The notes below the pieces were generated by a model. It did not search any database. It saw only the letters and a list, made by a program, of their open reading frames with translations, and was not told where the DNA came from. From the sequence record MZ501074: DNA of 64,000 bases; one strand, given 5' to 3'. The translations under genes were made by a program, and so were the position numbers. Positions 1 through 64,000 of this stretch are shown one piece after another. The stretch comes from Escherichia phage HildyBeyeler. Numbering within the stretch: position 1 is the stretch's first letter; the number at the start of each line of letters is the position of its first letter.

Positions 1-1220
1 TTAGAGTTATTAACAAAGGCTTTTAATGCCTGTTTTCGACCGTTATTAAAATAATCTTGAATATTACGACTATTATCTTTAGTTGCAATATACTCAGATA
101 AAGCTGGGCGGATCTCCTTCTCTAGCCAACCAAAATCTACACCATCCTCTAACGCTCGGTGATATAGCTTTGGAATAATACGTAGATATACACCATCCTC
201 AGCCTCTTCTAACTCGCTAATGGTTTCTTCTACTTTATCAGAAGCAATCTTTTTGCCTTTAATTTGATCGAGTAAAGAGTAGAATTCCTCTTTAAACTCC
301 CCTCTAGTTGTTTCATAGTCAACCAGATTATTAGGTAAATTTACTTTAGAACCCTTAACAAATACCAGACGTGAAGCACCCTCCGCTTTAAACGGATCAA
401 CTATACCATCAGTAAATAAAGGATCTGCAAAGTAATGGAGCTGTACGGAAGAGTAATAAGCTAAGTCGGCAATATCAAAGCCATACTTTTGTCTACTACT
501 TTCATTGATAGATGTAAATAAGAACTTGATCTGACCCTGTGTAACTTTAACATTAGATTCTAGTATTAAGTGCATTCGGATACCTGGTTTTAGTCCAGCC
601 GAAGACGATGCATGAGCAATAAACCCTGCATCAAGAGGAAACATATCCTCACTAATACTATTCAACATTCTAATAATATGACGCGCCATGCCAACAAGAT
701 CAAACTTGTTACAACCTCCTGTATCTACAATACCATCCACGTCCATTGCAATTATATGACTTGGGTTAGATACATTAAAGTTGTCCTTCTTACGCCGCAC
801 ATTATTTTTAGGTGCAAGACATCGACCTCGTACCGCAACGATATGGGGGTCAGACGTTAAACGTCTCATAAGAGGGAGCATTTCTACTAGGGTTTGAGGA
901 TCAACTTCATCAATTACATCAAACTTGAAGGGCATTGAAGCTGGTTTACCTTCAGGATGCTTTGAGGAAAATCTTTTAGCAAAAAGATAATCTTCTGCTT
1001 TAACTTCTCGCCAATTGCCCGTGGCTAAATCGCGATGAAATCCTGCATGACCTTGTAGGATTGAGAACACAACAATACTCCTGTGTTGGAAATGAAATAA
1101 GTTTTCTTTAGGACTATTCAGAAAGAATAGAACAACTGTTACTGTCAATTTCTCAACAATTAATCGCAAATACTGAAGTGGGGTGGCAACTTCCACTTTC
1201 ACGCTGCGCTGCTGCCTCAT
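1..1220 (-). CDS. hypothetical protein, C-terminal part runs off window start; possible primase/polymerase-like protein
   Basis: Hand translation: ATG at 1220-1218 stays open to position 1 (over 400 codons); absent from ORF track (no stop in window); IIAMDVDG and SAGLKPGIRMH motifs. Confidence 0.5.
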   Translation of the reverse strand, partial: MRQQRSVKVEVATPLQYLRLIVEKLTVTVVLFFLNSPKENLFHFQHRSIVVFSILQGHAGFHRDLATGNWREVKAEDYLFAKRFSSKHPEGKPASMPFKFDVIDEVDPQTLVEMLPLMRRLTSDPHIVAVRGRCLAPKNNVRRKKDNFNVSNPSHIIAMDVDGIVDTGGCNKFDLVGMARHIIRMLNSISEDMFPLDAGFIAHASSSAGLKPGIRMHLILESNVKVTQGQIKFLFTSINESSRQKYGFDIADLAYYSSVQLHYFADPLFTDGIVDPFKAEGASRLVFVKGSKVNLPNNLVDYETTRGEFKEEFYSLLDQIKGKKIASDKVEETISELEEAEDGVYLRIIPKLYHRALEDGVDFGWLEKEIRPALSEYIATKDNSRNIQDYFNNGRKQALKAFVNNS

Positions 1221-1771
1221 TATACCGCACAAATCCTTGAGGATGGCCGCTAAGCCGGATTTGCTCACCTAATGCTTCATATACTAGCTCATACTAGATG
1301 CAATATAACTTACAGAATCACGTCTCGGTAGTTTTTCACTCCTCCCATCTCACTTCACAACCACCTCATACTAGGTTGCTTCGAGGCCTTACCAGGGTTC
1401 CTATGGGACGCAGATCGCTAAGTATTCTATTAACTATTTGTTTAAAAACTAACACGTAACAGTTAAAACAACCCTTAATGGGGCAGCCTAACTGTTCCGT
1501 ATCGCGGATTGTAAACAAGAAAAAACTTTTTCGTAAAGCTCTAGCAACGTACCTTATGCAGCTATTTACGGGTCATCGATTCCTCTCGCCGTAAATCCAT
1601 TGTCAGCTTCACTAAGAAAAATTAGCAAAATCAATTTTTACTAATGTCTCTCAATTCAATATAAATATTATAGCAAGATTTTGAGCATCATGCAAGTAAA
1701 TTTTTAAGGAGAATGCTATCAGTGTCTTTGAGCACAGTGAAAACCGAGCCAAAATGACTCGGTTATGTGGA

Positions 1772-1966
1772 TTAGACACTTAAAATACTTCTAATCTCTT
1801 CTATATACTTATCTACTTTTTTAGCATCTATTTTACTTAGTTTTCCTATATCAAAATCAGGATCAGTCAAATATCTTGCCATAAATTTTACTTGTTTAGC
1901 TGAAAGTTGACCCTTATTCCACTTTTTAATTTTACCATAACATACCCAATATTCTTTATTCATCAT
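1772..1966 (-). CDS. hypothetical small protein
   Basis: ORF track; last gene of compact minus-strand array. Confidence 0.4.
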   Translation of the reverse strand: MMNKEYWVCYGKIKKWNKGQLSAKQVKFMARYLTDPDFDIGKLSKIDAKKVDKYIEEIRSILSV

Positions 1967-2348
1967 TTAGTCCCGAAACATAAATCCCAACACGGTTTAA
2001 TTGTTCTTTGGCTTCTTTGAGAATATCTGGAGTGTACTCCCAAATATCATCTTCCACCTGTAAAAGATGGGGCGAACAACCGTCATCGGGCACACGACAT
2101 ATGGCCAAACCACGTGGATGGAACAAAGAGAAATTTAGTGCAACAATTAAACCCATAGCAGACAACTCATTCCAATCCAATTCCCATTCCCTAGCGTAGC
2201 CTGATAGGAAAACACCAATACAGGGATCGTCTATTTGCTGCTCCGGAAAAGTAAAGGAGGCTTGTCTTACCCCCAACCAACGTTGTAGCAGCTTCTCCGC
2301 ACGCTTCACCAAACTAGGATCAATCTGACGCCAATATACTTGTTCCAT
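1956..2348 (-). CDS. hypothetical protein, paralog of 2358-2786
   Basis: ORF track; shares CIG...MGL(I/V)xALN...LF(H/M)P motifs with neighbour. Confidence 0.55.
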   Translation of the reverse strand: MEQVYWRQIDPSLVKRAEKLLQRWLGVRQASFTFPEQQIDDPCIGVFLSGYAREWELDWNELSAMGLIVALNFSLFHPRGLAICRVPDDGCSPHLLQVEDDIWEYTPDILKEAKEQLNRVGIYVSGLNDE

Positions 2349-2357
2349 TGTGCCACC

Positions 2358-2786
2358 TTAGGCAGTTAAACCAGGAATTTGATAACCAAAACGACGAAGT
2401 TTCTGGATACCATCATTTACTTCTTCCGGTGAGTAAGACCAACCGTAATGTTCATCAACTTGAAAGCCAGGAGATTCACTGGTTTTATAGTTAACAACAA
2501 TACGGTGTTTATTGGGCATAAATAGCTTATAGTTTAATGCAAAAACCAACCCCATTTCATCCAGCTCTTTCCAGCCGACAATCTCTTCCAGACCATCCTC
2601 TACCTGCACAACTAGACCAATACACGGGGCCTCATCAATATCATCTTTAAAAGCAAAGGAGATTTCATTATTTTCACACCATATTTTCAAGGAGTTAATA
2701 GTCTCATTATACAGGCTAGCTGGGAGAGTACGCCAGAAGTTAACCAAAATTGGATTAGCTTCTTTAGAGAATACATTATTGAACAT
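2358..2786 (-). CDS. hypothetical protein, paralog of 1956-2348
   Basis: ORF track; tandem duplicate. Confidence 0.55.
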   Translation of the reverse strand: MFNNVFSKEANPILVNFWRTLPASLYNETINSLKIWCENNEISFAFKDDIDEAPCIGLVVQVEDGLEEIVGWKELDEMGLVFALNYKLFMPNKHRIVVNYKTSESPGFQVDEHYGWSYSPEEVNDGIQKLRRFGYQIPGLTA

Positions 2787-2788
2787 AT

Positions 2789-3295
2789 TTACACCTTAAG
2801 TTGTTGTAGGGCTTTACACATTTCAAGATCTGGACTAAATTCTAGCATATAGCTAACAGCCATTAAATCTTGAAGGTTTATTCCAGTTCTACCGTTGACT
2901 ATAACCGTTGGATACTGGTACATCATAGCACCAGCGTCATCCAGCACACACCAATGTTTGAGCTTATGCTTTTCAACGAAGCGAAGAACAGAATTACCCC
3001 TAGATAGCCCACCACCAGTAAAATCCGTTGTACCAAGAAAACGATCAATAAGATCTAATCTGGTCATAATCTGAACGTTCTCCATCTCATTCCTGACAGA
3101 GAACCATGAAGATACCCCAACAATCATTATTGGAGAAGGACGAATAAAGTCCTGAAAAGCCTTGAGAAGCGGCTTAAAAACCCAGTCACTTCCAAAGAAA
3201 ATCTTTTCATCATCAGGTGCATGATGGTGGGAGATGCTCGAATTAAGCACCCCATCGATGTCTAGAAAAATAATTGGAGTATTACTTATTTCCAT
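2789..3295 (-). CDS. HAD-superfamily phosphatase-like protein
   Basis: N-terminal IIFLDIDGVLN (DxDG HAD motif I). Confidence 0.5.
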   Translation of the reverse strand: MEISNTPIIFLDIDGVLNSSISHHHAPDDEKIFFGSDWVFKPLLKAFQDFIRPSPIMIVGVSSWFSVRNEMENVQIMTRLDLIDRFLGTTDFTGGGLSRGNSVLRFVEKHKLKHWCVLDDAGAMMYQYPTVIVNGRTGINLQDLMAVSYMLEFSPDLEMCKALQQLKV

Positions 3296-3464
3296 TTCTG
3301 TTCCTTTCTAAGAACGTATCATACTCAACCGTATCAACATATATGACACCATAGTCATCGGATTTATAGTCCATTTCCCATAGCTCACATCGATAGCACC
3401 AACTACCATCCGCCCATACAAATATATCATCGGGATGTGTATACACAGATTTAACTATGGACAT
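3282..3464 (-). CDS. hypothetical small protein
   Basis: ORF track; overlaps neighbours by a few nt. Confidence 0.4.
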   Translation of the reverse strand: MSIVKSVYTHPDDIFVWADGSWCYRCELWEMDYKSDDYGVIYVDTVEYDTFLERNRNGNK

Positions 3465-4279
3465 ATTTGTTTTCCCGGCATATAAGGTCTACCCTCTAGA
3501 TGAGCTTCTACACGAGCAATAAAACCAGGATCACTGAAAGCATCTACTGCACCTTTACTCCAGTAAGGAATACCACGATCTTCCAGTTGGTACATATCAC
3601 TACGAGTCATACCTTGATAGCCTGGTTTCGACGCTAGGGCACTATCATAGTAGTTAACTACCATAAGTTTCGCAGCAGTCCGATTAAGAACAGGGAATAG
3701 TTCCCAGTAGAAGTTAATTACTTGGTTAGAGCAACCAACTACAACGATCATATCTTGACTGGTAATACCATCAAAAATATTGTACATTTCTGCGTACGCT
3801 GGAGCATGCTCACCAAAAAAGATTACATTAGGTTTAACCCATTTATAATCATCTGGGTCAATAGAGTTATACCCAACATCAATAACCCGTTTATTACTAC
3901 TATTGTAGCTATCAGCTACAACAACCTCTTTTAAATATCCGTGAATGTGCAGAATATCACTATGTGGAACGCCAGCACGCTCAATAAGGTCATCAACGTT
4001 GGTAGTCAAGTTTACTACTTGACCCGGATATTTCTTATACCATTCACCAATACGCAAGTGTGCAAGATTAGGTTCAACAGTTTCTAACTCTTCACGCCGC
4101 TTGTTGTAAAACATATGGGTTTTATGATAAAAGTTACCACGAAAGGCGTGAATATTACATACTTCTTCTAGATCATAATCATCCCACAGTGCTTTACCAC
4201 TAGCAGTATCGGTACGAAAAGCTCGTACACCACTTTCAACGCTCAAACCTGCACCGCTAATAATAATTAATCTACGCAC
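3455..4279 (-). CDS. Sir2-family NAD-dependent protein (sirtuin-like)
   Basis: GAGLSVESG near N-terminus, TTNVD, HG and VVVGCS motifs in sirtuin order. Confidence 0.65.
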   Translation of the reverse strand: MRRLIIISGAGLSVESGVRAFRTDTASGKALWDDYDLEEVCNIHAFRGNFYHKTHMFYNKRREELETVEPNLAHLRIGEWYKKYPGQVVNLTTNVDDLIERAGVPHSDILHIHGYLKEVVVADSYNSSNKRVIDVGYNSIDPDDYKWVKPNVIFFGEHAPAYAEMYNIFDGITSQDMIVVVGCSNQVINFYWELFPVLNRTAAKLMVVNYYDSALASKPGYQGMTRSDMYQLEDRGIPYWSKGAVDAFSDPGFIARVEAHLEGRPYMPGKQICP

Positions 4280-4473
4280 TATACGATTCCTCGCTTAAAT
4301 CCTTCGATAATATTTCGGAGTAAAATTGCTTCCTCCGGGCGTACCTTCTCTTGCTTAATAAGCATATCCAATCCAGCAATACAACTAGTTACACCAGCAT
4401 TATAACCAGAGTTCCATTGCTCAATGAGCATGTTTTCTAGATTACTTTTTAGATTCTGATTCAAGAAGTCCAT
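4279..4473 (-). CDS. hypothetical protein
   Basis: ORF track; AGGAG 7 nt upstream of ATG. Confidence 0.45.
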   Translation of the reverse strand: MDFLNQNLKSNLENMLIEQWNSGYNAGVTSCIAGLDMLIKQEKVRPEEAILLRNIIEGFKRGIV

Positions 4474-4648
4474 AAAGTTTCTCCTCTAGTCCCATAATAC
4501 GATTTTCATAAGAAGCACGCAACTTTTCAATTGCCAGCGCACGCACTGTAACCTCATTAGAATTAATAGCTAACTGGGCCAGATCTTCTGTTTCCATACG
4601 TCCGTTGTAAATTAAGCGATATTTAAGGTGTTTCACATTCTTGGTCAT
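4442..4648 (-). CDS. hypothetical protein
   Basis: ORF track frame; start moved to internal ATG 4648 preceded by GGAG. Confidence 0.4.
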   Translation of the reverse strand: MTKNVKHLKYRLIYNGRMETEDLAQLAINSNEVTVRALAIEKLRASYENRIMGLEEKLYGLLESESKK

Positions 4649-5021
4649 TATTAAACTCCACTGCAACTGTTTCTAGGTCTTCGTCAAAAAAACTAGAGTA
4701 TGTATCTTTAAGATACTGTTTAATACTCCAAGTAATATCTTCGTATCCATCTGGACTACGTTGGTATACTTTTAACACTCTATTATACACAAATTCAAGA
4801 TTACATTTTACTTCATCTCTGTCTTCATCAAACAAGCAATATGGGTTATATGGCGATACATCTAGATTTGTTTCCACCCAATCACCAATAACGGTGGGGT
4901 ATCCAGCACCATCTATATGAGAGTAATCACCTGTGGCAGCAAAGACAGCCTCAGCAATATCATCCACGCCCAGATGGAAATCACCACATGTAGATTCAAC
5001 TATATAGGGCTTTAATTCCAT
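4623..5021 (-). CDS. hypothetical acidic protein
   Basis: ORF track; immediately downstream of nrdD, no radical-SAM CxxxCxxC so not NrdG. Confidence 0.5.
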   Translation of the reverse strand: MELKPYIVESTCGDFHLGVDDIAEAVFAATGDYSHIDGAGYPTVIGDWVETNLDVSPYNPYCLFDEDRDEVKCNLEFVYNRVLKVYQRSPDGYEDITWSIKQYLKDTYSSFFDEDLETVAVEFNNDQECETP

Positions 5022-5120
5022 ATCTTTCTCCTCTCAAATTTATAAATCTATTATACATAAATTTTTAGCTGAAAGCAAATAAAATAAAAGCCAGGTCGAC
5101 TAGCAACCCGGCTGATTAGC

Positions 5121-6947
5121 TTACTTAAGATTTAAGTGTTTTACTCTACCAAGAACTTCTTTTTGTTTCCCAGAATTGAAAGGCCTACTGCTAGGGGATC
5201 CCAAGTACCCGCAAACCCTACGTGTAACCTCTATTTCTTCAGACCCACAACTCGGACATACAAACCCACGTTCAGAGGCAACAGATTCACCCATATACCC
5301 ACAGTTGAAGCACTCATCAATTGGTATATTAACACCAATATAATGGCTACATTCTAGCCCCTTATCCACCACATACTCAAGAGCTTTGTGGAACTTTTTC
5401 ATTTGAGGTAGTTCCACAAATGATATATTACCACCATTAGCTATTTTGGTAAAATGAGCCTCGTACTCAAATTTAGTATCTGGGGCTACCTTCTCTCTTA
5501 CGTCCAAATGGTGACTATTAGTGAGATAGCCTTTATCTGTTAGCCAAGAATACTCTGGGAATCTACGTTCTAGTAATTTATTAAAACGATTACATAGAGA
5601 CTCACTAGGAGTAGCGTATAAGCTAAATCCAAGATTAGTCTCATTAGCTTTAACTTCGCAACGATTTTTTAGGTGAGTAAGAACTTCTTCTGTAAATTCA
5701 ATACAATCCCTATGGGTTTGTGGTAGACCAAACATTATTTGGCACATCTCATAGACCCCAATGTATCCAAGAGATACAGAAGATCTACCCTCAAAAATAG
5801 GCCATACATACTCTTCCCCATCTAAACGCACACCAAAACCACCGTGCATATAAAGAATAGGGGCTTGTTTAGCCTTAACTTTCTTCAGTCTGTTTAAGAA
5901 GAAGTCATGCGCTTCAAAAGCCTCATCCACATATTTGTCTAGAATATCCCAGAAATCTTCAAAAACCCCATCTGCCTCAGCAGCAACCATAGGTAGATTA
6001 ATAGACACTACACCTAAATTATTGCGCCCTGCAATTTCTCCGGAGGGGATAGCAGATAAAAAGCTACGACAACCCATAGGTGCTTTAAAATCACCAGTAA
6101 CAGCTACAACTTTCTCATAGCTTAAATAGTCCGGGTACATACGGGTAGCAGAACACTCAAGTGCTAGCTGTTTTATATCGTAGTTAGGATCGCCTGGATT
6201 TTTATTTAACCCTTCTTTAACTGAGAATACTAGTTTAGGGAAGATAGGGGTTGACTCAGCAGCACCTAAACCTTTAATACGGTTTTGGAGGATGGCTTTC
6301 TGAATCATCCTTTCCTCCCACTCCTGTCCTAGCCCAAAGCCAAGCGTAACAAAAGGAGTCTGTCCATTAGAGTTAAATAATGAATTAGTTTCATACTCTA
6401 GGGCTTGGAATGCGTCATAACACTCTTTTTCAGTGAGTTCAGTAGCATATACAGCAGCTTTCCTTTCATCCTTGAGCCAACGTAGACCACGACCCAGGTG
6501 CTTATCATAAGACTTTCTGACATAAGGGGCTAAAACCTCATCGATACGATCAATAGAAGTGCCACCATACTGAGCACCAGATACTTGGGCAATAATCTGA
6601 GCAGTGATTGCACATGCAGTAGTTATGGATTTAGGAGTTTCAATATTTGCATTACCAATTTTAGTACCATTCTTCAGCATGCCACCAAGGTCTACTAAAC
6701 AACAGTTAGTGTATCCCTGTGCCCTGTAATCCATATCATGGATGTGTATTTTACCTAGATTATGGGAGTCTAATAGATGTTTAGGTAATTCTTGTGCTAC
6801 TAAATACTTGTTGATTTCTCCAGCTAATAAGTCTCTTTGGGTATGGAACATCTCACTAGGCTTATTAGCATTATTATGTTGTAAGTCCTTATCAGCAGTT
6901 AGAGTGAGCAGGCCTTTGCAATTCTCAATTAATTCATTCTCTGTCAT
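5121..6947 (-). CDS. nrdD: anaerobic ribonucleoside-triphosphate reductase (class III RNR)
   Basis: 608 aa; C-terminal CxxC..CxxC zinc ribbon followed by RVCGY glycyl-radical motif. Confidence 0.9.
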   Translation of the reverse strand: MTENELIENCKGLLTLTADKDLQHNNANKPSEMFHTQRDLLAGEINKYLVAQELPKHLLDSHNLGKIHIHDMDYRAQGYTNCCLVDLGGMLKNGTKIGNANIETPKSITTACAITAQIIAQVSGAQYGGTSIDRIDEVLAPYVRKSYDKHLGRGLRWLKDERKAAVYATELTEKECYDAFQALEYETNSLFNSNGQTPFVTLGFGLGQEWEERMIQKAILQNRIKGLGAAESTPIFPKLVFSVKEGLNKNPGDPNYDIKQLALECSATRMYPDYLSYEKVVAVTGDFKAPMGCRSFLSAIPSGEIAGRNNLGVVSINLPMVAAEADGVFEDFWDILDKYVDEAFEAHDFFLNRLKKVKAKQAPILYMHGGFGVRLDGEEYVWPIFEGRSSVSLGYIGVYEMCQIMFGLPQTHRDCIEFTEEVLTHLKNRCEVKANETNLGFSLYATPSESLCNRFNKLLERRFPEYSWLTDKGYLTNSHHLDVREKVAPDTKFEYEAHFTKIANGGNISFVELPQMKKFHKALEYVVDKGLECSHYIGVNIPIDECFNCGYMGESVASERGFVCPSCGSEEIEVTRRVCGYLGSPSSRPFNSGKQKEVLGRVKHLNLK

Positions 6948-7137
6948 TGATTATTTCCTCAATAAACTTTATAGCTACTTTTGGTTCAATATTGAAGAAT
7001 TCCGTAGCGCCGTCAAAATCTTTGTACTGGCAATTCTGCTCTTTAAAGTAGTTATGGGCTAATTTTTCTATTCGAACTGCACTACTATATTCTCCAATTT
7101 CAAATACTTTAATTTTTTCGGCATTACTCTTCTCCAC
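6934..7137 (-). CDS. hypothetical protein
   Basis: ORF track; first gene of leftward operon. Confidence 0.45.
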   Translation of the reverse strand: MEKSNAEKIKVFEIGEYSSAVRIEKLAHNYFKEQNCQYKDFDGATEFFNIEPKVAIKFIEEIINDRE

Positions 7138-7318
7138 AGAATTTTCACACCTATTATACTAAACATTATCCACTATGTCAATTAAAATTTTCTTTCGCCA
7201 CCTAATACTGTAATATTCCGCGTATAAATAAATGATTATCTAATACCATACATTTCCCGTTAAAAGCAAGCAAATTTTTTATTTAAATGCAATATCATAG
7301 GCTTATTTAAAATTGTAG

Positions 7319-7347
7319 TTGCTTTTTACTGCATATACTGGTATAAT
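7319..7347 (+). promoter_or_regulatory. sigma70-type promoter (TTGCTT-17-TATAAT)
   Basis: Hexamers read directly; upstream A/T tract; precedes phoH. Confidence 0.6.
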
Positions 7348-7423
7348 ATATTTGTAAGTTGATAAACAAGATCTCTTTGTTGATCCTCTGTTAGAAGCGA
7401 AGTACACTATAGGAGTGTTATGT

Positions 7424-8176
7424 ATGGGAAAAGCACGTCAAAAAAGAGAGAACCGCAATGGTTCAAGAAAGCGTGGCAACAAATATGAGAATAACGTAAT
7501 TCAGGCTGATTTTTCTAATGATTACGCTAACCCAGTTGCTAAATCCCTAGTAGGTAAAAACCGAGAGCAAAAATCATATATCAATATGATCAAGAACAAC
7601 ACAGTGACTGTGGGTATCGGTGAGCCAGGTACAGGTAAAACCTTTATCCCGTCTGTTCTTGCAGCTCAGGAACTCGTAGACATTCACTCAGATATTGAGC
7701 AAGTGATCCTCGTACGTCCTAATGAACCTCTAGGTAAGTCTCTTGGTATGCTTCCTGGTGATCTAGCAGAAAAGCTAGAGCCTTGGTTGGAGCCAATAGC
7801 TGATGGTATGAAATGGGCCATCGGTGATCATGCCTATAGGGGATACGTCGAACGTCAGAAAATTAAATTTTTGGCTATCGAACATGCTCGTGGCAGAACT
7901 TTCAACAACTCCTATGTAATTGTCGATGAAGCTCAGAATATTTCCGTTGAGGCAATGATTTGTCTCCTAACTCGTGTAGGACAAGACTGCCGTTTAATTA
8001 TCTGCGGAGATATAGCTCAGAAAGACATTAAAGGTGACTCAGGTCTAGCACTCCTTATGGAAGTCTATGAGAAATACGAAAATGCCCCCTTCTCAATGAT
8101 CGAATTGATTGATAACGTTCGTTCTGCTGAGTCTAAAGCATTCTACGATATTTTTAAAGACATGGGGAAGGTGTAA
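7424..8176 (+). CDS. phoH: PhoH-like ATPase
   Basis: Walker A GEPGTGKTF and VDEAQN; ATG 7424 with AGGAG 8 nt upstream (track start 7415 is GTG). Confidence 0.8.
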   Translation: MGKARQKRENRNGSRKRGNKYENNVIQADFSNDYANPVAKSLVGKNREQKSYINMIKNNTVTVGIGEPGTGKTFIPSVLAAQELVDIHSDIEQVILVRPNEPLGKSLGMLPGDLAEKLEPWLEPIADGMKWAIGDHAYRGYVERQKIKFLAIEHARGRTFNNSYVIVDEAQNISVEAMICLLTRVGQDCRLIICGDIAQKDIKGDSGLALLMEVYEKYENAPFSMIELIDNVRSAESKAFYDIFKDMGKV

Positions 8177-8177
8177 T

Positions 8178-8375
8178 ATGGGAGACGTTGTACATCTACA
8201 CCGAAAAACTAAAATACATCGTACTTCACTGAGTGCTGCTAATATGATTACACGTAAGGAAGGGGAAGAAAGTCCTAAGACTACCCTAGCGTGGAAAATT
8301 GTAACCTCAAATCCAAATCGGCCCTTCAATTATAACGAACTAAGTACCTCAATAGATATTCTGCTGAGAACTTAA
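8178..8375 (+). CDS. hypothetical small protein
   Basis: ATG directly after phoH stop; in frame with track ORF 8109-8375. Confidence 0.3.
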   Translation: MGDVVHLHRKTKIHRTSLSAANMITRKEGEESPKTTLAWKIVTSNPNRPFNYNELSTSIDILLRT

Positions 8376-8519
8376 GTGGCCAAAAACTAGACTGACAACA
8401 CAGAAGGCCTGGGTATGAAAGTACTCGGGCCTTTTCTATCAGAAAATTTTATTTGCCAAATGACTGAGAATAAAGTAAACTATTTCCTAAATCCTGATAA
8501 CTATAAAAAGGAAAGCCAA

Positions 8520-10853
8520 ATGAGCCATCGCATTGAAAAGGTAATTAAACGTGACGGTACTGTAGAAGACTTTGCTCCTGAAAAACTCAATGGTTGGGCA
8601 GAGTATGGTTGCAAAACAGTTGATGTAAGTTGGTCTGCCATTACTATGGCTGCTCAAAAAACTCTGCCTAAAGGGGTTGTAGATTCCGACACTCTGATGG
8701 ATGCGTTAATTAAAGCTGCTGAAAGTCTTATCAAAGATAATCCAGCATACGACGTGCCAGCAAAGGAATTACGTCTTGCGCAGATGCGTAAACGCCTTTA
8801 TGATTCCTTTGAACCACCTTCTCTACGCTTCTTCCACGATCATATGGTTAGTGTAGGTGCATGGGAAGACATGAGTGCATGGATTACCGATGAGCAATTT
8901 GAAGCTCTGAATCAGGTTATCGACCATGATCGTGACCGTCTTTTCACTAGTGGAGGACTGAAACAATTCTTTGATAAGTATTCCCGTCGTAACATAGCCA
9001 CCGGTGAAATTTATGAAACCCCGCAGTTTGCCTACATGGGTATGGCAATGGCGATGCTATCTCAACCTAACTGGACAATTCTCGATGCAATCGACCTATA
9101 CAACGCAATGTCACTCCACAAAATCAACGTTCCTACGCCGCCACTGGTTGGTCTGCGCTCTAGTGATCGTGGATTTGCTAGTTGTTGCCTCGTTGATTCC
9201 ACTGACACATTGGATTCAATCGACACAGCCGAGCACATCGTTTTTAAAATGGTCGCAGCCAGAGCGGGAATCGGGTATCATCTTGAAAGCAGATCAATTG
9301 CTGATCCGGTGCGAAATGGGGCATTCCCGCATTCCGGAAAACTGCCATATTATCGACACATTGACCGCTCAGTAAAGGCCAACACTCAGCAAACTCGTGG
9401 TGGTTCTGCTACAGTGTCTTATCCATACTTTGATCCTGAAATCATTCAGTTGATGCAGGTTAAGCAACAACGTGCTACAGACGAGAATAAAATCGATAAG
9501 ATGGATTATTCTCTGAGCTTCAACAATCTTTTGTTAAAACGTTATCTTAAAAATGAAGATATTACGCTAATGTCATACTTCTATGCTCCGGAAGTTCATG
9601 AAGCGTTTTATAGTGATGACGAGGCTAAATTTGAAGAAATCTATGTGGCAGCGGAGAAACGTGTGGCATCTCTTACAAAGATCGACCACGAAGGAAAAAC
9701 AGTTCCAGCAGCTCCTAAAGTCTCTGCAAAAGAAATCCTAGATACTTGGCTGCGTATCCGAATGGAAACAGGACGTATGTATGCCCACCACATTGGGGAA
9801 TCTAATCGTCACGGTAACTTCCTTGATCCGATCCGTATGACAAACCTTTGTGTTGAAATTACTCAGCCTACACGCCCGTTCCATCATATCACGGAACTGT
9901 ATAAAACGAAAGAGCAGCTTGACCAAATGAAGCCGGAGGATATTGGGGAAGTATCTCTATGTAACTTAGGTGGTGTTGTACTAGGACGCATGGAATCTCT
10001 AGCTGAGTGGGAAAAAACTTGCTACATCCTCCTGAAATTCGTTGATACAATTATTGAAATTCAGGATTATCCGTTCCCAACTATGGAATATACGGCTAAG
10101 AAACGTCGTAATGTTGGTATTGGCCTGATGAACGCAGCAGGTGCAATGGCAGCAGAAGGTCTGGCTTATGAAGGTATTGAAGCCCGTAACTGGATTCACC
10201 GTGAGGCTGAAAAACTGTCTTACTTCCTGCATAAAGCCTCTGTACGCCTAGCTAAAGAACAGGGTGCATGTGAGTGGTTTGATCGTACTAAACCATCTAA
10301 AGGAATTCTGGTAATCGACACATACAAGAAAACTGTTGATGAGCTGGTATCCGTAGGTCTAGAAATGGATTGGGAATCTCTGCGTGCAGATATTCTGAAA
10401 TACGGTATGCGTAACTCTGTTCTGACTGCGCAGATGCCTGGAGAAAGTTCCTCTGTACTATTGGGTGTTACCAACTCAATTGAGCCACCTCGTAGGATTG
10501 TATCTATCAAGGGTAGTGCAGTGAATAAAGTAATTGCAATTGCTCCGGGTGCAACTGATTGGGATACTCTCATGAGCTATAAACTGGCCTATGATATTGA
10601 TCGCACTGAGTGGATCAAATGGAACGCCGTTTACCAAAAATTCTTGAGCCAGTCATCAAGTTTCCAGATGTATTATGATTACTCTAAATTCGAGAATGAA
10701 ATCATTCCTGGCCCAGTAGTAGTTCGTGACTTTATGACTGCGGTTAAGTATGGTATAAAGACCTGGTATTATGCTAACTTTAACACTGCGAATGGTGGAG
10801 GAGCTGGTGAAGAGGCGGCAACAGGTTGTGCATCAGGCGGTTGTCAGTTATAA
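8520..10853 (+). CDS. nrdA: ribonucleotide reductase large subunit (class Ia)
   Basis: ATP-cone KRDGTVEDF, NLCVEI active-site loop, C-terminal CASGGC tail; ATG 8520 has AAGGAAA RBS (track start 8415). Confidence 0.9.
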   Translation: MSHRIEKVIKRDGTVEDFAPEKLNGWAEYGCKTVDVSWSAITMAAQKTLPKGVVDSDTLMDALIKAAESLIKDNPAYDVPAKELRLAQMRKRLYDSFEPPSLRFFHDHMVSVGAWEDMSAWITDEQFEALNQVIDHDRDRLFTSGGLKQFFDKYSRRNIATGEIYETPQFAYMGMAMAMLSQPNWTILDAIDLYNAMSLHKINVPTPPLVGLRSSDRGFASCCLVDSTDTLDSIDTAEHIVFKMVAARAGIGYHLESRSIADPVRNGAFPHSGKLPYYRHIDRSVKANTQQTRGGSATVSYPYFDPEIIQLMQVKQQRATDENKIDKMDYSLSFNNLLLKRYLKNEDITLMSYFYAPEVHEAFYSDDEAKFEEIYVAAEKRVASLTKIDHEGKTVPAAPKVSAKEILDTWLRIRMETGRMYAHHIGESNRHGNFLDPIRMTNLCVEITQPTRPFHHITELYKTKEQLDQMKPEDIGEVSLCNLGGVVLGRMESLAEWEKTCYILLKFVDTIIEIQDYPFPTMEYTAKKRRNVGIGLMNAAGAMAAEGLAYEGIEARNWIHREAEKLSYFLHKASVRLAKEQGACEWFDRTKPSKGILVIDTYKKTVDELVSVGLEMDWESLRADILKYGMRNSVLTAQMPGESSSVLLGVTNSIEPPRRIVSIKGSAVNKVIAIAPGATDWDTLMSYKLAYDIDRTEWIKWNAVYQKFLSQSSSFQMYYDYSKFENEIIPGPVVVRDFMTAVKYGIKTWYYANFNTANGGGAGEEAATGCASGGCQL

Positions 10854-10861
10854 TAAAAACA

Positions 10862-10890
10862 AGGAGATCTTCGGGTCTCCTTTTTCTTTG
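10862..10890 (+). terminator. rho-independent terminator
   Basis: GGAGATCTTCGGGTCTCC hairpin followed by TTTTTCTTT. Confidence 0.6.
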
Positions 10891-10899
10891 AAATTTTAC

Positions 10900-10928
10900 T
10901 TGCTAATCGCTACCAGATTTGCTATAAT
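10900..10928 (+). promoter_or_regulatory. sigma70-type promoter (TTGCTA-17-TATAAT)
   Basis: Hexamers read directly. Confidence 0.6.
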
Positions 10929-10954
10929 ATCTCCATTAGTTAAGGAGATTAGTT

Positions 10955-11470
10955 TTGATAACACAAGATGAATTAAAAAGGATTCTGGAGTATAATCCAG
11001 ATGAAGGAACATTTACTTGGTTAAATAACCAGGAAGTACACAATAAAGTAAGGGGACTACCTGCTGGCTGTTTAAAACCCCACTCAGTAGATCCTAACCG
11101 AAAAGACTTAGTAATACAAATCAAGGGTAAGAAGTATCCCGCACAAAATATTGCTTTCCTGTACATGACAGGAAACTTACCTAAAGTTATGGTTGACCAT
11201 ATAGATGGAGATTCACTAAACTATAAGTGGGCTAATCTAAGAGAAGCAGACTGGCAGTTAAATAGTCAAAATAGAAAAACTAGTAAAAACAATATATTGG
11301 GTACTAAGAATATTCGGAAGAAAGGGTCTGGATTTCAAGTTAGAAAATCCATTAACGGAAAAGAATATGTGAAAACTCTCCCAACTCTAGAAGAGGCGAT
11401 AGAGTATCGAGATTCTTTAATCCTCTCTATAACCAAAGATCCAACACTACTTAGAAACACAGATAAATAG
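10955..11470 (+). CDS. HNH homing endonuclease (free-standing, between nrdA and nrdB)
   Basis: VDHIDGD...N..WANLR HNH motif; TTG start with AAGGAG RBS. Confidence 0.75.
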   Translation: MITQDELKRILEYNPDEGTFTWLNNQEVHNKVRGLPAGCLKPHSVDPNRKDLVIQIKGKKYPAQNIAFLYMTGNLPKVMVDHIDGDSLNYKWANLREADWQLNSQNRKTSKNNILGTKNIRKKGSGFQVRKSINGKEYVKTLPTLEEAIEYRDSLILSITKDPTLLRNTDK

Positions 11471-11478
11471 GAGAACTA

Positions 11479-12624
11479 ATGACAACTTTACTTAACTTAA
11501 ACTGGGATCATACCAATAAAGATCTATTTCTCGGTGATTCTCTTGGTATTGCAGATTATGTACGAGTAGCCCATCCAGAGCTGGAAAGGCTGGCGTTATT
11601 AGCTCGCTCTCAATTCTGGACTGAAACTGAAATCAGTCTGGAAGCAGATAAGAAACAATGGCCTAATCTCCCACGAGAAATTCAGGAAATTACCCTCCTG
11701 AATTTAGCATGGCAGACTCAAACTGATTCCTTTATCAGTCGAGCGCCTGAAGCAGCTATTATGCCACTTGTAAGTCGTCCAGAATTGGAAGGTATGCTAA
11801 AGCAGTGGAGCTACTTCGAAGACCTGCATAGTCGCGCCTATAGCAATATTATTCGTAATGTGCTGACTGATCCAGCAGAATTTATTGATTCTGTAACCAA
11901 AAACCAGGAAGCATTCGCACGCATCGCTGATTCTGTTGAACTGTTCGATGAACTGTATCAGTTAGGTCAGTATTTCCTCGCAGTACGCGATCATCGTGGT
12001 GACAATACATATCCAGAAACTGAGTTCCCTGAAGTTAAACGTGAAACTCAGGCTAAACTATTAGACGCTTACTTTGCGATCTATGGTCTGGAAGCAATGC
12101 AGTTTTACGCATCCTTTGCATGTACTTTTGCTCTAGCAGAGAACGATATTCTGCAAGGTATTGCTAAGAACCTGCAATTAATCGCTAAAGATGAGGCTCT
12201 GCACACCCAGATGTCTAAAGCAATCATCCAGATTATGTTCCAGCAGTTTGACAAAGATCTGGTAGATGAAGCAGTGGCTAAAGCACCAGCACAGCTCCTG
12301 AAAACTCTGAAAACTGAAATTGAATGGGGTCATTTCATTTTCAAAGGTCGTAGTCTGATTGGCTTGAATGCAGAACTTCTAGAAGAATATCTGTACTTTG
12401 TGGGGCGTAATGCATTTATGCACATCGGTGTAGAATGGCCTAGTCATTTACCAGTAATCACTAAGAACCCCATTCCGTGGATCATGAACTGGCTGGATAC
12501 CACTTCTTTACAGCCTGCTCCACAAGAAATCCAGATTGGTGCAGCCTACCGTGTAGGTCAGGTAACTGAGACCTCTACTGATACTCTGAAAGATCTGGGT
12601 AATGAATTTGGAGATTTCTTATGA
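11479..12624 (+). CDS. nrdB: ribonucleotide reductase small subunit
   Basis: 381 aa immediately after nrdA/HNH; ferritin-like E/H-rich helices. Confidence 0.8.
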   Translation: MTTLLNLNWDHTNKDLFLGDSLGIADYVRVAHPELERLALLARSQFWTETEISLEADKKQWPNLPREIQEITLLNLAWQTQTDSFISRAPEAAIMPLVSRPELEGMLKQWSYFEDLHSRAYSNIIRNVLTDPAEFIDSVTKNQEAFARIADSVELFDELYQLGQYFLAVRDHRGDNTYPETEFPEVKRETQAKLLDAYFAIYGLEAMQFYASFACTFALAENDILQGIAKNLQLIAKDEALHTQMSKAIIQIMFQQFDKDLVDEAVAKAPAQLLKTLKTEIEWGHFIFKGRSLIGLNAELLEEYLYFVGRNAFMHIGVEWPSHLPVITKNPIPWIMNWLDTTSLQPAPQEIQIGAAYRVGQVTETSTDTLKDLGNEFGDFL

Positions 12625-13151
12625 TTACAGCAATGTATGCAGTTGGGCCGAATGGAGAGTTCGGCCTCCGAGGTAAACTTCCCTGGGGTTCCTTCAAAGA
12701 AGAGTTAGATGCTTTCTATTCTCAACTGGACGTGTTGAATCCAGATAACATCATCATTGGTGCGGGTACTTATTTAGCACTTCCAGAAGTTGTTAGGCAA
12801 CGTATGATTGGAGAATCCGACCTCTTTATTCGTGCTGACCGACCTCTGGCTGATAGCATCAAAGAAACTTACACTGCCATATCAAGGATAGGTGATACAC
12901 TACCTACTTTCCTAAAAGATCAGCAAACAGTAGTTCTAGGCGGAGCTAATCTTCTCCTAGAAATGTATCAGCATGGGCATATAGAAAGTGCTTTTGTATC
13001 TACAATCTTTAGTGAGCAGAAGCTAGAGGCAGATACATACCTAGATAGTATGATACTGGATTATAACTATGAATCCACTCGATTAGTCTATGCAGTTGGC
13101 GCAAACAGTGATAACAGCCTGCGATTTGTACAGGAATTGGTTACTTATTAA
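12621..13151 (+). CDS. frd: dihydrofolate reductase-like protein
   Basis: 176 aa; GLRGKLPW near N-terminus; positioned between nrdB and thyA. Confidence 0.55.
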   Translation: MITAMYAVGPNGEFGLRGKLPWGSFKEELDAFYSQLDVLNPDNIIIGAGTYLALPEVVRQRMIGESDLFIRADRPLADSIKETYTAISRIGDTLPTFLKDQQTVVLGGANLLLEMYQHGHIESAFVSTIFSEQKLEADTYLDSMILDYNYESTRLVYAVGANSDNSLRFVQELVTY

Positions 13152-13990
13152 TGCAACAATACTTAAAAATTTTGACAGATGTAATTTTACTAGGTGAACC
13201 CCGTAATGACCGTACAGGAACAGGCACAGTTTCAATTTTTGATTCCTATGCTAAGTTCGATCTACGTGAGGGATTCCCTGCCGTAACCACTAAACGTCTA
13301 GCCTGGAAATCAGTAGTAGGAGAACTTTTATGGTTCTTGTCTGGTTCCACAAATCTTCATGATCTACGTGTATTCACATTTGGGCGTGACGAAGGACAGT
13401 GGACCATCTGGACTCCAAATTATGAAGACCAAGCTATAAGTATGGGGTATGATAAGGGTAATCTAGGACCGGTATATGGTAAACAGTGGCGTAACTTTGG
13501 TGGGCGAGATCAGATTCTAGAACTTATTGAAGGACTCAAGAATAATCCTCATGGCCGCAGACATCTAGTTTCTGCATGGAACGTAGCTGAACTTGATAAA
13601 ATGGCATTACCGCCCTGCCACTACGGCTTCCAGTGCTATGTAAGTAACGATGGATACCTAGATCTTAAATGGACACAACGTTCTGTAGATTGTTTCCTCG
13701 GTTTACCCTTCAATATTGCTAGTTATGCTTTATTAACGCATATATTAGCAAAACTGACAGGATTAAAACCTCGTTATCTCATCTTTAGTGGTGGAGATAC
13801 TCATATCTATAATGACCACATGGAACAGGTAGAAGAACAGGTAAAACGCAAGCCACGCCCTCTACCAACTCTAGTAATGCCAGAGTTTGTAGATCTTTAC
13901 GATTTATTAGAAAATAATACGGCAGCTTGGTCCTTCCAGCTTGAAGGATATGATCCGCATCCGGCTCTTAAAGCTAAAATGTCTTCCTAA
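13151..13990 (+). CDS. thyA: thymidylate synthase
   Basis: Active-site LPPCHYGFQCYV motif. Confidence 0.9.
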   Translation: MQQYLKILTDVILLGEPRNDRTGTGTVSIFDSYAKFDLREGFPAVTTKRLAWKSVVGELLWFLSGSTNLHDLRVFTFGRDEGQWTIWTPNYEDQAISMGYDKGNLGPVYGKQWRNFGGRDQILELIEGLKNNPHGRRHLVSAWNVAELDKMALPPCHYGFQCYVSNDGYLDLKWTQRSVDCFLGLPFNIASYALLTHILAKLTGLKPRYLIFSGGDTHIYNDHMEQVEEQVKRKPRPLPTLVMPEFVDLYDLLENNTAAWSFQLEGYDPHPALKAKMSS

Positions 13991-13994
13991 CTCA

Positions 13995-14014
13995 AATAGC
14001 CCTTCGGGGCTATT
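13995..14014 (+). terminator. hairpin terminator
   Basis: AATAGCCCTTCGGGGCTATT palindrome after thyA. Confidence 0.5.
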
Positions 14015-14029
14015 ATATTTAAATTTCAT

Positions 14030-14058
14030 TTGCTTATTTAGTGAAATTTAAATATAAT
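14030..14058 (+). promoter_or_regulatory. sigma70-type promoter
   Basis: TTGCTT-17-TATAAT. Confidence 0.55.
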
Positions 14059-14083
14059 ATATTTTATAAATTGGAGGTATATA

Positions 14084-14365
14084 ATGATTTCAGCCAAAGA
14101 AGCTCAAGAACTTGCAGGATTAACAGAAGTACCCGCATTCCTAAAGTTTATAGAAGAAAAGATTGTAGAAGCTGCTAAGTCTGGAAATACAGAAGTAATT
14201 ATTCGAGATAATCCTTACGCTAGGTGGCTATATAATCCTAGAGAAATGCCAGGAGCAGCTAAATCGGTACTAAAAACCTTATCGGATAAGGGGTATCACC
14301 TCTCACAATACTACCGAGAAGCCGCCTTTGTAGACATGGGTCTTAAAATTAGTTGGGAGGTATAA
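14084..14365 (+). CDS. hypothetical protein
   Basis: ORF track; GGAGG RBS. Confidence 0.5.
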   Translation: MISAKEAQELAGLTEVPAFLKFIEEKIVEAAKSGNTEVIIRDNPYARWLYNPREMPGAAKSVLKTLSDKGYHLSQYYREAAFVDMGLKISWEV

Positions 14366-14841
14366 TGTCGGTTTTCCACATTTACACAGATGGTGCTTGT
14401 AAGTCTAACCCAGGTCCAGGTGCTTGGGGTTTTATTGTCTATAATGATAACGACGATCGTTTAGGTTCTAAATCTGGTTATAATCCTAAAACTACAAATA
14501 ATGAGATGGAACTCACAGCTATTGTAGAAGCTCTACGTTGGTCTGTTAAAAAAGATAATAGACCAATTGCTATCTATACTGATTCTGCTTATTGCAAAAA
14601 TGGCATGGAAAGTTGGATGTTTTCTTGGCAAAGGAAAGGCTGGAAGAAAGCAGATGGTGAAGTTCCCCTTAATCTAGAACTTTGGCAGGAAGCATTTAAA
14701 TTAACACAGCAGTATATCAACTTTCATAATATTAACCCTACTTTTATTAAGGTTAAAGGACATTCTGGTATTAGTGGTAATGAAGCTGTAGACGCCTTAT
14801 GTAACACAGTTATTACTGAGCAAGAACTTGCCGAGATGTGA
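14365..14841 (+). CDS. rnhA: ribonuclease H
   Basis: YTDGAC, MELTA, YTDS and GHSG...NE.D motifs; ATG 14365 with GGGAGG RBS. Confidence 0.8.
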   Translation: MSVFHIYTDGACKSNPGPGAWGFIVYNDNDDRLGSKSGYNPKTTNNEMELTAIVEALRWSVKKDNRPIAIYTDSAYCKNGMESWMFSWQRKGWKKADGEVPLNLELWQEAFKLTQQYINFHNINPTFIKVKGHSGISGNEAVDALCNTVITEQELAEM

Positions 14842-14861
14842 TAAGTAAATTAAAAATTCAA

Positions 14862-14890
14862 TTGCTTAAAGCCCTCTAATTTAGTATAAT
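14862..14890 (+). promoter_or_regulatory. sigma70-type promoter
   Basis: TTGCTT-17-TATAAT. Confidence 0.6.
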
Positions 14891-14917
14891 ATTCGTATTG
14901 AAAGTGAGGAGGGCTTT

Positions 14918-15202
14918 ATGAGAATTTATAACTCAAATTCATTAGGATTTAAACCATTGAGAAAACGTGCACAATCACCTCGTCAAATAAGAAAGGCTAA
15001 TATTGGTGAACCAGAAACACGTCTTCCACCTCCTCCAGAACAACGTTTAGTTTATCTGGACGAAGAATTAGCGGAACGCGAAAGAAAAGCTCAAGAAGAG
15101 ATTAAGCATAAGAAAATGTGTACTGCTCCAGCCTACTCCAAAGGGGCTTATCAATATATCTATACAGCCGAGGAGGCTAAAGATGCGGGGCGTAAAAAAT
15201 GA
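14918..15202 (+). CDS. hypothetical protein
   Basis: ORF track; GAGGAGGG RBS. Confidence 0.45.
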   Translation: MRIYNSNSLGFKPLRKRAQSPRQIRKANIGEPETRLPPPPEQRLVYLDEELAERERKAQEEIKHKKMCTAPAYSKGAYQYIYTAEEAKDAGRKK

Positions 15203-15648
15203 AGATTACTGAATTTAAAGGTACTTATAGTTTTTTATCTAACTTTTATTTATCACCAATTACTTTCGAATATCTAAATGAGATATGGCATGCTGATACT
15301 GTAGAACATGCTTTTCAGGCTATGAAATCCGACCAAAAAGATGATGTAGCTCATGTGCTGCGCTCCCTAAATGCAGGAGTTGCCAAACGTAGAGGACGTA
15401 AATTAACTCTGCGCTCTGACTGGGATAAGGTAAAAGATGATGTAATGTTAGAGCTTTTACGGTTAAAGTTTGCAATCCCTGATTTGAGGGACAAACTGTT
15501 AGCAACAAAAAATGCAACTTTGATCGAAGGAAATACCTGGGGAGATACATACTGGGGTGTTTGCCGAGGCATCGGGGATAATACTTTAGGAGTTCTTTTG
15601 ATGCAGGTAAGGTCTGAAATTAAAAGAAGTTTACAGTTAATAAATTAA
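15199..15648 (+). CDS. NADAR-domain (YbiA-like) protein
   Basis: FLSNFY, EHAFQAMK and WGD..WG motifs typical of NADAR/DUF1768. Confidence 0.55.
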   Translation: MKITEFKGTYSFLSNFYLSPITFEYLNEIWHADTVEHAFQAMKSDQKDDVAHVLRSLNAGVAKRRGRKLTLRSDWDKVKDDVMLELLRLKFAIPDLRDKLLATKNATLIEGNTWGDTYWGVCRGIGDNTLGVLLMQVRSEIKRSLQLIN

Positions 15649-15656
15649 AAATTCAT

Positions 15657-15685
15657 TTGCTAAACGCTTCAAATTCTAGTATAAT
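15657..15685 (+). promoter_or_regulatory. sigma70-type promoter
   Basis: TTGCTA-17-TATAAT. Confidence 0.6.
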
Positions 15686-15723
15686 ATACTTCATAAATTG
15701 ATAAACAAAAAGGAAAATAAATA

Positions 15724-16239
15724 ATGGCTAAGCAGAAAAACGCAAAAACTCAAGCAGCAACTACAGTTAAAACTTTCCCTCAGACTGAGGCTAACCGCAA
15801 AGCTCGTCTGGAACGCCACCTGCGCAAGCATCCTACTGATGCTCAAGCTGCACAGGCACTGAATCGTCCGGCTCCGATTCGTCAAAAGCCGAAGGCTAAG
15901 AATGCTACTCGTTCTGTAACCCGCCTTGTGACCTATGTACAGGGTTATGGCCACAAATCTGTTCCAGTAACACTGAGTTTCAATGCTGGAGCTGAATTGT
16001 TCCCTCGTAATGGCATGGCCATGAAAGATTACGAGAAAGCAGTTAACCAGAAACGCAAGCCAACGGCAGATGTGCTTCGTGACACTCATGGACAGTTTGG
16101 CTCTGTTAAGCCAAATATCTTTGGCGTAGAGTATAGTAAAGATAGTGTTCGTGCTCTGTGTTACGGTGTAGGCATTAAGTTCACTGGTGATTCTGCTCGT
16201 AAATCTGCTAAACCAGCTCGTAAACGTAAAGCGAAGTAA
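15724..16239 (+). CDS. hypothetical basic protein
   Basis: ORF track; promoter and RBS upstream; antisense ORF 15691-16266 rejected. Confidence 0.5.
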   Translation: MAKQKNAKTQAATTVKTFPQTEANRKARLERHLRKHPTDAQAAQALNRPAPIRQKPKAKNATRSVTRLVTYVQGYGHKSVPVTLSFNAGAELFPRNGMAMKDYEKAVNQKRKPTADVLRDTHGQFGSVKPNIFGVEYSKDSVRALCYGVGIKFTGDSARKSAKPARKRKAK

Positions 16240-16280
16240 TAGATAGGAGGGGCGAAAGCCCCTCATATTTTGGAGAAACT

Positions 16281-16517
16281 ATGCGTAATTTTGTAGTAAA
16301 GAATGATTTTAACCGTGCTAGCACCCATAAGTCCGCTAGAGATTATACACGACTTTCTAGTCATGAGGTAATGGATACCTGTTATGAAGAGCTGGAAGAT
16401 AACTGGAATGAATGGCCAGACTTTTCTATGGAAGAAAACTGGGATGTTAGTGAAGATATGCTTCCTGGTTTTAAAGACCCCAAGAAGTGGGAGTCTATTA
16501 AAGAGACAGCTCTTTAA
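16281..16517 (+). CDS. hypothetical acidic protein
   Basis: ORF track. Confidence 0.45.
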   Translation: MRNFVVKNDFNRASTHKSARDYTRLSSHEVMDTCYEELEDNWNEWPDFSMEENWDVSEDMLPGFKDPKKWESIKETAL

Positions 16518-16545
16518 TAGTTTTCTACACAATAAAGGATAAGTT

Positions 16546-17247
16546 ATGAAAGTAAAACCATTTGGTATGCTAGATATTGAATCTCTAGGAACTCCGGGGG
16601 ATTGTGGTACTACTCATATCGCAATGCCTTCTTTCGCTTTTGTGGCTATGCATGGGATTGATAAAGACCCTGACTTAGTATTTGCTACTTTGGATGTGCA
16701 GGATCAGCTTAATTCTGGTGCCAAAGTTACAGCATCTACTCTAGCATTCTGGATGGATCAAGCTAAAAATAGCCCGTCTGCTATTCACATTATGGAAGCT
16801 ATGAAGGAACGTAATCCAAAACTGATTGCCTTCCAAAATGGTAAACATCATTGCACTACTAAATTAGGCTCAAACTATGCTGCCTTCTCTATGGCTCAAA
16901 ATATTATGGAGTTGGCTCTAGGCGAAAATGCTTTGTATTATGGCAATGGCCCAGAGTTTGATATGACTATCTACTCTGCAAACACGTTCCATGCTGGAAC
17001 CAATGAAGAGGTAGTTCCGTGGAAATTCTGGAATTTAGGCAATGTTCGATCTCTTCGTAATCTCTGGATGCAAGCGGGTTATAGTTACAAAGATCTAGAG
17101 GCTGAAGGTATTAGCTGGGCAAAAGCTAAAATGGAGAAGATGGACACCATTCGTTATGGGATCTATCCGGTTAAGCACGACCCAGCATTCGATGCCCTAG
17201 TTGAGGGCTATTGTGTTGCAGCTATGATCGAAAAAATGAAAATTTGA
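16546..17247 (+). CDS. DEDDh-type 3-5 exonuclease-like protein
   Basis: LDIESLG (exo I) and KHDPAFDA (exo III) motifs. Confidence 0.5.
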   Translation: MKVKPFGMLDIESLGTPGDCGTTHIAMPSFAFVAMHGIDKDPDLVFATLDVQDQLNSGAKVTASTLAFWMDQAKNSPSAIHIMEAMKERNPKLIAFQNGKHHCTTKLGSNYAAFSMAQNIMELALGENALYYGNGPEFDMTIYSANTFHAGTNEEVVPWKFWNLGNVRSLRNLWMQAGYSYKDLEAEGISWAKAKMEKMDTIRYGIYPVKHDPAFDALVEGYCVAAMIEKMKI

Positions 17248-17248
17248 T

Positions 17249-17277
17249 TTGCTTCCGGCTCCAAAATTCTGTATAAT
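17249..17277 (+). promoter_or_regulatory. sigma70-type promoter
   Basis: TTGCTT-17-TATAAT. Confidence 0.6.
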
Positions 17278-17318
17278 ATATTTATAAATTTGAGAAAACA
17301 ATAAAAGGAAAAACAAAT

Positions 17319-17501
17319 ATGCCAGTATCTAAAAATGTTCGTAAAAATGGTAAGAAAGCTACTCGTAATCTGGGTATCCGTCGTATGGCCGAACGTCAAT
17401 CAGGTGTCCAGAAAATCTTTGATCTGTTAAATCGTGCTAATCCTAAAATTGATAACAGTAATGATACTGTTCTGCGCACTCTGCTGGCAATTGGTCTGTA
17501 A
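17319..17501 (+). CDS. hypothetical small basic protein
   Basis: ORF track; AAGGAAA RBS. Confidence 0.4.
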   Translation: MPVSKNVRKNGKKATRNLGIRRMAERQSGVQKIFDLLNRANPKIDNSNDTVLRTLLAIGL

Positions 17502-17554
17502 TAGATCAAATTTAAACAAATTCAAATCTCAAACTTCATATAAGGAAGCAAATA

Positions 17555-18193
17555 ATGACTACTCGTATTTCTAAAACTCGCGCTCTGGCAACTATCAAAT
17601 CTCTGGAAGCTAAAATCCGTAAAGCTGCTGAACAGCAGGTTCTGATCGCTGTTGGTGAAGGTAAGGATAAAAATAAGGTTGTAGTTGGCGCTGCAATCGA
17701 AGTAGACGATCTGTCCGCCCGTATTAAGGCAGATTTCCAATCTCTCCTGGATATGATGTCCCAGCGTGATCGTATCAAAGCTGCTCTGATTAAGAGCAAT
17801 GCGGAAACAATCGTTGAGATTGGCTCTCGTAAGATGACTGTTGCGGAAGCAATTGAAGCTAAGCGTTCTATGGAACTTAAAGCCCAACTGCTGGCTAACA
17901 TGCGTAAGCAGTTCCAAGCCGCTACGGCTAAGTTTAATACGCAGAAAGCACAGTTTGATGCTAAATATGAGCGTTTGCAGGATAGCATGGCTACCCGCGA
18001 TAAGAAAACTTCCGAAGATGAAGTTAAAATGCAGCTCAACCTGCTGGAACTCAAGAATACTCCATTCTTGATTGATCCGCTGGAACTGGAGAAGCTGATT
18101 AAGCAGCATGACGAGGAATACCAGGACTTTGCAACAAATGTTGACTTTGTTCTGTCCGAGTCTAACGCCTCTACCTTCATTGAAGTAGAGTAA
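17555..18193 (+). CDS. hypothetical coiled-coil protein
   Basis: ORF track; AAGGAAG RBS; overlapping minus ORFs rejected. Confidence 0.5.
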   Translation: MTTRISKTRALATIKSLEAKIRKAAEQQVLIAVGEGKDKNKVVVGAAIEVDDLSARIKADFQSLLDMMSQRDRIKAALIKSNAETIVEIGSRKMTVAEAIEAKRSMELKAQLLANMRKQFQAATAKFNTQKAQFDAKYERLQDSMATRDKKTSEDEVKMQLNLLELKNTPFLIDPLELEKLIKQHDEEYQDFATNVDFVLSESNASTFIEVE

Positions 18194-18576
18194 TAATTTA
18201 AAAGCTAGTAAATCGGTAGACGAAAGCCCAAGCATCTTACCTCGCAGCAGCGGTTGAAATACGAGGTTAAATAAGACCGCTGACCATACTATAAAGTATA
18301 ATCTATTGGAGATTATGTTTATTACATCAGACATTTAATCTGACACGTAAAAACAAAGCGTCGTTGATATTACCGACACAACTTCAAAGATCAACATTTA
18401 AGTATGAAAGCTGAAAAGTTTAAAGAACTCAAACTTCTAAACTTCTAAAGCTAAAAGATGCAAAGTATTCGTTGATGATTCAAACCCTAGATCAAAGGTA
18501 CATGGCTCATAAGATATGGCCTGTGGCGCCTCTAGGCTGTTTATCGGTTTACTAGTTTCACAATTTAAAAATGTAT

Positions 18577-18605
18577 TTGCTAATTTATTAAGTTATCTGT
18601 ATAAT
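18577..18605 (+). promoter_or_regulatory. sigma70-type promoter
   Basis: TTGCTA-17-TATAAT. Confidence 0.6.
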
Positions 18606-18635
18606 ATATTTTTAAATTGATGAAACGAGGCTATT

Positions 18636-19457
18636 ATGGGTAAATTACAAAAACAAATACTACCATATATAGATTATATCCGAGAAATTATAGAGTATAA
18701 TCCCTATACTGGTAAATTATTCTATAAGCCTAATAAATATAAGAATAAAACTTGGCATACTTTATATGCTGGGAGAGAAATATGTAGTAAGAACTCTGAT
18801 GGGTACATCAGAGTTAGTTTGCTCTTAGATAATAAACCCACAATTATTTATGGACACCGAATAGCGTGGCTCCTTCACTATGGGGAGGAACCACCTGCTA
18901 TGATTGATCATATAAATACTATACCGTGGGATAATAGAATTATTAACCTAAGAGAGACAAATTTTAAGTTAAACAGACTTAATACTAACAAAACGGTAGG
19001 TGTAGAGCTGCTGCCAGAAGGATTTGTGTACAGCATTACATTAGGTGAAAAGTTTTTTGTATCCCCCGGCTTCCCCACTTTCGAACAAGCTAAAGTGGAA
19101 AGAGAAAAACTAGTAAATGGTTTATGTAATGCAGAAATTGGGAAGCAGACCAATATTCTAATAGACGATGTTAGAGATTTACCTGAAATGTCCATTATTT
19201 GTCGTACAGTTATAGGTGCGCTGGAACTATCAGATGTGTTTAGTTTCACAGGATCCTATTTATTTATGGACTCAGATTTAGGAGATTCAGAGGTACAAGG
19301 AAAAGATTTATTAGATCATATACTATTATTAGGTCAAAGACCCCTAAAAGTGATTCTAGTAACATCTAATCCTGTTGACGCAGAGTACATGAGAGGTACT
19401 CTTACGTCTTATGGATACCGAGAAAATCCCAATAGATTAGAATATGATCTATTTTAA
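18636..19457 (+). CDS. HNH homing endonuclease
   Basis: GHRIAWLLHYGEEPPAMIDHIN...NLRETN HNH signature. Confidence 0.7.
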   Translation: MGKLQKQILPYIDYIREIIEYNPYTGKLFYKPNKYKNKTWHTLYAGREICSKNSDGYIRVSLLLDNKPTIIYGHRIAWLLHYGEEPPAMIDHINTIPWDNRIINLRETNFKLNRLNTNKTVGVELLPEGFVYSITLGEKFFVSPGFPTFEQAKVEREKLVNGLCNAEIGKQTNILIDDVRDLPEMSIICRTVIGALELSDVFSFTGSYLFMDSDLGDSEVQGKDLLDHILLLGQRPLKVILVTSNPVDAEYMRGTLTSYGYRENPNRLEYDLF

Positions 19458-19469
19458 GGAGTAAAAAGA

Positions 19470-19919
19470 ATGAAGGCAGCTTTGCTTTTAGTAGCTGCCC
19501 TTACCTTCAGCTTCAATAGTCATGCGACCTACGACTCAAAGCAGATTGATTGCATTGCAAAAAATATCTACTTCGAAGCACGAGGTGAGGGCATAAAGGG
19601 AATGACGGCGATTGCACACGTTACTAAAAACCGTGTTAACTCTGGTACTTTTCCTGATTCTTACTGTAAAGTAGTATATCAGTCTAACCAGTTCTCTTGG
19701 GTATCTAAGAGACCAAAAGTTGATAAAACTGATGAGGCTTGGAAAACCGCCAAGAATTTAGCTAGAGTGATATACTACGTTGATTCACCACAAGATCCTA
19801 CACATGGAGCGTTATACTTCCATAGTGGTAAAGATAAACCGCGCTGGACAAAGAAGTTTAAGAAAACAACTAAGATTGAGGGACATACATTTTATAAGCC
19901 TGTTGTCACTAAAACTTAA
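19470..19919 (+). CDS. secreted SleB/CwlJ-like cell-wall hydrolase
   Basis: Signal peptide then NIYFEARGE...AIAHVTKNR...CKVVYQSNQFSW motif. Confidence 0.5.
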   Translation: MKAALLLVAALTFSFNSHATYDSKQIDCIAKNIYFEARGEGIKGMTAIAHVTKNRVNSGTFPDSYCKVVYQSNQFSWVSKRPKVDKTDEAWKTAKNLARVIYYVDSPQDPTHGALYFHSGKDKPRWTKKFKKTTKIEGHTFYKPVVTKT

Positions 19920-19927
19920 AAATTTAT

Positions 19928-19956
19928 TTGCTTAAATACTTAAACTTCTGTATAAT
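19928..19956 (+). promoter_or_regulatory. sigma70-type promoter
   Basis: TTGCTT-17-TATAAT. Confidence 0.6.
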
Positions 19957-19987
19957 ACTTTCATAAATTAATGAGAGGAAGCGAAAT

Positions 19988-20158
19988 ATGAAAAACTTGA
20001 TCGTCATTGGTGTTAACACTCGCGGTATTCGTACTACGAAAACTGTTAAAACTTCTAACGTTGCTGAGATCACTACGAACCCTAAAAAGTTTGATTTCGC
20101 CAAAGTCTCAGCAGTTATGACAGAACAATCTTTTAACCAAGCGTTAGGAATGAAATAA
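19988..20158 (+). CDS. hypothetical small protein (56 aa)
   Basis: Not in ORF track (under 60 aa); GAGAGGAAG RBS; stop overlaps next ATG as TAATG. Confidence 0.45.
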   Translation: MKNLIVIGVNTRGIRTTKTVKTSNVAEITTNPKKFDFAKVSAVMTEQSFNQALGMK

Positions 20159-20601
20159 TGGGAGAGAATATTTTAGATGTTTTGCGTAGAGCTTTGCAGG
20201 ATTCTAAGTTTAATGGTTCTGATAAAGAAGTCGCTAAAAGCTATCAGACCATAATCGGGGATCTTCAGCGTATTGATAAAGATTTCATCACTTCTGAACA
20301 ATTTGTGTCTTATCTCAAAGCTCAACTAAAAAGCATTAACCAGATGAAAGCTAAACTTCATGGTCAAGATCTTGATAGTTATAGCTTGCAGTCCGCTCAG
20401 TATGAATACATTCTAAATAAGTGGTTGCAGGAGTATCTGCCTCCTCAGTTATCTGATACTGAGATTCGTAAATACTTTGCAGAATTAGTTAAGCTAAACC
20501 CTGGAATTACAAAAGGTATGCTGATGAAAGCGATTAAGGAAGAATTTCCTGGGCGTTATGATGGTGGTACTGCTGCTCAGATTGCTGGCGAATTTAATTA
20601 A
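20158..20601 (+). CDS. hypothetical protein
   Basis: ORF track. Confidence 0.5.
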   Translation: MGENILDVLRRALQDSKFNGSDKEVAKSYQTIIGDLQRIDKDFITSEQFVSYLKAQLKSINQMKAKLHGQDLDSYSLQSAQYEYILNKWLQEYLPPQLSDTEIRKYFAELVKLNPGITKGMLMKAIKEEFPGRYDGGTAAQIAGEFN

Positions 20602-20609
20602 AAATTTAT

Positions 20610-20638
20610 TTGCTAAATGCCTATAAATTCTGTATAAT
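20610..20638 (+). promoter_or_regulatory. sigma70-type promoter
   Basis: TTGCTA-17-TATAAT; drives ORF-free region. Confidence 0.55.
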
Positions 20639-20861
20639 ATATTAATAAATTAGAGAACAGCGGGCCGATTACGCTGAGTGCAGAATCCAAACCGGAGTGC
20701 ATTGAATAGAGTCGGTGGGTTAGTTGTAAAACTAGTACACAGTGGGCGGCAATCCCGGTTAGTGGCTAGAACGTGTAAAATGGGGCGTCTGAAACCTCTC
20801 CCCTAAACTCTTCTCTAGTTTATAAATAGTGGGGTGTGGAAATCACTTATGTAGTAACACT

Positions 20862-20933
20862 GCCGATCTAGTATAAACGGTATTATCAAGCCGTAACTGG
20901 TGGAAGATGTAGGTTCGAATCCTACGATCGGTA
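20862..20933 (+). ncRNA. tRNA-like element (acceptor plus canonical T-arm, poor anticodon arm)
   Basis: GCCGATC/GATCGGT acceptor pairing and GTAGG-TTCGAAT-CCTAC T-arm. Confidence 0.3.
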
Positions 20934-21434
20934 AGAACTGGATAACTGGTGCTTTTAACGTAAAAGCTTCCGAGGTTAGTTGCGCACTGCCTAAACCACG
21001 CGGTAGTTGGTTCCAGACTAACCAACCAGTCTGCTGAATAGTTTTATTACGATTTAACTATGTCCAGGCTAAAGAAGAACTTTAGAAGGTATTCTAGGTG
21101 GTGAAGTTTTTCCTCCATATCGGAGTAGTTTTTCAAGCTACCAACAAAGTGGGAAATGCTGACATGAGAGATGTCACTAATGGTGCACAATAGCACAGGT
21201 AATTCGCGATAACTCCTGTTGAGTAGCAGCAAAAGGCGGGAAGTCATGACCCCAAGCCTAACCGAGTCCTCAATATACCGCAGGACATAACCACTAAGTC
21301 ACCCTGACTTAAACTGGAAAATAATAGACGTTACTGTATTTTGTCTTGAAATACTTAATGAGTGAGACTTATGACTCTCCCGGTATCGTCTGTATTTTTA
21401 AGAGTTTTTACGAGAGTTCTTAAAAATACTTAAA

Positions 21435-21509
21435 CGGGGTGTAGTCTAAGGGAGAGGCAGGAGTCTTCTAAATTCCTTTATGCAGGTTCGAATCCTGTCA
21501 CCTCGGCCA
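21435..21509 (+). tRNA. tRNA-Arg (anticodon TCT)
   Basis: Hand-folded cloverleaf; 7-bp acceptor, loop CTTCTAA, T-loop TTCGAAT, encoded CCA. Confidence 0.7.
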
Positions 21510-21543
21510 ATTTTATTAACTGTAACTAAAACAAAGGAAATAT

Positions 21544-22491
21544 ATGTTTAATACTAAAAATATGAAAGAACTGACTTCTGAGCAAAAAGTAATTCGCACT
21601 ATTAAACGTTGGGGTATTGGTTCTGTAGTTGGTTTAGCAGGTTTAATCCTAGCTTTTAATTCATATACTATTGTTTCTGATGGTACAGTTAAAACCCAAA
21701 CATTTCTGGGTAAAGTAGATCCTAACCCAGTATTACCTGGTTTCCATCTTGTAAACCCATTTGCATCTTTCGATACTTTTAGTACAAAAGATATTGCTGT
21801 AAAATTAGATAAACTTCAGGTTCCTAGCCAGGATAAGTTTAAATCCACTGTTGACCTGACTGTTATGTTGCAGTTTGATGGTTCTAAGGCACCGATCAAC
21901 CGTATTAATGCAGGTACTCAGGATCAGGCGTTAGACAAATATGTTACTGAAAAATTACTGTCTACCATCCGTGAGTTTGGTAAGTCTGTACCTAAAGCAC
22001 AAGATTTGTTTGATGCTAAAATTCAAGCACAATTACAAACTGCAATTCAACAGGAAGTTGAAGAGTATGCACGCCCTTATGGTTACACAGTTAAGCAAGT
22101 GTTCCTTCAGGATATTACATTGCCACCGGTAATTATGGAACAGGTACAGAATACCAAAGTTCGTGAAGAACAAGTTAATGCTGCGAAAGCTGAATTGGCT
22201 CGTGTTGAACAAGAAGCACAGCAGAAGGTTAAACAAGCAGAAGCAGATCGTGAAGCTCGTAACAACCAAGCTATTGCAAACGAACGTGATGCAGATGCTA
22301 AACTGTATGCAGCTAAGAAAGAAGCCGAAGCTAACGCCGCTCTGCAACGTACTATTACTCCTGAGATGATTCGCTGGAAACAACTAGAAGTTGAAATGAC
22401 TCGTGCTCAGAAGTATCAAGGTGGTGTGCCTCAGACTGTAGTAGGTACTGGTTACGATGGTCAAATGATCATGGATATGCGTAACAAGTAA
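21544..22491 (+). CDS. SPFH/Band-7 (prohibitin-like) membrane protein
   Basis: N-terminal TM helix, Band-7-like core, long A/E/Q-rich coiled coil. Confidence 0.6.
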   Translation: MFNTKNMKELTSEQKVIRTIKRWGIGSVVGLAGLILAFNSYTIVSDGTVKTQTFLGKVDPNPVLPGFHLVNPFASFDTFSTKDIAVKLDKLQVPSQDKFKSTVDLTVMLQFDGSKAPINRINAGTQDQALDKYVTEKLLSTIREFGKSVPKAQDLFDAKIQAQLQTAIQQEVEEYARPYGYTVKQVFLQDITLPPVIMEQVQNTKVREEQVNAAKAELARVEQEAQQKVKQAEADREARNNQAIANERDADAKLYAAKKEAEANAALQRTITPEMIRWKQLEVEMTRAQKYQGGVPQTVVGTGYDGQMIMDMRNK

Positions 22492-22515
22492 TAGTTACAC
22501 GTAATCTTCGAAGTA

Positions 22516-22556
22516 AGCCCTGTGTTCCCTGGAGAGCGCAGGGCTTTTCTGTTTTA
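22516..22556 (+). terminator. rho-independent terminator
   Basis: AGCCCTG...CAGGGCT stem followed by TTTTCTGTTTT. Confidence 0.65.
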
Positions 22557-22717
22557 AGGTAGAGGATAAGTGTGTCTCTTTGGTCACTCAGCTATGACAA
22601 ATACTTTACACTATATCACATTGAAAATCAAGTGGGGATAACAATTTTGGGGTCTATCCACTTACCTGCTACCCTTAAGCATCCTGTTATTTTCCTCTAA
22701 AAAGTTAAAAAATTCAA

Positions 22718-22746
22718 TTGCTTGAATGCTAAATTCTCTGTATAAT
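22718..22746 (+). promoter_or_regulatory. sigma70-type promoter
   Basis: TTGCTT-17-TATAAT. Confidence 0.6.
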
Positions 22747-22778
22747 ATACTTATAAATTTGAGAGAGAGGAATCTAGT

Positions 22779-23297
22779 ATGACTGTTGATGAACTAACAG
22801 AACATCTCTTATCTAGAGGGTTTGATACAGATAAGTATCATTGCTGGTTAAGTCCGGAAGGATGGCTAACAGTCCCGTTGTATGACTTCTCTGGGATGTT
22901 GAGAGGCTATCAGACTTATAATCCTTCTGCTCCAAAAGGTCATGGTAAGTGCCCCTTTGAAGCTAAATATTTTACTTATTCAACTACACAGTGTGTATGG
23001 GGATTAGAAACTCTCAATGGAGATGAAAAAGTAGTATTGATTGCTGAATCTGTATTTAAGGCAGTTGCGTTACATAACGCTGGTTATCCAGCCCTGGCAA
23101 TGTTGGGTTCTTCCCCCGGAAAAGCATTGTTAAAGCAATTGAAATTATTACCTTTTAAATTGGTAGCTGTCGGAGATAATGATCCTGCGGGTGAAAAATT
23201 TGCTAGAAAATTAAACGGCTTTGTTTCTCCTGTAGATGTAGATGAGATGTCTACCGAAAACTTGAAAAATTTTCTTGCTATGAAGCTAAATTTCTAA
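22779..23297 (+). CDS. Toprim-domain protein
   Basis: VVLIAES (Glu) and VGDNDPAGE (DxD) Toprim motifs. Confidence 0.45.
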   Translation: MTVDELTEHLLSRGFDTDKYHCWLSPEGWLTVPLYDFSGMLRGYQTYNPSAPKGHGKCPFEAKYFTYSTTQCVWGLETLNGDEKVVLIAESVFKAVALHNAGYPALAMLGSSPGKALLKQLKLLPFKLVAVGDNDPAGEKFARKLNGFVSPVDVDEMSTENLKNFLAMKLNF

Positions 23298-23303
23298 TAT
23301 AAT
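23275..23303 (+). promoter_or_regulatory. sigma70-type promoter embedded in 3-prime end of CDS
   Basis: TTGCTA-17-TATAAT directly upstream of tRNA-Ser. Confidence 0.5.
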
Positions 23304-23317
23304 ATATTTATAAATTC

Positions 23318-23406
23318 GGAAGAATAGCATAACGGTATTGCAGCAGATTGCTAATCTGTCGGTTTGAAATATAGCCTTGTGGGTTCGATTCCCACTTCTT
23401 CCGCCA
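23318..23406 (+). tRNA. tRNA-Ser (anticodon GCT), class II
   Basis: GGAAGAA/TTCTTCC acceptor, loop TTGCTAA, long variable arm, T-loop TTCGATT, CCA. Confidence 0.7.
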
Positions 23407-23412
23407 AATTCT

Positions 23413-23490
23413 GGTTCTCAAGCTCATATGGTATGAGCACCCAGCTCATAACTGGAAGGTACGTAGGTTCGAATCCTCGGGGAGCCACCA
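23413..23490 (+). tRNA. tRNA with CAT anticodon (Met or Ile2)
   Basis: Acceptor with two GU pairs, D-arm GCTC/GAGC, loop CTCATAA, CCA. Confidence 0.5.
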
Positions 23491-23509
23491 AATTAAATAA
23501 GGACAACTA

Positions 23510-23698
23510 ATGGAATTATTCATAGTTTCTGTTAAATTTGCACAAGATAGAGAACGTTCGGATGAGTTTAAACAAGGGTACAGACTAGTAAAGGCTACAT
23601 CTGAACTCCATGCTATGGACAAAGTAGTAGACTATATGTATAATGTAGAAGATGTTTACTACGTCAATGCTTTAGAAGCCTCAAAAGTAATTGACTAA
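23510..23698 (+). CDS. hypothetical small protein
   Basis: ORF track; AAGGA RBS. Confidence 0.4.
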   Translation: MELFIVSVKFAQDRERSDEFKQGYRLVKATSELHAMDKVVDYMYNVEDVYYVNALEASKVID

Positions 23699-23707
23699 GG
23701 AGACTAT

Positions 23708-23893
23708 ATGTCTAAGTTTCAAGAACTCAAGCAAGAGCTAGAAGAATGTGCCTGCCCTGAGTGTAGAGGAATTGGTGAAAGTTCTGATGCAGAAGCAGTG
23801 GATACTTTTTGCAATATCTGGGTTTGCCCAAATTGCAAGGGTACAGGTATTAATCCTAACTGTGGTATTTCTCTAGATATTGAAAGAGGATAA
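23708..23893 (+). CDS. small zinc-finger protein with two DnaJ-type CxxCxGxG motifs
   Basis: CPECRGIG and CPNCKGTG in 61 aa. Confidence 0.45.
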   Translation: MSKFQELKQELEECACPECRGIGESSDAEAVDTFCNIWVCPNCKGTGINPNCGISLDIERG

Positions 23894-23993
23894 TACCTGT
23901 GAAACTAAAAGATTATTATATTGGTTGGTTTGTGGGACTAGTAGTAGGATTTTCACTAGGCTATAATATGTATCAACTAATAAACTGATTACA

Positions 23994-24070
23994 TGGGGGT
24001 GTAATCGAATTGGCATAGGTACTGTACTTAAAATTCAGGTTTTGTGGGTTCGAATCCCACCACCCCTACC
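23994..24070 (+). tRNA. tRNA, anticodon read as TAA (Leu-like) but class I architecture
   Basis: Acceptor GGGGGTG/CACCCCT, T-arm GTGGG-TTCGAAT-CCCAC, CCA; loop CTTAAAA. Confidence 0.45.
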
Positions 24071-24246
24071 AAATTAAGGAAATAAGATGTATAGACATCC
24101 ACCTCCGCCAACACGTCGTTCTAGAGAAGTTATTCTCATGGAATTGACGAAAAACTTCAAGGCAACCCTTGAGGATAGAGACTTAGGTACAGATGAAGAC
24201 GTTGATTTTATCTGTAAACTATTAAAAATGAAACTGGAGAAGCAAC

Positions 24247-24453
24247 ATGGCTAATCCTGAAATTACCATGCAACGACTCATGACTAAAGGTATGATATCC
24301 GAGGCAGGCATTGAACAAGAAGTAAAAAGTTATTACGAACAGATTAAGGGTATTATAGACTCTGCTAAAAACACAGGAGAAAAAGAACACGGTGCAGCAA
24401 TTATGGCTATAACTCTTATTAGTCTAGACTTGGCAGAAGAATCTGGAGTTTAG
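24247..24453 (+). CDS. hypothetical protein
   Basis: ORF track. Confidence 0.4.
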   Translation: MANPEITMQRLMTKGMISEAGIEQEVKSYYEQIKGIIDSAKNTGEKEHGAAIMAITLISLDLAEESGV

Positions 24454-24543
24454 CTCCTCCAAACAGAATTTTTAAAAATGTACTTGCCTTTTGCTTTAAA
24501 TTTCTGGTATAATAGTTATATAAATTGATGAAGGAGTTAACGA

Positions 24544-24819
24544 ATGCAAAATCGTGTTATAGCAACTGGTATTGAAAGTGCAATCTGTAAATCCTGGGAA
24601 GGCTGGGAAGGTGAGATTGAATGGCTTTATTTCTACGATGTAGAACTTCTGCCGGAAATTAAAGCTAAATGTGTTGAAGCTGGCATGGCTCCAGATGCAA
24701 AAGCTGATATTGATATTTCAATGTCTGAACTTAAAGGTCGTGTAGTTACCGTTAGTAATGAGGGCGAAGAAGTTTTTGAACTTCCGTTCTCCTTAGCTGT
24801 CACTCCTAAGTTCGACTAA
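24544..24819 (+). CDS. hypothetical protein
   Basis: ORF track; AAGGAG RBS. Confidence 0.45.
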   Translation: MQNRVIATGIESAICKSWEGWEGEIEWLYFYDVELLPEIKAKCVEAGMAPDAKADIDISMSELKGRVVTVSNEGEEVFELPFSLAVTPKFD

Positions 24820-24828
24820 CTAATACAG

Positions 24829-24866
24829 CACTGAGCAAGTCCTTTAAAATTTGACTTGCTCAGTGC
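24829..24866 (+). terminator. perfect 14-bp hairpin overlapping next promoter
   Basis: GCACTGAGCAAGTC...GACTTGCTCAGTGC; downstream TTGCTC-17-TATAAT. Confidence 0.5.
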
Positions 24867-25018
24867 CTTAAAACTTGGTATAATAGTTATCTAATTTGGA
24901 AAGTTCTTTTTAAGGTAGTTCTTACTTTAGCAGAGTAAACTTTCGGCAGATGGTGGCAGCCACTTTACCGATATTCCATAGTCAGTGCCGCAAACACTGG
25001 CTACCTTAAAGAGAATTT

Positions 25019-25106
25019 GGGCGTTTATTCCGTAAGTGGTAGCGGAGGGGATTGTAAATCCCTGGTCATTGCGACTCGAGTGGTTCGACTCCATTAACGC
25101 CCACCA
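25019..25106 (+). tRNA. tRNA-Tyr (anticodon GTA), class II
   Basis: GGGCGTT/AACGCCC acceptor, loop TTGTAAA, long variable arm, CCA. Confidence 0.65.
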
Positions 25107-25114
25107 AATTTAAT

Positions 25115-25189
25115 GCACCTATCGTCTAATGGCTAGGACATCAGGATTTCAATCTGAGAATCGGAGTTCAATTCTCCGTGGGTGTACCA
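25115..25189 (+). tRNA. tRNA-Glu (anticodon TTC)
   Basis: Loop ATTTCAA, T-arm CGGAG-TTCAATT-CTCCG, CCA. Confidence 0.6.
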
Positions 25190-25198
25190 ATTTCTGCA

Positions 25199-25274
25199 TT
25201 CCTAGAGTGTTACTGGACAGCATGTCGGTCTCCAAAACCGTACGGTCTAGGTTCGAGTCCTAGTAGGTTTGCCA
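25199..25274 (+). tRNA. possible tRNA-Trp (CCA anticodon loop CTCCAAA); acceptor pairing unresolved
   Basis: T-arm CTAGG-TTCGAGT-CCTAG and 3-prime GCCA; 5-prime acceptor not found by hand. Confidence 0.3.
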
Positions 25275-25280
25275 AAATTT

Positions 25281-25355
25281 GCACCTTTAGCTGAGATGGA
25301 TTAGCGCTTGCCTGAAGAGCTTGAGAGGTTGGATCGTTACCAACGGGGTGCACCA
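25281..25355 (+). tRNA. tRNA, anticodon uncertain (GAA or CTG)
   Basis: GCACCTT/GGGGTGC acceptor, unusual T-loop ATCGTTA, CCA. Confidence 0.45.
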
Positions 25356-25372
25356 AATTGAAGGAGCTGCTG

Positions 25373-25645
25373 ATGCATCCTGAAAACTTCTTTATTTACT
25401 GCGCGGATAAGTCGCTGAAACGTAGAATTAACAAAGTCTATCATTATCGTGCTAGTCAACAGCCTTATGTATACGCTTTTGACGGTGATCACATTCCACT
25501 AGAACAATTATCTTGTGATTACATGATATTGAAGAACTTTGACGAGACGAAGATCTCAAGCGTTTATAATCGACAGAATCCATTAACGTGGAAATATAAG
25601 AAGAAAAAGAAAGGCATCAAATTCTTAAAAAATATAGTTGCTTAG
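25373..25645 (+). CDS. hypothetical protein
   Basis: ATG 25373 with AAGGAG RBS (track start 25358 is TTG). Confidence 0.4.
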   Translation: MHPENFFIYCADKSLKRRINKVYHYRASQQPYVYAFDGDHIPLEQLSCDYMILKNFDETKISSVYNRQNPLTWKYKKKKKGIKFLKNIVA

Positions 25646-25666
25646 TTTCCAAAAGTTCTGTATAAT
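25638..25666 (+). promoter_or_regulatory. sigma70-type promoter
   Basis: TTGCTT-17-TATAAT. Confidence 0.6.
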
Positions 25667-25714
25667 AATTACATAAATTGAACTGGAGAAGCAACATGAT
25701 AGAACAAGATAAAT

Positions 25715-25790
25715 CGACCGTTGGCTGAATGGCTTAGGCGAAGGATTGCAAATCCTTTTTATGTGAGTTCAAATCTCATGCGGTCGTCCA
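25715..25790 (+). tRNA. tRNA-Cys (anticodon GCA)
   Basis: CGACCGT/GCGGTCG acceptor, anticodon stem AAGGA/TCCTT, loop TTGCAAA, CCA. Confidence 0.7.
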
Positions 25791-25792
25791 AT

Positions 25793-25933
25793 TTGCTGAA
25801 AGAATTGTTAAATCAATTCAGGCACGCGTAGGAACACTGTCTCCGTAATTGAAAGATGAGGCACGGTTTGGAGAGGTATGCCGCTACACGCTACGGTGCT
25901 AACTCCGTCTAGGTGAAAATCCTAGTCAGCAAT
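25793..25933 (+). ncRNA. 141-nt tRNA-like structured RNA candidate
   Basis: Perfect 7-bp terminal pairing TTGCTGA/TCAGCAA, 6-bp hairpin GAATTG/CAATTC, T-arm-like CTAGG-TGAAAAT-CCTAG. Confidence 0.35.
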
Positions 25934-25942
25934 GTAAATTTA

Positions 25943-26028
25943 GGGTCGTTGGCTGAACGGTTTAAGCGCCGGACTGTTAATCCGTATCCGCAAGGATAAA
26001 GTAGGTTCAACTCCTACACGGCCCGCCA
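25943..26028 (+). tRNA. class II tRNA, anticodon loop reads GTT (identity uncertain)
   Basis: GGGTCGT/ACGGCCC acceptor, variable-arm hairpin TATCC-GCAA-GGATA, T-loop TTCAACT, CCA. Confidence 0.5.
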
Positions 26029-26130
26029 AATTCTGTGTAGAGTTAAGTAAACCGGTAGCCAACCAGCTATCATTGCTGACATCGAATTCAGCCACAGATA
26101 CCATTTTCATTAATAACTAAGGAAACAAGC

Positions 26131-26316
26131 ATGTCCAAGAATGTGATTGCGCAGCTAGAAGTTCATCGTGATAGCACTATCAACAATATTAAGTGCCGAC
26201 AAAAAGATATTGAAGCTCAAAAGGCTGATCTTTTAATGAGTATTCGAGAGCTTAATGTACGAAAAGAGTTTCTTAAAGAACTTAATGCAGCTATTGAAAA
26301 ACTCAAAGCTGAGTAA
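26131..26316 (+). CDS. hypothetical small protein
   Basis: ORF track; AAGGAAA RBS. Confidence 0.4.
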   Translation: MSKNVIAQLEVHRDSTINNIKCRQKDIEAQKADLLMSIRELNVRKEFLKELNAAIEKLKAE

Positions 26317-26325
26317 ATGAATTAT

Positions 26326-26402
26326 GCGACCGGGGCTGGCTTGGTAATGGTACTCCCCTGTCACGGGAGGGAATGTGGGTTCAAATCCCATCGGTCGCGC
26401 CA
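26326..26402 (+). tRNA. tRNA-Asp (anticodon GTC)
   Basis: GCGACCG/CGGTCGC acceptor, stem CTCCC/GGGAG, loop CTGTCAC, CCA. Confidence 0.7.
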
Positions 26403-26419
26403 GATAAGGTAGGTTAGCT

Positions 26420-26578
26420 ATGGAACGTAGGGAGTTTACTCCAGAAGAGATAGAGCAGATAAAAGAATCTGCTATGAAAAATGCTAGAATATCTCTGTCA
26501 CTGGAAGGTATCATTATTAGTGATGTAAACTTTGAAAAAATCAAAGCCATAGCTGATGAACTGGAAAAAGTAATTTAA
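26420..26578 (+). CDS. hypothetical small protein (52 aa)
   Basis: Not in ORF track; AAGGTAGG RBS; fills gap between two tRNAs. Confidence 0.35.
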   Translation: MERREFTPEEIEQIKESAMKNARISLSLEGIIISDVNFEKIKAIADELEKVI

Positions 26579-26579
26579 T

Positions 26580-26655
26580 ACATCCATAGCTCAATGGTTA
26601 GAGCTACCGCCTCTTAAGCGGAGGGTTCTAGGTTCAAGTCCTAGTGGGTGTACCA
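26580..26655 (+). tRNA. tRNA-Lys (anticodon CTT)
   Basis: D-arm GCTC-AATGGTTA-GAGC, loop CTCTTAA, T-loop TTCAAGT, CCA. Confidence 0.6.
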
Positions 26656-26685
26656 AACAAACTAAACTAGCACGAGAAATATGCT

Positions 26686-27033
26686 ATGATTAATGCTAAA
26701 GAAGAATTGTTACTTGCCCTAAAGAATACTAATTCTGAAGTTAAGTGTATTAAGATAGAATTCGGTTATTATGGGGACAAAGAAGTTTTGGTATTACCCA
26801 TAGGTTACACAGAAAAAGATATTGAAGATTTTCTAAATAATCTAGACTTTAAATATGATTCTGGTTTCGGTGGACAATTGCTTTATGGTAACGTATGGTT
26901 TACTGATGGAACTTGGTTAGAACGTGGTGAATATGATGGTTCTGAATGGTGGGAATATAAGACTACACCAGCAATTCCAGAGGAATGCCGAACAATTAAT
27001 GGTGAAGTAGATCGTACTTTACTATTAAATTAA
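26686..27033 (+). CDS. hypothetical protein
   Basis: ORF track. Confidence 0.45.
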   Translation: MINAKEELLLALKNTNSEVKCIKIEFGYYGDKEVLVLPIGYTEKDIEDFLNNLDFKYDSGFGGQLLYGNVWFTDGTWLERGEYDGSEWWEYKTTPAIPEECRTINGEVDRTLLLN

Positions 27034-27155
27034 CAAAATCTCAGTGCAGAACACGGAGCTAGCAATTCGGAAATGCTGACTCATGATAAGCTGCCTATGT
27101 ACTTGCGAAGCGGTCGTGTCCAAGACTCGGACTCTTGCACTGAAAACAATCAAAC

Positions 27156-27276
27156 ATTCTAGCGTGGTTGATGGGGAAACCAGCTTGGCTAGGGCAGAAG
27201 CTCGTTCGATTCGAGTGAAAGAATGGTTCTCGTAAGTCCGCACAAGTGATAACAGGTTCGAGTCCTGTCTAGAATG
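27156..27276 (+). ncRNA. 121-nt tRNA-like structured RNA candidate
   Basis: Perfect 7-bp terminal pairing ATTCTAG/CTAGAAT, T-arm ACAGG-TTCGAGT-CCTGT, internal TTCGATT loop. Confidence 0.35.
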
Positions 27277-27425
27277 ACACTATAAAGTTTACTTATTATG
27301 TAGGTTCCGATAGACCGGCGGGTCTATTCTGGCATTTAAGAGAGGTCTCGCAAACTTCTTTGTCAGCCGTGGGGTTGATAGCCCCCAGGTGGCCTACACA
27401 ATAAGTAAATTTATGAAAAATGTAG

Positions 27426-27454
27426 TTGCTATTTAGCTTAATTCTCTGTATAAT
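27426..27454 (+). promoter_or_regulatory. sigma70-type promoter
   Basis: TTGCTA-17-TATAAT. Confidence 0.6.
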
Positions 27455-27486
27455 ATATTCTATAAAGTGAAGAGAAGGAAAGCAAA

Positions 27487-28062
27487 ATGGAAGGATTTAA
27501 ACCAATACCCGAGTATCCAGAATACTTAGTATCTGAGAAGGGAGAAATATACTCCACTATCAGTAATAAATATTTAAAACCTACCATAAACGGGAGCGGC
27601 TATTACCACTTTGCAGTACGTGAAGATACTAATGAGTATAGATGGCTTCTGCTGCACAGAGTTATATGCAGGGTTTATGGTAATCTCCCCTCTTTAGATA
27701 GTGAAATGGAAGTAGATCATAATGATTGTAATAGGCTTAATATACTCCCTAGTAATTTAGTTGCCAGAGAGAAGAAAGATCATTACGATAAAACTACACT
27801 GGAGAGAGGAAAAACTATAGGGGGCACTAGATGTATAGTCTGTAATAAGAGGATACACTCTGGTCGAGAATACTGCATAAATTGCAGTCCAGTTAAACAG
27901 ACTAAATCCCCAGAGATTACCGCAGAACAGATAGAATATTGGGTATCAAAGTATTCCTGGACTAGAGCTGCAAAAGAGTTAAATTTATCTGATAATGGTC
28001 TACGAAAACGGTATACTAAATTAACAGGTAAATCCCCAAAAGAAATTAAAAAATCAGGGTAA
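27487..28062 (+). CDS. HNH endonuclease inside tRNA cluster
   Basis: EVDHNDCNRLN...N HNH motif plus C-terminal Cys cluster; 3-prime end overlaps tRNA-Pro. Confidence 0.6.
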   Translation: MEGFKPIPEYPEYLVSEKGEIYSTISNKYLKPTINGSGYYHFAVREDTNEYRWLLLHRVICRVYGNLPSLDSEMEVDHNDCNRLNILPSNLVAREKKDHYDKTTLERGKTIGGTRCIVCNKRIHSGREYCINCSPVKQTKSPEITAEQIEYWVSKYSWTRAAKELNLSDNGLRKRYTKLTGKSPKEIKKSG

Positions 28063-28132
28063 GGGCGATAAGGTACGCCACCTCGTTTGGGGCGAGGAAA
28101 TCTTTAGAGTTCGAATCTCTATACCCTGACCA
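28055..28132 (+). tRNA. tRNA-Pro (anticodon TGG)
   Basis: D-stem GGCG/CGCC, stem CCTCG/CGAGG, loop TTTGGGG, CCA. Confidence 0.65.
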
Positions 28133-28138
28133 AACAAT

Positions 28139-28214
28139 TGCGGGTGGGAGGCATAGAGTTCTTCTTAGTCTCATAAGCTAAGTAAGTCCAGGGCAGTACT
28201 GGAACCCGCTACCA
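28139..28214 (+). tRNA. tRNA with CAT anticodon, atypical (1-72 mismatch, non-standard T-loop)
   Basis: Loop CTCATAA; T-arm TCCAG-GGCAGTA-CTGGA; CCA encoded. Confidence 0.4.
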
Positions 28215-28232
28215 ATTTCAAGAAAAACGCAG

Positions 28233-28261
28233 TTGCTTAATGCTTAATTTCTTGTTATAAT
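28233..28261 (+). promoter_or_regulatory. sigma70-type promoter
   Basis: TTGCTT-17-TATAAT; no ORF for 330 bp downstream. Confidence 0.6.
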
Positions 28262-28264
28262 ATT

Positions 28265-28597
28265 TATATAAATTGATGCGAAAATAGCTGCCTAGATACC
28301 AGGTGTATGACGTCTACACTAGCAGAGCTACCGAAAAAGAGATCCCCAGGATAAACGTCGTAGCAAAATTAGTCTGGTATCCATCAATTTAGTTCACTAA
28401 GGTATTAGCTCGACCTAGGACTGGCTGCCAAAAAGCACGATCCCTACGATTCGGGAGAAGTTCTAGATTAGTCCACTAGATTCAGCGGCAACTGAATAGT
28501 GTATTGGGTTTGCGAGATGACGCAGTTCCTTCCGCTCGAAGCGAAGGTGCTGTAGTTACGCCGAGCTAATAGCCTTAGTAAACTAGAAGGAATATCT
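28265..28597 (+). ncRNA. candidate promoter-driven non-coding RNA region
   Basis: ORF-free (longest ORF 15 codons), several imperfect hairpins, no tRNA T-loop. Confidence 0.35.
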
Positions 28598-28861
28598 ATG
28601 TTTGATCTGAAAGATATGGCTAAAAAGTTAATGTCGCAACGCTATCAACAAAGAACACTCCATAAACGAGTTTCCGATATGAAAAAACGTTGCAATAATG
28701 CTAAATATTATAATAGTCTTAATAAACTATCTGATGCAGATCTTGTTAAAACTGAAGCAATATATAATCACTTAGCAGTAGAGTATGATATAGTGAATAA
28801 AGATATTGCTAGGCTAGAAGCTCAGATTGTAGCAACTGTACTTGACATGTACAGGGAATAA
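28598..28861 (+). CDS. hypothetical protein
   Basis: ORF track; GAAGGAA RBS. Confidence 0.45.
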   Translation: MFDLKDMAKKLMSQRYQQRTLHKRVSDMKKRCNNAKYYNSLNKLSDADLVKTEAIYNHLAVEYDIVNKDIARLEAQIVATVLDMYRE

Positions 28862-28872
28862 ATAAAGAATTT

Positions 28873-28951
28873 GGGGGATGGGTCTGCTGGGAGTGGACAC
28901 CTCGCTTGCACCGAGGACATCAGAACGATTCGAATTCGTTATCCTCCACCA
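28873..28951 (+). tRNA. tRNA-Ala (anticodon TGC)
   Basis: GGGGGAT/ATCCTCC acceptor, stem CCTCG/CGAGG, loop CTTGCAC, CCA. Confidence 0.65.
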
Positions 28952-28956
28952 AATAC

Positions 28957-29033
28957 GCGTGATTGATGGAATTGGCATACATACCGTCCTTAGAAGTCGG
29001 GTTTTGAGGGTTCGAATCCCTTGTCACGCACCA
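28957..29033 (+). tRNA. tRNA, anticodon read as TAG (Leu-like) but class I architecture
   Basis: GCGTGAT/GTCACGC acceptor, loop CTTAGAA, T-arm GAGGG-TTCGAAT-CCCTT, CCA. Confidence 0.45.
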
Positions 29034-29157
29034 AATTTGATGGTCAGAGTAAATTAAACCTACTATCTCGGTTGAGCTGTTTTAATGGGTTCGAATCCCA
29101 GCGAGGCGTAACTGCCTGGTGTGATAGAGGCATCATTCCACTAATATTGGAAAACTA

Positions 29158-29388
29158 ATGAAACGAAAATTAAAAAAATCTTATATAATTAAGATAAATA
29201 AGCTAAGAAGTAGGGCAAAAGGATGGCCACTTCGGATATTAATTGCGGATAACCATATTAGATACCATGCGGAACAACGTCATTATAAACAGTGGGAGTC
29301 ATACTGCCGCTCAAAAGCAGGTCGTTTAGATGGATCTTATGAGTTTCTATTTGGTAAGAAGCCTACTAGAGTAGCTTTAGGTAATTAA
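29158..29388 (+). CDS. hypothetical basic protein
   Basis: ORF track. Confidence 0.4.
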   Translation: MKRKLKKSYIIKINKLRSRAKGWPLRILIADNHIRYHAEQRHYKQWESYCRSKAGRLDGSYEFLFGKKPTRVALGN

Positions 29389-29393
29389 TACTT

Positions 29394-29484
29394 GGAAGAG
29401 CAAATCGAATTGGCGACGAAAACCGCTTGGAAAGTGGCTGACCGGTAAAACGGCTTGAGAGTTCAAATCTCTCCTCTTCCGCCA
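29394..29484 (+). tRNA. tRNA-Ser (anticodon GGA), class II
   Basis: Perfect GGAAGAG/CTCTTCC acceptor, loop TTGGAAA, long variable arm, CCA. Confidence 0.65.
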
Positions 29485-29496
29485 AACAATTTATAT

Positions 29497-29591
29497 GGTA
29501 GGTCAATCCAACGGCTGGCGCTGGACTCCGACTTGAAATCGGTTGATCGTAGTGATACGGTGTAAGGGTTCGATCCCCTTACCTACCTCCA
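29497..29591 (+). tRNA. tRNA-Ser (anticodon TGA), class II
   Basis: Perfect GGTAGGT/ACCTACC acceptor, loop CTTGAAA, long variable arm, CCA. Confidence 0.65.
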
Positions 29592-29957
29592 AATCTTGAA
29601 GTATGCCGGAATCGGTAGACGGGGCTGCCTAAAAGGTTTATAGGGAACATCCACTCCCTGCAACATACCTCATAAAGCGGCTGAGATAAATGGTCTATCT
29701 CGTGAAGGTTCAAGTCCTTCTGCTTCTTGATACATCTATGGCTCAAAGTGTAACGGTGCTATTTGATGCTCTTGGTAAGACTTCCCCGACATGCGTTCGG
29801 GAGTAAGCTGCTAAGACTAGAGTAGAAGAGTTTCTGAGAGCCGCCACAATTGAAAATTCGTACTCGTCTTGAGCTGCGTGCAATAGGAGATAACTTGATT
29901 AGTATTCTAGAACATGCTAATTGAGGATGGTTTCGCTAACCCTGCGAGTTTTCAATT

Positions 29958-30034
29958 GTGGCTATATCATAATTGGTTAATGATCCTGATTGTGAATCAG
30001 GCCTATGTGGATTCGAATTCCACTAGCCACCCCA
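29958..30034 (+). tRNA. tRNA-His (anticodon GTG)
   Basis: Perfect GTGGCTA/TAGCCAC acceptor, stem CCTGA/TCAGG, loop TTGTGAA, CCA. Confidence 0.7.
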
Positions 30035-30059
30035 AATTAACTTAAATAGGAAATAAAAT

Positions 30060-30257
30060 ATGGCTGATTTCTGCAAACAATGCTCCATTGATATGTGGGG
30101 CAGAGATACTGGTGATCTTTCTGGTTTGATTACAGAAGCCGAAGTCAAAGAAGGTTATGGTGCAGTTGTGGTTTGCGAAGGATGCGGAGTTATTCGAGTA
30201 GATCATGAAGGCAAACGTTTAGAAGAACCGGAAAATTTAGGAGAAACAAATGAGTAA
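30060..30257 (+). CDS. hypothetical small zinc-ribbon protein
   Basis: CxxC...CxxC spacing; GGAAA RBS. Confidence 0.4.
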   Translation: MADFCKQCSIDMWGRDTGDLSGLITEAEVKEGYGAVVVCEGCGVIRVDHEGKRLEEPENLGETNE

Positions 30258-30486
30258 TGCTTTAATTAGTGAAATTATGTTAACACGTCTTGCAGAACTG
30301 CAAACTCTTCGAGATGAATCTCAGAATAACTTATCCTACCATAAACAGATGGTAGATACTCTTACTACTCGTATTGAAACTTACGAGCGTGATATTGCAG
30401 CATTACAAGCTCTTTTCTCCGTATCAGCACCAGATACGTTAGAACAGCCTGCTGTATCTCAGCCAGTAGAGACAGCATCTAGTTAA
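30250..30486 (+). CDS. hypothetical protein
   Basis: ORF track; translationally coupled to upstream ORF. Confidence 0.4.
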   Translation: MSNALISEIMLTRLAELQTLRDESQNNLSYHKQMVDTLTTRIETYERDIAALQALFSVSAPDTLEQPAVSQPVETASS

Positions 30487-30495
30487 TAGCATTTT

Positions 30496-30571
30496 TGGAG
30501 TGTAGATCAATTGGCAGATCGTCGGCCTCTGACTCCGAAGGTTCCTGGTTCGATCCCAGGCACTCCAGCCA
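30496..30571 (+). tRNA. tRNA-Gln (anticodon CTG)
   Basis: TGGAGTG/CACTCCA acceptor, D-stem GATC/GATC, loop CTCTGAC, CCA. Confidence 0.6.
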
Positions 30572-30577
30572 AATAAT

Positions 30578-30653
30578 TGGAGAGTAGTGTAACGGTTAGC
30601 ACAACGGCCTTTGACTCCGTTAATGGTAGGTTCGATTCCTCCTTCTCCAGCCA
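30578..30653 (+). tRNA. tRNA-Gln (anticodon TTG)
   Basis: TGGAGAG/TTCTCCA acceptor, loop CTTTGAC, T-loop TTCGATT, CCA. Confidence 0.6.
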
Positions 30654-30660
30654 AAATAAT

Positions 30661-30735
30661 GCGTGATTAGTTCAGTGGCTAGAACAACTGGCTTCCAACC
30701 AGTAGACACGAGTTCGACTCTCGTATCCCGCACCA
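30661..30735 (+). tRNA. tRNA-Gly (anticodon TCC)
   Basis: D-arm GTTC-AGTGGCTA-GAAC, stem ACTGG/CCAGT, loop CTTCCAA, CCA. Confidence 0.7.
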
Positions 30736-30749
30736 AATAAGGAATCTCT

Positions 30750-31001
30750 ATGCACGTTTTTGAGTTTCGTAATAAAAGTACCAATAAACGAGTTATTGTT
30801 ATTGGGGAAACATATCGAGCATATGAACAAACTGACGGCTCTGTTATCTTGAATGATGAGAAAGGGGGTTTTAGCTTTTATCCAGAAGAACCTTATGAAG
30901 AGTTTCGAAAACAATTTAACCTAGACTGGAGAAAGCATTTAAACACTGTTGCTTCATCTGTAGTACTGCCAACTACCAGTACTGTACTATCTAATGGCTG
31001 A
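30750..31001 (+). CDS. hypothetical protein
   Basis: ORF track; AAGGAA RBS. Confidence 0.4.
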   Translation: MHVFEFRNKSTNKRVIVIGETYRAYEQTDGSVILNDEKGGFSFYPEEPYEEFRKQFNLDWRKHLNTVASSVVLPTTSTVLSNG

Positions 31002-31158
31002 TAACCTAAAAGTCAAGATCGACAAACAAAAGAAACGTGTAGAAGTAGAGATTGGTGAAGAACGTGTAGCCTTCACCTTTGAATTTCTACAACAAATGGC
31101 AATGACAGTTATGACTGATAAGTCTCCTGTTATTGAAAAAGAAATCCCGTTGAAATAA
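30994..31158 (+). CDS. hypothetical small protein (54 aa)
   Basis: Not in ORF track; ATG overlaps upstream stop (ATGGCTGA); followed by hairpin. Confidence 0.3.
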   Translation: MADNLKVKIDKQKKRVEVEIGEERVAFTFEFLQQMAMTVMTDKSPVIEKEIPLK

Positions 31159-31166
31159 CGGGTTCT

Positions 31167-31253
31167 GCTGGGTTGGCAGAATGGTTGAATGCACCTGATT
31201 TGTAATCAGGAGGAGTAATCCCGTTGCAGGTTCGAATCCTGTGCCCAGCACCA
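31167..31253 (+). tRNA. tRNA with 15-nt variable region, anticodon loop reads TGT (identity uncertain)
   Basis: GCTGGGT/GCCCAGC acceptor, perfect stem CCTGA/TCAGG, loop TTTGTAA, CCA. Confidence 0.5.
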
Positions 31254-31267
31254 ATTTAAGGACTATT

Positions 31268-31435
31268 ATGTTTAAACTGTTAGTAGTTATCTGGTATAGT
31301 CAATCAAATAGAGCGAATACCTCCCACGTTATAGACTTTACTACTAAAAATGAAGCTGAAAAAGCATATGCTAATTTAATAGAACGCAATAAAGAATCTC
31401 GTAGTATAGTTTATGAAGTGACTAAACTTTATTAA
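31268..31435 (+). CDS. hypothetical small protein
   Basis: ATG 31268 after tRNA; AAGGAC RBS. Confidence 0.35.
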   Translation: MFKLLVVIWYSQSNRANTSHVIDFTTKNEAEKAYANLIERNKESRSIVYEVTKLY

Positions 31436-31443
31436 AAATTCAT

Positions 31444-31472
31444 TTGCTTTCCCTCTTATTTATTGTTATAAT
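31444..31472 (+). promoter_or_regulatory. sigma70-type promoter
   Basis: TTGCTT-17-TATAAT. Confidence 0.6.
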
Positions 31473-31502
31473 ATTTATATAAATTAATGAGAGGGAAACC
31501 AA

Positions 31503-31793
31503 ATGAAACGTTATCTTTCTGTTATGTTCCAAACCGGCGGCCAAAGATACACCTATGAATTTCCACCTTCCTGGAAAATCAGGGAAGGTGATCAAATAGT
31601 TGTGTTGACACCGCGTGAAGAATATAAAGTAGTGACGGTTAAACAAGTATTTCCAAAAGATCATGAACCAGCTATAGGCATCCGATATAAGATGATTCAT
31701 GGCGTGGTTCGTCAAGTACCACGAACTGAGGTAGAAGTAGATAATACTGGAGAAACTAAATTCCATTATACTTCTTACTTAGACAGTGTGTGA
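31503..31793 (+). CDS. hypothetical protein
   Basis: ORF track; GAGAGGGAAA RBS. Confidence 0.45.
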   Translation: MKRYLSVMFQTGGQRYTYEFPPSWKIREGDQIVVLTPREEYKVVTVKQVFPKDHEPAIGIRYKMIHGVVRQVPRTEVEVDNTGETKFHYTSYLDSV

Positions 31794-31807
31794 TGTAAAT
31801 ATTTTAA

Positions 31808-31884
31808 TGCTTCGGTAGCTTAGCGATCTAAAGCACTCGGCTGATAACCGAGAGATCAGGGGTTTAAATCCCTCCCGGAGTACC
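31808..31884 (+). tRNA. tRNA-Ile (anticodon GAT)
   Basis: D-stem GCTT/AAGC, perfect stem CTCGG/CCGAG, loop CTGATAA, CCA. Confidence 0.65.
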
Positions 31885-31981
31885 AAATCTAGGAATTAAG
31901 ACTATGCGTCCAGGAAAGTTTAAAAAAGCTAGTTGGTCTAAAGAGTACAAAGAATACTTACTTAGCCTAGTAAAACGTAAT

Positions 31982-32057
31982 AGTTAGTTGGCAGAGTGGT
32001 TATGCGCCTCCTTCATACGGAGCGACTACAGTGGTTCAAATCCACTACTAACTACCA
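31982..32057 (+). tRNA. tRNA with CAT anticodon (Met or Ile2)
   Basis: Perfect AGTTAGT/ACTAACT acceptor, loop TTCATAC, T-arm AGTGG-TTCAAAT-CCACT, CCA. Confidence 0.6.
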
Positions 32058-32070
32058 AACAGGAGATCTA

Positions 32071-32439
32071 ATGAAAGCGTATCAAAATCTTAAATCTGGC
32101 GTAATTAATATTGTTCATAATAATCAGATTATTCAACTGTACTCTAAAGATGGTGAACTTAAACAAAAGGTTCTAGTTGAAGATCTAGATGGTATCACAC
32201 CTCATTTTGACCCAGAATCCTTTCGTGAAGTCAAAGTGGAAGTCGCCCCTCAAATTGAAGGTGGTCAACACCTAAATGTCAATGTGTTAAGTCGTGATCA
32301 GCTTTTGGATGCGCAGAAACATCCTGAAAAATACCCTCAATTAACTATCCGTGTTTCAGGGTACGCTGTGCGTTTTAACGCACTGACGCGTGAACAGCAG
32401 AACGACGTTATTAGTCGTACATTTACTCAGGCGATGTAA
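32071..32439 (+). CDS. grcA: autonomous glycyl-radical cofactor (GrcA/YfiD-like)
   Basis: C-terminus [11 protein letters not shown]...[20 protein letters not shown] matches the PFL/YfiD glycyl-radical signature; ATG 32071 after AGGAG. Confidence 0.8.
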
Positions 32440-32520
32440 TGGGGCTTGGATACGGTTTCTACGAACTACGTAAGGTAGTCGAGCAAACTCCATTTATCTC
32501 CCAAGTTTTAGGAGAAATGT

Positions 32521-32835
32521 GTGGATCGAGCATTAAGACGTCATCACCGGCAACGTGTAAAGAACAACCGCAAGAAGTATTGGACAGTCTTCCCACATGA
32601 AGAAAGCCCTAAACGGTTAGGTATTATCACTACTACTCCTTGTATCTGTTCTTGTTGGATGTGCGGGAACCCTCGCAAACACTTTAAGAATAGTAAAGCA
32701 GGGATGAAAACCTCGGAGATTAGGAAAATGGAAGCAATGATTACGGATATTTCAAATGATGAATTTGATGGCTTCGTAGGATTCGGGGAAGATATTAGCT
32801 CGGACTGTTTCGAAGATGAGCTCCCAGGTCTATGA
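32521..32835 (+). CDS. hypothetical protein
   Basis: ORF track (GTG start after AGGAG). Confidence 0.4.
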   Translation: MDRALRRHHRQRVKNNRKKYWTVFPHEESPKRLGIITTTPCICSCWMCGNPRKHFKNSKAGMKTSEIRKMEAMITDISNDEFDGFVGFGEDISSDCFEDELPGL

Positions 32836-32843
32836 TTAATAAC

Positions 32844-32881
32844 AAACCCCAGCTATTGAATAAGTAGTCTGGGGTTTTTCT
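32844..32881 (+). terminator. rho-independent terminator
   Basis: AAACCCCAG...CTGGGGTTT stem followed by TTCTG. Confidence 0.6.
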
Positions 32882-32956
32882 GTATACAGGTAGATAATTT
32901 ATGTATAATAAAATTCATCCACATTAGGTTAATTCAAAAGACTTAATGGAGGTAAT

Positions 32957-33304
32957 ATGAGCCGTACTTATCGTAGACAAACTGGTGATCAGTGGTGGAA
33001 GTCTAAAGCTAATTACACCCAGGGATATACTTTCCTCAAAGCAAGTGACTACTACATTCGTGTTACTTATGCTAAATCCTGGGATGAGGTAGAACAGGAA
33101 ATGGAAGAAGCAACCATTCGTAATGAGAAAAAGGATGGTTATAGCTGGAATTCTGTTAGTAAGAATGTTAAGTGGCATTCTAATAAAATGGTTCGTCAAG
33201 GAAATCGTCAAGAACTCCACCGCGTGATGAAAGACCCAGAAAATTACGACTATAATCGCGATCATGACATGCGTAAGCGTGGGTTACGGTGGTGCTATGA
33301 CTAA
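32957..33304 (+). CDS. hypothetical protein
   Basis: ORF track; GGAGG RBS. Confidence 0.45.
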   Translation: MSRTYRRQTGDQWWKSKANYTQGYTFLKASDYYIRVTYAKSWDEVEQEMEEATIRNEKKDGYSWNSVSKNVKWHSNKMVRQGNRQELHRVMKDPENYDYNRDHDMRKRGLRWCYD

Positions 33305-33321
33305 ATTCTGAAATAATTCAT

Positions 33322-33350
33322 TTGCTAAACCTCTCTTTTCTTGCTATAAT
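33322..33350 (+). promoter_or_regulatory. sigma70-type promoter
   Basis: TTGCTA-17-TATAAT. Confidence 0.6.
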
Positions 33351-33380
33351 ATATTTATAAATTGATGAGAGAGGTTTGAA

Positions 33381-33662
33381 ATGAAAACTCGTCTAGACTG
33401 TGCTGTTCATGTTCTTGAACATGATGTTGTGGGAACCTGTATGTCTTATCACGAAGCAGGTCGTTTAATTAAAGAACGTGTGGCAGATGTATGTGGGTTG
33501 AAGATTACTGCTGAGGAAGCTGATGATCTTCTAGACCAGGCACTGGGGAAAACAGAAATATTCCTCTGCGATTCCTGCTCCTGGTGGTGTGAAGCTCACG
33601 AACATTCCTTCAACGATTATGATGTATGCCGTGACTGTAATGAGGGGGACCATGATGAATAA
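33381..33662 (+). CDS. hypothetical Cys-rich protein
   Basis: ORF track; C-terminal CDSCSWWC...CRDC cluster. Confidence 0.45.
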   Translation: MKTRLDCAVHVLEHDVVGTCMSYHEAGRLIKERVADVCGLKITAEEADDLLDQALGKTEIFLCDSCSWWCEAHEHSFNDYDVCRDCNEGDHDE

Positions 33663-33954
33663 GTTTATTGTTGCACTGATGGTTTCAGCAGTTAGTTTCG
33701 GTTCTCTAGCATCTACCAAAGTTTTTATGAAAAACGGTAATGTTAGGGTACAACAGAATGGTATTATTACCGAGTATGGTAAAGTGCGTGATATTAAAGA
33801 ACGTAATGGCAAAGTAGAAATATATACTAATAAAAACTTCTCTACTCCAGCCGTTACTGTTAGCAAACGCGGTGAAATAACCACTCAACGTACTAATAGC
33901 TCTAGTTCTTTTACTTGTCGTTATGATTGCGACTTTGAAGGTGAAGATGAATAA
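33652..33954 (+). CDS. hypothetical secreted protein
   Basis: Start moved to ATG 33652 (MMNKFIVALMVSAVSFGSLAS signal peptide). Confidence 0.45.
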   Translation: MMNKFIVALMVSAVSFGSLASTKVFMKNGNVRVQQNGIITEYGKVRDIKERNGKVEIYTNKNFSTPAVTVSKRGEITTQRTNSSSSFTCRYDCDFEGEDE

Positions 33955-34297
33955 TTTAGATCCTAGAATTAAATTTGCAATTACAGAAATCCAAGATCAA
34001 ATTGATGAAGACTTCACTGTTTGGTCAAGGTCCGGTAACGGGGAATACTGCCAGCTTTATAGCATGAAAATGGGTATCTCAATTGAGCTTAATATCAACT
34101 CTGAAGGTAGAGTAGAAGCCCAACCCATGTTCAGTGTTCCAGGCTTCTCTGGATTTGTTGCAGGTATGAAATTGTGTCTACCAAATAACCATCTTCATCG
34201 AGTTATTTGTCAACTAGAGACTATTAAACACTTCTTGCCAGAAGGTAATATTAATGACTACTACCATGAAGTTGTAGCAGCTCATATGATGAAATAA
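33947..34297 (+). CDS. hypothetical protein
   Basis: In-frame ATG 33947 after GGTGA RBS; track ORF 33923-34297. Confidence 0.4.
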   Translation: MNNLDPRIKFAITEIQDQIDEDFTVWSRSGNGEYCQLYSMKMGISIELNINSEGRVEAQPMFSVPGFSGFVAGMKLCLPNNHLHRVICQLETIKHFLPEGNINDYYHEVVAAHMMK

Positions 34298-34319
34298 TGC
34301 AAACGTCGGAGAGAAGAAC

Positions 34320-34616
34320 GTGAAAAGACTAAACATCAACAGCACAGTGCAGATTCCAGCAACTAAGGATATTTTAACCTTCCTACGGAGTGAAAACGCT
34401 CAGTTTTGGCATGATCATGTTGTAAAGAACGGTAGTACTCCAGATGTAGTTGCCTTTGCTAAAAAACGTATCGAGGAGTACAAAGATCCAGAGATTAAAG
34501 ATGGTATGATTACTATGCAGTTGTGGGTAGCTATGCAAACCTTTGGCCCCACCATGTGTTTAGGAAATACTCCATTATTTACAAATATTTTAATTAATGA
34601 AAAGGATTTGAAATGA
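34320..34616 (+). CDS. hypothetical protein
   Basis: ORF track. Confidence 0.45.
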   Translation: MKRLNINSTVQIPATKDILTFLRSENAQFWHDHVVKNGSTPDVVAFAKKRIEEYKDPEIKDGMITMQLWVAMQTFGPTMCLGNTPLFTNILINEKDLK

Positions 34617-34897
34617 TTGTTTCTCCATTTGCTCTTTGGTTCGTCATTGGGTCTATAGTTGCTATTTATAGTCTAATAGATGATTTATTCATCTCCAAGA
34701 ATAAAGATGTGTTCTTATATGTTGCACACAAAACACGCCCATCAGACCTAGCACCTCTTGATGATAAAACGCTACTAAGATGTGCTAGAGCTGCAATATT
34801 TATTATGGATATTCTGCTAGGACCAGCATCTGTATTTTTCTATTACCGAAAAACTCGTAATATGAAAAAATTTAAAGCAGAAATGCAGAATAACTAA
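34613..34897 (+). CDS. hypothetical membrane protein
   Basis: ORF track; two hydrophobic segments; ATGA overlap. Confidence 0.45.
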   Translation: MIVSPFALWFVIGSIVAIYSLIDDLFISKNKDVFLYVAHKTRPSDLAPLDDKTLLRCARAAIFIMDILLGPASVFFYYRKTRNMKKFKAEMQNN

Positions 34898-35007
34898 AGA
34901 ACTCGCGTAGGACCGAGTTGCGTCACCTGCAACTGTTACGGATAAGGGAGTCGTGCCCCTTAGTGCGGTAAGTGGTGAGTTGGTCGCTGACCCTAACTGG
35001 AGATGAT

Positions 35008-35352
35008 ATGACTATATTACTAATTCTTGTTACTACCTGGTTTTTAATCGGTGCTGGATATGCAATAGCTATTATTAGACATTTGGATGAACATTCTGCT
35101 GAATGGTTTGTTAAATATCTACGTATAGACAACAAGGATCACGAGTTTAAAGATGAAAAGCAGAAAAAAGCAGTTGAAGAAATGACAGGCGAAGAATGTT
35201 TATTCTATATGCGTGCAATAGGATTCTTAGGATTATTTAGTGCTGGCCCACTAGGTTTTACCATAGCTCCTTATAAAGAAACAGTAGACGATATTAAGTT
35301 ATGGAGAAATGCAGGGGTACTACGCAAAGCTAGAGAAACTAATATTACATAA
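35008..35352 (+). CDS. hypothetical membrane protein
   Basis: ATG 35008 after GGAG; N-terminal TM helix. Confidence 0.45.
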   Translation: MTILLILVTTWFLIGAGYAIAIIRHLDEHSAEWFVKYLRIDNKDHEFKDEKQKKAVEEMTGEECLFYMRAIGFLGLFSAGPLGFTIAPYKETVDDIKLWRNAGVLRKARETNIT

Positions 35353-35446
35353 GATTGACACTAAGTCAGCTTACTAGCAAAAGCAAATAATGACAAAGCC
35401 CAGCCTGCACTTTTGCAACTGGGCTATTTTTATAATAAAATTTTAG

Positions 35447-35475
35447 TTGCTTAGATGCCCAAACTTTTGTATAAT
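35447..35475 (+). promoter_or_regulatory. sigma70-type promoter
   Basis: TTGCTT-17-TATAAT. Confidence 0.6.
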
Positions 35476-35506
35476 ATGTTTATAGATTGAGGCAAGAGGA
35501 TTAAAT

Positions 35507-36187
35507 ATGAGGATTATTTCTAAGTTCGCCGATGTGTATGATCTGCAGAACAGTTTGTTTGACCCAGATCGTGTGTGGGAACGTAAAACTGAAGAGCTAA
35601 CAATAAAAGCCCCAGATGATGACAACTATACGATCATGCAAGAACGTAGGATTGCTCGTATTGAGGGAAAGATTGGTTACTTTAAAATTTTGCCTTTCTT
35701 CCTAGCTGGGGAGATTTACTGGTTATACCACATTGATGTACTGGATACCCAAGTAAAAACCTTCAGTTTGGACGAGGCGTTAGAAATTTTGGAGGAGAAG
35801 GGATGGTCAACAGGGTTTTCTTTGCTAGACATAAATAGGGGGAAGCCAAAAGAGTCTATCTTAGCATGGCAAGAAGAAGTTACCCCCAAAGCTAAAGAAG
35901 CCTTAACTGAGTTAAGAGTACCCTTAGCAATTCTAGACTCAGTAGTTCCAAATGATAAAGATAACAATAAATACTTCAAGGTTATAACTAATCCACGCCT
36001 ACACCTATCAGGAATACCGTGGCAGAGTGTGGAACCTAACTTATATCGACTGCACCAAAGAATCGAGCAGTATATTTGGGGTGTACTAGGAACTGGTGAG
36101 CCTGATATGATTACTGTGTCAGATAAAGACCGCCTAGCAGCACATGGATTTGATACGGTTACGTCATTCAGGAATATGAAAAGATGA
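35507..36187 (+). CDS. hypothetical protein
   Basis: ORF track; AAGAGGA RBS. Confidence 0.5.
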   Translation: MRIISKFADVYDLQNSLFDPDRVWERKTEELTIKAPDDDNYTIMQERRIARIEGKIGYFKILPFFLAGEIYWLYHIDVLDTQVKTFSLDEALEILEEKGWSTGFSLLDINRGKPKESILAWQEEVTPKAKEALTELRVPLAILDSVVPNDKDNNKYFKVITNPRLHLSGIPWQSVEPNLYRLHQRIEQYIWGVLGTGEPDMITVSDKDRLAAHGFDTVTSFRNMKR

Positions 36188-36627
36188 TAAAAAACTTTAT
36201 TAGTTCTCTATGGCAAGGTAAATGGTATATCCTGGGAGCAGGTCTAGCGATAGGCATCGGATTCGGTGCTTATCACTTAGTAGATAAAGTGGAGACTTTA
36301 GCAGGAGATCTTGCGGTAGCTACTAAAAAGATTTCTTCCCTAGAAACTTCCCTCAATAAGGTGAAAGCTGAAAGCGAACTTCGTGAGACTAGAATGAATC
36401 AGTATTTCACAATGAATAATATTTCGCAAGCAGATCTAGACAAAAAGATTAAGCAGTTAGATAAAGCTCTTAGTCGCCAAGATATTATAGCTGCAAAGCC
36501 TGGATTGGTAACATTAATTGCTAAAAAGCAGAGTAAAGAATTTGAGGAGAGATTAGCATGTCTTTCTGGAAGTGTGGAATACTGCTCGCAGCCGCAATCA
36601 CAATCACAGGCTGTGCACAAGAAATAA
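36184..36627 (+). CDS. i-spanin-like protein (N-terminal TM plus coiled coil)
   Basis: ILGAGLAIGIGFGAY TM helix then coiled coil; overlaps downstream lipoprotein gene. Confidence 0.4.
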   Translation: MIKNFISSLWQGKWYILGAGLAIGIGFGAYHLVDKVETLAGDLAVATKKISSLETSLNKVKAESELRETRMNQYFTMNNISQADLDKKIKQLDKALSRQDIIAAKPGLVTLIAKKQSKEFEERLACLSGSVEYCSQPQSQSQAVHKK

Positions 36628-36911
36628 AGCCAGAGCCCTCTCATGAGCTACCAACAGCTCACGTAGATTGGCCTAAAGGACTTCAACCTTGTAGCTTTGA
36701 CTTTAAGTTTGAAAAGAAAGTAGCTACAAATGGAGAAGAGGGCGTAGTAGTTGTTGTACCATATAAAGATTGGAATATGTTGGCAAAATGCCGTGAGGCA
36801 GAATATTCCTTTATTTCACGACTGACTAGTATGGTTTGCTTCTATCGCCAAGATTTACAAGAAAAACGTTGCTTAATTTACTATCCACCCATTAACAGTA
36901 GGAAAGATTAA
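36558..36911 (+). CDS. o-spanin-like lipoprotein
   Basis: Signal peptide with lipobox ITGC; start embedded in 3-prime end of 36184-36627. Confidence 0.4.
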   Translation: MSFWKCGILLAAAITITGCAQEIKPEPSHELPTAHVDWPKGLQPCSFDFKFEKKVATNGEEGVVVVVPYKDWNMLAKCREAEYSFISRLTSMVCFYRQDLQEKRCLIYYPPINSRKD

Positions 36912-37663
36912 TGTCAGTATTAGTAGGTTTACATGGCGAGGCAGGTGCAGGAAAAGATACCGTTGCAAAATTAATTATCGATTGGTGTAATGACACGTAT
37001 CCAACGTGTTTACCACGTCGTTACAGTTTTGCTAAACCAGTTTATGAGCTTGCATCCGTAATCCTCGGGGTAACTCCAGAGTTTCTAGGAGAGCGCAGGG
37101 GAAAAGAAATTGACCAATGGTTTACGGTCACACAATCTCAATTGGAGCGAGCTAGAGACGTATGGTTTAAATATGGTATCGATAAGTTTGAAGACTTCTC
37201 GTACGTTTGGCCGATTTTTGAGGAAAAATATCTTAATCCTCAACAACTTATCTCAGAGAATAAAGAAGACGGACTTTATAGTTTATTTATTTCTCCGAGA
37301 AAAATGTTACAGCTCGTAGGAACAGAGCTAGGAAGGCAGCTGGTACATGAACGCATTTGGCTCATAATTCTGGAGCAATCCATCGCTAAAGACGACCCAG
37401 ATGTCGCCGTAATAACAGATGTGAGATTCCCCAATGAAGGAGAGTTACTCAGAGAAACGAACCATTTAGATATGGATTCTTTACTAATAAATGTAGTGCC
37501 CGCTGAGCAGAAGTTCACTATTAAATCAGATCATCCATCTGAAAGTGGTATTCCTACAAAATATATCACTCACGAATTAGTTAATAAATTCGATGGTATC
37601 AATAACCTTAAACTAGAAGTGTATAACTTCTGTGACTTAGAGCTAGAACCACTAGTTGGATAA
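36911..37663 (+). CDS. deoxynucleoside monophosphate kinase-like P-loop kinase
   Basis: GLHGEAGAGKDT P-loop at N-terminus; 250 aa. Confidence 0.5.
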   Translation: MSVLVGLHGEAGAGKDTVAKLIIDWCNDTYPTCLPRRYSFAKPVYELASVILGVTPEFLGERRGKEIDQWFTVTQSQLERARDVWFKYGIDKFEDFSYVWPIFEEKYLNPQQLISENKEDGLYSLFISPRKMLQLVGTELGRQLVHERIWLIILEQSIAKDDPDVAVITDVRFPNEGELLRETNHLDMDSLLINVVPAEQKFTIKSDHPSESGIPTKYITHELVNKFDGINNLKLEVYNFCDLELEPLVG

Positions 37664-37675
37664 TCAAGGATTGCT

Positions 37676-38269
37676 ATGGCTAATAAAAAAGAAGAAAAGA
37701 CTAACCTGTTTCACTCCATTCGCCAATCTAACGAGTATACCTTTTTCTTTGATGAAGAACTTGGTCCGCCTGATGAATACCGTGATTTATCAATGGTACT
37801 TATGCAGGCAAATGAGGACGACGAAATTAATCTGATGATTAATGGCCCTGGTGGCTATGTTGATACCGCTGCACAGTTATCTAACTTAATTGCCAATTGC
37901 CGTGGAACAGTTATAGGACATCTGATTGGTCCTAGTGCTTCTGCTTATTGCACAATTTTCCTATCCTGTCATAGATGGGTAGTACATCCACATGCTACGC
38001 TAATGGGACACACGTTCTCTGGCGGATTCTGTGAGAAAGGTCAAGAAATCAAGAAAGCCTATGAATCTTACAACAAGTTTGTAGAAGATATGATGCTAGA
38101 TGTCTACTATCCGTTCTTCTCAATAGATGAAATCGACGAGATGGTAAAAGACAACAAAAATATCTATCTAGATAGCAAGGAAATTCATAAGCGTATTGAA
38201 ATCTTGGCAAAATATCGATCTGAGCAATATAATAAAGCCCAGTTACCTCAATCCTGGGGGCACAACTAA
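37676..38269 (+). CDS. ClpP-family serine peptidase-like protein
   Basis: INGPGGYV, GPSASAY (Ser) and HPHATLMGH (His) in ClpP order. Confidence 0.45.
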   Translation: MANKKEEKTNLFHSIRQSNEYTFFFDEELGPPDEYRDLSMVLMQANEDDEINLMINGPGGYVDTAAQLSNLIANCRGTVIGHLIGPSASAYCTIFLSCHRWVVHPHATLMGHTFSGGFCEKGQEIKKAYESYNKFVEDMMLDVYYPFFSIDEIDEMVKDNKNIYLDSKEIHKRIEILAKYRSEQYNKAQLPQSWGHN

Positions 38270-38285
38270 GAGTAAGTAGTTTTAA

Positions 38286-38316
38286 GCCAGGGTTTAACGA
38301 CCCTGGCCTTTCTTTT
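38286..38316 (+). terminator. rho-independent terminator
   Basis: GCCAGGGT...ACCCTGGC stem followed by CTTTCTTTT. Confidence 0.65.
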
Positions 38317-38378
38317 ATCTAAAATTCTTCTTGACAACGACATAATTTTGTGCTCCAAGTGTAACGTTTAAAAACCAA

Positions 38379-38407
38379 TTGAAATTTTCCTCCAAAATTA
38401 GTATAAT
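38379..38407 (+). promoter_or_regulatory. sigma70-type promoter
   Basis: TTGAAA-17-TATAAT; also TTGACA at 38329. Confidence 0.55.
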
Positions 38408-38432
38408 GGTACTGGTTAGAGGAGGTTACAAA

Positions 38433-39089
38433 TTGGAAAAGTTCTTACAATTATTAACAGTACTGCTCCAAGAAGCGAAAGACCCAGCATCGCTTCTTAA
38501 ACGTCTGCTAACTATCTTAGTTGCTGTCATTATTTTCTTATTTGTTAGTAATACTAGTGAGGTGATGTCATTCTTAAAGACTTTCTCCACGTCTGCGGTT
38601 CTACAGGATGTTCAAACTCAAAGGATAAGTAATTTTCCTAACGTAGCTAGAGAAAAGAGCATGGTGCTTTTTTCCCAAACGGGTGCGGATGCTGTTTTTG
38701 TAGTCAAGTATAAACCCGATGCCATTAATGATTATTCTAACATTATTGCATGGGAAAGCAATGCGCAATTAGATAGGGCTGACTTGGCTGATAAAGCGGT
38801 AAATAAGACGTCTGAGCTATATAGACGTCACTTAGACGGCTTTAACTACGCATCGGATTTAAGTGTAAAAGTAAATAAATACATGGGGTTAAATATACCT
38901 GCGTTTAAGAACGTTACTTTTAATTACATATACACTTGTCCGTATTTCAATCTAAACAATATCTATGCTGGATATATTGGTATTGCTTGGAAAGATAATC
39001 CTGTAGATACAGCTGATTCTGAACAGTTCAAGGAATATTTAGCAAAGCTCTGTTCCCCACAACAGAGATCTTTAGGTAGGTCAATATGA
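38433..39089 (+). CDS. holin-like membrane protein
   Basis: TTG 38433 after GAGGAGG (218 codons); TM segment; immediately upstream of endolysin with ATGA overlap. Confidence 0.5.
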   Translation: MEKFLQLLTVLLQEAKDPASLLKRLLTILVAVIIFLFVSNTSEVMSFLKTFSTSAVLQDVQTQRISNFPNVAREKSMVLFSQTGADAVFVVKYKPDAINDYSNIIAWESNAQLDRADLADKAVNKTSELYRRHLDGFNYASDLSVKVNKYMGLNIPAFKNVTFNYIYTCPYFNLNNIYAGYIGIAWKDNPVDTADSEQFKEYLAKLCSPQQRSLGRSI

Positions 39090-39499
39090 GTTTTAAATTT
39101 AGTAAAAGAAGTTTAGATAGATTAAAGGGTGTTCATCCAGATTTAGTAAAAGTAACTCATAGAGCTTTAGAATTAAGCCCATATGATTTTACTATTACAG
39201 AAGGATTACGTTCCTTAGAACAAAGCGCCCAAAATATTAAGAATGGAACCTCGTTTTTAAAAGACCCGAGCAAGTCAAAACACGTACAAGGGCTGGCTGT
39301 TGACTTTGCTCCTCTTAAAAATGGGGAGATTGATTGGAATGATTTAGAATCATTCAAATTAGTGGCAGATGCCTTCTTTAAGGCAGCAGAAGAGCTAGGA
39401 GTAAAGATTAGATGGGGTGGTGATTGGAACCAGAACGGAAGTTATAAGGATGAAATCCAACGTGGTACTTTTGATGGCCCACATATAGAATTGATTTAA
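39086..39499 (+). CDS. lys: endolysin, L-alanyl-D-glutamate peptidase (M15-type)
   Basis: 137 aa; SKSKHVQGLAVDFAP...GGDWN...DGPHIEL zinc-peptidase motifs. Confidence 0.85.
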   Translation: MSFKFSKRSLDRLKGVHPDLVKVTHRALELSPYDFTITEGLRSLEQSAQNIKNGTSFLKDPSKSKHVQGLAVDFAPLKNGEIDWNDLESFKLVADAFFKAAEELGVKIRWGGDWNQNGSYKDEIQRGTFDGPHIELI

Positions 39500-39508
39500 G
39501 TAAAATAC

Positions 39509-39531
39509 GGCGGGAATACTCCCGCCTTTTT
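39509..39531 (+). terminator. rho-independent terminator
   Basis: GGCGGGA-ATAC-TCCCGCC followed by TTTTT. Confidence 0.7.
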
Positions 39532-39574
39532 AGGCAAAGGGGGCTTTAATAACTTTTGAAGATAGGAGAAAGCC

Positions 39575-39991
39575 ATGTTTGCAGAACTATTCACTACGAT
39601 GCTGCTAGGTATCTGGAAAATAAGTCTAGTAGTATTCGTTTTAATAATAGTCTTTACTATCCTTGCACTAACTACCAGAAATATCTTATTAATAAAGATT
39701 ACTCATGGACTAGAGTATATAATTATGGGTTCATTCGGCGTTTGTAAATGCAATTGCCATAGAGATACGAAATATTGTTGGTTATGGATGGAACTAGAGA
39801 ATCCTATATCCATAGCTTTGGCTGTTTCATTCGGTATGATTCTTATGGCCCTTACTCTAGCATTAATACCTTTGATGTTAGCTGGGGGAGTTACAGCGTA
39901 TTTCACCCTTTTATCCCCGATACTTATGTACTCAATTTACCCAATAACTATGTATCTAGTTAGGAAAAGATTTATACATGCAGTAGATTAA
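39575..39991 (+). CDS. hypothetical multi-pass membrane protein
   Basis: ORF track; AGGAGAAAG RBS; several hydrophobic helices. Confidence 0.45.
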   Translation: MFAELFTTMLLGIWKISLVVFVLIIVFTILALTTRNILLIKITHGLEYIIMGSFGVCKCNCHRDTKYCWLWMELENPISIALAVSFGMILMALTLALIPLMLAGGVTAYFTLLSPILMYSIYPITMYLVRKRFIHAVD

Positions 39992-40004
39992 GATAAAAAA
40001 GTAG

Positions 40005-40033
40005 TTGACTTTTAGCCCTAGTTATTATATAAT
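40005..40033 (+). promoter_or_regulatory. sigma70-type promoter
   Basis: TTGACT-17-TATAAT. Confidence 0.6.
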
Positions 40034-40066
40034 ATATACATAAATTAGTTAAGAGAGGTATATATT

Positions 40067-40474
40067 ATGTCTGATCGTTTCTATACTCAAATGGCGGAAC
40101 ATTATAACATGGCTCCATATGAGTTGAACATCGCATTACGTGACCTCGATTCACCAGAGCGTAAAAAACTTGAGAAGAAGGCAGGAACTACTATGTCTAA
40201 AGGCAAAAAGTTAACTCGTCTTGATCTTAATAAAATTTTAACTGAACTTTTGGGTACTGATATTGAAGGTGCTAAATTACCGCTTCTTGTACTAGAGACT
40301 ATGATTAAAAAGGTCAAAAATAAAGAATATAAGAAGGTAGAAGTCCCAGAAGGCAGATTAAAGGCTCCTTATCAGGAAGCATTAACCGAGTGTTTGGGTG
40401 TAAATCTTGATCTGAGCACCGCAACCGTAAAAACTATGAAAAACTTCTTAGAGGCCATTAATAACTATGAGTAA
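40067..40474 (+). CDS. hypothetical protein
   Basis: ORF track; GAGAGG RBS. Confidence 0.45.
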   Translation: MSDRFYTQMAEHYNMAPYELNIALRDLDSPERKKLEKKAGTTMSKGKKLTRLDLNKILTELLGTDIEGAKLPLLVLETMIKKVKNKEYKKVEVPEGRLKAPYQEALTECLGVNLDLSTATVKTMKNFLEAINNYE

Positions 40475-40757
40475 ATTAGTATATCTATTAAAAGGTTCCA
40501 CGTGTCGTCCTTGTGCTCTTTTCGAGCCAGTATTTGATAAAGTAGTCAATGAGTATAATTTGGAAGTCCATAAAGAGACTGATAATACAGAATTAATGCA
40601 GAAATTTGGCGTACGCCAAGTTCCTGTAGTAGTTCTGGCGGATCGCTTACCTAATGGTCGAGTAGAAGCTAATCATATTTTGATTGGACGTCAGCTTCGT
40701 AAAGAAACTATGCACGAAGCTATTAAAAATTTCCTGGATGATAATCCAGAAGGTTAA
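40467..40757 (+). CDS. thioredoxin/glutaredoxin-like protein
   Basis: CRPC CxxC motif in thioredoxin-fold context (VPVVVL). Confidence 0.5.
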   Translation: MSKLVYLLKGSTCRPCALFEPVFDKVVNEYNLEVHKETDNTELMQKFGVRQVPVVVLADRLPNGRVEANHILIGRQLRKETMHEAIKNFLDDNPEG

Positions 40758-40763
40758 TAAACC

Positions 40764-40796
40764 AAGCCTGATCTTAGCGGATCAGGCTTTTATTTT
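40764..40796 (+). terminator. rho-independent terminator
   Basis: AGCCTGAT...ATCAGGCT stem followed by TTTTATTTT. Confidence 0.65.
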
Positions 40797-40798
40797 AC

Positions 40799-40827
40799 TT
40801 GCTTTTTGCTAAAAATTTTGGTATAAT
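40799..40827 (+). promoter_or_regulatory. sigma70-type promoter
   Basis: TTGCTT-17-TATAAT. Confidence 0.55.
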
Positions 40828-40884
40828 ACTTATATAAATTGATAAGAAGGCTATCTACGCACTACAAAAAATAGGAGTATTCCA

Positions 40885-41262
40885 ATGAACTATGCATATC
40901 TAATTATTAATAATAACGTAGTTTGTGGTACTCGCGCTGTTGAGATGGGTATTACAGAAGAAGAGTATAAGTCACTTCCAGAAAAGGAACAACAATATTA
41001 TGTTGAAGAAGCTGCTTGGGAGTATGCTGAGGTTTATCCCGAACAACGTGAAGATCGCGTTACTATTGTTGTTTCTTTGGGGCTGGTTGGCTGTGATACC
41101 GAAGTTGATACAGACCTAGAGACTTTAGAGGAGTGGGAAGAGTTAGATATTTCAGCTAAAAACTCCTTAATCCGTGAAGCCTTTTGGGAAGCTGTAGATT
41201 GCCACGTAGTATTTGAGCCTAATGATGAAGAGGCTGAAAAACATACTAACCATTGGAGATAA
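40885..41262 (+). CDS. hypothetical acidic protein
   Basis: ORF track; GGAG RBS. Confidence 0.45.
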   Translation: MNYAYLIINNNVVCGTRAVEMGITEEEYKSLPEKEQQYYVEEAAWEYAEVYPEQREDRVTIVVSLGLVGCDTEVDTDLETLEEWEELDISAKNSLIREAFWEAVDCHVVFEPNDEEAEKHTNHWR

Positions 41263-41266
41263 TTAA

Positions 41267-41512
41267 ATGTTAGCAGAGCGAGCAAAACGTTTAGCTAGGG
41301 TTAATAGAGCTGCTCTTCTCAAGAGCAGGAAGAAATCATATAAGTATGTTAAAAGACGGATTATAGCTTCTGTAGAGGCTGGAGGTTCTTATGTGCAGTT
41401 TAACCGTGACGAAATTAGTTATGAAGCTATAAAAGCCCTCAATAAAGATGGTTATACTCTCAAACTATCTAATGAGTATGGCACAACTATTTTAACTGTT
41501 ATTTGGGAATAA
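41267..41512 (+). CDS. hypothetical protein
   Basis: ORF track. Confidence 0.4.
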   Translation: MLAERAKRLARVNRAALLKSRKKSYKYVKRRIIASVEAGGSYVQFNRDEISYEAIKALNKDGYTLKLSNEYGTTILTVIWE

Positions 41513-42366
41513 TTATGAAAAAAGAATTTAATGTACATAAAACTCTAGTAGTGCCAGATGATGCCAACTTGTTTTTCGTTGGTGATATTCATGGGTGCAA
41601 CGATTTGCTAGAAGATGCACTACAATTAGCTGGCTATAACGGCAAGAAAGATTGCGTTGTATGCGTAGGGGATTTAATTGACCGAGGCACGCAGAACCTA
41701 CAAGTTTTAGCCAAATTCCTGTATAATCCACGCTTTATCAGTGTCCGTGGTAATCATGACCAATTTATGATTGTGGGAGATTGGGCTAACTGGATGTATA
41801 ACGGTGGTATGTGGGCTATGAATGAACTAGATGCAGATACCATTAAAAATATTGCCGAAGACATGGCTGAAAAAATGCCAGTATTCCTAACTGTTAAACA
41901 TCGTGGCAAGAAGTATGGTGTTGTTCACGGTGCGGTTCCCTACAGGCATAAAGGGGATAATAACATATCTAAAATCCCAAATTGGGACACTCTTATTCTG
42001 GAGGCAGAGCAGGCCAAAGGGCTTGATTTAGCAGATATTATAGACGATGCTCTATGGGATAGGGATGTGATCCAAGATGTATTTTCCCATATGTCTGAGG
42101 ATGCTGACCACCCGTATTTTCAAAGATATGCTGGACTTCCAGAAAACTTAATTAATCACATTCCTAAGGTAGAAGGAGTAGAATTCGTATTTCACGGGCA
42201 TACTGGAGTTCCTTACCCAATATTATATAAGAACCGTGTCTATCTTGATACTGGCGGTGTTTTCAACGGGCAGTTGACGGTTGCGCAGGTTAATGATGAA
42301 ACTGGCAAAATCACCACATTTACCACAGACAAAAATGATAGCTGCGGTGTACAGAGGGTTCTTTAA
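41503..42366 (+). CDS. Ser/Thr protein phosphatase (calcineurin-like metallophosphoesterase)
   Basis: GDIHG, GDLIDRG and GNHD motifs in order. Confidence 0.7.
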   Translation: MGIIMKKEFNVHKTLVVPDDANLFFVGDIHGCNDLLEDALQLAGYNGKKDCVVCVGDLIDRGTQNLQVLAKFLYNPRFISVRGNHDQFMIVGDWANWMYNGGMWAMNELDADTIKNIAEDMAEKMPVFLTVKHRGKKYGVVHGAVPYRHKGDNNISKIPNWDTLILEAEQAKGLDLADIIDDALWDRDVIQDVFSHMSEDADHPYFQRYAGLPENLINHIPKVEGVEFVFHGHTGVPYPILYKNRVYLDTGGVFNGQLTVAQVNDETGKITTFTTDKNDSCGVQRVL

Positions 42367-42653
42367 TGAATGATAGAATGAAAGAAGTACAAGAAGAGTT
42401 ACGAGCAATGCGTATTGATGCCCTTCGTTGGAGGGCATTAGTTAATGCTTTCGTAAAAGGAGATACCGGAGTAATATATTCTGGAATAGCAGTCAATTTT
42501 TGTTTTAATTCTCCTGCTGAAATAGAGATAGAAACAAGGCTTACTACCTTCCTTAATGAGGTAGACCTTAAGGAAGGAGAGACTCCCGAGGAGTTTAAAA
42601 CTAGAGTATTAACTACCTGGGTTGATAATTTAATACAAAAAAGGAGTAAGTGA
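42366..42653 (+). CDS. hypothetical protein
   Basis: ORF track; ATGA overlap. Confidence 0.4.
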   Translation: MNDRMKEVQEELRAMRIDALRWRALVNAFVKGDTGVIYSGIAVNFCFNSPAEIEIETRLTTFLNEVDLKEGETPEEFKTRVLTTWVDNLIQKRSK

Positions 42654-43243
42654 TGAGGGTTAAATTCTGGTCAGACTTGCACTTAGACCACCCTGGAGCA
42701 CTACGTTTCCGTCCGTGGTTTAAGAACATGAAAGAGCACGATGAGTATATTCTAGATACTTTGTCCAAGCATATTGGTAAACGAACAAAACTTATTTTGC
42801 TAGGAGATATTGCAGTAGGTCGTGAAGGTCTGGCCAAATTAAAGTCGGTTATCCACAATGTCCCTAATCAACTCATTATGGGTAATCATGATGCGGAGCG
42901 TCAAGGACTGAGTATTAGGGACTTAGCGGAAGTTTATGACGATATTCAAGCTCTAGGCAAACAGACTGGAGGTGGCAAAAAGTTTTGGCTATCTCATTGC
43001 CCTTTGCACCCCAATGAGCTTCGGGGCAAATTAAATATTCACGGACACGTACATGCTACTTCTATACGTGACCCTCGTTACATCAATGTCTCATTTGAAA
43101 TGAGCAAAACTCCTATTCCTCTAGAAGATATTGTATCAGGTAAGTTTACTAGCTATGATAGAGTAGTTAATTGTACTACTGGCGAAGTATTACAAATAGG
43201 GGAAGATGTAGCTGCTGTATTACGTGGCGATATAAATGTCTAA
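42650..43243 (+). CDS. metallophosphoesterase
   Basis: SDLHLD, GD, GNHD and HGHVH motifs. Confidence 0.6.
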   Translation: MMRVKFWSDLHLDHPGALRFRPWFKNMKEHDEYILDTLSKHIGKRTKLILLGDIAVGREGLAKLKSVIHNVPNQLIMGNHDAERQGLSIRDLAEVYDDIQALGKQTGGGKKFWLSHCPLHPNELRGKLNIHGHVHATSIRDPRYINVSFEMSKTPIPLEDIVSGKFTSYDRVVNCTTGEVLQIGEDVAAVLRGDINV

Positions 43244-43351
43244 GTATATAGCTGGGGCTATAATTAAACGAGTCATACAAGCAGTAGCAATACTTATAAT
43301 CATTTGTATTGCTATTGGTACAGGACTAGGCATTTTAATTAAAAGTTTTAT

Positions 43352-43380
43352 TTGCTAAAATGCCTAAGTTTCTGTATAAT
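43352..43380 (+). promoter_or_regulatory. sigma70-type promoter
   Basis: TTGCTA-17-TATAAT. Confidence 0.6.
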
Positions 43381-43410
43381 TACTTTATAAATTGATGAGA
43401 GGGAAACAAA

Positions 43411-43842
43411 ATGAACAAAGTAGATAAAGCTCTAGTTTTTGCAGCAGCAGATAAGTTTGAACAAGTTAAAGCTACTTTCCGAACCCTGTTCCAGTCTTAC
43501 GTTCAGGATAAGTCTAATCCTATTTCTGAACGCTTGATGGTTTGGGAGTGTCATGCTTGCAATGCCTTGCTAATTGCTGATTACCGTAGTGATATAGATA
43601 AAGATCTTTGTGAAATCCTTATCCCCGAGGAAGCAGAACGTTATCAGTTAATCTCTTTTCAAGATTTAGCAGAACAGATCATCCCTGATGATCTTTGGGA
43701 CAAGTATTATGGTGATCCTGAAGACGAAGGAATGACTCCAGAAGCATGTATTGAACTGATCTGCAAAGATCATCCTGAAATTGCAGAAAAATTTGAGAAA
43801 GTTTTTGTTTCTGAGTTCTCCGGTGTTGTTAACGATTGGTAA
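43411..43842 (+). CDS. hypothetical protein
   Basis: ORF track; GAGAGGGAAA RBS. Confidence 0.45.
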   Translation: MNKVDKALVFAAADKFEQVKATFRTLFQSYVQDKSNPISERLMVWECHACNALLIADYRSDIDKDLCEILIPEEAERYQLISFQDLAEQIIPDDLWDKYYGDPEDEGMTPEACIELICKDHPEIAEKFEKVFVSEFSGVVNDW

Positions 43843-43859
43843 GTAATTAAAAAATTCAG

Positions 43860-43888
43860 TTGCTTCAAGCCTTAAAATTCTGTATAAT
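43860..43888 (+). promoter_or_regulatory. sigma70-type promoter
   Basis: TTGCTT-17-TATAAT. Confidence 0.6.
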
Positions 43889-43920
43889 AAGTTCATAAAT
43901 TAATGAGAGAGGAAATTCTA

Positions 43921-44199
43921 ATGGAAAACATGACTAAAGACTTCGACGCCTCTAACCTTACCAAGACTGAAATGGCCAATGTATTAGCAATTCTCCTCGA
44001 CATGCAAGGATTTGAGGGGCAACTGATGAAAATGTCTATTCCGGCGATGAAGAAGATGTATGATTCTCTTAACAAGAACGCCATGGCCTTTAACTTAGCA
44101 AAACAAGAGGCACGCTTTGCTAAGGAGCACCAAGCAGTGGCAGAACGCCGAGCAGCTAGCTTTGAGCGTGAAGTTAAGCAATTAAAGAAAAAATGCTAA
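43921..44199 (+). CDS. hypothetical protein
   Basis: ATG 43921 after GAGAGAGG (track start 43903 lies in promoter-proximal sequence). Confidence 0.45.
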   Translation: MENMTKDFDASNLTKTEMANVLAILLDMQGFEGQLMKMSIPAMKKMYDSLNKNAMAFNLAKQEARFAKEHQAVAERRAASFEREVKQLKKKC

Positions 44200-44729
44200 C
44201 ACAAGAAAGATTAAAAGAGCTATTTGAATACCGCCCGGAAACGGGCGAGTTTATTAGATTAGTAAGTATAGGTAATCAAAAAGCTGGTAGTACTGCTGGC
44301 TGTCTAAGAAAGACTGGGTATATAGAAATAAGAGTAGATAAAGTAGGCTACAAAGCACATCGACTAGCCTTCCTCTATATGGAAGGTTATATTCCCGAAG
44401 TAATAGACCACGTAAATCGTATACGGAGTGATAATAGGTGGGCTAACCTTAGAGAATCTAATAACCAAGAAAATTCTAGAAATAGAACAGCAAGGAGCAA
44501 ATCATGGTATTTGGGAATCTTTTGGCATAAACAAAAGCAAAAATGGGAAGTAAGGGTTGTAGATTCGTACAAAAAGTTAGTGCATGGTGGGTATTTTGAT
44601 TTTCTAGATCTAGAATTAGCGGTTCAAAGAGCTAATGAACTACGTTTAGAACTACATGGGCCTAACGCTGTTATAGAAACTTTTGATCATACAAAACCCT
44701 TACCTACTTTAGAGGAATTAAATAAATGA
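44193..44729 (+). CDS. HNH homing endonuclease
   Basis: HRLAFLYMEGYIPEVIDHVN...NRWANLRESN HNH signature. Confidence 0.65.
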   Translation: MLTQERLKELFEYRPETGEFIRLVSIGNQKAGSTAGCLRKTGYIEIRVDKVGYKAHRLAFLYMEGYIPEVIDHVNRIRSDNRWANLRESNNQENSRNRTARSKSWYLGIFWHKQKQKWEVRVVDSYKKLVHGGYFDFLDLELAVQRANELRLELHGPNAVIETFDHTKPLPTLEELNK

Positions 44730-45007
44730 TTACAGAAATTCTTATTGGGTTACTAGTTCTTACTACACTAGTAGCGATTGGCGGAGTTATTGGGATTGTG
44801 AATGCACGAAAAAACATGGAAAATATGCTCATTACTAATGATGGGCTACACCACCGCTTGCTAGAGCAAGAGCAGGATATTGAACTAGCACAGAGACGCT
44901 CAGATATTCTTAAAGAAAAATTAAATAATATAGAAGCAATAGTTGGGAATAATAAATTACCTGCTAAAGTAATGCGTACACAGATAATTACGGAGATTAA
45001 AAAATGA
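44726..45007 (+). CDS. hypothetical membrane protein
   Basis: ORF track; N-terminal TM helix. Confidence 0.4.
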   Translation: MITEILIGLLVLTTLVAIGGVIGIVNARKNMENMLITNDGLHHRLLEQEQDIELAQRRSDILKEKLNNIEAIVGNNKLPAKVMRTQIITEIKK

Positions 45008-45246
45008 TGTTTATTCTAGCGTTTTATTTGATTGTGGTAGGAGTTCTGGTTACTAAGTACCATACATGGGCACCAAAGAATGTAGCTAAGGTAGCACTAT
45101 TTGTTATCCCAGTTCCACTTATTATACTTTCTATGTTACTGGTGATGTTAATCGGTAAAGTGACGAAGACCGATATTAAGCGCATTGCTGACGAATTGCA
45201 ACAGTCCTGTGATATGATTGAGGATATTATTAAAGATGAAACTTAA
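45004..45246 (+). CDS. hypothetical membrane protein
   Basis: ORF track; two TM helices. Confidence 0.4.
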   Translation: MMFILAFYLIVVGVLVTKYHTWAPKNVAKVALFVIPVPLIILSMLLVMLIGKVTKTDIKRIADELQQSCDMIEDIIKDET

Positions 45247-45562
45247 TTTCAATGAGTTAAATACCTTGCATGAGCTGTTACAGTTTGTAAATAATAATAT
45301 TAGTATTCCAGCTGACACACTAGAAGTTCTCACGGTAATCGAGAAAAAGGTAGGAATTGAAATTGAGGACTCTTGGAAACCACTTTCTGTATTAACGCCA
45401 CTCAATATGAAAGTGATTGTTAAAAATATCAATACCGGAGAAGAACGTGAGATGGTTCGTACAGAACTGGCTGATAGTTACTCTCCAACGTCTGTAGTGA
45501 TGCAACATGATGGTGTTTCTGAAGTTCTACAGACAGCTAATTACGTATGGCGTCTCCCATGA
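45236..45562 (+). CDS. hypothetical protein
   Basis: In-frame ATG 45236; track ORF 45218-45562. Confidence 0.4.
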   Translation: MKLNFNELNTLHELLQFVNNNISIPADTLEVLTVIEKKVGIEIEDSWKPLSVLTPLNMKVIVKNINTGEEREMVRTELADSYSPTSVVMQHDGVSEVLQTANYVWRLP

Positions 45563-45661
45563 TTGATCTAGTACCAATTACTGCGGGACTAATAGCACTA
45601 TTAGTGCTCGCAGTTTTCATTATTGTGGAGCAGGCCAAAGTAATAAGGAGACTTAAAAACA

Positions 45662-45862
45662 ATGATAAAACGTCTTGTTTATCAGACACCAAAGATTGTA
45701 ACTGAGTATTTTGTATTACTGCCTCAAATTGTATTTCTAACAGCATTATTTAATATACTTTTTCGACATCTAGGAATAACAGAAAATATATTCTATACTT
45801 CTGGGTTACTTCCTTTTATGTACGAAGGCATCATTATGGCGATTAACGGGGTTCGTAAATGA
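45662..45862 (+). CDS. hypothetical membrane protein
   Basis: ORF track; AAGGAG RBS. Confidence 0.4.
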   Translation: MIKRLVYQTPKIVTEYFVLLPQIVFLTALFNILFRHLGITENIFYTSGLLPFMYEGIIMAINGVRK

Positions 45863-46326
45863 CAGCGCTACAACAACTACAGAATTACTGGTTTGATAAC
45901 CAATTTAACGATCTTTTCATCCAGTTGTTTGTCGAAACGAACGGACGCTTCAACTACCGATTCTTTAATAAGTTTCATGAAACAAAATTCTCACATACAG
46001 AAATTAATGCAGCGATCCAAGACCTAACTGGTTCTAAAGTAATTCAATATCGCGAAGTAGACTTTACACCAGATTGTTTTGGGTTTGAATTGTTTAAGAA
46101 AGCATATAAGTTTGGTAAGTTTGAAGATGCTCGTCAATGGGTTCACGATTTTTGGTATAACACCGATATTGTTCCTAGTCGCGTGCTGATTCTTAACTGG
46201 ATTGCTAAGCAACATCCACCTAAAATGCAATCATCCTTCTTACCGACTGCCACAGGAAACCTCTACCATGACAGAAAAGAAGAATCCATTATTGGAGCAG
46301 ATGAAGGAGTGGGAGAGCAATATTGA
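45859..46326 (+). CDS. hypothetical protein
   Basis: ORF track; ATGA overlap. Confidence 0.45.
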   Translation: MTALQQLQNYWFDNQFNDLFIQLFVETNGRFNYRFFNKFHETKFSHTEINAAIQDLTGSKVIQYREVDFTPDCFGFELFKKAYKFGKFEDARQWVHDFWYNTDIVPSRVLILNWIAKQHPPKMQSSFLPTATGNLYHDRKEESIIGADEGVGEQY

Positions 46327-46639
46327 ATCTGGTCTAATAGACGGTGAAGATATTGTTAATTCCATGTTAGAAGTAACAGTAGATAATATTAATCCTATTT
46401 TGGAGGGAGAAACCTCAGATCTTATAGGACTCTCTAGCACATTTGATTCTTTGGCTAAATTAGCTTTAGACGATGAAGAGATAACCAAAGAAGATCTCGC
46501 TACAGCTATGAATATGGCTATTAATGCTTACATCGGTAAACGTACTGATGAACTTGGTAAACAGATCAAAAAGCGTGATGCTACGCTAGGTCTTATGGAA
46601 ACGGCCACTATGTTACGAAGTGGTAAACAACTTCATTAA
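46268..46639 (+). CDS. hypothetical acidic protein
   Basis: In-frame ATG 46268 after AGGAAA; track ORF 46202-46639. Confidence 0.4.
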   Translation: MTEKKNPLLEQMKEWESNIESGLIDGEDIVNSMLEVTVDNINPILEGETSDLIGLSSTFDSLAKLALDDEEITKEDLATAMNMAINAYIGKRTDELGKQIKKRDATLGLMETATMLRSGKQLH

Positions 46640-46695
46640 TTTTAGGGGGCCAGGGCTTAACTGTTCTGGCCTTTTATGTTTTCAAGGAAATTCAA

Positions 46696-46899
46696 ATGCA
46701 AGTATATGTCCTTACTAGAGATATAAATGAGTATAATCAGGATGGTGAGTATTTTGTAAAAGTATTCGCTGAAAAGCCAAGTAAACAACAATTATTAGAT
46801 GTTGGAGTACCGGAAGACCAGGCTAAGTGTTTATTACAGGATAAAGAGTTTACTGGAGATGCTTACGAATGTTTCCACCTTAGCTGTGAGACTATTTAG
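46696..46899 (+). CDS. hypothetical small protein
   Basis: ORF track. Confidence 0.4.
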   Translation: MQVYVLTRDINEYNQDGEYFVKVFAEKPSKQQLLDVGVPEDQAKCLLQDKEFTGDAYECFHLSCETI

Positions 46900-46900
46900 T

Positions 46901-47347
46901 ATGAGAGAAAAAGTAAATGAATTATTAATCGAGGAAGCTAACAACTTTCCAATAAATAGGTTCGTCAAATCAGATGGGTCTATTAATAGAACTAAGATTA
47001 AGCAGCTACACCCCGACTTCCAGCAAGAAGCGCTAAACCTTATCTTTATCAAGAAAGCCATTGCAGCTCACGGGGCTTTCTTTGGGTATGAGCGTGTAAA
47101 TTATAAAACAATGCAGCAGCAAGTCGAGATCTATTGTCCAGACCATGATGGTTATTACTGGCAAACTGCTAGATCTCATTTAGAAGGGCATGGATGTCGA
47201 CTGTGCGCACACAAGGTTGTGCAGCGTGTCACGGATTATGGAACTTATACCGTACCAGCATGTTACCATAAATTTGTAATTGACGATAATCACATAGTTT
47301 GGTATAATAAGTTTTCAAAGTTAAGAATGGAGATAAGTAGTGAGTAG
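46901..47347 (+). CDS. hypothetical protein with CxxH...CxxC zinc-binding-like motif
   Basis: ATG 46901 directly after upstream stop; CPDHDGYYW...HGCRLCAH. Confidence 0.45.
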   Translation: MREKVNELLIEEANNFPINRFVKSDGSINRTKIKQLHPDFQQEALNLIFIKKAIAAHGAFFGYERVNYKTMQQQVEIYCPDHDGYYWQTARSHLEGHGCRLCAHKVVQRVTDYGTYTVPACYHKFVIDDNHIVWYNKFSKLRMEISSE

Positions 47348-47630
47348 CTATATTGTATGGTCAAACCCACTAGCAGCACTTAGTAACAAACTATTTAAAA
47401 CAACGTGGGGGTATAATGAAATAGACTTAGGTAGTCACCCAATACCAAACAAACATCCCTTAGTTCCAGAGCTGTATAGGGTAGTGATAAATGGCGCGGA
47501 GTATTTGGTTGATAAATTTGACAGAAAACGTTTACTAGAGGGTATCTACGATAATTCTACATCAATAAATGAATTAGTAGAACATGCCCAAATATATGAT
47601 AAAAGCTGGATGTTAATATGGAGATCATAG
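47340..47630 (+). CDS. hypothetical protein
   Basis: ORF track. Confidence 0.4.
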   Translation: MSSYIVWSNPLAALSNKLFKTTWGYNEIDLGSHPIPNKHPLVPELYRVVINGAEYLVDKFDRKRLLEGIYDNSTSINELVEHAQIYDKSWMLIWRS

Positions 47631-47842
47631 TAATTATTTTAGCAGTTATGTTGTTTATTGTAACATTTGTATCATTTGCTATTATGCGCAGAGCTAGAGA
47701 ACTAGCGGAAGATATAACAAAATTACGTGGTGAGTTGGCTGCCCTTAAACTACAGCGCGAGGCTTTAAAGTTATTTGTGGTTCAAGTAGCGTGGAGCATA
47801 CAACAGAAGACTTCATCACGTATCTCAAACATTACATGGTAA
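47618..47842 (+). CDS. hypothetical membrane protein
   Basis: ORF track; TM helix. Confidence 0.35.
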   Translation: MEIIVIILAVMLFIVTFVSFAIMRRARELAEDITKLRGELAALKLQREALKLFVVQVAWSIQQKTSSRISNITW

Positions 47843-47849
47843 TTAAATA

Positions 47850-48035
47850 ATGGAAACTCTTTTTCTTTTAATGCTTGTAGGTTCCCTGCTAGTCATATTA
47901 GCACTTCTACTAATCTGCAATATTCTTAATAATAAGAATTTAGAGTTAAAGTGTGAGAACCAAATCCTTAATCGTGAACTTAAACAATATAATCTAGCAG
48001 CTCATAAACTGCTAGACAAACTGGAGAATAAATAA
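47850..48035 (+). CDS. hypothetical membrane protein
   Basis: ORF track; TM helix. Confidence 0.35.
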   Translation: METLFLLMLVGSLLVILALLLICNILNNKNLELKCENQILNRELKQYNLAAHKLLDKLENK

Positions 48036-48643
48036 TGTTTACACAACAACCTATTCAAGTAGTACCAGATCATGAACTGAATACATGGGATTATAGCTTT
48101 AAAGATTTAACTGCTACTGTACAATTCAAATCTATGAAGCTAACCTTTGCACACACTAATATTAAAGCATGTAAAGATTTTGAAGGTAGGCTCAACAACG
48201 CTCGTAAGATTTTTGGTACGGCTCGGATTCCAGCTGATAACCTTATTAACGCATTAATAGATGCGGGCTATAAACTCGTGAAGGCTGAGGTGAACCGCCC
48301 TAGTACTCCAGTAACTGTTAGTGATCCGTGGCAGTCAGGGCCAATTATAAGGTGGAACAGTCCTAAAATAACGTCGGATTTGCACAATGTTCCATGCGGT
48401 GGTGCGCTGTCGTCTAATCAGTCCTATCGAGTTGGGGAAGATTATGGGCCTTCTGCACAGTTGAAACATACTCAAGAAGCTTTTGAATCTGACATGAAAA
48501 GCGTAGCACCTGCAGATGCTGGAGTTTCTAGGAGTTCTGTTTGTACTATTCATTTTAATAATCCTAGTAAACATGGAAGTCTAGAAGATGCTATTATGGG
48601 GGCGTTGGGAGCTGCTCTTAATGAAGATAAGAGAGGTAATTAA
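48035..48643 (+). CDS. hypothetical protein
   Basis: ORF track; ATGA overlaps. Confidence 0.45.
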   Translation: MFTQQPIQVVPDHELNTWDYSFKDLTATVQFKSMKLTFAHTNIKACKDFEGRLNNARKIFGTARIPADNLINALIDAGYKLVKAEVNRPSTPVTVSDPWQSGPIIRWNSPKITSDLHNVPCGGALSSNQSYRVGEDYGPSAQLKHTQEAFESDMKSVAPADAGVSRSSVCTIHFNNPSKHGSLEDAIMGALGAALNEDKRGN

Positions 48644-49368
48644 TGAGTATTAAAAAGAATTTAGCAGAGATTATTAAATTAGCTAGAGCTTGTAATGGAA
48701 AATGTGTTTCTCAACTTAATGAACTAGAGGCACATGCAGTAGCGTTTTGTGCAGAGTTTTATCCTGCATATATTAACGCTAGTGGACAGCCGAAATATAA
48801 TAAAGATGCAGAAGAAGTTACGTTAGCTCCTTCGTATATTAGTATACGTCGTCTGATTCAAACTGTTGACCCTAATATTAAAGGATTTTCAGCAGATTCA
48901 TTCCATGTTTTTGCGGATAAAGAACTCCCACATTTTAAAGAAGGAAGTGCAAAGACAGCCCTAGAATGTTATCCTAATATTTTGATGATTCCACCTAAGC
49001 AATGTAAGTATGATCATCTTCCTAGACTTACAAAGAAAGTAGAACCACCTTATTCTTCTCTATCTGAATTAAAGCTAGGAATTGTATCTACACTTGCGCA
49101 GGTTCATCTAAGTATAGTTGACGACTCAACAACATCTAATCCAGTCTTAGATGCTGCACATTATGAAATTTTACGTGACCCTGAACAGGCTAGAAAAGTT
49201 GCGAAGTCTGTTAAGTTTGACATCTCAACAATTCTTGATACGATGCAAGATACGAGACCTAGAGGAAGTGTAGATTATTCTGCGCTAAATTCCGAGTCAT
49301 CTTACCTAGCAACATTCCTTTTCATGGCATCGAAGGGAATCATACTCAAAGTCAATCACGATGTATAA
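48643..49368 (+). CDS. hypothetical protein
   Basis: ORF track; last gene before repeat region. Confidence 0.45.
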   Translation: MSIKKNLAEIIKLARACNGKCVSQLNELEAHAVAFCAEFYPAYINASGQPKYNKDAEEVTLAPSYISIRRLIQTVDPNIKGFSADSFHVFADKELPHFKEGSAKTALECYPNILMIPPKQCKYDHLPRLTKKVEPPYSSLSELKLGIVSTLAQVHLSIVDDSTTSNPVLDAAHYEILRDPEQARKVAKSVKFDISTILDTMQDTRPRGSVDYSALNSESSYLATFLFMASKGIILKVNHDV

Positions 49369-49385
49369 ACGTTAACAAAATCTTC

Positions 49386-49414
49386 TTGACATTATTTGAG
49401 CTGTATGTTATAAT
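49386..49414 (+). promoter_or_regulatory. consensus sigma70 promoter TTGACA-17-TATAAT
   Basis: Both hexamers perfect, 17-bp spacer; no ORF downstream. Confidence 0.7.
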
Positions 49415-49767
49415 AATCTCATAGATTAAAAACATCAACTTGTTTTTACCTCTAGGCCGTAGATTTACATCATTCCTCGTAGGAAAACACTTGATGACGG
49501 TTCTGTTCGCAGGTTCTCGTCAATTGTTCTTCCTCCCCGAGACTCAGGAGGATGTATCAAATCGCACGCGCCTAGAGGGGCTAACTCTCATGAAATGGGG
49601 GTATATTAACTTTTAAATAACTGATAAATATTTAAAGGCAATATCTGTGTTCAAGATGATACACCTGTTGCCGCTCATCTGCTAGGATGGCACAACACTT
49701 TCTTCTAGACTCCTAAGTTTCTAGGAAATTGATAAGCACAAATTCTAGAGATCGCACAAAAATATTC

Positions 49768-50546
49768 ATCGGATTTGCACATATTCTAGGAAATTGATAA
49801 GTACAAAAATATTCATCGGATTTGCACATATTCTAGGGCAGTTTCTCTCAAACGTTACACATACTAGGCGGTTAATATAGGGCGGTTATAGGGAGGGCGG
49901 TTATTTCTAGGAGACATTTTTTGAAAACACATTTCTGGATTTTACTGTCGGATTTGCACACTGCATTTCTAGAAATTTATGGTCGGATTTGCACAAACGC
50001 CTAAGTTTTTAGGAACATATAATCTCTTGAAAATGGCAGCATTATTTCGGGCCGAAGGCCCATGATTGCCTGAGTTTTTAGAGCCACAGGAATTTTCACT
50101 TGTCAAGCTATTTTGCCCCATTTTGCTAATAAAATTTTACTTTTTCTGCACCTATCTCAAATTTCCCCAAATTATCTCAACTCTTCCCCAAAACCCCGCA
50201 AATCAGGTGCTCCGCACCAATCCTGCGCCCACACCATTCTAGCCTCCCAAATTTCTCTCGCTCTCTCATCTTCTCCTCAAACCTATACAATCACACACCC
50301 TCTCATCGAAGTCACAAAAATTTCATCGGATTCGCACAAATAAACCCATGTCGGATTTGCACATATTCTAGCTAATTCCACAGGATTGATGCGCAGCATC
50401 GGATTGCTGGAGTTTTTGGGAAAATTCGTCGTCGGATTCGCACATCACAAAAGTTTTTAGGGTCGGATTTGCACACTACCAAAAATTGTCGGATTCGCAC
50501 ATACACGCCCGCACGTAACACCCGTGGAGCAATGTCGGATTTGCAC
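49768..50546 (+). repeat. ten direct copies of 13-bp iteron TCGGATT(T/C)GCACA
   Basis: Copies start at 49768, 49815, 49947, 49982, 50325, 50350, 50431, 50462, 50488, 50534, all same orientation. Confidence 0.85.
49866..49902 (+). repeat. three direct copies of GGCGGTTA at 14-15 bp spacing
   Basis: Copies at 49866, 49880, 49895. Confidence 0.7.
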
Positions 50547-50575
50547 AAAAGCGCAGGGCAATTGCCCTGCGACTT

Positions 50576-50800
50576 TGAATGAGAATCATTATCATTTAAG
50601 AAGTGGAATGCAAATGATAATTATTCTCATTTAAGAAGTGGAATGATTCTCATTTAATAAGTGGAATGCAAATGATAATTATTCTCATTTAAGAAGTGGA
50701 ATGAGAACTATTCAAGAAGTGAAACGATTCTCATTAAAGAAGCGAAACGATTCTCATCCTAGAAAGGGAATGCAAATGATAATGATTCTCATTTAAAAAC
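50576..50800 (+). repeat. tandem array of about 24-bp units (GATTCTCATTTAAGAAGTGGAATG and variants)
   Basis: About eight degenerate contiguous units read directly. Confidence 0.8.
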
Positions 50801-50822
50801 GGAAGTGAGAAACACTGTTATT

Positions 50823-50936
50823 TAAGTTATCCACAGACTTATTAACAGCACGATTTGACTTGACAGAATCCTAGCCATTTTGAGGCGTTATCCACAGACT
50901 TATCCACAGCTTATTCTACTGTATAAATATACAGTA
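50823..50936 (+). promoter_or_regulatory. left inverted repeat with three perfect DnaA boxes and 20-bp palindrome
   Basis: TTATCCACA at 50827, 50888, 50900; TACTGTATAAATATACAGTA at 50917-50936. Confidence 0.8.
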
Positions 50937-51191
50937 TTCCTACGCAGTGAATAATTCTAATATAGGCCTAAAACGTCCTGAATCGCATTCTAGCGCGTTT
51001 TATTTTGGCGGGGATACTAAAACAAGGGCAAAACTGGAGGAGGCTTAGAAATTAGTTAGCTCGCTAACGATCACACAAGGCGACACGTAACACCCTAATC
51101 ATTAGCAGGCTAACCATCGCGGGCGCGGTCAAATGAGAATCATTCTCATTTGAGGATTGGGGGCACTTCCTGATAATTGCCCCCGTGATTA

Positions 51192-51386
51192 TTAGTCCGG
51201 TAATTGATGCGTGATCTTCTCCTCTTCCCCGTAGGAATCGACTAAATGCTGATAATAACCATCATGATCATAAATGACTTTATCATATTCGCCCAGCTCG
51301 ACCGCTTGCCGGTTTTCCGGAGTATCGGGCACATAAAAAACGTCAACCATTGTGGTAGTTTTGGTCACAATAATTTTATCGCTCAT
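51192..51386 (-). CDS. hypothetical protein
   Basis: ORF track; last gene of leftward operon. Confidence 0.4.
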   Translation of the reverse strand: MSDKIIVTKTTTMVDVFYVPDTPENRQAVELGEYDKVIYDHDGYYQHLVDSYGEEEKITHQLPD

Positions 51387-51401
51387 AATAACGCCCCGTT
51401 A

Positions 51402-51683
51402 TTAGTTGACTATCTCAAAGATAGCGTTCTCAAGTGTCGCCCTTAGGATCCCATCGCGCCCTACTACGGAATACTTGAGATCAGGTATTTTGTAACGCTC
51501 AATTGCTTTGAGTAATTGATCTTTTTGGGCTTTATATTTTTGCCCTTCTCGCGCTATCGTGTCGCCTTCGGCTTTAATGCAAATCAGTGTAACCATAATA
51601 ATCCCCCTAGTAAATATATTTTTGCCAATAGCGGCGAACGTTATCGCCACCAGCGGAATCATTAGCTGCCTTACTATTACCAA
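51402..51683 (-). CDS. hypothetical protein (start uncertain)
   Basis: ORF track; possible internal start at MVTLICIK. Confidence 0.4.
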   Translation of the reverse strand: MVIVRQLMIPLVAITFAAIGKNIFTRGIIMVTLICIKAEGDTIAREGQKYKAQKDQLLKAIERYKIPDLKYSVVGRDGILRATLENAIFEIVN

Positions 51684-51707
51684 CGAAAATATATAATCTC
51701 ATTAGTA

Positions 51708-51869
51708 TTATTTTCCCCGCATTAATTTATACATAACTAACATCCCGCAAAACTGACCTAAGATAGTGCAGACAACAAGGGATAACACAATATTGCCTAT
51801 GGTGTTATAAGTAACCACACCAACAATAAGGGATAATGCATACCCTAGCAGGGCAATATAAACAGCCAT
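51708..51869 (-). CDS. hypothetical mini membrane protein (53 aa)
   Basis: Hand translation MAVYIALLGYALSLIVGVV...; not in ORF track. Confidence 0.35.
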   Translation of the reverse strand: MAVYIALLGYALSLIVGVVTYNTIGNIVLSLVVCTILGQFCGMLVMYKLMRGK

Positions 51870-51878
51870 ATTATTTAC

Positions 51879-52214
51879 CTATTTTCGAAACGCTGTTTCA
51901 ATACTATCAGCCGTGGATTGAATATACGCGCCTTTCATTATCAGGCGCTCGGTGCATACTTTGCGAAAAATATTAATAAAATCATCTTCATTTTCTGCGA
52001 TTAACGCCTCCCCCATGACCTGAATATCACACGATGCAAAGGTCAAAAATTGAAACGCTAGTTCACGGGCGACGACCGCATTAATTTTATAATGCGCCTT
52101 TCCATCGTAAATATTAACAACGCCCTTATATTCAGGCGAAAGCTGATTTAAGTAGTTTGCTAATAATCCCGGGCGGCAATTAGTAACAAAGCGATTCCCT
52201 TCATAAATTACCAT
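51879..52214 (-). CDS. hypothetical protein
   Basis: ATG 52214 (MVIYEGNRF) preceded by GGGAGG; track ORF 51879-52229. Confidence 0.45.
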   Translation of the reverse strand: MVIYEGNRFVTNCRPGLLANYLNQLSPEYKGVVNIYDGKAHYKINAVVARELAFQFLTFASCDIQVMGEALIAENEDDFINIFRKVCTERLIMKGAYIQSTADSIETAFRK

Positions 52215-52215
52215 T

Positions 52216-52341
52216 TTATAACCTCCCAATCAGATAGCCAGATAAAAGCATAAAAATCCCCAGCGAACTAGGGTCATTCTTAAACAAGGTGGCGGTAAAA
52301 CCGCCAACCATTGCAAGGATAACAACAATAACGCTTTTCAT
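52216..52341 (-). CDS. hypothetical mini membrane protein (41 aa)
   Basis: Hand translation MKSVIVVILAMVGGFTATLF...; ATGA-coupled to upstream gene; not in ORF track. Confidence 0.35.
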   Translation of the reverse strand: MKSVIVVILAMVGGFTATLFKNDPSSLGIFMLLSGYLIGRL

Positions 52342-52550
52342 AGTACCCCACGAAACGCAGCGTAAAAGGTGGCAAAGTGTCTAACCGTTTCAGCTATCAC
52401 GTTGCCGCGCTTATCGAATTTTTTCTCGGTAACACGAAAGGCGTTTTTATTCCGTGCTACATATTCGATTTTACAATCTTCCCGCTCGAACGTGTTAACG
52501 TCCACCAGCTTAAAGCCTTTGGAACGAGCAAGGGAAACATTACGAATCAT
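52338..52550 (-). CDS. hypothetical protein
   Basis: ORF track. Confidence 0.4.
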   Translation of the reverse strand: MIRNVSLARSKGFKLVDVNTFEREDCKIEYVARNKNAFRVTEKKFDKRGNVIAETVRHFATFYAAFRGVL

Positions 52551-52552
52551 TT

Positions 52553-52741
52553 TTATTCTCCTTTACTATTCATGCAGCCCAGCAGATAAGAAAATACAGC
52601 GACACCCGCGCCAATAATAACCATAGGTTTAGTATTTGCTAAACTGCAATAAGAATCCTGAATACCATAAGCGGTGGCGAAAAGAGTCAAAATAGCGCCC
52701 AAGATACCTGCTAAAAAAGCCCGAAAAATAACCATTTTCAT
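52553..52741 (-). CDS. hypothetical two-helix membrane protein
   Basis: ORF track; two hydrophobic stretches. Confidence 0.4.
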   Translation of the reverse strand: MKMVIFRAFLAGILGAILTLFATAYGIQDSYCSLANTKPMVIIGAGVAVFSYLLGCMNSKGE

Positions 52742-52781
52742 TCTCCTAGTTAGTGGGGCGAAAGTAGCGCCCCGTTATTAC

Positions 52782-53012
52782 TTACATTAAAACGATTTTG
52801 GCGGCTTGTTTTTTGGTGCAATGTTCTGCTTTCAGGGTATCCAGCAAAAAGCCCGCCGTTTGCTGATCGATTTGATCATTATCATAAAGCGCCTGAATGG
52901 TAGTGTAAGTTTTAGCAATGCCGTATTCTTGCACCATTTCTTGAATGATCCAGCGATTTGATACCCAGCCTTTTCCAGTGAAAAGATGACTAGCAGAAGA
53001 ATAAGCAACCAT
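52782..53012 (-). CDS. hypothetical protein
   Basis: ORF track. Confidence 0.4.
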   Translation of the reverse strand: MVAYSSASHLFTGKGWVSNRWIIQEMVQEYGIAKTYTTIQALYDNDQIDQQTAGFLLDTLKAEHCTKKQAAKIVLM

Positions 53013-53130
53013 TATAAGCCTCCAAAATTTTTTGGGAAATTTTCAACCGTCCTCAAACGGTGTAAGGGCATTATAACAAAAAGGCCGCCATAATCGGCGA
53101 CCTTTACAAAACTTTACATTAGATTATTTA

Positions 53131-54123
53131 TTACTCGTTTTCGGTGTTAGTGGTAAAAGTAGAAATATCGATACCTTTTACCATTTCATCAATCATCTCA
53201 GCGATGTTAAAACTTTGCACCATTTCCAACATTGCCGCTTCCATAGCCGCTCCTGCTACCGCTTTCGCTTTCTGGTTATTCGGGGCGTACTGGTCAACCG
53301 CTACACTCAGCAGGTTAGCGATCACTACTCGACCGATCGGCGTATCAATATAGCCTTTAATCATAAATGGCGCTTTTTTAGCCGCTACTTTCGTGATTTG
53401 AGTTAGTGCAATTTTACCCGCTTCCAGTTTTGCAGCATTTACAACAGCGGATTTATTAGCGGCAACGATGTTAGCGATCTTAGTCATGGTATTTTTTCCT
53501 TTGTTTTCAGTGGTTTGAGTGTTAACGCTTTGAGTGTTAGAATTTACAGCATGTTTTTCTATATTGTCAATAGGCTGATCTTCATCTTTCCAGAAAGAAA
53601 AGCCCGCGCTTTCTATATCCCCATCGTATACGTATGGGTATACTTCCGACGGTAGCAAAAAATTGCCATCATCATCAAAGGCCATTACAGCCGCCAGACG
53701 ATACCCGTCACCGATTGACCGATTCCAGCCAACTGATAAATAACGCCAAAATGAATCAAGAAAGTTTTCAACGTCATAAAGATCCTTATCATAAGGCTCA
53801 TAATTTTCTATTGAAAAAACTTCTAAGCCCGCCCCAGCATCATAGGCTTTTACTGTGCTACCTTTTACGATTATGAAATCAGTGTCCGGCCCCCTACTAG
53901 TAAGCAGGTGATTATCCCTATTATATAAGATAATAGTTGCCCCTTGCTTATATAATGGTAGAAAACTACTCATATCATAGGCGTCGAAATCATCAAAAAA
54001 ATTCTGGTGAATATCTTCGGCCTTGTTAACAAAGTGCTTAATGCTGGTTGTTCTGCTACCGTCCAGCAGGTTGCGCAGCGCACCTTTTAAGACGGTTGCG
54101 TTATCTGGTTTATATAGCCTCAT
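53131..54123 (-). CDS. hypothetical two-domain protein (330 aa)
   Basis: ORF track; acidic N-terminal domain, N/T/Q-rich linker, A/K-rich C-terminal domain; no motif recognised. Confidence 0.55.
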   Translation of the reverse strand: MRLYKPDNATVLKGALRNLLDGSRTTSIKHFVNKAEDIHQNFFDDFDAYDMSSFLPLYKQGATIILYNRDNHLLTSRGPDTDFIIVKGSTVKAYDAGAGLEVFSIENYEPYDKDLYDVENFLDSFWRYLSVGWNRSIGDGYRLAAVMAFDDDGNFLLPSEVYPYVYDGDIESAGFSFWKDEDQPIDNIEKHAVNSNTQSVNTQTTENKGKNTMTKIANIVAANKSAVVNAAKLEAGKIALTQITKVAAKKAPFMIKGYIDTPIGRVVIANLLSVAVDQYAPNNQKAKAVAGAAMEAAMLEMVQSFNIAEMIDEMVKGIDISTFTTNTENE

Positions 54124-54389
54124 TTGTTGGCCTCCCTCGTTAATCGGTGAGTGAATGATAAAGGCAATTTTCTAGCATAGGCAAATATTATTTTACCTTT
54201 TTATTTTCCTTGCCTAGCGCCTAGTTTTATGCTAACCGCGCAGCGGTACAGTAAAGAGCAAAACACGGTGAAGCCACCAGGCCGACGCGTTGAGGCTTTA
54301 CTTTAATATTACCCCACTGCGTTTAGCTCGTTAGAAAGCGATTTAGGCCGCTTAAAATTGATTGCAGTTGTTAACACTACCTTTTTACC

Positions 54390-54497
54390 CTGTATATTTA
54401 TACAGTAGGATAACCTGTGGATAAGTCTGTGGATAAGCCCTTATATCGCCGCCTATTGTGTCAAATCATTTTGTGCTGTGATTAAGTCTGTGGATAA
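54390..54497 (-). promoter_or_regulatory. right inverted repeat with three DnaA boxes (reverse orientation) and palindrome
   Basis: TGTGGATAA at 54416, 54428, 54489; CTGTATATTTATACAG at 54390-54405; mirrors 50823-50936. Confidence 0.8.
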
Positions 54498-54538
54498 CTT
54501 AAATGATAGTTTTTCTCACTTAGGCCGATAGTTTCTTA

Positions 54539-54580
54539 TAGTGATTATTTTTATAGTGATTATTTTTATAGTTATTATTT
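54539..54580 (+). repeat. tandem 15-bp AT-rich repeats (ATAGTGATTATTTTT)
   Basis: Two perfect units plus one degenerate, read directly. Confidence 0.6.
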
Positions 54581-55247
54581 CTCATTAATTTATATGTATA
54601 TTATATAATATGAAATAGTTAGTTGGCTAATGAGATTTTACGGGATTAGTAGTCTGCTAATGGTTCAGGCTGTTACAATCCACCAGCACGATTATCATTC
54701 TAGTAATTATTAGTCTGCTATCTTTCTAATACACAACAACAAATAAAAGTCAATTAATTAATTTTATAAAATAACTCATTTAGTCTTGATTTTTAAAAGT
54801 CAATACCTTTTACAACTATTTTTCAATTTTGCTTTTATTAAATATTTGTTAAGTCGAAAATAAGCCGCCTAAAACGCCCTAGAAAGCGGTAAAATTTTCA
54901 GGTATCCCATCATAAGGGGATAGCCCGTTTATCGTCACCTGATGGATTCTAGAAAAATCAAGTAGGGCAAGGCAAATATAAGTGAAAAAATTACTTGCCT
55001 ATCTGCTATGTTTTGTGGTATCCGCGCGCCCGTTTCCTTTAAACTTGGGCAATCGCCGGACACCTTGCTTTCTTTACATTTCTTTACAAAAATAAGGTTG
55101 CGCCATTTTTGGTATTTGCTATTATTTACCTCGTAGGGCGGCAATGACGAACTACACGGCGGGAAGTTTACCGCCGCGCTCTTTAAAAATTGGGTATATC
55201 TTAAAGTCTATCGGCGGCAAACTTATACATTATAAGGAATCGCAGAT

Positions 55248-55451
55248 ATGAAACAAACTTTATTGATCACTGGCAAGCCAGCTAAAAAACTGGATGGCAA
55301 TACTAGAAAGCTGTTGACAGTAGCGCAAAGATCAGTAAAATATCGATTTAAGCAGTACAAGAAAGGCCGCCAGCAAGGTCTAGAAATGATCTGGCGAAAT
55401 ATTATGATCGACCTAAAGGAAAATCATAAAAAACTGCAAAAAATTGTTTGA
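55248..55451 (+). CDS. hypothetical basic protein
   Basis: ORF track; AAGGAA RBS. Confidence 0.4.
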   Translation: MKQTLLITGKPAKKLDGNTRKLLTVAQRSVKYRFKQYKKGRQQGLEMIWRNIMIDLKENHKKLQKIV

Positions 55452-55679
55452 CAACCTAGCCGATAGGCTTTAAGATGTACCCAGTTCGATAAGAGCGATA
55501 ACTTGATACAATTTGACGGCCGGTACTTGCCATAATGTGCCCCGCCCCCTAACTGGGATATAGCGGCCCGCGTGGAGTTCTTTAAATTGATTATATTGGC
55601 AAGCGGATTTTTTCTTATTACCTGCTAGAAAGTAGCAGGTAATGCGGAACAATCCACTAAATAAACTGGAGTTTATACT

Positions 55680-55931
55680 ATGCAAAACATTACTAATGCG
55701 CCGAAAGTTGGTCAATCCGTTTTTATCCCTTTCGTTACTAAAACGGACGAGGCAACCGGAAAGGCCGAACGCATCAAAGGCGCGGCGCTTATGCCGTTTG
55801 ATGTGATTGATGCGGTATACGCTGAAACGGAACAGAGTAACAACGGGAAAACCGTTTTTAGCGTTCGCGTTAAATCCGGCGACGTTGTAAAGGTTGCCCA
55901 GCGTAACGAAAAATGGGAAGCTGTAGCGTAA
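55680..55931 (+). CDS. hypothetical protein
   Basis: ORF track; followed by CCCCCAG...CGGGGGG hairpin. Confidence 0.45.
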   Translation: MQNITNAPKVGQSVFIPFVTKTDEATGKAERIKGAALMPFDVIDAVYAETEQSNNGKTVFSVRVKSGDVVKVAQRNEKWEAVA

Positions 55932-56034
55932 TATAGTGTTAACTTTATATTCCCCCAGTAGTTCGGGGGGAATATAACGATTAACATTATGTTAATCATT
56001 TAATCCCTTAAATTAAATCGATAGGAGCTATATC

Positions 56035-56451
56035 ATGACTAACGTTAAAGCCGAAAAATCCGCAAAATTTGCTTGGAATGAAGAAAACACCCAGCAGGCG
56101 GTTACTATGTATCAGCAGTTAATTAATGAAAACGGATTAGATTTTGCAAATAGCGACGGTTTAAAAGAGATTGCGAAAGCAGTTGGCGCGGCTTCTCCCG
56201 TGTCCGTTCGGTCAAAATTGACCAGCGCGAAAGCCTATCAAAAAAGCGATAAGCCGCGCAAAGTTGGCGGCGGCAGTTCAATCCGCAAAGCGCATTACGT
56301 GCGCGTTATTGCAAAACATGCCATCGATTCCGGCATTATCAAGGACGCCGATGATCTGGCATCACTGGAAAGCGCAAAATTAGAAACGTTGGACGTCGTG
56401 GCGCAGATGTTAGGCGTTGCCGATGAAGTAAAACAAGCCGCAGGCGAATAA
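56035..56451 (+). CDS. hypothetical protein
   Basis: ORF track; GGAG RBS. Confidence 0.45.
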   Translation: MTNVKAEKSAKFAWNEENTQQAVTMYQQLINENGLDFANSDGLKEIAKAVGAASPVSVRSKLTSAKAYQKSDKPRKVGGGSSIRKAHYVRVIAKHAIDSGIIKDADDLASLESAKLETLDVVAQMLGVADEVKQAAGE

Positions 56452-56540
56452 TAGTTATATCTTGCCCCTTCTAGCGAGGGGGCAATAATATAACTGTTTA
56501 GCGATAGTTATTTTCTTCCCCTAAATCAGGAGTTTTAAAA

Positions 56541-56738
56541 ATGATCTTTTACCCTACTGAATCGCTCATTCTAGGATTATTTATTATGGCGGCCTCATTA
56601 TTGTTTGCTTATTTCCAAAATGATCTGGATTCGTATTATTTTAAGCGCAAAGCTAAATTAGCAAAGCGGTTGGGCTTACTTTGCTTAATTGCCGCCGTTG
56701 CTTGTGGTGTTAGTTCTAGCCTGATGCCGATTAGTTAA
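56541..56738 (+). CDS. hypothetical membrane protein
   Basis: ORF track; two TM helices; hairpin ATAACGCC...GGCGTTAT downstream. Confidence 0.4.
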   Translation: MIFYPTESLILGLFIMAASLLFAYFQNDLDSYYFKRKAKLAKRLGLLCLIAAVACGVSSSLMPIS

Positions 56739-56835
56739 ATATCGCAAGTTATAACGCCTATTATTTAAGGCGTTATATCTGGCAATATTGCCAATAACAA
56801 ACGTTTTTTAATCCCTTTAATGGAGTTTTATTATT

Positions 56836-58506
56836 ATGGTTATTTCCGCAGAAAAACAAACCCAGATCCTCAACCTTGCCGCTGATTTCAATTTCTATGG
56901 TAAACGTCTGCGCGCTACTAAGCTGGAAGTTTGTGACGATATTTCAAAAGCTGTTTATGATACGCCGAAACATTCCACCGCTATTTGTGACTGGTTGGAA
57001 GCAAATAAACCAGCGAAACCGAAAGCGGCGAAAGTAGCAAAAGCCATAAAAAACGATGACCGCCCTGAAGCCGCTGGAGTTATTTCTAGCACGGTGGAGC
57101 AATGGGAAGTAAAACAAGGCAAACGCTTTATCATTACATCGATTCAGAATAATACTTTCCCGCATAAAAACTTTTTGGCCGCGCTTGAACAATATGCCCA
57201 ATTTATTGGAGCTGATTTGCTGGTTAGCAAGTATATTTATAATAAAAACGGTTTTCAAAATGGGGAAGGGGCAGACGGAATCAAATATGATTCTGCATTT
57301 GACAAATATATTTGCAGCAAAAACGTGTTTTTAAATAACCGCCGCTTTGCTTTCATGGCTGAAATTAATGTTTTGCCAACCGCAGATTATCCGCTATCTG
57401 GATTTGCTGAAACTGCAACCGCGCTTAATCTGGAAGGTCTGGCAATTGGTCACGCTAAAATCACCGCCGAAAGCGTGCCAGCTTTAAAAGGTGAAGTAGT
57501 GCGCCGCATGTATTCAACCGGAACGGCAACGCTAAAAAATTACATTCAGCAGAAGGCAGGGCAAAAAGCGGAAGCGTTACATAATTTTGGTGCGCTGATT
57601 GTCGAGTTCGACGAGGACGGAGAATTTTTTGTTCGCCAGCTTGAAACGATGGACGAAAGCGGCGTTTTTTACGATTTGAATATTTGCGCCACTCCCACCG
57701 GATGCTATGAAACAACGGGGCACGTTTTAGGTTTACAGTATGGTGACATCCACGCTGAAAAATTAGATGAAGAGTGCGCCGCTGCATCATGGGGGCATGG
57801 TGATACCTATGGGCTTGTGGATATTCTCAAACCAAAATATCAATTCGTCCATGACGTGCATGATTTTACATCACGCAACCATCACAACCGCGCCTCCGGT
57901 GTATTCCTAGCAAAACAGTACGCCGCCGGACGTGATAAGGTTCTGGATGATCTTATCGATACGGGGCGCGTACTGGAAGCAATGGAGCGTGATTTCTCTC
58001 AAACAATCATTGTTGAATCGAATCACGATCTGGCGTTATCCCGCTGGCTTGATGATCGTAATGCTAACATTAAAGACGACCCAGCAAACGCGGAACTATA
58101 TCACCGCCTGAATGCCGCGATTTACGGAGCTATCGCAGAAAAAGACGAAACCTTCAACGTGCTTGATTATGCGTTGCGCAAGGTTGCAGGTTGCGAGTTT
58201 AACGCCATTTTCCTAACGACTGACCAATCTTTCAAGATTGCAGGCATTGAATGCGGCGTACACGGTCACAATGGCATTAACGGGAGTCGTGGCAATCCTA
58301 AACAGTTTAAGAAATTGGGCAAATTAAACACGGGGCATACTCATACGGCAAGCATTTACGGCGGTGTATATACCGCTGGCGTTGCTGGTAGTCTGGACAT
58401 GGGTTACAACGTTGGCGCGTCAAGCTGGACGCAAACGCATATTATTACCTATGTAAACGGTCAGCGCACTTTGATTGACTTTAAGAATGGTAAATTTTTC
58501 GCATAA
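56836..58506 (+). CDS. A1: A1-like pre-early protein, metallophosphoesterase-type nuclease
   Basis: 556 aa; GDIH, ESNHD and GVHGHNG phosphoesterase motifs; size and context recalled to match T5 A1. Confidence 0.5.
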   Translation: MVISAEKQTQILNLAADFNFYGKRLRATKLEVCDDISKAVYDTPKHSTAICDWLEANKPAKPKAAKVAKAIKNDDRPEAAGVISSTVEQWEVKQGKRFIITSIQNNTFPHKNFLAALEQYAQFIGADLLVSKYIYNKNGFQNGEGADGIKYDSAFDKYICSKNVFLNNRRFAFMAEINVLPTADYPLSGFAETATALNLEGLAIGHAKITAESVPALKGEVVRRMYSTGTATLKNYIQQKAGQKAEALHNFGALIVEFDEDGEFFVRQLETMDESGVFYDLNICATPTGCYETTGHVLGLQYGDIHAEKLDEECAAASWGHGDTYGLVDILKPKYQFVHDVHDFTSRNHHNRASGVFLAKQYAAGRDKVLDDLIDTGRVLEAMERDFSQTIIVESNHDLALSRWLDDRNANIKDDPANAELYHRLNAAIYGAIAEKDETFNVLDYALRKVAGCEFNAIFLTTDQSFKIAGIECGVHGHNGINGSRGNPKQFKKLGKLNTGHTHTASIYGGVYTAGVAGSLDMGYNVGASSWTQTHIITYVNGQRTLIDFKNGKFFA

Positions 58507-58561
58507 TTAAATTATTCCCTAGCGGCTTGAAATATAGCCGCTATTACAGGAGCCACAAAAA

Positions 58562-58852
58562 ATGAAAATTAATTTACCTAGCAATGAATTTTCCCCTAAA
58601 ACTTCTTTACTAGATGATATTTCTTATCAAGATGCTTATATAAATGAGGAAGTATATCGCGCTTGTTCTGACCTCCTAGAATATCCCGATTATCCAATCT
58701 ATAAAGGTGATTTCATTATACCCGTTTATAATGGTGTGCTAGTAGTAGGCAAAGCTGGGGTTATTGTTATAGATAGTTGTACATTGTCACAAGAAACGTT
58801 TAAAGTGCCACTAGAGTTAACTAATTATTCTCCTAGTATTACAGTACAATAA
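58562..58852 (+). CDS. hypothetical protein
   Basis: ORF track. Confidence 0.4.
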   Translation: MKINLPSNEFSPKTSLLDDISYQDAYINEEVYRACSDLLEYPDYPIYKGDFIIPVYNGVLVVGKAGVIVIDSCTLSQETFKVPLELTNYSPSITVQ

Positions 58853-58889
58853 ATTAAGTCCCTTATTAAACTAATTGGAGTTTATAAAT

Positions 58890-59282
58890 ATGAAAAAGCA
58901 AAATATCCCATTCGATCGCGCTCAGTCTTCTATCGTTCTGGTTTATTCTAATGGTGCGCGGTATCACGTCGAGGCCGGTCACGTTGTCGATGACTTAATC
59001 GAGTTTAATGACGTTTTGCAGGTTACTACTTTCGCCTATACCACGGGCAAGCTATCCAGCCGCATCAAGGCGAAAGGCGTTCACATTGACACGATGAAAC
59101 AAGAAACCATCATTATTGACGCGGTAAAATCCGGCCTAGCCTTTGCAGTTGTCGCGCCTTGCCCCGCTTGCCTTGATGATCAGCTAATGAGCGCAAAAGT
59201 ATTTACTTGTGCGGGGATTCGTTCCGATGTATCAGGTGAAGATATTAGTTTTATCGCTGATGCGCTGGCTTATGGTCTTTGA
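58890..59282 (+). CDS. A2-like pre-early protein (about 15 kDa)
   Basis: ATG 58890 after GGAG; position between A1-like and dmp-like genes. Confidence 0.35.
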   Translation: MKKQNIPFDRAQSSIVLVYSNGARYHVEAGHVVDDLIEFNDVLQVTTFAYTTGKLSSRIKAKGVHIDTMKQETIIIDAVKSGLAFAVVAPCPACLDDQLMSAKVFTCAGIRSDVSGEDISFIADALAYGL

Positions 59283-59320
59283 TAGTTGATTTATTATTGC
59301 CCGCTGATAAATAGCGGGCA

Positions 59321-60097
59321 ATGCTGGATAAACTAAATCCCTTTAATGGAGAACGTAACAAAATGAATCAAGTTAAAACGAATATTACCCGTAATTTCCC
59401 GCATGTTTCCCGCGTCATGATCTGGGATCTGGATGGCACTATCGTTAACTCATTCCATCGCGTAGCGCCTTGCTTTGATAGTGATGGTAATCTAGATCTG
59501 AATAAGTATAAAAATGAAGCGTGCAAACATGATTTAATAATGCAAGATACTTTATTGCCGCTTGTTACATATATGCGCCAATGCATGAATGACGCAAATA
59601 CTTTAAACATTATTTGTACCGCTCGACTGATGAGCAAGTCGGACTATTATTATTTGCGCAAACAAGGCTTGCGAGGGCGTGGGAATAGCAATATCCGTGT
59701 ATTTTCCCGCGATACACTGCATAAGTATTTTGAAGCTGATAAAGTTAGCGAAATATACCACAGTAAGGACGCAGTTTATAAAAGCCACTACTTTGAGTTA
59801 TTTAAGCAGTTATATCCGAACGCTGATTTCACGATGATAGACGATCATAAAGGTGTGCTAGCAGCGGCGGCATCATACGGATTTAAAACGTTGGACGCGC
59901 AAGCCGTTAACGATATTCTATCAATCGGTGTTACATTGATAGGCGAAACCTTTATCGACGAATCTCTTGAGGATGATAATGATTATCAGTTCCTAGTCGA
60001 TCGCTTGCAATTATGTTGGGAAAGTATGACCGAGGAAGAACGCGCAGAATATAGTTGCAGCCCGCAACAATATATCGAGAAACTAAAAGTTGCATAG
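59321..60097 (+). CDS. dmp: HAD-superfamily 5-prime deoxyribonucleotidase-like protein
   Basis: MIWDLDGTIVNS HAD motif I; 258 aa; pre-early context. Confidence 0.55.
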   Translation: MLDKLNPFNGERNKMNQVKTNITRNFPHVSRVMIWDLDGTIVNSFHRVAPCFDSDGNLDLNKYKNEACKHDLIMQDTLLPLVTYMRQCMNDANTLNIICTARLMSKSDYYYLRKQGLRGRGNSNIRVFSRDTLHKYFEADKVSEIYHSKDAVYKSHYFELFKQLYPNADFTMIDDHKGVLAAAASYGFKTLDAQAVNDILSIGVTLIGETFIDESLEDDNDYQFLVDRLQLCWESMTEEERAEYSCSPQQYIEKLKVA

Positions 60098-60103
60098 TAA
60101 TTA

Positions 60104-60140
60104 AAGTTGATATTGTTTCACCTTGCAATTAAAATGGTTG
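60104..60140. terminator. bidirectional terminator, perfect 14-bp hairpin
   Basis: GTTTCACCTTGCAA-TTAAAATGG-TTGCAAGGTGAAAC between convergent genes. Confidence 0.7.
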
Positions 60141-60272
60141 CAAGGTGAAACAGTTAGCATGATAATAGTAACGGGGGTGGCGGTTAGCAGACTAAGTATT
60201 TTCGCCCAGCCCACTGCACCCACCCACGCGTACGTAATCCAAAGAATTTGGCAAAAGTCATTTTAGCGCTAA

Positions 60273-60812
60273 TTACCTGTTTAATTGGGCAACGTCTGGT
60301 ATACTTCCTTTGAACATCTCCTGTATTGCAAAGTCACCATGAAATGTCCTTCTTAGTAAATTTGCATAATTTACGGCATCTTCTAATTCGCTATAGGGAA
60401 AGTACTTAGTAGTGCCCCTTATCAGCCCCTGTTTATCGTGTAATCTTACCATCCACTTCTGAAGTTCTTTATGCCATGTAACATTTAGATAGCCTGATGA
60501 TGCTCTTGAGATTCTGCCATTATGATTATTCTCTGTAATTGAAGCCTCTCTTAAATTTGACCATCTATTATTTAGTTTATTCCTATCTATGTGGTCTACA
60601 CATTCCTCTGGCCATCTATTCTCCATAATAACAAAAGCTACTTGATGTGCATAAGCTTTAAACCCTCGATACTTGAGCTGCCTATATCCCCTATTTAAAG
60701 TACCTGCTTCTTTACCCTTACGATTGCCGCTTTTCCAGGTAAAAACTCCAGTTTCGGGGTCATAAGCAAATACTTCTTGTATTTCCTGTATATTTAGATT
60801 ATTCTTCACCAT
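60273..60812 (-). CDS. HNH homing endonuclease
   Basis: HQVAFVIMENRWPEECVDHIDRN...NRWSNLREAS HNH signature. Confidence 0.65.
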   Translation of the reverse strand: MVKNNLNIQEIQEVFAYDPETGVFTWKSGNRKGKEAGTLNRGYRQLKYRGFKAYAHQVAFVIMENRWPEECVDHIDRNKLNNRWSNLREASITENNHNGRISRASSGYLNVTWHKELQKWMVRLHDKQGLIRGTTKYFPYSELEDAVNYANLLRRTFHGDFAIQEMFKGSIPDVAQLNR

Positions 60813-60854
60813 GAACCTCCATGTGTAATCTTATGAAATTTGGCAAAAGTCAAA

Positions 60855-61100
60855 TTAGTGCATAGAAGGGTCATCAAACCTGTGTTCTGGTCTAAACTCA
60901 CGGAATCTCTTCCGCGACGCCCGAGAACCATCATTCCACTCCCGTTCAAACTCCGCACGTTTCTCATCGAACTTCCGCTCCCTTTCCGCAATCTCCCGCG
61001 ATACTTCCGCAATATATTTACGATGCCTGTCGATAGCCGCAGTCATCCCGAAAACTCCCGCAAGTACCCCGATAATAAAAGCAATTATAATACTAAACAT
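60855..61100 (-). CDS. mini membrane protein (array member a)
   Basis: ORF track; N-terminal TM IIIAFIIGVLAGVFG then charged tail. Confidence 0.45.
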   Translation of the reverse strand: MFSIIIAFIIGVLAGVFGMTAAIDRHRKYIAEVSREIAERERKFDEKRAEFEREWNDGSRASRKRFREFRPEHRFDDPSMH

Positions 61101-61287
61101 CTAATTCCCTCTCAATTTGCAGAATACGGGTGCTACCACAACGTTGCAGTAGTACTAGCTTTTCTAGAGCAACTTGTTGTTGTTTTACTTGAGCTTCTAG
61201 AGTTTTTAGGCGAACATACGCGTTATAAGAAACAATGAAAGTTGCCCAGACTAGTATTACTATTAGTGTAGCTACTATTTCCATCAT
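61093..61287 (-). CDS. mini membrane protein (array member b)
   Basis: ORF track; TM helix then coiled coil. Confidence 0.45.
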   Translation of the reverse strand: MMEIVATLIVILVWATFIVSYNAYVRLKTLEAQVKQQQVALEKLVLLQRCGSTRILQIERELDV

Positions 61288-61391
61288 TTACGCTTCTCCG
61301 TTAATAAGGTTTCAATTCTAGCTAAGTGATTATCTAAAATACATTGCCCGATAATCACAATCCCTAGTAGTGCAATAATTACCCATTCCAT
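61284..61391 (-). CDS. mini membrane protein (array member c, 35 aa)
   Basis: Hand translation MEWVIIALLGIVIIG...RIETLLTEKRK; ATGA/TAATG coupling; not in ORF track. Confidence 0.4.
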   Translation of the reverse strand: MEWVIIALLGIVIIGQCILDNHLARIETLLTEKRK

Positions 61392-61546
61392 TATTTACGC
61401 TCCTCTAATAAAGTTTCAATTCTAGATAATCTATTGCTCAACTGCATTAATTTAACCTCTACTTGGGTTACAGAGGTATCTATTACACGTAAGCCTACAA
61501 AGAGAAGTATTAGTAAGACGAATATGCCAATAATTACCCATTCCAT
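61391..61546 (-). CDS. mini membrane protein (array member d, paralog of c)
   Basis: Start MEWVIIGIFVLL at internal ATG of track ORF; C-terminus RIETLLEERK. Confidence 0.45.
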   Translation of the reverse strand: MEWVIIGIFVLLILLFVGLRVIDTSVTQVEVKLMQLSNRLSRIETLLEERK

Positions 61547-61683
61547 TAAATCCACCCCGCCATAGCTGCTAACCAAAAACCTACGAAAATAAAGAATAGA
61601 ATAGTTCCGAATCCAAAGCTATTAATCCAGCTATCGTACACTTCCCCACGTCTACTTTTTCTTCTGTTTGACATATCTTTCAT
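61546..61683 (-). CDS. mini membrane protein (array member e, C-terminal TM)
   Basis: Hand translation MKDMSNRRKSRRGEV...TILFFIFVGFWLAAMAGWI; TAATG coupling to d; not in ORF track. Confidence 0.4.
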   Translation of the reverse strand: MKDMSNRRKSRRGEVYDSWINSFGFGTILFFIFVGFWLAAMAGWI

Positions 61684-61850
61684 GCTCCTATAAGTGCGGT
61701 ATTTGAAATATTCTATAACTTGTGCACAACCAACCGTGCCTATGAACTCCTAGAAGGACTTCTACTTTTCCTACCTAGTGGTTTCTGCCAGTACACCATC
61801 CGAGAAATAAAAAATTTAGTTTACTTGGATGTCTTTTTGCTTTATACTAA

Positions 61851-62117
61851 TTACAGGTAGTTAGATTGCTCTAGTTTAAATTTACAATCACCGTATTTAA
61901 GATCAAACTGACTGAGATCCCACCACCCAAACTTAGTACGGAGCTGTACTACTGGAAAGCGATCTCCCTTAATACGAACTTTTTGAACCTTGAGGCCGTA
62001 ATGCTCCTCCCCAGCACCGCCAAAAGATTTTACAAATCCCGTACAAAATGGTTTGGGAGCAGGTGCACAACCAGATAACATAGCTGCGGCAACTAGTGCA
62101 ATTACAAACTTTTTCAT
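61851..62117 (-). CDS. llp: Llp-like lipoprotein (candidate receptor-blocking superinfection exclusion protein)
   Basis: Signal peptide with lipobox LSGC; divergent from receptor-binding-protein gene as in T5. Confidence 0.5.
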   Translation of the reverse strand: MKKFVIALVAAAMLSGCAPAPKPFCTGFVKSFGGAGEEHYGLKVQKVRIKGDRFPVVQLRTKFGWWDLSQFDLKYGDCKFKLEQSNYL

Positions 62118-62202
62118 ATTTATCTCTCCATTTCTAATTTATGAATCTATTATAGCAAAATAGAGGGATGAAAGCAAATACATTTTTATAATAGGAGATT
62201 AT

Positions 62203-63990
62203 ATGGGTTTTTTCGCTGGAAAATATAGTGATGGTAAAACTGTATTATCACTAAACAAGGTGAATGGGGGGGATATTAATGCTCACAAAACTCCTAACGC
62301 CAATACTATATTTCATTCTGACATGCCATTTGTTCTAGTTGAGAGTACGTATGAGAGTGCGTTAAGTAGTGCTGGTAATGGGTTCTTTGTATGTCAAATG
62401 CCTTCTGATATAGCTAATTTAAAGAGCAACGACCCTGGTAGAGTTATACTAACCGCTGTTGAGATAAACGGTACACATAGAGCTTTTCTTAATGGTACTC
62501 AATCCCAGGTTGGGCAGTTCTCAGCATTTTTCGAGGATTTTGCTAGTGGTAGGGCTGGTGCTGAATTATCTGTAACATCTGCTTTTGCGATCGGTGATAG
62601 TTTAGCACACGGTACTTATACTTATAACTCTGGTTTAGGCCATGAGGAATCTATTGCTCGACAAGGTTCTGGGGGCAGTTTACTACAGGCCTCTGGGTTC
62701 CTGATCTATAGACCTGGTGGTGTTTCTGCTGGTGAAGCCATTTCCAGAGCCTGGAATCTTATGGGTTTTCCAGCGGGTGTCTCTACTGTTCCTTTAGATA
62801 GTAATCACGCAGATTATTGGGAGCCTAACTGGCAGGCACCTATTGGGTCTGCTGGTAGAGGTCACAATTGGTTTTATGTTTGTAACTCCAATATTCGTGG
62901 CTTTGCAGGTAAGAAAGGTGTATTACCAAATAACGTAAACGTTATTTATAAATCCCCCGCATACCCAGAAAAAATCTATGTTTGTAGAGGTTCTACCTCT
63001 AACTTAGCGAATCAAAGTGCTAAAAAAATGATTGTACAAGATAATTTTAATGTAACTCCAACTAAGGTTATTTGGTACGTATTGAATCTTAAGTACTCTA
63101 ATGGGGGTATGAGTGTTGCTAGTAATCCCTTTACTGGATCCGATATTCATATAAGTCCATCTAACTTTACTATAAAAGGTGTTAGTCTTCCAAACACTAG
63201 CTACAAATTCATTAATCAGAATGCTTTTGGTAATTTAGCGTCTAGACCTGATATGGAGTATGTTGGTAATAACGCTGCGTATACCGGAGTTTTTGGTGAT
63301 AATACTGCAAGATGTGAAATTGTAGGTTCTAATAAAGGCTCTTTATGGTCTCCAGTAGATTATGGTGGTTCTAAGTCTCAGATAAGTATTTACAAATTCT
63401 CTGCTGGTAAGCAATGGTATGTTAATTCCAACAATAATACTATAGGTAATGAGCATGGAGTTGTTTGGGGACCCTCTTCAGTACCTTTACGATTACTACC
63501 AAATAACGTAGCCAGTACTTATATAGGTGATGACATAAACCCTTCTTACCCGGGTACAGGTAACAAGTATGTAGCCTTATCCACAGTAAGTCTTGGACTA
63601 CCAAATGCAAACTCTACAGTAATCCTAACTACTGAAGTAGTTGCTGGAAATCTTAATACTGCTGGAATGCCTGTGCGTACTTACAGTGGTAGCGCTTGGC
63701 AGGTACAAGGTAGACGTAAACAAAGTTACACAGCTGGTGATGGCATATTCCATCAAATATTAACTTTACCACCCAACCATCTAGTACCATTCCATACTAC
63801 AGCTTCCTATAGCTATGCACAAACTCAGGCTAGTAGGCCTGATGATTTAACATTTACTAGAAATGGGTTTATTTATACTATTAAAAATTTGGGTAACGGT
63901 AACGTTGAGTTGGGTGTAGTTATACATGCTGCGGAAGCGGCAGCTGTTTTCTTACCAAGACTACGTGTAACAGTTCAACGCCTTACCTAA
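62203..63990 (+). CDS. receptor-binding tail protein candidate (pb5/Oad-like)
   Basis: 595 aa Gly/Asn/Ser-rich protein adjacent and divergent to llp-like gene; AGGAG RBS; no sequence motif recognised. Confidence 0.4.
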   Translation: MGFFAGKYSDGKTVLSLNKVNGGDINAHKTPNANTIFHSDMPFVLVESTYESALSSAGNGFFVCQMPSDIANLKSNDPGRVILTAVEINGTHRAFLNGTQSQVGQFSAFFEDFASGRAGAELSVTSAFAIGDSLAHGTYTYNSGLGHEESIARQGSGGSLLQASGFLIYRPGGVSAGEAISRAWNLMGFPAGVSTVPLDSNHADYWEPNWQAPIGSAGRGHNWFYVCNSNIRGFAGKKGVLPNNVNVIYKSPAYPEKIYVCRGSTSNLANQSAKKMIVQDNFNVTPTKVIWYVLNLKYSNGGMSVASNPFTGSDIHISPSNFTIKGVSLPNTSYKFINQNAFGNLASRPDMEYVGNNAAYTGVFGDNTARCEIVGSNKGSLWSPVDYGGSKSQISIYKFSAGKQWYVNSNNNTIGNEHGVVWGPSSVPLRLLPNNVASTYIGDDINPSYPGTGNKYVALSTVSLGLPNANSTVILTTEVVAGNLNTAGMPVRTYSGSAWQVQGRRKQSYTAGDGIFHQILTLPPNHLVPFHTTASYSYAQTQASRPDDLTFTRNGFIYTIKNLGNGNVELGVVIHAAEAAAVFLPRLRVTVQRLT

Positions 63991-64000
63991 AGGAGGAAAT

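What the first reader, a model, noticed from the sequence alone, without database searches (positions are those of the whole stretch)
41503..58506. Three calcineurin-like metallophosphoesterases
Genes 41503-42366 (lambda-phosphatase-like), 42650-43243 and the 556-aa A1-like protein all carry GDxH...GNHD...GHxH motifs. The A1-like protein probably acts as a nuclease for host DNA degradation. The roles of the two smaller enzymes are open.
Basis: partly seen in the sequence, partly recalled or inferred. Interest (0 to 1): 0.35.

Follow-up and report, generated by a model that had tools for sequence, protein, structure and literature searches.

The report
Three known T5 metallophosphoesterase genes
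The window is a T5-like phage genome, and the three genes are its already-annotated lambda-type phosphatase, its small phosphoesterase and the host-DNA-destroying protein A1; all three do have the two-metal phosphoesterase fold, so the finding is correct but ordinary.

Summary
The window is a T5-like (Demerecviridae) phage, reverse-complemented relative to the T5 map.

- **Gene 1 (41515-42366)** is the T5.035 "NinI-like" phosphatase. It matches Pfam Metallophos at 3e-15 and lambda phosphatase 1G5B at 3e-30, and every lambda catalytic residue is kept.
- **Gene 2 (42653-43243)** is the T5.034 phosphoesterase. It falls just below Pfam cut-offs alone, but its family profile hits Aquifex aq_1665 (1XM7) at 2e-21. 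The AF2 model (pLDDT 95.5) matches 1XM7, and all five motifs are invariant.

Published T5 genetics shows A1 is necessary and sufficient for host DNA degradation, and it is already called a predicted metallophosphatase. The three genes are not one system. A1 is a pre-early gene in the terminal repeat. The other two sit in an early operon 14 kb away, and their substrates remain unknown. Already known; low interest.

The parts
41515..42366 (+). Motif codons: GDIH 41581-41592, GDLIDR 41668-41685, GNHD 41749-41760, H138 41926-41928, R183 42061-42063, GHT 42196-42204.
   Evidence: Pfam Metallophos 3.3e-15, above cut-off. 1G5B 2.6e-30. NCBIfam PrpA 4e-27 and PrpB 8e-22, both below equivalog cut-offs. 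phrog_246 at 5e-89. Alignment with lambda NinI and T5.035 (79% identical): all catalytic residues are invariant, with two ~18-aa insertions and a ~19-aa C-terminal tail relative to lambda.
42366..42653 (+). 95-aa ORF of unknown function wedged between the two phosphoesterase genes. It overlaps gene 1's stop (TAATG) and gene 2's start (TGATG). It is absent from T5, where T5.035 and T5.034 abut.
   Evidence: Sequence. phrog_14979, unknown function, 2e-62. No Pfam hit. T5 map. Present in Salmonella phage Tennessee.
42653..43243 (+). Gene 2: T5.034-type small single-domain metallophosphoesterase, 196 aa. Motif codons: SDLH 42671-42682, GD 42803-42808, GNHD 42881-42892, H115 42995-42997, GHVH 43043-43054.
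   Evidence: Pfam Metallophos_2 24.6 bits (cut-off 27) and Metallophos 20.4 bits (cut-off 21.5), both just below. phrog_547 at 3e-56. In a 50-sequence family alignment D8, H10, G51, D52, G77, N78, H79, H115, G131, H132 and H134 are invariant. Family profile vs PDB: 1XM7 at 2e-21, Mre11/SbcD ~7e-4. AF2 pLDDT 95.5. Foldseek: 1XM7 at 5.7e-11, then YfcE, Mre11, Vps29, LpxH. 52% identical to T5.034.
56836..58506 (+). A1 pre-early protein, 556 aa, 96% identical to T5 A1.
   Evidence: BLASTP vs T5.004. phrog_1745 at 5e-244. AF2 pLDDT 89.9, pTM 0.81.
56836..57015 (+). A1 residues 1-60: three-helix N-terminal domain, a putative DNA-binding helix-turn-helix. It is followed by a low-confidence linker (residues 61-85).
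   Evidence: AF2 helices 5-17, 26-41 and 47-56; pLDDT ~50 for residues 61-80. Some homologues carry precomputed HTH_23, HTH_38 or HTH_7 Pfam hits. A published GcrA-like structural match exists, and four of five retron-Ec67 escape mutations map here. Those residues (A15, C33, I36, S47) are conserved in the window.
57091..57717 (+). A1 residues 86-294: conserved beta-rich middle domain of unknown role. It has many invariant residues, e.g. Q104, N105, T107, Y135, N235, Y236, H249, R267.
   Evidence: Alignment A1. DSSP of the model. No profile similarity to the gene-2 family. It is part of the core conserved across 2,470 cluster representatives.
57718..58503 (+). A1 residues 295-556: divergent metallophosphoesterase catalytic domain. 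Motif codons: GDIH 57742-57753, HDVHD 57850-57864, NHH 57877-57885, SNHD 58018-58029, H476 58261-58263, GHTH 58333-58344.
56035..56451 (+). A2 homologue (DNA-binding partner of A1, required for second-step DNA transfer). Context only, not a phosphoesterase.
   Evidence: Position relative to A1 as in T5. Annotated 'A2 protein' in the related phage Tennessee. No Pfam hit.
59321..60097 (+). dmp homologue (deoxynucleoside-5'-monophosphatase). This is the step downstream of A1 in host-DNA catabolism. It is not a metallophosphoesterase.
   Evidence: Synteny with T5.001. phrog_415 at 3e-57. No Pfam hit and no MPE motifs.

Best explanation
**What is shown.** The window is a T5-like phage. It encodes three very distantly related members of the binuclear metallophosphoesterase (calcineurin-like) superfamily. 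They belong to two separate expression units.

**A1 (pre-early gene, first-step-transfer DNA in the terminal repeat).**
- It has an N-terminal three-helix DNA-binding domain, a flexible linker, a conserved beta-rich domain and a C-terminal metallophosphoesterase domain.
- The predicted metal ligands and catalytic residues are D304, H306, D340, N396, H397, H476, H501 and H503.
- Inferred mechanism: like Mre11/SbcD and the PolD DP1 exonuclease, it uses two divalent metals (probably Mn2+) to hydrolyse DNA phosphodiester bonds.
- It is made within the first minutes from the 8% of the genome injected first, and it destroys the host chromosome.
- The resulting dNMPs are dephosphorylated by Dmp, encoded 0.8 kb downstream.
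- Together with A2 it is also needed for entry of the rest of the genome. The mechanism of that role is unknown.

**Genes 1 and 2 (early genes).**
- They lie about 7 kb beyond the injection-stop region, in one translationally coupled operon (T5.036-like ORF, gene 1, 95-aa ORF, gene 2).
- Gene 1 is a lambda-NinI/PrpA-type phosphatase with a complete active site. The most likely activity is Mn2+-dependent dephosphorylation of phosphoproteins. Lambda phosphatase also cleaves 2',3'-cyclic nucleotides, so a nucleotide substrate is possible.
- Gene 2 is a minimal aq_1665-type metallophosphoesterase with a complete active site. The most likely activity is Mn2+-dependent phosphodiester hydrolysis on a nucleotide or nucleic-acid substrate.
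- Both are probably dispensable accessory host-takeover functions.

The three genes do not form one system.
For: **Identity of the phage and genes:**

**Gene 1:**

**Gene 2:**

**A1 fold and motifs:**

**A1 function (literature):**
- Necessary and sufficient for host DNA degradation in vivo, and called a 'predicted metallo-phosphatase' sharing features with DSB-repair nucleases and polymerase proofreading subunits (10.64898/2026.04.02.716235).
- HHpred C-terminal nuclease domain plus N-terminal GcrA-like DNA-binding domain (10.1101/2022.08.27.505566).
- A1/Dmp pathway summarised in PMC13250531.

**Supporting precedents:**
- A small phage metallophosphoesterase acts as a host-genome DNase (PMC12287305).
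- Lambda phosphatase has dual mono- and diesterase activity (PMC2190708).

**Operon structure:** overlapping stops and starts, plus flanking terminator- and promoter-like sites.

**A1 outside two-step-injecting phages:** A1-like genes occur in T4-like contigs and in Caulobacter, Rhizobium and Flavobacterium phages. This argues for a general enzymatic role rather than a transfer-specific one.
Against: - No sequence library (Pfam, NCBIfam, PDB by phmmer or family HMM) recognises A1 as a metallophosphoesterase.
- Profile-profile similarity to the gene-2 family is marginal: 20% probability full length, 45% for the C-terminal domain.
- The A1 assignment therefore rests on a predicted, not solved, structure plus motif conservation. 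I could not inspect the model's active-site geometry.
- In vitro nuclease activity of purified A1 is explicitly still to be tested. The authors keep open that A1 activates a host nuclease.
- How T5 DNA escapes A1 is unexplained.
- For genes 1 and 2 there is no experimental or contextual evidence for any particular substrate.
- Gene-2 homologues sit in unrelated neighbourhoods in other phages.
- Lambda ninI is non-essential and its in vivo role is unknown.
Confidence: 0.8

Rival explanations
1. A1 has the metallophosphoesterase fold but is not itself the DNase. It acts as a phosphatase or regulator that unleashes a host nuclease (for example by inactivating an inhibitor), and host enzymes carry out the degradation.
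Against: A1 alone is sufficient for chromosome loss in E. coli. It carries an N-terminal DNA-binding-type domain. The best structural neighbour is an active 3'-5' exonuclease, PolD DP1, followed closely by SbcD and Mre11. The complete catalytic motif set is invariant. Homologues occur in phages of very different hosts (Vibrio, Caulobacter, Flavobacterium, Rhizobium), where a common host partner is less likely.
Confidence: 0.12
2. A1 (with A2) is a sequence-specific, restriction-like endonuclease. It cuts sites that are present in host DNA but absent from first-step-transfer DNA, and RecBCD completes the degradation (Davison's model).
For: Proposed in bioRxiv 10.1101/866236 to explain why first-step-transfer DNA survives. 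A1 has a separate putative DNA-binding domain.
Against: The metallophosphoesterase nucleases that A1 resembles (DP1, Mre11/SbcD, PdeM) are structure- or end-specific rather than sequence-specific; this rests on established knowledge of those families. Host DNA degradation does not need A2. The N-terminal domain is the least conserved part of the family, while the catalytic core is conserved in phages of unrelated hosts. Nothing here tests site specificity directly.
Confidence: 0.08
3. Genes 1 and 2 are not protein phosphatases. They are nucleic-acid or nucleotide phosphodiesterases used for counter-defence or repair: healing 2',3'-cyclic-phosphate RNA ends left by host anticodon nucleases, hydrolysing Ap4A or cyclic-nucleotide immune signals, or nicking DNA.
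For: Lambda phosphatase hydrolyses 2',3'-cyclic nucleotides. Gene 1 has secondary similarity to ApaH (2e-15), bacterial Pnkp (2e-9) and a PHROG annotated as RNA ligase. Gene 2's only NCBIfam hit is the DNA-damage endonuclease PdeM (1e-5, far below cut-off), and its fold neighbours include Mre11 and P. putida MPE nuclease. A small mycobacteriophage metallophosphoesterase is a DNase. In an Acinetobacter T4-like phage the gene-2 homologue lies between gp47 and gp46. The phage carries 21 tRNA genes.
Against: Gene 1's best matches by a wide margin are the protein phosphatases lambda NinI, PrpA and PrpB. No RNA ligase or kinase partner is nearby. Gene-2 neighbourhoods are not conserved between phage families. 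There are no PADLOC or defence-related matches. There are no experiments.
Confidence: 0.3
4. The motif matches, at least in A1, are coincidental short patterns in an unrelated protein.
For: Short His/Asp motifs are common. Pfam, NCBIfam and PDB sequence searches do not recognise A1.
Confidence: 0.01

Closest known systems
Bacteriophage T5 A1 (T5.004, 'DNA transfer protein'; predicted metallo-phosphatase)
   Same: 96% identical over all 556 residues. Same position next to A2, T5.005 and dmp in the first-step-transfer region. The escape-mutation residues described for T5 are conserved.
   Different: 20 substitutions, none in the motifs. Effectively the same protein.
PolD small subunit DP1 (3'-5' proofreading exonuclease, PDB 5IHE) and Mre11/SbcD nucleases
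   Different: Only 13-15% identity and no detectable sequence homology. A1 has SNHD and HDxHD variants and an extra invariant NHH. There is no Rad50/SbcC or DP2 partner gene beside it. A1 has its own N-terminal helix-turn-helix and an unrelated conserved middle domain. Non-nuclease members (YfcE, LpxH) score almost as high.
Lambda Ser/Thr phosphatase NinI (PDB 1G5B) and E. coli PrpA/PrpB
   Same: Gene 1 is 34% identical to lambda NinI. D20, H22, D49, D52, R53, N75, H76, H139, R162 and H186 are all matched. PrpA and PrpB are the best NCBIfam hits.
   Different: Gene 1 has two ~18-aa insertions between motifs IV and V and a ~19-aa C-terminal tail. It scores far below the PrpA/PrpB equivalog cut-offs (96 vs 326 bits). 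It is encoded by a virulent phage as an early gene rather than in a lambdoid nin region.
Aquifex aeolicus aq_1665 (PDB 1XM7, function unknown) and the phage 'phosphoesterase' family phrog_547 / T5.034
   Same: Gene 2's family profile hits 1XM7 at 2e-21 over the full length. Foldseek gives TM ~0.7 at 26% identity. It has the same minimal single-domain architecture. Homologues are present in 1,390 phage records.
   Different: No member has a known substrate. Gene 2 is only 52% identical to T5.034 and has a longer C-terminal tail.
Mycobacteriophage A10ZJ24 Gp48 (metallophosphoesterase that degrades host DNA; PMC12287305)
   Same: An early-expressed phage metallophosphoesterase with all five motifs that damages host genomic DNA and is toxic. 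This is the same strategy as A1.
   Different: A different, small single-domain protein. I did not obtain its sequence, so its relation to gene 2 or A1 was not tested.

Membership tests
Binuclear metallophosphoesterase (calcineurin-like) superfamily - gene 1 | Five ordered motifs (DxH / GDxxD / GNH[DE] / H / GHx[H]) and a significant match to the family model | tested here: met
   Pfam PF00149 at 57.4 bits vs cut-off 21.5. Motifs at residues 23-26, 52-57, 79-82, 138 and 228-230.
Lambda/PPP-type protein phosphatases (NinI, PrpA/B) - gene 1 | GDxHG, GDxxDRG and GNH[DE] signatures, plus the phosphate-binding Arg residues and His general acid of lambda phosphatase | tested here: met
   D24, H26, D53, D56, R57, N80, H81, H138, R183 and H229 align with lambda D20, H22, D49, D52, R53, N75, H76, H139, R162 and H186. 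1G5B at 2.6e-30. It does not reach the PrpA/PrpB equivalog cut-offs.
Lambda/PPP-type protein phosphatases - gene 1 | Mn2+-dependent phosphoprotein phosphatase activity | not testable with these tools
   Needs an enzyme assay.
Binuclear metallophosphoesterase superfamily - gene 2 | Five ordered motifs, conserved across the family | tested here: met
   D8, H10, G51, D52, G77, N78, H79, H115, G131, H132 and H134 are invariant in 50 sequences.
Binuclear metallophosphoesterase superfamily - gene 2 | Match to the curated family model above its threshold | tested here: inconclusive
   This sequence alone scores 24.6 bits against a cut-off of 27 (PF12850) and 20.4 against 21.5 (PF00149), both just below. 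Many homologues carry precomputed PF00149 or PF12850 hits. The family profile hits 1XM7 at 2e-21.
Binuclear metallophosphoesterase superfamily - gene 2 | Two-sheet beta-sandwich metallophosphoesterase fold | tested here: met
   AF2 pLDDT 95.5. Foldseek: 1XM7 at 5.7e-11, and the hits listed at E<=1e-3 are metallophosphoesterase-fold proteins. This is a predicted, not solved, structure.
Binuclear metallophosphoesterase superfamily - A1 | Match to a curated sequence model or to a solved member by sequence | tested here: not met
   No Pfam, NCBIfam or PDB hit with either the single sequence or the family HMM. hhalign to the gene-2 family gives 20-45% probability only.
Binuclear metallophosphoesterase superfamily - A1 | Five ordered motifs, conserved across the family | tested here: met
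   G303, D304, H306; H339, D340, D343; S395, N396, H397; H476; G500, H501, H503 are invariant in 46 sequences of 42-90% identity. Variants: Ser for Gly in motif III, His for Gly in motif II.
Binuclear metallophosphoesterase superfamily - A1 | Metallophosphoesterase fold | tested here: met
Mre11/SbcD nuclease family - A1 | Nuclease domain plus capping domain, working with a Rad50/SbcC ATPase encoded alongside | tested here: not met
PolD DP1 / polymerase B-subunit family - A1 | OB domain plus phosphodiesterase domain, bound to a catalytic polymerase subunit | tested here: inconclusive
DNase activity of A1 | Metal-dependent hydrolysis of DNA by the purified protein | not testable with these tools
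   In vivo necessity and sufficiency are published for the 96%-identical T5 protein. The in vitro assay is stated as future work.

The most novel reading that the evidence does not exclude
The A1 core (conserved beta-rich domain plus divergent metallophosphoesterase domain) may define a very large, still uncurated family of phage host-chromosome-destroying nucleases. This family would be independent of T5's two-step injection.

- The family profile finds 2,470 representative clusters.
- Homologues sit in T4-like myovirus contigs (next to a ClpP-like gene), and in phiCbK-like Caulobacter phages, Rhizobium and Rhodobacter siphoviruses and Flavobacterium podoviruses.

In this reading the 'DNA transfer protein' label is a T5-specific side effect. 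Separately, the co-transcribed small phosphatase/phosphoesterase pair could be counter-defence enzymes acting on nucleotide signals or damaged RNA or DNA ends.
Probability: 0.3. Interest if true: 0.45.

Novelty: already known. Interest (0 to 1): 0.15.

Why it matters
A1 is the key host-takeover enzyme of T5-like phages. It wipes out the host chromosome within minutes, and its products feed the Dmp nucleotide-disposal pathway. It is toxic enough to drive 'mutual destruction' when infection stalls (PMC13250531), and it is the determinant sensed by retron Ec67. Confirming that this window's copy has an intact metallophosphoesterase active site is useful for annotation, because some records still label it 'hypothetical' or 'DNA transfer protein'. 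It adds nothing conceptually new. The two small enzymes are widespread in phages (about 1,300-1,400 phage records each) and uncharacterised. They are reasonable but unremarkable targets for biochemical screening.

Tried and rejected
- **Sequence-only recognition of A1.** Pfam, NCBIfam, PADLOC, phmmer and family-HMM searches against PDB all failed. The one 'significant' HMM hit (3-dehydroquinate dehydratase, E 0.0015) is a local SNHE/SNHD coincidence and was rejected.
- **hhalign of A1 against the gene-2 family.** Marginal only: 20% full length, 45% for the C-terminal domain. The middle domain gave nothing.
- **Gene neighbourhood of gene-2 homologues in other phage families.** I checked Kayvirus, an Acinetobacter T4-like phage and Kuravirus to infer a substrate. 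There is no conserved context. The gp47/gp46 placement in one phage is suggestive but isolated.
- **Literature searches for T5.034, T5.035, aq_1665 and phrog_547 function.** Nothing relevant.
- **A fourth metallophosphoesterase in the window.** Considered and rejected: a motif scan of all 95 long reading frames finds only these three. Dmp is not one.
- **The three genes as one functional module.** Considered and rejected. A1 is in the terminal-repeat pre-early region. The other two are in an early operon on the far side of the injection-stop repeats.
- **AFDB50 fold search.** Unavailable.

Full report
**Source of the window.** Megablast of 41000-59000 finds 551 phage records, all T5-like (Demerecviridae) phages of Salmonella, Escherichia and Klebsiella. 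Coverage is 86-91% at 88-91% identity, and the annotated features include 'A1 protein', 'NinI-like serine-threonine phosphatase' and 'phosphoesterase'. Compared with the T5 reference (NC_005859), the window is the reverse complement of the left ~60 kb of the T5 map.
- Gene 1 corresponds to T5.035, gene 2 to T5.034 and the 556-aa protein to A1 (T5.004).
- Protein identities to T5 are 79%, 52% and 96%.
- Genes 1 and 2 are 100% identical at protein level to those of Salmonella phage Tennessee, OZ075147. The spacing to A1 differs by about 1.2 kb, so the source is a related mosaic genome.

**Check of the observation.** All three ORFs are present on the + strand (translations).
- Sequence context favours ATG 41515 for gene 1. 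It lies 3 nt after the upstream stop, and the TTG at 41503 lies inside the upstream ORF.
- Context favours ATG 42653 for gene 2. It sits in a TGATG overlap, 7 nt after AAGGAG.
- Motif positions were verified by script:
  - Gene 1: GDIH, GDLIDR, GNHD, H138, GHT.
  - Gene 2: SDLH, GD, GNHD, H115, GHVH.
  - A1: GDIH, HDVHD, SNHD, H476, GHTH.
- Among 95 stop-to-stop segments of at least 100 aa in all six frames, only these three carry the ordered motif set.
- Shuffling each protein 200,000 times reproduces the five-motif pattern in 60, 18 and 163 cases.

**Gene 1 (41515-42366, 283 aa).**
- It passes Pfam Metallophos (57.4 bits, cut-off 21.5).
- It matches lambda phosphatase 1G5B at 2.6e-30 in two blocks, and phrog_246 'NinI-like serine-threonine phosphatase' at 5e-89.
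- Its best NCBIfam models are the E. coli protein phosphatases PrpA (4e-27) and PrpB (8e-22). ApaH (2e-15) and bacterial Pnkp (2e-9) follow, and all are below the equivalog cut-offs.
- A three-way alignment with T5.035 and lambda NinI shows invariant D24, H26, D53, D56, R57, N80, H81, H138, R183 and H229. These are all the lambda metal ligands, the phosphate-binding arginines and the general-acid His.
- Relative to lambda there are two ~18-residue insertions between motifs IV and V and a ~19-residue C-terminal tail.
- Homologues occur in 1,293 phage records.

**Gene 2 (42653-43243, 196 aa).**
- On its own it falls just under both Pfam thresholds (24.6 vs 27 and 20.4 vs 21.5). It hits 1XM7 only at E 0.004.
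- It belongs to phrog_547 'phosphoesterase' at 3e-56.
- A homologue search gave 57 proteins, many with precomputed PF00149 or PF12850 hits.
- In a 50-sequence alignment, D8, H10, G51, D52, G77, N78, H79, H115, G131, H132 and H134 are invariant.
- The family profile hits Aquifex aq_1665 (1XM7, function unknown) at 2e-21 over its whole length, and Mre11/SbcD N-termini at ~7e-4.
- The AF2 model is very confident (pLDDT 95.5, pTM 0.91). Its Foldseek neighbours are 1XM7 (5.7e-11, TM ~0.7), then YfcE, Mre11, Vps29, LpxH, MJ0936 and P. putida MPE nuclease.
- The only NCBIfam hit is the DNA-damage endonuclease PdeM at 1e-5, far below cut-off.
- Homologues are present in 1,390 phage records from very different lineages: T5-likes, Kayvirus, Listeria and Acinetobacter myoviruses, Kuravirus, actinophages and Lak megaphages.
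- Neighbourhoods are not conserved. In Acinetobacter phage PhT2 the gene lies between gp47 and gp46.

**A1 (56836-58506, 556 aa).**
- *Sequence libraries.* Pfam, NCBIfam and PADLOC give nothing. PDB searches with the sequence or with a 46-member family HMM give no metallophosphoesterase. PHROGs only returns phrog_1745 'DNA transfer protein'.
- *Conservation.* The homologue search returned 767 proteins. In an alignment of 46 of them (42-90% identity), every proposed motif residue is invariant: G303, D304, H306; H339, D340, D343; S395, N396, H397; H476; G500, H501, H503. An additional N348, H349, H350 triad is also invariant.
- *Profile comparison.* hhalign against the gene-2 family is weak: 20% probability full length and 45% (E 2e-4) for residues 295-556. 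The greedy alignment is collinear on motifs I, III and V. The middle domain shows nothing.
- *Structure.* The AF2 model is confident (pLDDT 89.9, pTM 0.81). It shows three N-terminal helices (5-56), a disordered linker (about 61-85), a beta-rich domain (about 90-294) and a beta-alpha-beta domain in which each motif follows a strand as in canonical metallophosphoesterases.
- *BFVD.* Against viral models, full-length relatives appear first (Pseudomonas phage pf16, TM 0.82). Generic viral metallophosphoesterases and phage proteins annotated 'DNA polymerase II small subunit' follow.
However, it rests on conservation plus a predicted structure, not on detectable sequence homology.

**What is published about A1.**
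- Annor et al. (bioRxiv 10.64898/2026.04.02.716235) call A1 a predicted metallo-phosphatase. They show it is essential, toxic, and both necessary and sufficient for chromosomal DNA degradation in vivo. They note structural features shared with DSB-repair nucleases and polymerase proofreading subunits. They leave in vitro nuclease activity, and the alternative that A1 activates a host nuclease, for future work.
- Stokar-Avihail et al. (bioRxiv 10.1101/2022.08.27.505566) found by HHpred a C-terminal nuclease domain and by structure comparison an N-terminal GcrA-like DNA-binding domain. All five T5 escapers of retron Ec67 map to A1: A15T, C33R, I36T, S47P and V214M. These residues are unchanged in the window.
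- Davison's preprint proposes a restriction-like A1/A2 endonuclease.
- PMC13250531 summarises the A1-to-Dmp route of host DNA catabolism and attributes the toxicity of stalled infections to pre-early products such as A1.
- A mycobacteriophage metallophosphoesterase (Gp48) that damages host DNA is an independent precedent.

**Genomic organisation.** The three genes are not a unit.
- A1 lies in the pre-early, first-step-transfer block: A2 at 56035-56451, a 65-aa ORF, A1, two small ORFs, then dmp at 59321-60097. This matches T5.006 to T5.001.
- Between that block and the early genes lies a repeat-rich non-coding stretch (49.7-51.2 kb). It corresponds to the T5 injection-stop signal.
- Genes 1 and 2 are early genes. 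A terminator-like hairpin at 40764-40789 precedes the unit, and a good sigma-70-like promoter (43352-43380) follows gene 2.
- Within the unit, the stop and start codons of the T5.036-like ORF, gene 1, the 95-aa ORF and gene 2 abut or overlap. This implies co-transcription and translational coupling.
- In T5 the two enzymes are directly adjacent. The 95-aa ORF (phrog_14979, unknown) is an insertion typical of this sub-lineage.

**Most likely mechanism.**
- *Shown:* three complete metallophosphoesterase active-site signatures, and their conservation.
- *Shown in the literature for the 96%-identical T5 protein:* A1 alone causes host chromosome loss.
- *Inferred for A1:* it binds DNA through its N-terminal domain, and perhaps its middle domain. 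It hydrolyses phosphodiester bonds with a two-metal centre formed by D304, H306, D340, N396, H476, H501 and H503, with H397 assisting. Dmp then dephosphorylates the resulting dNMPs.
- *Inferred for gene 1:* a Mn2+-dependent phosphoprotein phosphatase of the lambda/PrpA type, with possible cyclic-nucleotide diesterase side activity as shown for lambda phosphatase (PMC2190708).
- *Inferred for gene 2:* a Mn2+-dependent phosphodiesterase with a nucleotide or nucleic-acid substrate.
- The last two are best guesses with no direct support. Lambda ninI itself is non-essential.

**Breadth of the A1 family.** A profile search of 1.84 billion representatives finds 2,470 clusters at E<=1e-3, and 1,618 at <=1e-30. 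The matches typically cover residues ~70/97 to 556, so the N-terminal domain is the variable part.
- Two ~45%-identical homologues lie in T4-like myovirus contigs. These contigs carry gp5, gp53, baseplate, topoisomerase II, ribonucleotide reductase and RNA ligase genes. Each A1-like gene is followed by a ClpP-like gene.
- tblastn finds A1-like genes in 1,133 phage records, including Vibrio, Flavobacterium, Caulobacter, Rhizobium, Rhodobacter and Shewanella phages. Several are already annotated 'A1-like'.
- This argues that the conserved activity is a general enzymatic one, most simply DNA degradation. It argues against a function peculiar to two-step DNA transfer.

**Verdict.** All of it is already in the T5 annotation and literature. 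Novelty: already known. Interest is low. The only open questions are in vitro proof of A1's DNase activity, how phage DNA is spared, and the substrates of the two small enzymes.

Noticed in passing
window 49700-51200 and 54416-54497: Repeat-rich non-coding region matching the T5 injection-stop signal. It has ten same-strand copies of TCGGATT[TC]GCACA (49769-50547) and palindromic AAATGAGAATCATTCTCATTT units (50565-51160). Three perfect DnaA boxes (TTATCCACA) lie at 50827, 50888 and 50900, mirrored by three inverted boxes at 54416, 54428 and 54489. That makes 8 perfect boxes in the window against ~0.5 expected.
   Followed up: partly
window 59321-64000: After dmp, the leftmost T5 gene, the window runs straight into an HNH endonuclease gene (60273-60812, minus strand) and a pb5-like receptor-binding tail protein (62203-63990, phrog_4815). 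The source assembly therefore has the terminal repeat collapsed or is circularly permuted.
   Followed up: partly
L007 8001-10297; L008 8001-10168: A1 homologues (~45% identity) occur in T4-like myovirus contigs. Each is immediately followed by a ClpP-like protease gene and preceded by a 341/342-aa ORF. L007 also has a Gad2-domain (anti-Gabija) gene 1.6 kb upstream. T5-likes carry a ClpP-like gene too (window 37676-38269).
   Followed up: no
window 42366-42653: A 95-aa ORF of unknown function (phrog_14979) is inserted between the two phosphoesterase genes with overlapping stop and start codons on both sides. It is absent in T5. Gene 2 is only 52% identical to T5.034 while gene 1 is 79% identical to T5.035, so this short module is mosaic.
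   Followed up: partly
window 41267-41512: The 81-aa early-region ORF upstream of gene 1 is labelled 'major head protein' in the T5 RefSeq record (T5.036) and in phrog_7354. That label is implausible for a protein of this size and position, and is probably a propagated annotation error.
   Followed up: no
window 20861-32057: Cluster of 21 tRNA genes on the + strand, as expected for T5-like phages.
   Followed up: no
window 57091-57717 (A1 residues 86-294): The middle domain of A1 is as strongly conserved as the catalytic domain (invariant Q104, N105, T107, Y135, N235, Y236, H249, R267 and others). It is part of the family-wide core but has no recognisable relatives by profile comparison. The retron-escape mutation V214M maps here.
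   Followed up: partly
window 59321-60097: Dmp, the dNMP phosphatase acting downstream of A1, has no Pfam hit. It matches phrog_415, annotated 'polynucleotide kinase', so it appears to belong to a different phosphatase lineage from the three metallophosphoesterases.
   Followed up: no

What the first reader, a model, noticed from the sequence alone, without database searches (positions are those of the whole stretch)
49386..50575. ORF-free iteron field downstream of a textbook sigma70 promoter
A perfect TTGACA-17-TATAAT promoter (49386-49414) opens 1.2 kb with no credible ORF. It holds ten same-orientation copies of TCGGATT(T/C)GCACA, three copies of GGCGGTTA, a GGGCC-GAA-GGCCC hairpin and the perfect palindrome CGCAGGGCAATTGCCCTGCG (50552-50571). 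This density of direct repeats implies a protein-binding array. At the early/pre-early boundary it could be an injection-stop or partition-like site (T5 first-step transfer recalled from the literature) or an origin.
Basis: partly seen in the sequence, partly recalled or inferred. Interest (0 to 1): 0.75.

Follow-up and report, generated by a model that had tools for sequence, protein, structure and literature searches.

The report
T5-type terminal-repeat boundary iteron region
This is the already-described non-coding "injection stop signal" region at the inner end of the terminal repeat of a T5-like phage; its ten iterons are the published DRD repeats, whose function is still unknown and which here bracket the exact point where the genome end is cut.

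Summary
The window holds a perfect promoter, ten same-strand TCGGATT(T/C)GCACA copies (0.13 expected), three GGCGGTTA, the hairpin and the palindrome.

The window is a T5-like phage (Demerecviridae), reverse-complemented relative to T5. The finding maps to T5 ~9750-10936. That is the large untranslated region straddling the inner end of the left terminal repeat; part of it is annotated "injection stop signal" in the T5 record. The iterons are the published DRD repeats (nine in T5), which have no assigned role. As a feature it is already known.

Four results add to the literature I could read:
- The annotated terminal-repeat end (TTTTTA|GAGCC; window 50080|50081) lies at the centre of the iteron field in five records with an annotated end.
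- The motif, its single orientation and its bracketing of that end persist from T5 to Klebsiella, Pectobacterium and Vibrio phages.
- No iteron lies near the outer repeat end.
- The promoter most likely makes a ~200-nt structured RNA that ends before the first iteron.

My best guess (~0.4) is a protein-binding array that marks the genome-end cut site for packaging. An injection stop/restart role (~0.3) is not excluded. Origin and partition readings are poorly supported.

The parts
49386..49414 (+). Sigma70 promoter TTGACA-17-TATAAT with a TG upstream of the -10. It sits 18 bp after the stop codon of the last early gene and points towards the terminal repeat.
   Evidence: scores it 12/12. It is conserved as TTGACA-17/18-TAT(A/C)AT in T5, SPC35, Sepoy, KpGranit and Vibrio phage Thalassa. 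The T5 record does not annotate it.
49415..49618 (+). Putative ~200-nt structured non-coding RNA, with a start inferred near 49421. It has four modules: hairpin 1 (49415-49427), hairpin 2 (49428-49447), a long hairpin (49449-49578) and a 3' hairpin ACUCUCAU-GAA-AUGGGGGU (49584-49602) followed by a U-rich tail (49603-49618).
   Evidence: Fold z-score is -5.35. There are 22 distinct homologues. Hairpin 1, hairpin 2 and the 3' hairpin keep pairing through changes on both arms, the central hairpin is swapped among lineages, and GGGGG is invariant. The + strand folds better in 17 of 22. There is no Rfam match. Expression has not been shown.
49650..49708 (.). Conserved 59-bp block between the RNA unit and the first iteron.
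   Evidence: It is identical in T5 and the window. Its function is unknown.
49769..49995 (+). Outer iteron cluster: four TCGGATTTGCACA copies at 49769-81, 49816-28, 49948-60 and 49983-95. It lies outside the terminal repeat, 98-312 bp from the repeat end.
   Evidence: T5 has three copies here; the window's extra copy comes from a 47-bp duplication.
49867..49903 (+). Three (A)GGGCGGTTA repeats at 14-15-bp spacing.
   Evidence: 6 in the window against 1.09 expected. Two or three copies occur at the equivalent place in Sepoy, KpGranit and My1.
50049..50061 (.). Hairpin GGGCC-GAA-GGCCC, 19-31 bp outside the repeat end.
   Evidence: KpGranit has a different hairpin, CACGGTG-TGT-CACCGTG, at the same relative place. 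It is not followed closely by a T-run, so it does not look like an intrinsic terminator.
50075..50152 (.). Terminal-repeat inner-end element. The inferred genome-end cut is at 50080|50081 (TTTTTA|GAGCCACAGGAATTTTCACTTGTCAAGC). The repeat runs from 50081 to about 60219.
   Evidence: T5's repeat end 10219|10220 maps here. The same junction is annotated in SPC35, KpGranit (PhageTerm), Sepoy (PhageTerm) and SIY1lw, and one base away in SIA3lw. This is the only part of the field with blastn similarity to Klebsiella Sugarlandvirus phages. Related terminal sequences occur in My1 and Thalassa. For this window the boundary is inferred by homology only.
50101..50320 (+). C-rich, G-poor tract with repeated TTCCCC/CCCCAAA motifs, between the repeat end and the inner iteron cluster.
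   Evidence: GC skew is -0.68 to -0.69 at 50101-50300. Similar C-rich tracts occur in KpGranit and My1.
50326..50547 (+). Inner iteron cluster: six TCGGATT(T/C)GCACA copies at 50326-38, 50351-63, 50432-44, 50463-75, 50489-501 and 50535-47. It lies inside the repeat, 245-454 bp from its end.
   Evidence: Offsets are the same to within one base in T5 and the same for five of six in Sepoy.
50550..50551 (+). Homologue of the T5 major single-strand interruption (the '7.9% nick'), AAAA|GCGC.
   Evidence: The T5 record places the nick at 9748/9749 on the complement strand. It was mapped by sequence identity.
50552..50571 (-). Perfect palindrome CGCAGGGCAATTGCCCTGCG. On the - strand it is followed by CTTTTGTG and looks like an intrinsic terminator for pre-early transcription.
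48374..48386 (+). Solitary eleventh iteron copy inside an early ORF (48035-48643).
   Evidence: A copy also lies inside the upstream early genes of T5 (12153-12165) and of SPC35.
50575..50936 (.). The adjoining part of the same untranslated region, outside the finding. It holds AATGAGAAT-type repeats (50575-50810), two pairs of DnaA boxes (50827-35, 50839-47, 50888-96, 50900-08) and an SOS-box-like palindrome (50917-50936). This is where the published iss candidates lie.
   Evidence: The Davison preprint describes IRD'-spacer-IRC' with DnaA boxes and the DRE repeats.

Best explanation
Identity (about 0.97). The region is the T5-family untranslated region at the inner end of the long terminal repeat. 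It corresponds to 'Repeat Region 3' of the T5 literature, partly annotated as the injection stop signal. The ten iterons are the published DRD repeats.

Mechanism (about 0.4, inferred; the confidence field refers to this part). The iterons are same-oriented binding sites for one conserved sequence-specific DNA-binding protein. They form two clusters, four copies outside the repeat and six inside. The clusters bracket the invariant site TTTTTA|GAGCC where the concatemer is cut to make the right-hand genome end.

I propose that the array marks and presents this cut site to the packaging or end-forming machinery. This would work in the manner of SPP1 pacL/pacR or lambda cosB flanking their cut sites. 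T5 DNA enters the cell left end first, so this right end should be the end packaged first. That would be the initiation end, and it fits the absence of iterons at the outer repeat end.

The promoter is a separate unit. It most likely makes a ~200-nt structured RNA that ends before the first iteron.

What is shown: the anatomy, the homology, the position of the repeat end, and the conservation.
What is inferred: that a protein binds, which protein it is, the direction of packaging, and any role in cutting.
For: Identity:
- The window aligns to T5 8999-11099 at 83% identity, with long near-identical stretches across the repeat field.
- T5 annotates 9140-10149 as iss and the left repeat as 1-10219.
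- T5 has nine copies in the untranslated region, ending at 10489. This matches the published 'nine DRD repeats' and the published right limit of Repeat Region 3, once the 80-bp coordinate offset between T5 records is allowed for.

Bracketing of the genome end:
- T5 10219|10220 maps to window 50080|50081.
- Records of SPC35, KpGranit (PhageTerm), Sepoy (PhageTerm) and SIY1lw put the repeat end at the same TTTTTA|GAGCC junction; SIA3lw puts it one base away.
- My1 and the Vibrio phage Thalassa have related terminal sequences at their ends.
- This ~78-bp element is the only part of the field with blastn similarity to Klebsiella Sugarlandvirus phages.

Array conservation:
- Across seven phages from five genera, 69 same-strand copies lie within two mismatches of TCGGATTTGCAC. 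The only opposite-strand matches are two, both in KpGranit.
- Copies lie on both sides of the end in every phage: 4/6, 3/6, 3/5, 3/7, 4/5, 4/6 and 2/7, not counting one distant upstream copy in four of them.
- The association survives rearrangement. In Thalassa a copy ends 11 bp from the end.

Other points:
- No iteron lies near the outer repeat end at ~60219.
- A hairpin just outside the cut is conserved in position but not in sequence.
Against: - No binding, cleavage or packaging data exist for these repeats in anything I could read.
- Repeat ends in public records are partly annotation by homology. Kenya-K15 and IME260 differ by about 20 bp. The boundary in this window is itself inferred.
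- Ten sites spread over about 780 bp, at 98-454 bp from the cut, is wider than the classical small-terminase sites as I recall them.
- No terminase gene was seen in or next to the stretches examined here, so the pac-inside-terS arrangement is absent.
- The motif is nearly unchanged from Escherichia phages to Vibrio phages while phage proteins diverge: A1 is 32-34% identical and A2 is 40%. That would also fit a host factor.
- The same DNA lies at the first-step-transfer pause point, so position alone cannot separate packaging from injection roles.
- Packaging direction is deduced from the last-in-first-out rule, not measured for T5.
Confidence: 0.4

Rival explanations
1. Injection stop/restart array. 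The iterons are the first DNA to enter when second-step transfer begins. They would be bound by the pre-early DNA-binding protein A2 (with A1), or by a host protein at the inner membrane. Binding would either hold the DNA at the pause or ratchet it in once A1 and A2 are made.
For: T5 annotates overlapping DNA as the injection stop signal. The usual 7.9% shear-point estimate falls just to the right of the inner cluster, so the iterons lie immediately beyond the pause point. A2 is annotated as DNA-binding and is 40% identical between this phage and the Vibrio phage Thalassa, more conserved than A1, which fits an unchanged motif. Davison states that the conserved repeats are probably involved in stop or restart but assigns them no role. 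A 2026 paper says the mechanism is still poorly understood.
Against: This reading does not explain why the repeat end sits inside the array in every lineage examined, or why four copies lie outside the repeat. By the 7.9% estimate the iterons have not entered the cytoplasm at the pause, so they cannot cause the stop by binding cytoplasmic proteins. The published candidates for the stop are the DnaA-box inverted repeat and DRE repeats, not DRD. The A2 model has no significant structural match that would indicate a sequence-specific fold.
Confidence: 0.3
2. Replication element. The region would be an iteron-type origin, or a priming site for duplicating the terminal repeat. Iterons would bind an initiator next to DnaA boxes, and the strong promoter would supply an activating or priming transcript.
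For: The layout resembles iteron origins as I recall them: direct repeats in two clusters, four DnaA boxes nearby, a strongly strand-skewed tract, and a strong promoter transcribing towards it.
Against: According to the Davison preprint, T5 origins were mapped near the centre of the genome, and T5's replication functions lie on the second-step DNA, so they are not expressed while only the first-step DNA is in the cell. The two upstream ORFs tested have no recognisable initiator domain. The gene next to the array is not conserved in Thalassa. The promoter unit appears to terminate before the iterons.
Confidence: 0.08
3. Transcriptional insulator or roadblock. Bound iterons, together with the palindrome terminator, would keep pre-early and early transcription units apart, or would regulate the adjacent promoter.
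For: The field lies between convergent units. The palindrome is terminator-like for pre-early transcripts and the promoter faces it from the other side.
Against: Ten sites over about 780 bp is far more than a roadblock needs. Terminator-like hairpins already flank the field. This reading does not explain the centred repeat end.
Confidence: 0.08
4. Low-affinity DnaA sites. The iteron core ATTTGCACA would extend the neighbouring DnaA-box cluster into an oriC-like array that binds membrane-associated DnaA.
For: ATTTGCACA is one mismatch from the published TT(A/T)TNCACA consensus, and true DnaA boxes lie 300 bp away.
Against: The near-invariant half TCGGA lies outside any DnaA consensus. Common variants (TTC, AAT, TAC in the centre) add further mismatches, while TCGGA and GCAC stay nearly fixed.
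Confidence: 0.05
5. Partition-like centromere, on the model of R1 parC (two clusters of short iterons) or F sopC.
For: Only the geometry fits: two clusters of short direct repeats.
Against: T5 is described in the literature as a virulent phage. No ParA/ParB/ParR-type match was found in the two upstream ORFs tested.
Confidence: 0.02

Closest known systems
T5 'Repeat Region 3' / injection stop signal region with nine DRD repeats (named in Davison, bioRxiv 10.1101/866236, which credits earlier T5 sequencing papers; annotated in NC_005859)
   Same: It is homologous DNA: 83% identity overall, with the same order of elements. These are the promoter, the GGCGGTTA repeats, the DRD iterons, the hairpin, the repeat end, the C-rich tract, more DRD iterons, the nick with its palindrome, the DRE-type repeats, the DnaA boxes and the pre-early genes.
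   Different: The window has ten copies rather than nine, through a 47-bp duplication. The ~200-nt segment after the promoter is a different sequence type from T5's. The literature I could read does not describe the array as centred on the repeat end, does not extend it to Vibrio phages, and does not mention an RNA unit.
Terminase recognition sites flanking a cut site (SPP1 pacL/pacC/pacR; lambda cosB next to cosN); recalled from general knowledge
   Same: Repeated short motifs lie on both sides of a sequence-specific genome-end cut, and they are absent from the other, presumed termination, end.
   Different: Binding by a terminase small subunit has not been shown. The sites are more numerous and more widely spread. 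The ends here are 10-kb direct repeats rather than cohesive or headful ends. No terminase gene is adjacent.
Plasmid iteron origins and R1 parC-type centromeres; recalled from general knowledge
   Same: Same-oriented 12-13-bp direct repeats in two clusters. In the origin case, DnaA boxes lie nearby.
   Different: No adjacent Rep or ParR gene was recognised. T5 origins are reported elsewhere in the genome. Spacing is irregular in the T5 group (25-132 bp), although it is a regular 27 bp in KpGranit and My1.

Membership tests
T5-family terminal-repeat inner-end untranslated region (Repeat Region 3 / iss region) | Lies between the last pre-early gene of the terminal repeat and the first early gene | tested here: met
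   The non-coding gap 49369-51191 is flanked by + strand early-gene homologues and by - strand pre-early genes. A2, A1 and dmp lie at 56035-60097.
T5-family terminal-repeat inner-end untranslated region (Repeat Region 3 / iss region) | Sequence homology to T5 ~9140-10936 | tested here: met
   Pairwise alignment gives 83% identity, with long near-identical stretches across the repeat field. There are 446 (megablast) to 524 (blastn) matching phage records, almost all Salmonella, Escherichia or Klebsiella T5-like phages.
T5-family terminal-repeat inner-end untranslated region (Repeat Region 3 / iss region) | Series of DRD direct repeats (nine in T5) | tested here: met
   The window has ten copies. 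T5 has nine at homologous positions, ending exactly at the published limit of Repeat Region 3.
T5-family terminal-repeat inner-end untranslated region (Repeat Region 3 / iss region) | The terminal-repeat end falls inside the region | tested here: inconclusive
   By homology the end is at 50080|50081. The window holds only one repeat copy and no read data, so the end of this particular phage could not be measured.
T5-family terminal-repeat inner-end untranslated region (Repeat Region 3 / iss region) | Acts in cis to stop DNA transfer after ~8% of the genome | not testable with these tools
   This needs infection experiments. The literature still treats the signal as unmapped and mechanistically unresolved.
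Terminase recognition (pac/cos-type) site | Lies immediately around a sequence-specific genome-end cut | tested here: met
   The iteron clusters bracket the annotated repeat end in T5, SPC35, Sepoy, KpGranit, My1 and Thalassa.
Terminase recognition (pac/cos-type) site | Bound by the terminase small subunit and required for cutting or packaging | not testable with these tools
   No binding or genetic data were found. A literature search on T5 terminase and packaging returned nothing on site recognition.
Iteron-type replication origin | An adjacent initiator (Rep) gene and a mapped origin | tested here: not met
   The two upstream ORFs tested have no Rep-like domain. The neighbouring gene is not conserved in Thalassa. 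T5 origins are reported near the genome centre.
DnaA-box cluster | Match to TT(A/T)TNCACA, with conservation confined to that 9-mer | tested here: not met
   The core ATTTGCACA has one mismatch and the common variants have more. The best-conserved bases include TCGGA, which is outside the box.
Partition centromere (parC/parS/sopC) | An adjacent partition ATPase and a centromere-binding protein gene | tested here: not met
   The two upstream ORFs tested show no such match. Only these immediate neighbours were scanned.
Any Rfam RNA family (for the promoter-proximal unit) | Covariance-model match | tested here: not met
   There is no hit at E<=1 in the window region. None overlaps the unit in T5, KpGranit, Thalassa or three other versions.

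The most novel reading that the evidence does not exclude
The DRD iterons would not be, or not only be, part of the injection stop signal. They would be the recognition array of the T5-family genome-end/packaging machinery. Two same-oriented clusters bracket the invariant cut site TTTTTA|GAGCC that creates the first-packaged (right) end, and this layout is conserved from Escherichia phages to Vibrio phages. This would give T5-like phages their first defined pac-type site. It would also split the 50-year-old 'iss region' into separable packaging and injection modules. A separate item in this reading is that the 'textbook promoter' would express an unannotated, family-wide ~200-nt structured RNA.
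Probability: 0.35. Interest if true: 0.6.

Novelty: already known. Interest (0 to 1): 0.3.

Why it matters
How T5 pauses DNA entry after 8% of its genome and then resumes has been unresolved since the 1960s. A 2026 paper still calls the mechanism poorly understood.

The iteron field is one of the best-conserved pieces of DNA in the whole family, yet it has no assigned role. Showing that it brackets the genome-end cut site gives a concrete alternative that can be tested by mutation: a role in packaging or end formation. It also helps decide which sub-elements to mutate when looking for the true stop signal.

Practically, the invariant TTTTTA|GAGCC junction lets annotators place the terminal-repeat end in the many T5-like genomes deposited as collapsed or permuted assemblies. 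It also warns them against calling ORFs in this region.

Tried and rejected
- Rfam scans of the region and of six homologous loci found nothing relevant.
- I tested whether the iteron is a DnaA box and rejected it. The conserved TCGGA half lies outside the consensus and the variants add mismatches.
- A full-text search for the iteron sequence in both orientations found no relevant paper.
- I scanned 185,579 bacterial and archaeal genomes for two iterons 9-39 nt apart, which would be expected if a host protein used clustered sites. There were eight hits. One was a T5-like contaminant contig and seven were unrelated tandem repeats in distant taxa. None was in Enterobacterales or Vibrio. The scan says nothing about single host sites.
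- A2 was considered as the binder. PHROGs calls it a DNA-binding protein. The AlphaFold model is all-helical (mean pLDDT 83), but Foldseek against the PDB gave no hit better than E=0.6, with only weak helix-turn-helix-like resemblances. This is not informative.
- The adjacent 241-aa early gene was considered as the binder. It is conserved in KpGranit (30% identity) but not detectable next to the array in Thalassa, so it is not a family-wide neighbour.
- I asked whether GGCGGTTA is a motif shared by both repeat ends. One copy lies ~35-40 bp inside the outer end in T5 and the window, and a similar GGGGGGCGGTAAT occurs in Thalassa, but not in KpGranit. I left this as a weak lead.
- The search for related loci with the flanking protein returned only four near-identical loci. 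An exact-pattern scan for the promoter/5' sequence was more productive, giving 17 loci.
- The 2015 Davison review could not be opened.
Full report
**1. Checking the observation**

- The promoter TTGACA-17-TATAAT lies at 49386-49414 on the + strand. It scores 12/12 and has a TG upstream of the -10.
- TCGGATT(T/C)GCACA occurs ten times between 49769 and 50547, always on the + strand. An eleventh copy lies at 48374 inside an upstream ORF. Shuffles of the 64-kb window give 0.13 matches. Relaxing the three central bases adds no further copies.
- GGCGGTTA occurs three times at 49867-49903. The whole window has six against 1.09 expected.
- The hairpin is at 50049-50061 and the palindrome at 50552-50571.
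- The gap without credible genes is longer than stated, 49369-51191.
- T5 annotates no CDS across the homologous stretch. A 1-nt indel between T5 and the window falls inside the longest local ORF.

**2. What it is**

A megablast search of 49386-51200 hits 446 phage records, almost all Salmonella or Escherichia T5-like phages. The window is reverse-complemented relative to T5 (NC_005859) and aligns to T5 8999-11099 at 83% identity.

In the T5 record, 1-10219 is the left terminal repeat ("first-step-transfer DNA"). Positions 9140-10149 are annotated "injection stop signal (iss)". Positions 9748/9749 are a "major DNA single-chain interruption". The first early gene ends at 10936. To the right of the region the window carries the pre-early genes A2 (56035-56451), A1 (56836-58506) and dmp (59321-60097).

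The finding therefore corresponds to T5 ~9750-10936. This is the distal half of the large untranslated region that straddles the inner end of the terminal repeat.

Davison's preprint (10.1101/866236) calls this "Repeat Region 3". It lists, among many repeats and palindromes, "nine DRD repeats", and says the region overruns the repeat by 270 bp. T5 has exactly nine TCGGATT(T/C)GCACA copies in the untranslated region. The last ends at 10489, which is the published right limit once the 80-bp offset between T5 records is allowed for. So the iterons are the DRD repeats.

The same paper assigns them no role. A 2026 paper still calls the second-step mechanism poorly understood. As a feature, this is already known.

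**3. Anatomy in window coordinates**

From left to right:
- the promoter (49386-49414);
- a ~200-nt structured unit (49415-49618);
- a 59-bp block identical to T5 (49650-49708);
- two iterons (49769, 49816; the second arises from a 47-bp duplication absent from T5);
- three GGCGGTTA repeats;
- two iterons (49948, 49983);
- the hairpin (50049-50061);
- the terminal-repeat end (50080|50081);
- a ~220-bp tract with GC skew of -0.68;
- six iterons (50326-50547);
- the T5-type nick motif AAAA|GCGC at 50550|50551;
- the palindrome, which on the - strand is terminator-like for pre-early transcripts.

Just beyond the finding lie AATGAGAAT-type repeats, two pairs of DnaA boxes and an SOS-box-like palindrome. 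That is where the published iss candidates sit. The usual 7.9% shear-point estimate also falls there, at roughly 50.6 kb in the window by my mapping. The iteron field is thus on the side that has not yet entered the cell at the pause.

**4. The terminal-repeat end sits in the middle of the iteron field**

T5's repeat end 10219|10220 maps to TTTTTA|GAGCCACAGG at window 50080|50081.
- The same junction is the annotated repeat end in SPC35, KpGranit (PhageTerm), Sepoy (PhageTerm) and SIY1lw. In SIA3lw it is one base off.
- Kenya-K15 and IME260 differ by about 20 bp.
- In a sensitive blastn search, the Klebsiella Sugarlandvirus phages match only query positions 376-453. That is the 78 bp spanning this junction.
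- More distant relatives have related terminal sequences at their annotated ends: My1 (|CCGCCCCCCGAAC...TTGTCAATCC) and the Vibrio phage Thalassa (|GCGACCCCCGAAAAGTCAATTGG).
- A hairpin lies just outside the junction in both the T5 group and KpGranit, but with unrelated sequences.

By homology to the end of the SIA3lw record, the outer repeat end in the window is near 60219|60220. That gives a 10,139-bp repeat. No iteron lies near that end.

**5. Conservation of the iterons**

KpGranit, My1 and Thalassa share little or no DNA similarity with the window outside the junction, yet they keep the whole layout. They have a TTGACA-17/18-TATAAT promoter after the last early gene (not checked in My1, where the fetched locus ends short of it), GGGCGGTT repeats (not found in Thalassa), iterons on both sides of the repeat end, AATGAGAAT-type repeats (not seen in Thalassa), DnaA boxes and the SOS-like palindrome.

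Across seven phages I counted 69 copies within two mismatches of TCGGATTTGCAC on one and the same strand. The only opposite-strand matches are two in KpGranit. The consensus is R-TCGGATT(T/C)GCAC-A.
- Offsets from the repeat end are the same to within one base in T5. In Sepoy eight of nine coincide (-133, -98, +245, +270, +351, +382, +408, +454); in SPC35 the two proximal outer and the four distal inner offsets do.
- In KpGranit and My1 the outer copies are tandem at 27-bp spacing.
- In Thalassa a copy ends 11 bp from the repeat end.

The motif stays nearly fixed while A1 falls to 32-34% identity and A2 to 40%.

**6. The promoter unit**

The DNA downstream of the promoter folds far better than shuffles (z = -5.35). 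Twenty-two distinct homologues share four modules.
- A 5' hairpin: AAUCU-CAU-AGAUU in the window, AACUC-UAU-GAGUU in T5.
- A second hairpin with at least four mutually compensating versions: AAAACA/UGUUUU, ACAAUA/UAUUGU, CAACUA/UAGUUG and UUAAU/AUUAA.
- A long central hairpin whose sequence is swapped wholesale among lineages.
- A 3' hairpin containing an invariant GGGGG, followed by a U-rich tail. In some lineages this is a clear terminator (GGAGAGAC...GUCUCUUUUU).

The + strand folds better in 17 of 22. There is no Rfam match and no conserved ORF. The T5 record annotates nothing there.

I read this as a probable ~200-nt non-coding RNA that ends before the first iteron. Its expression and function are untested.

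**7. Mechanism**

Position is the only evidence for any function, and two roles fit it.

I favour, at about 0.4, a genome-end or packaging role.
- The array brackets the sequence-specific cut that makes the right genome end in every lineage examined, even after rearrangement.
- The cut-site element is the most conserved DNA in the field.
- Iterons are absent from the other end. That fits the lambda pattern as I recall it, in which only the initiation end needs small-terminase sites.
- T5 injects its left end first, so the last-in-first-out rule makes this right end the initiation end.

The rival, at about 0.3, is that the iterons serve the injection pause or restart, bound by A2/A1 or by a host protein. 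The region is annotated iss, and the iterons are the first DNA to enter at restart. That reading does not explain why the repeat end is centred in the array.

Other readings score lower.
- Origin (about 0.08): this is weakened by the reported central origins and by the lack of an initiator gene.
- DnaA sites (about 0.05): this fails because the conserved TCGGA half lies outside the box.
- Partition (about 0.02): it has no support beyond geometry.

Attempts to name the binder were uninformative.

**8. Verdict**

The feature is a known, named element of T5-like phages, so novelty is low.

What remains of interest is the unresolved function, the centring of the array on the genome-end cut site, its conservation out to Vibrio phages, and the probable unannotated RNA.

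Noticed in passing
window 49415-49618 (+); homologues in T5 (L001 5129-5351, - strand), KpGranit (L003 1750-1937), Thalassa (L016 2814-2983) and 18 other loci: The promoter is followed by a ~200-nt modular structured unit with no ORF and no Rfam match. It has two small 5' hairpins with compensatory variants and a long central hairpin whose sequence is swapped between lineages. It ends in a 3' hairpin with an invariant GGGGG and a U-rich tail. This is probably an unannotated small RNA conserved across Demerecviridae.
   Followed up: partly
window 50917-50936 and 54388-54407; also L003 3106-3125, L014 4806-4825, L016 3813-3832: TACTGTATAAATATACAGTA is a near-perfect match to the E. coli LexA (SOS) box consensus as I recall it (CTGT-N8-ACAG). 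It sits next to the DnaA boxes. A second, weaker copy lies deeper in the terminal repeat (0.03 expected by chance). Close matches occur at the same place in 17 T5-group loci and both Klebsiella loci, with weaker ones (1-3 mismatches) in My1 and Thalassa. The Davison preprint does not mention LexA or SOS.
   Followed up: partly
window 50575-50810 and 51130-51152: The AATGAGAAT(C/G)ATT(A/C)TCATT repeats (the DRE/DRB-type repeats of T5) resemble the Fur box GATAATGATAATCATTATC by eye, about 15/19. The perfect palindrome AAATGAGAATCATTCTCATTT differs from the Fur core at two symmetric positions. It could be a Fur-like or a distinct dimer site. This was not scored with a matrix.
   Followed up: no
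window 50101-50320: The first ~220 bp inside the terminal repeat are strongly C-rich and G-poor on the + strand (GC skew -0.68), with repeated TTCCCC/CCCCAAA motifs. The G-rich strand is therefore the one whose 3' end forms the right genome terminus. Similar tracts occur in KpGranit and My1.
   Followed up: no
window 60179-60186 (and T5 positions 36-43): One GGCGGTTA copy, in the same orientation as the triplet at 49867-49903, lies ~35-40 bp inside the outer repeat end in both the window and T5. Thalassa has GGGGGGCGGTAAT at the same distance, but KpGranit does not. It might be a motif shared by both ends, or a coincidence.
   Followed up: partly
window 50081-60219 and 60220-64000: The window contains a single copy of the ~10.1-kb terminal repeat. 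It is followed directly by an HNH endonuclease and the receptor-binding tail protein, which I take to be genes from the right end of the unique region. The source record therefore appears to be a collapsed or circularly permuted assembly, not the virion-ordered genome.
   Followed up: partly
homologous regions in Sepoy (L010 918-1952), vB_Si_CECAV_FGS029, vB_Sen_H9, IME260 (L004 2460-2609) and Thalassa (L016 3224-3768): Many public records annotate several short 'hypothetical proteins' across this repeat field, in some cases directly over iterons or over the repeat end. T5 annotates none. These ORFs are probably spurious.
   Followed up: no
L037 3086-3124 (Paenibacillus contaminans), L038 (alphaproteobacterial MAG), L043 (Bacteroidales MAG): Unrelated bacterial contigs carry tandem arrays (22-29-bp period) whose unit contains TCG(G/C)ATTTGCAC. 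These are probably independent iteron arrays that share the 12-mer by chance.
   Followed up: no
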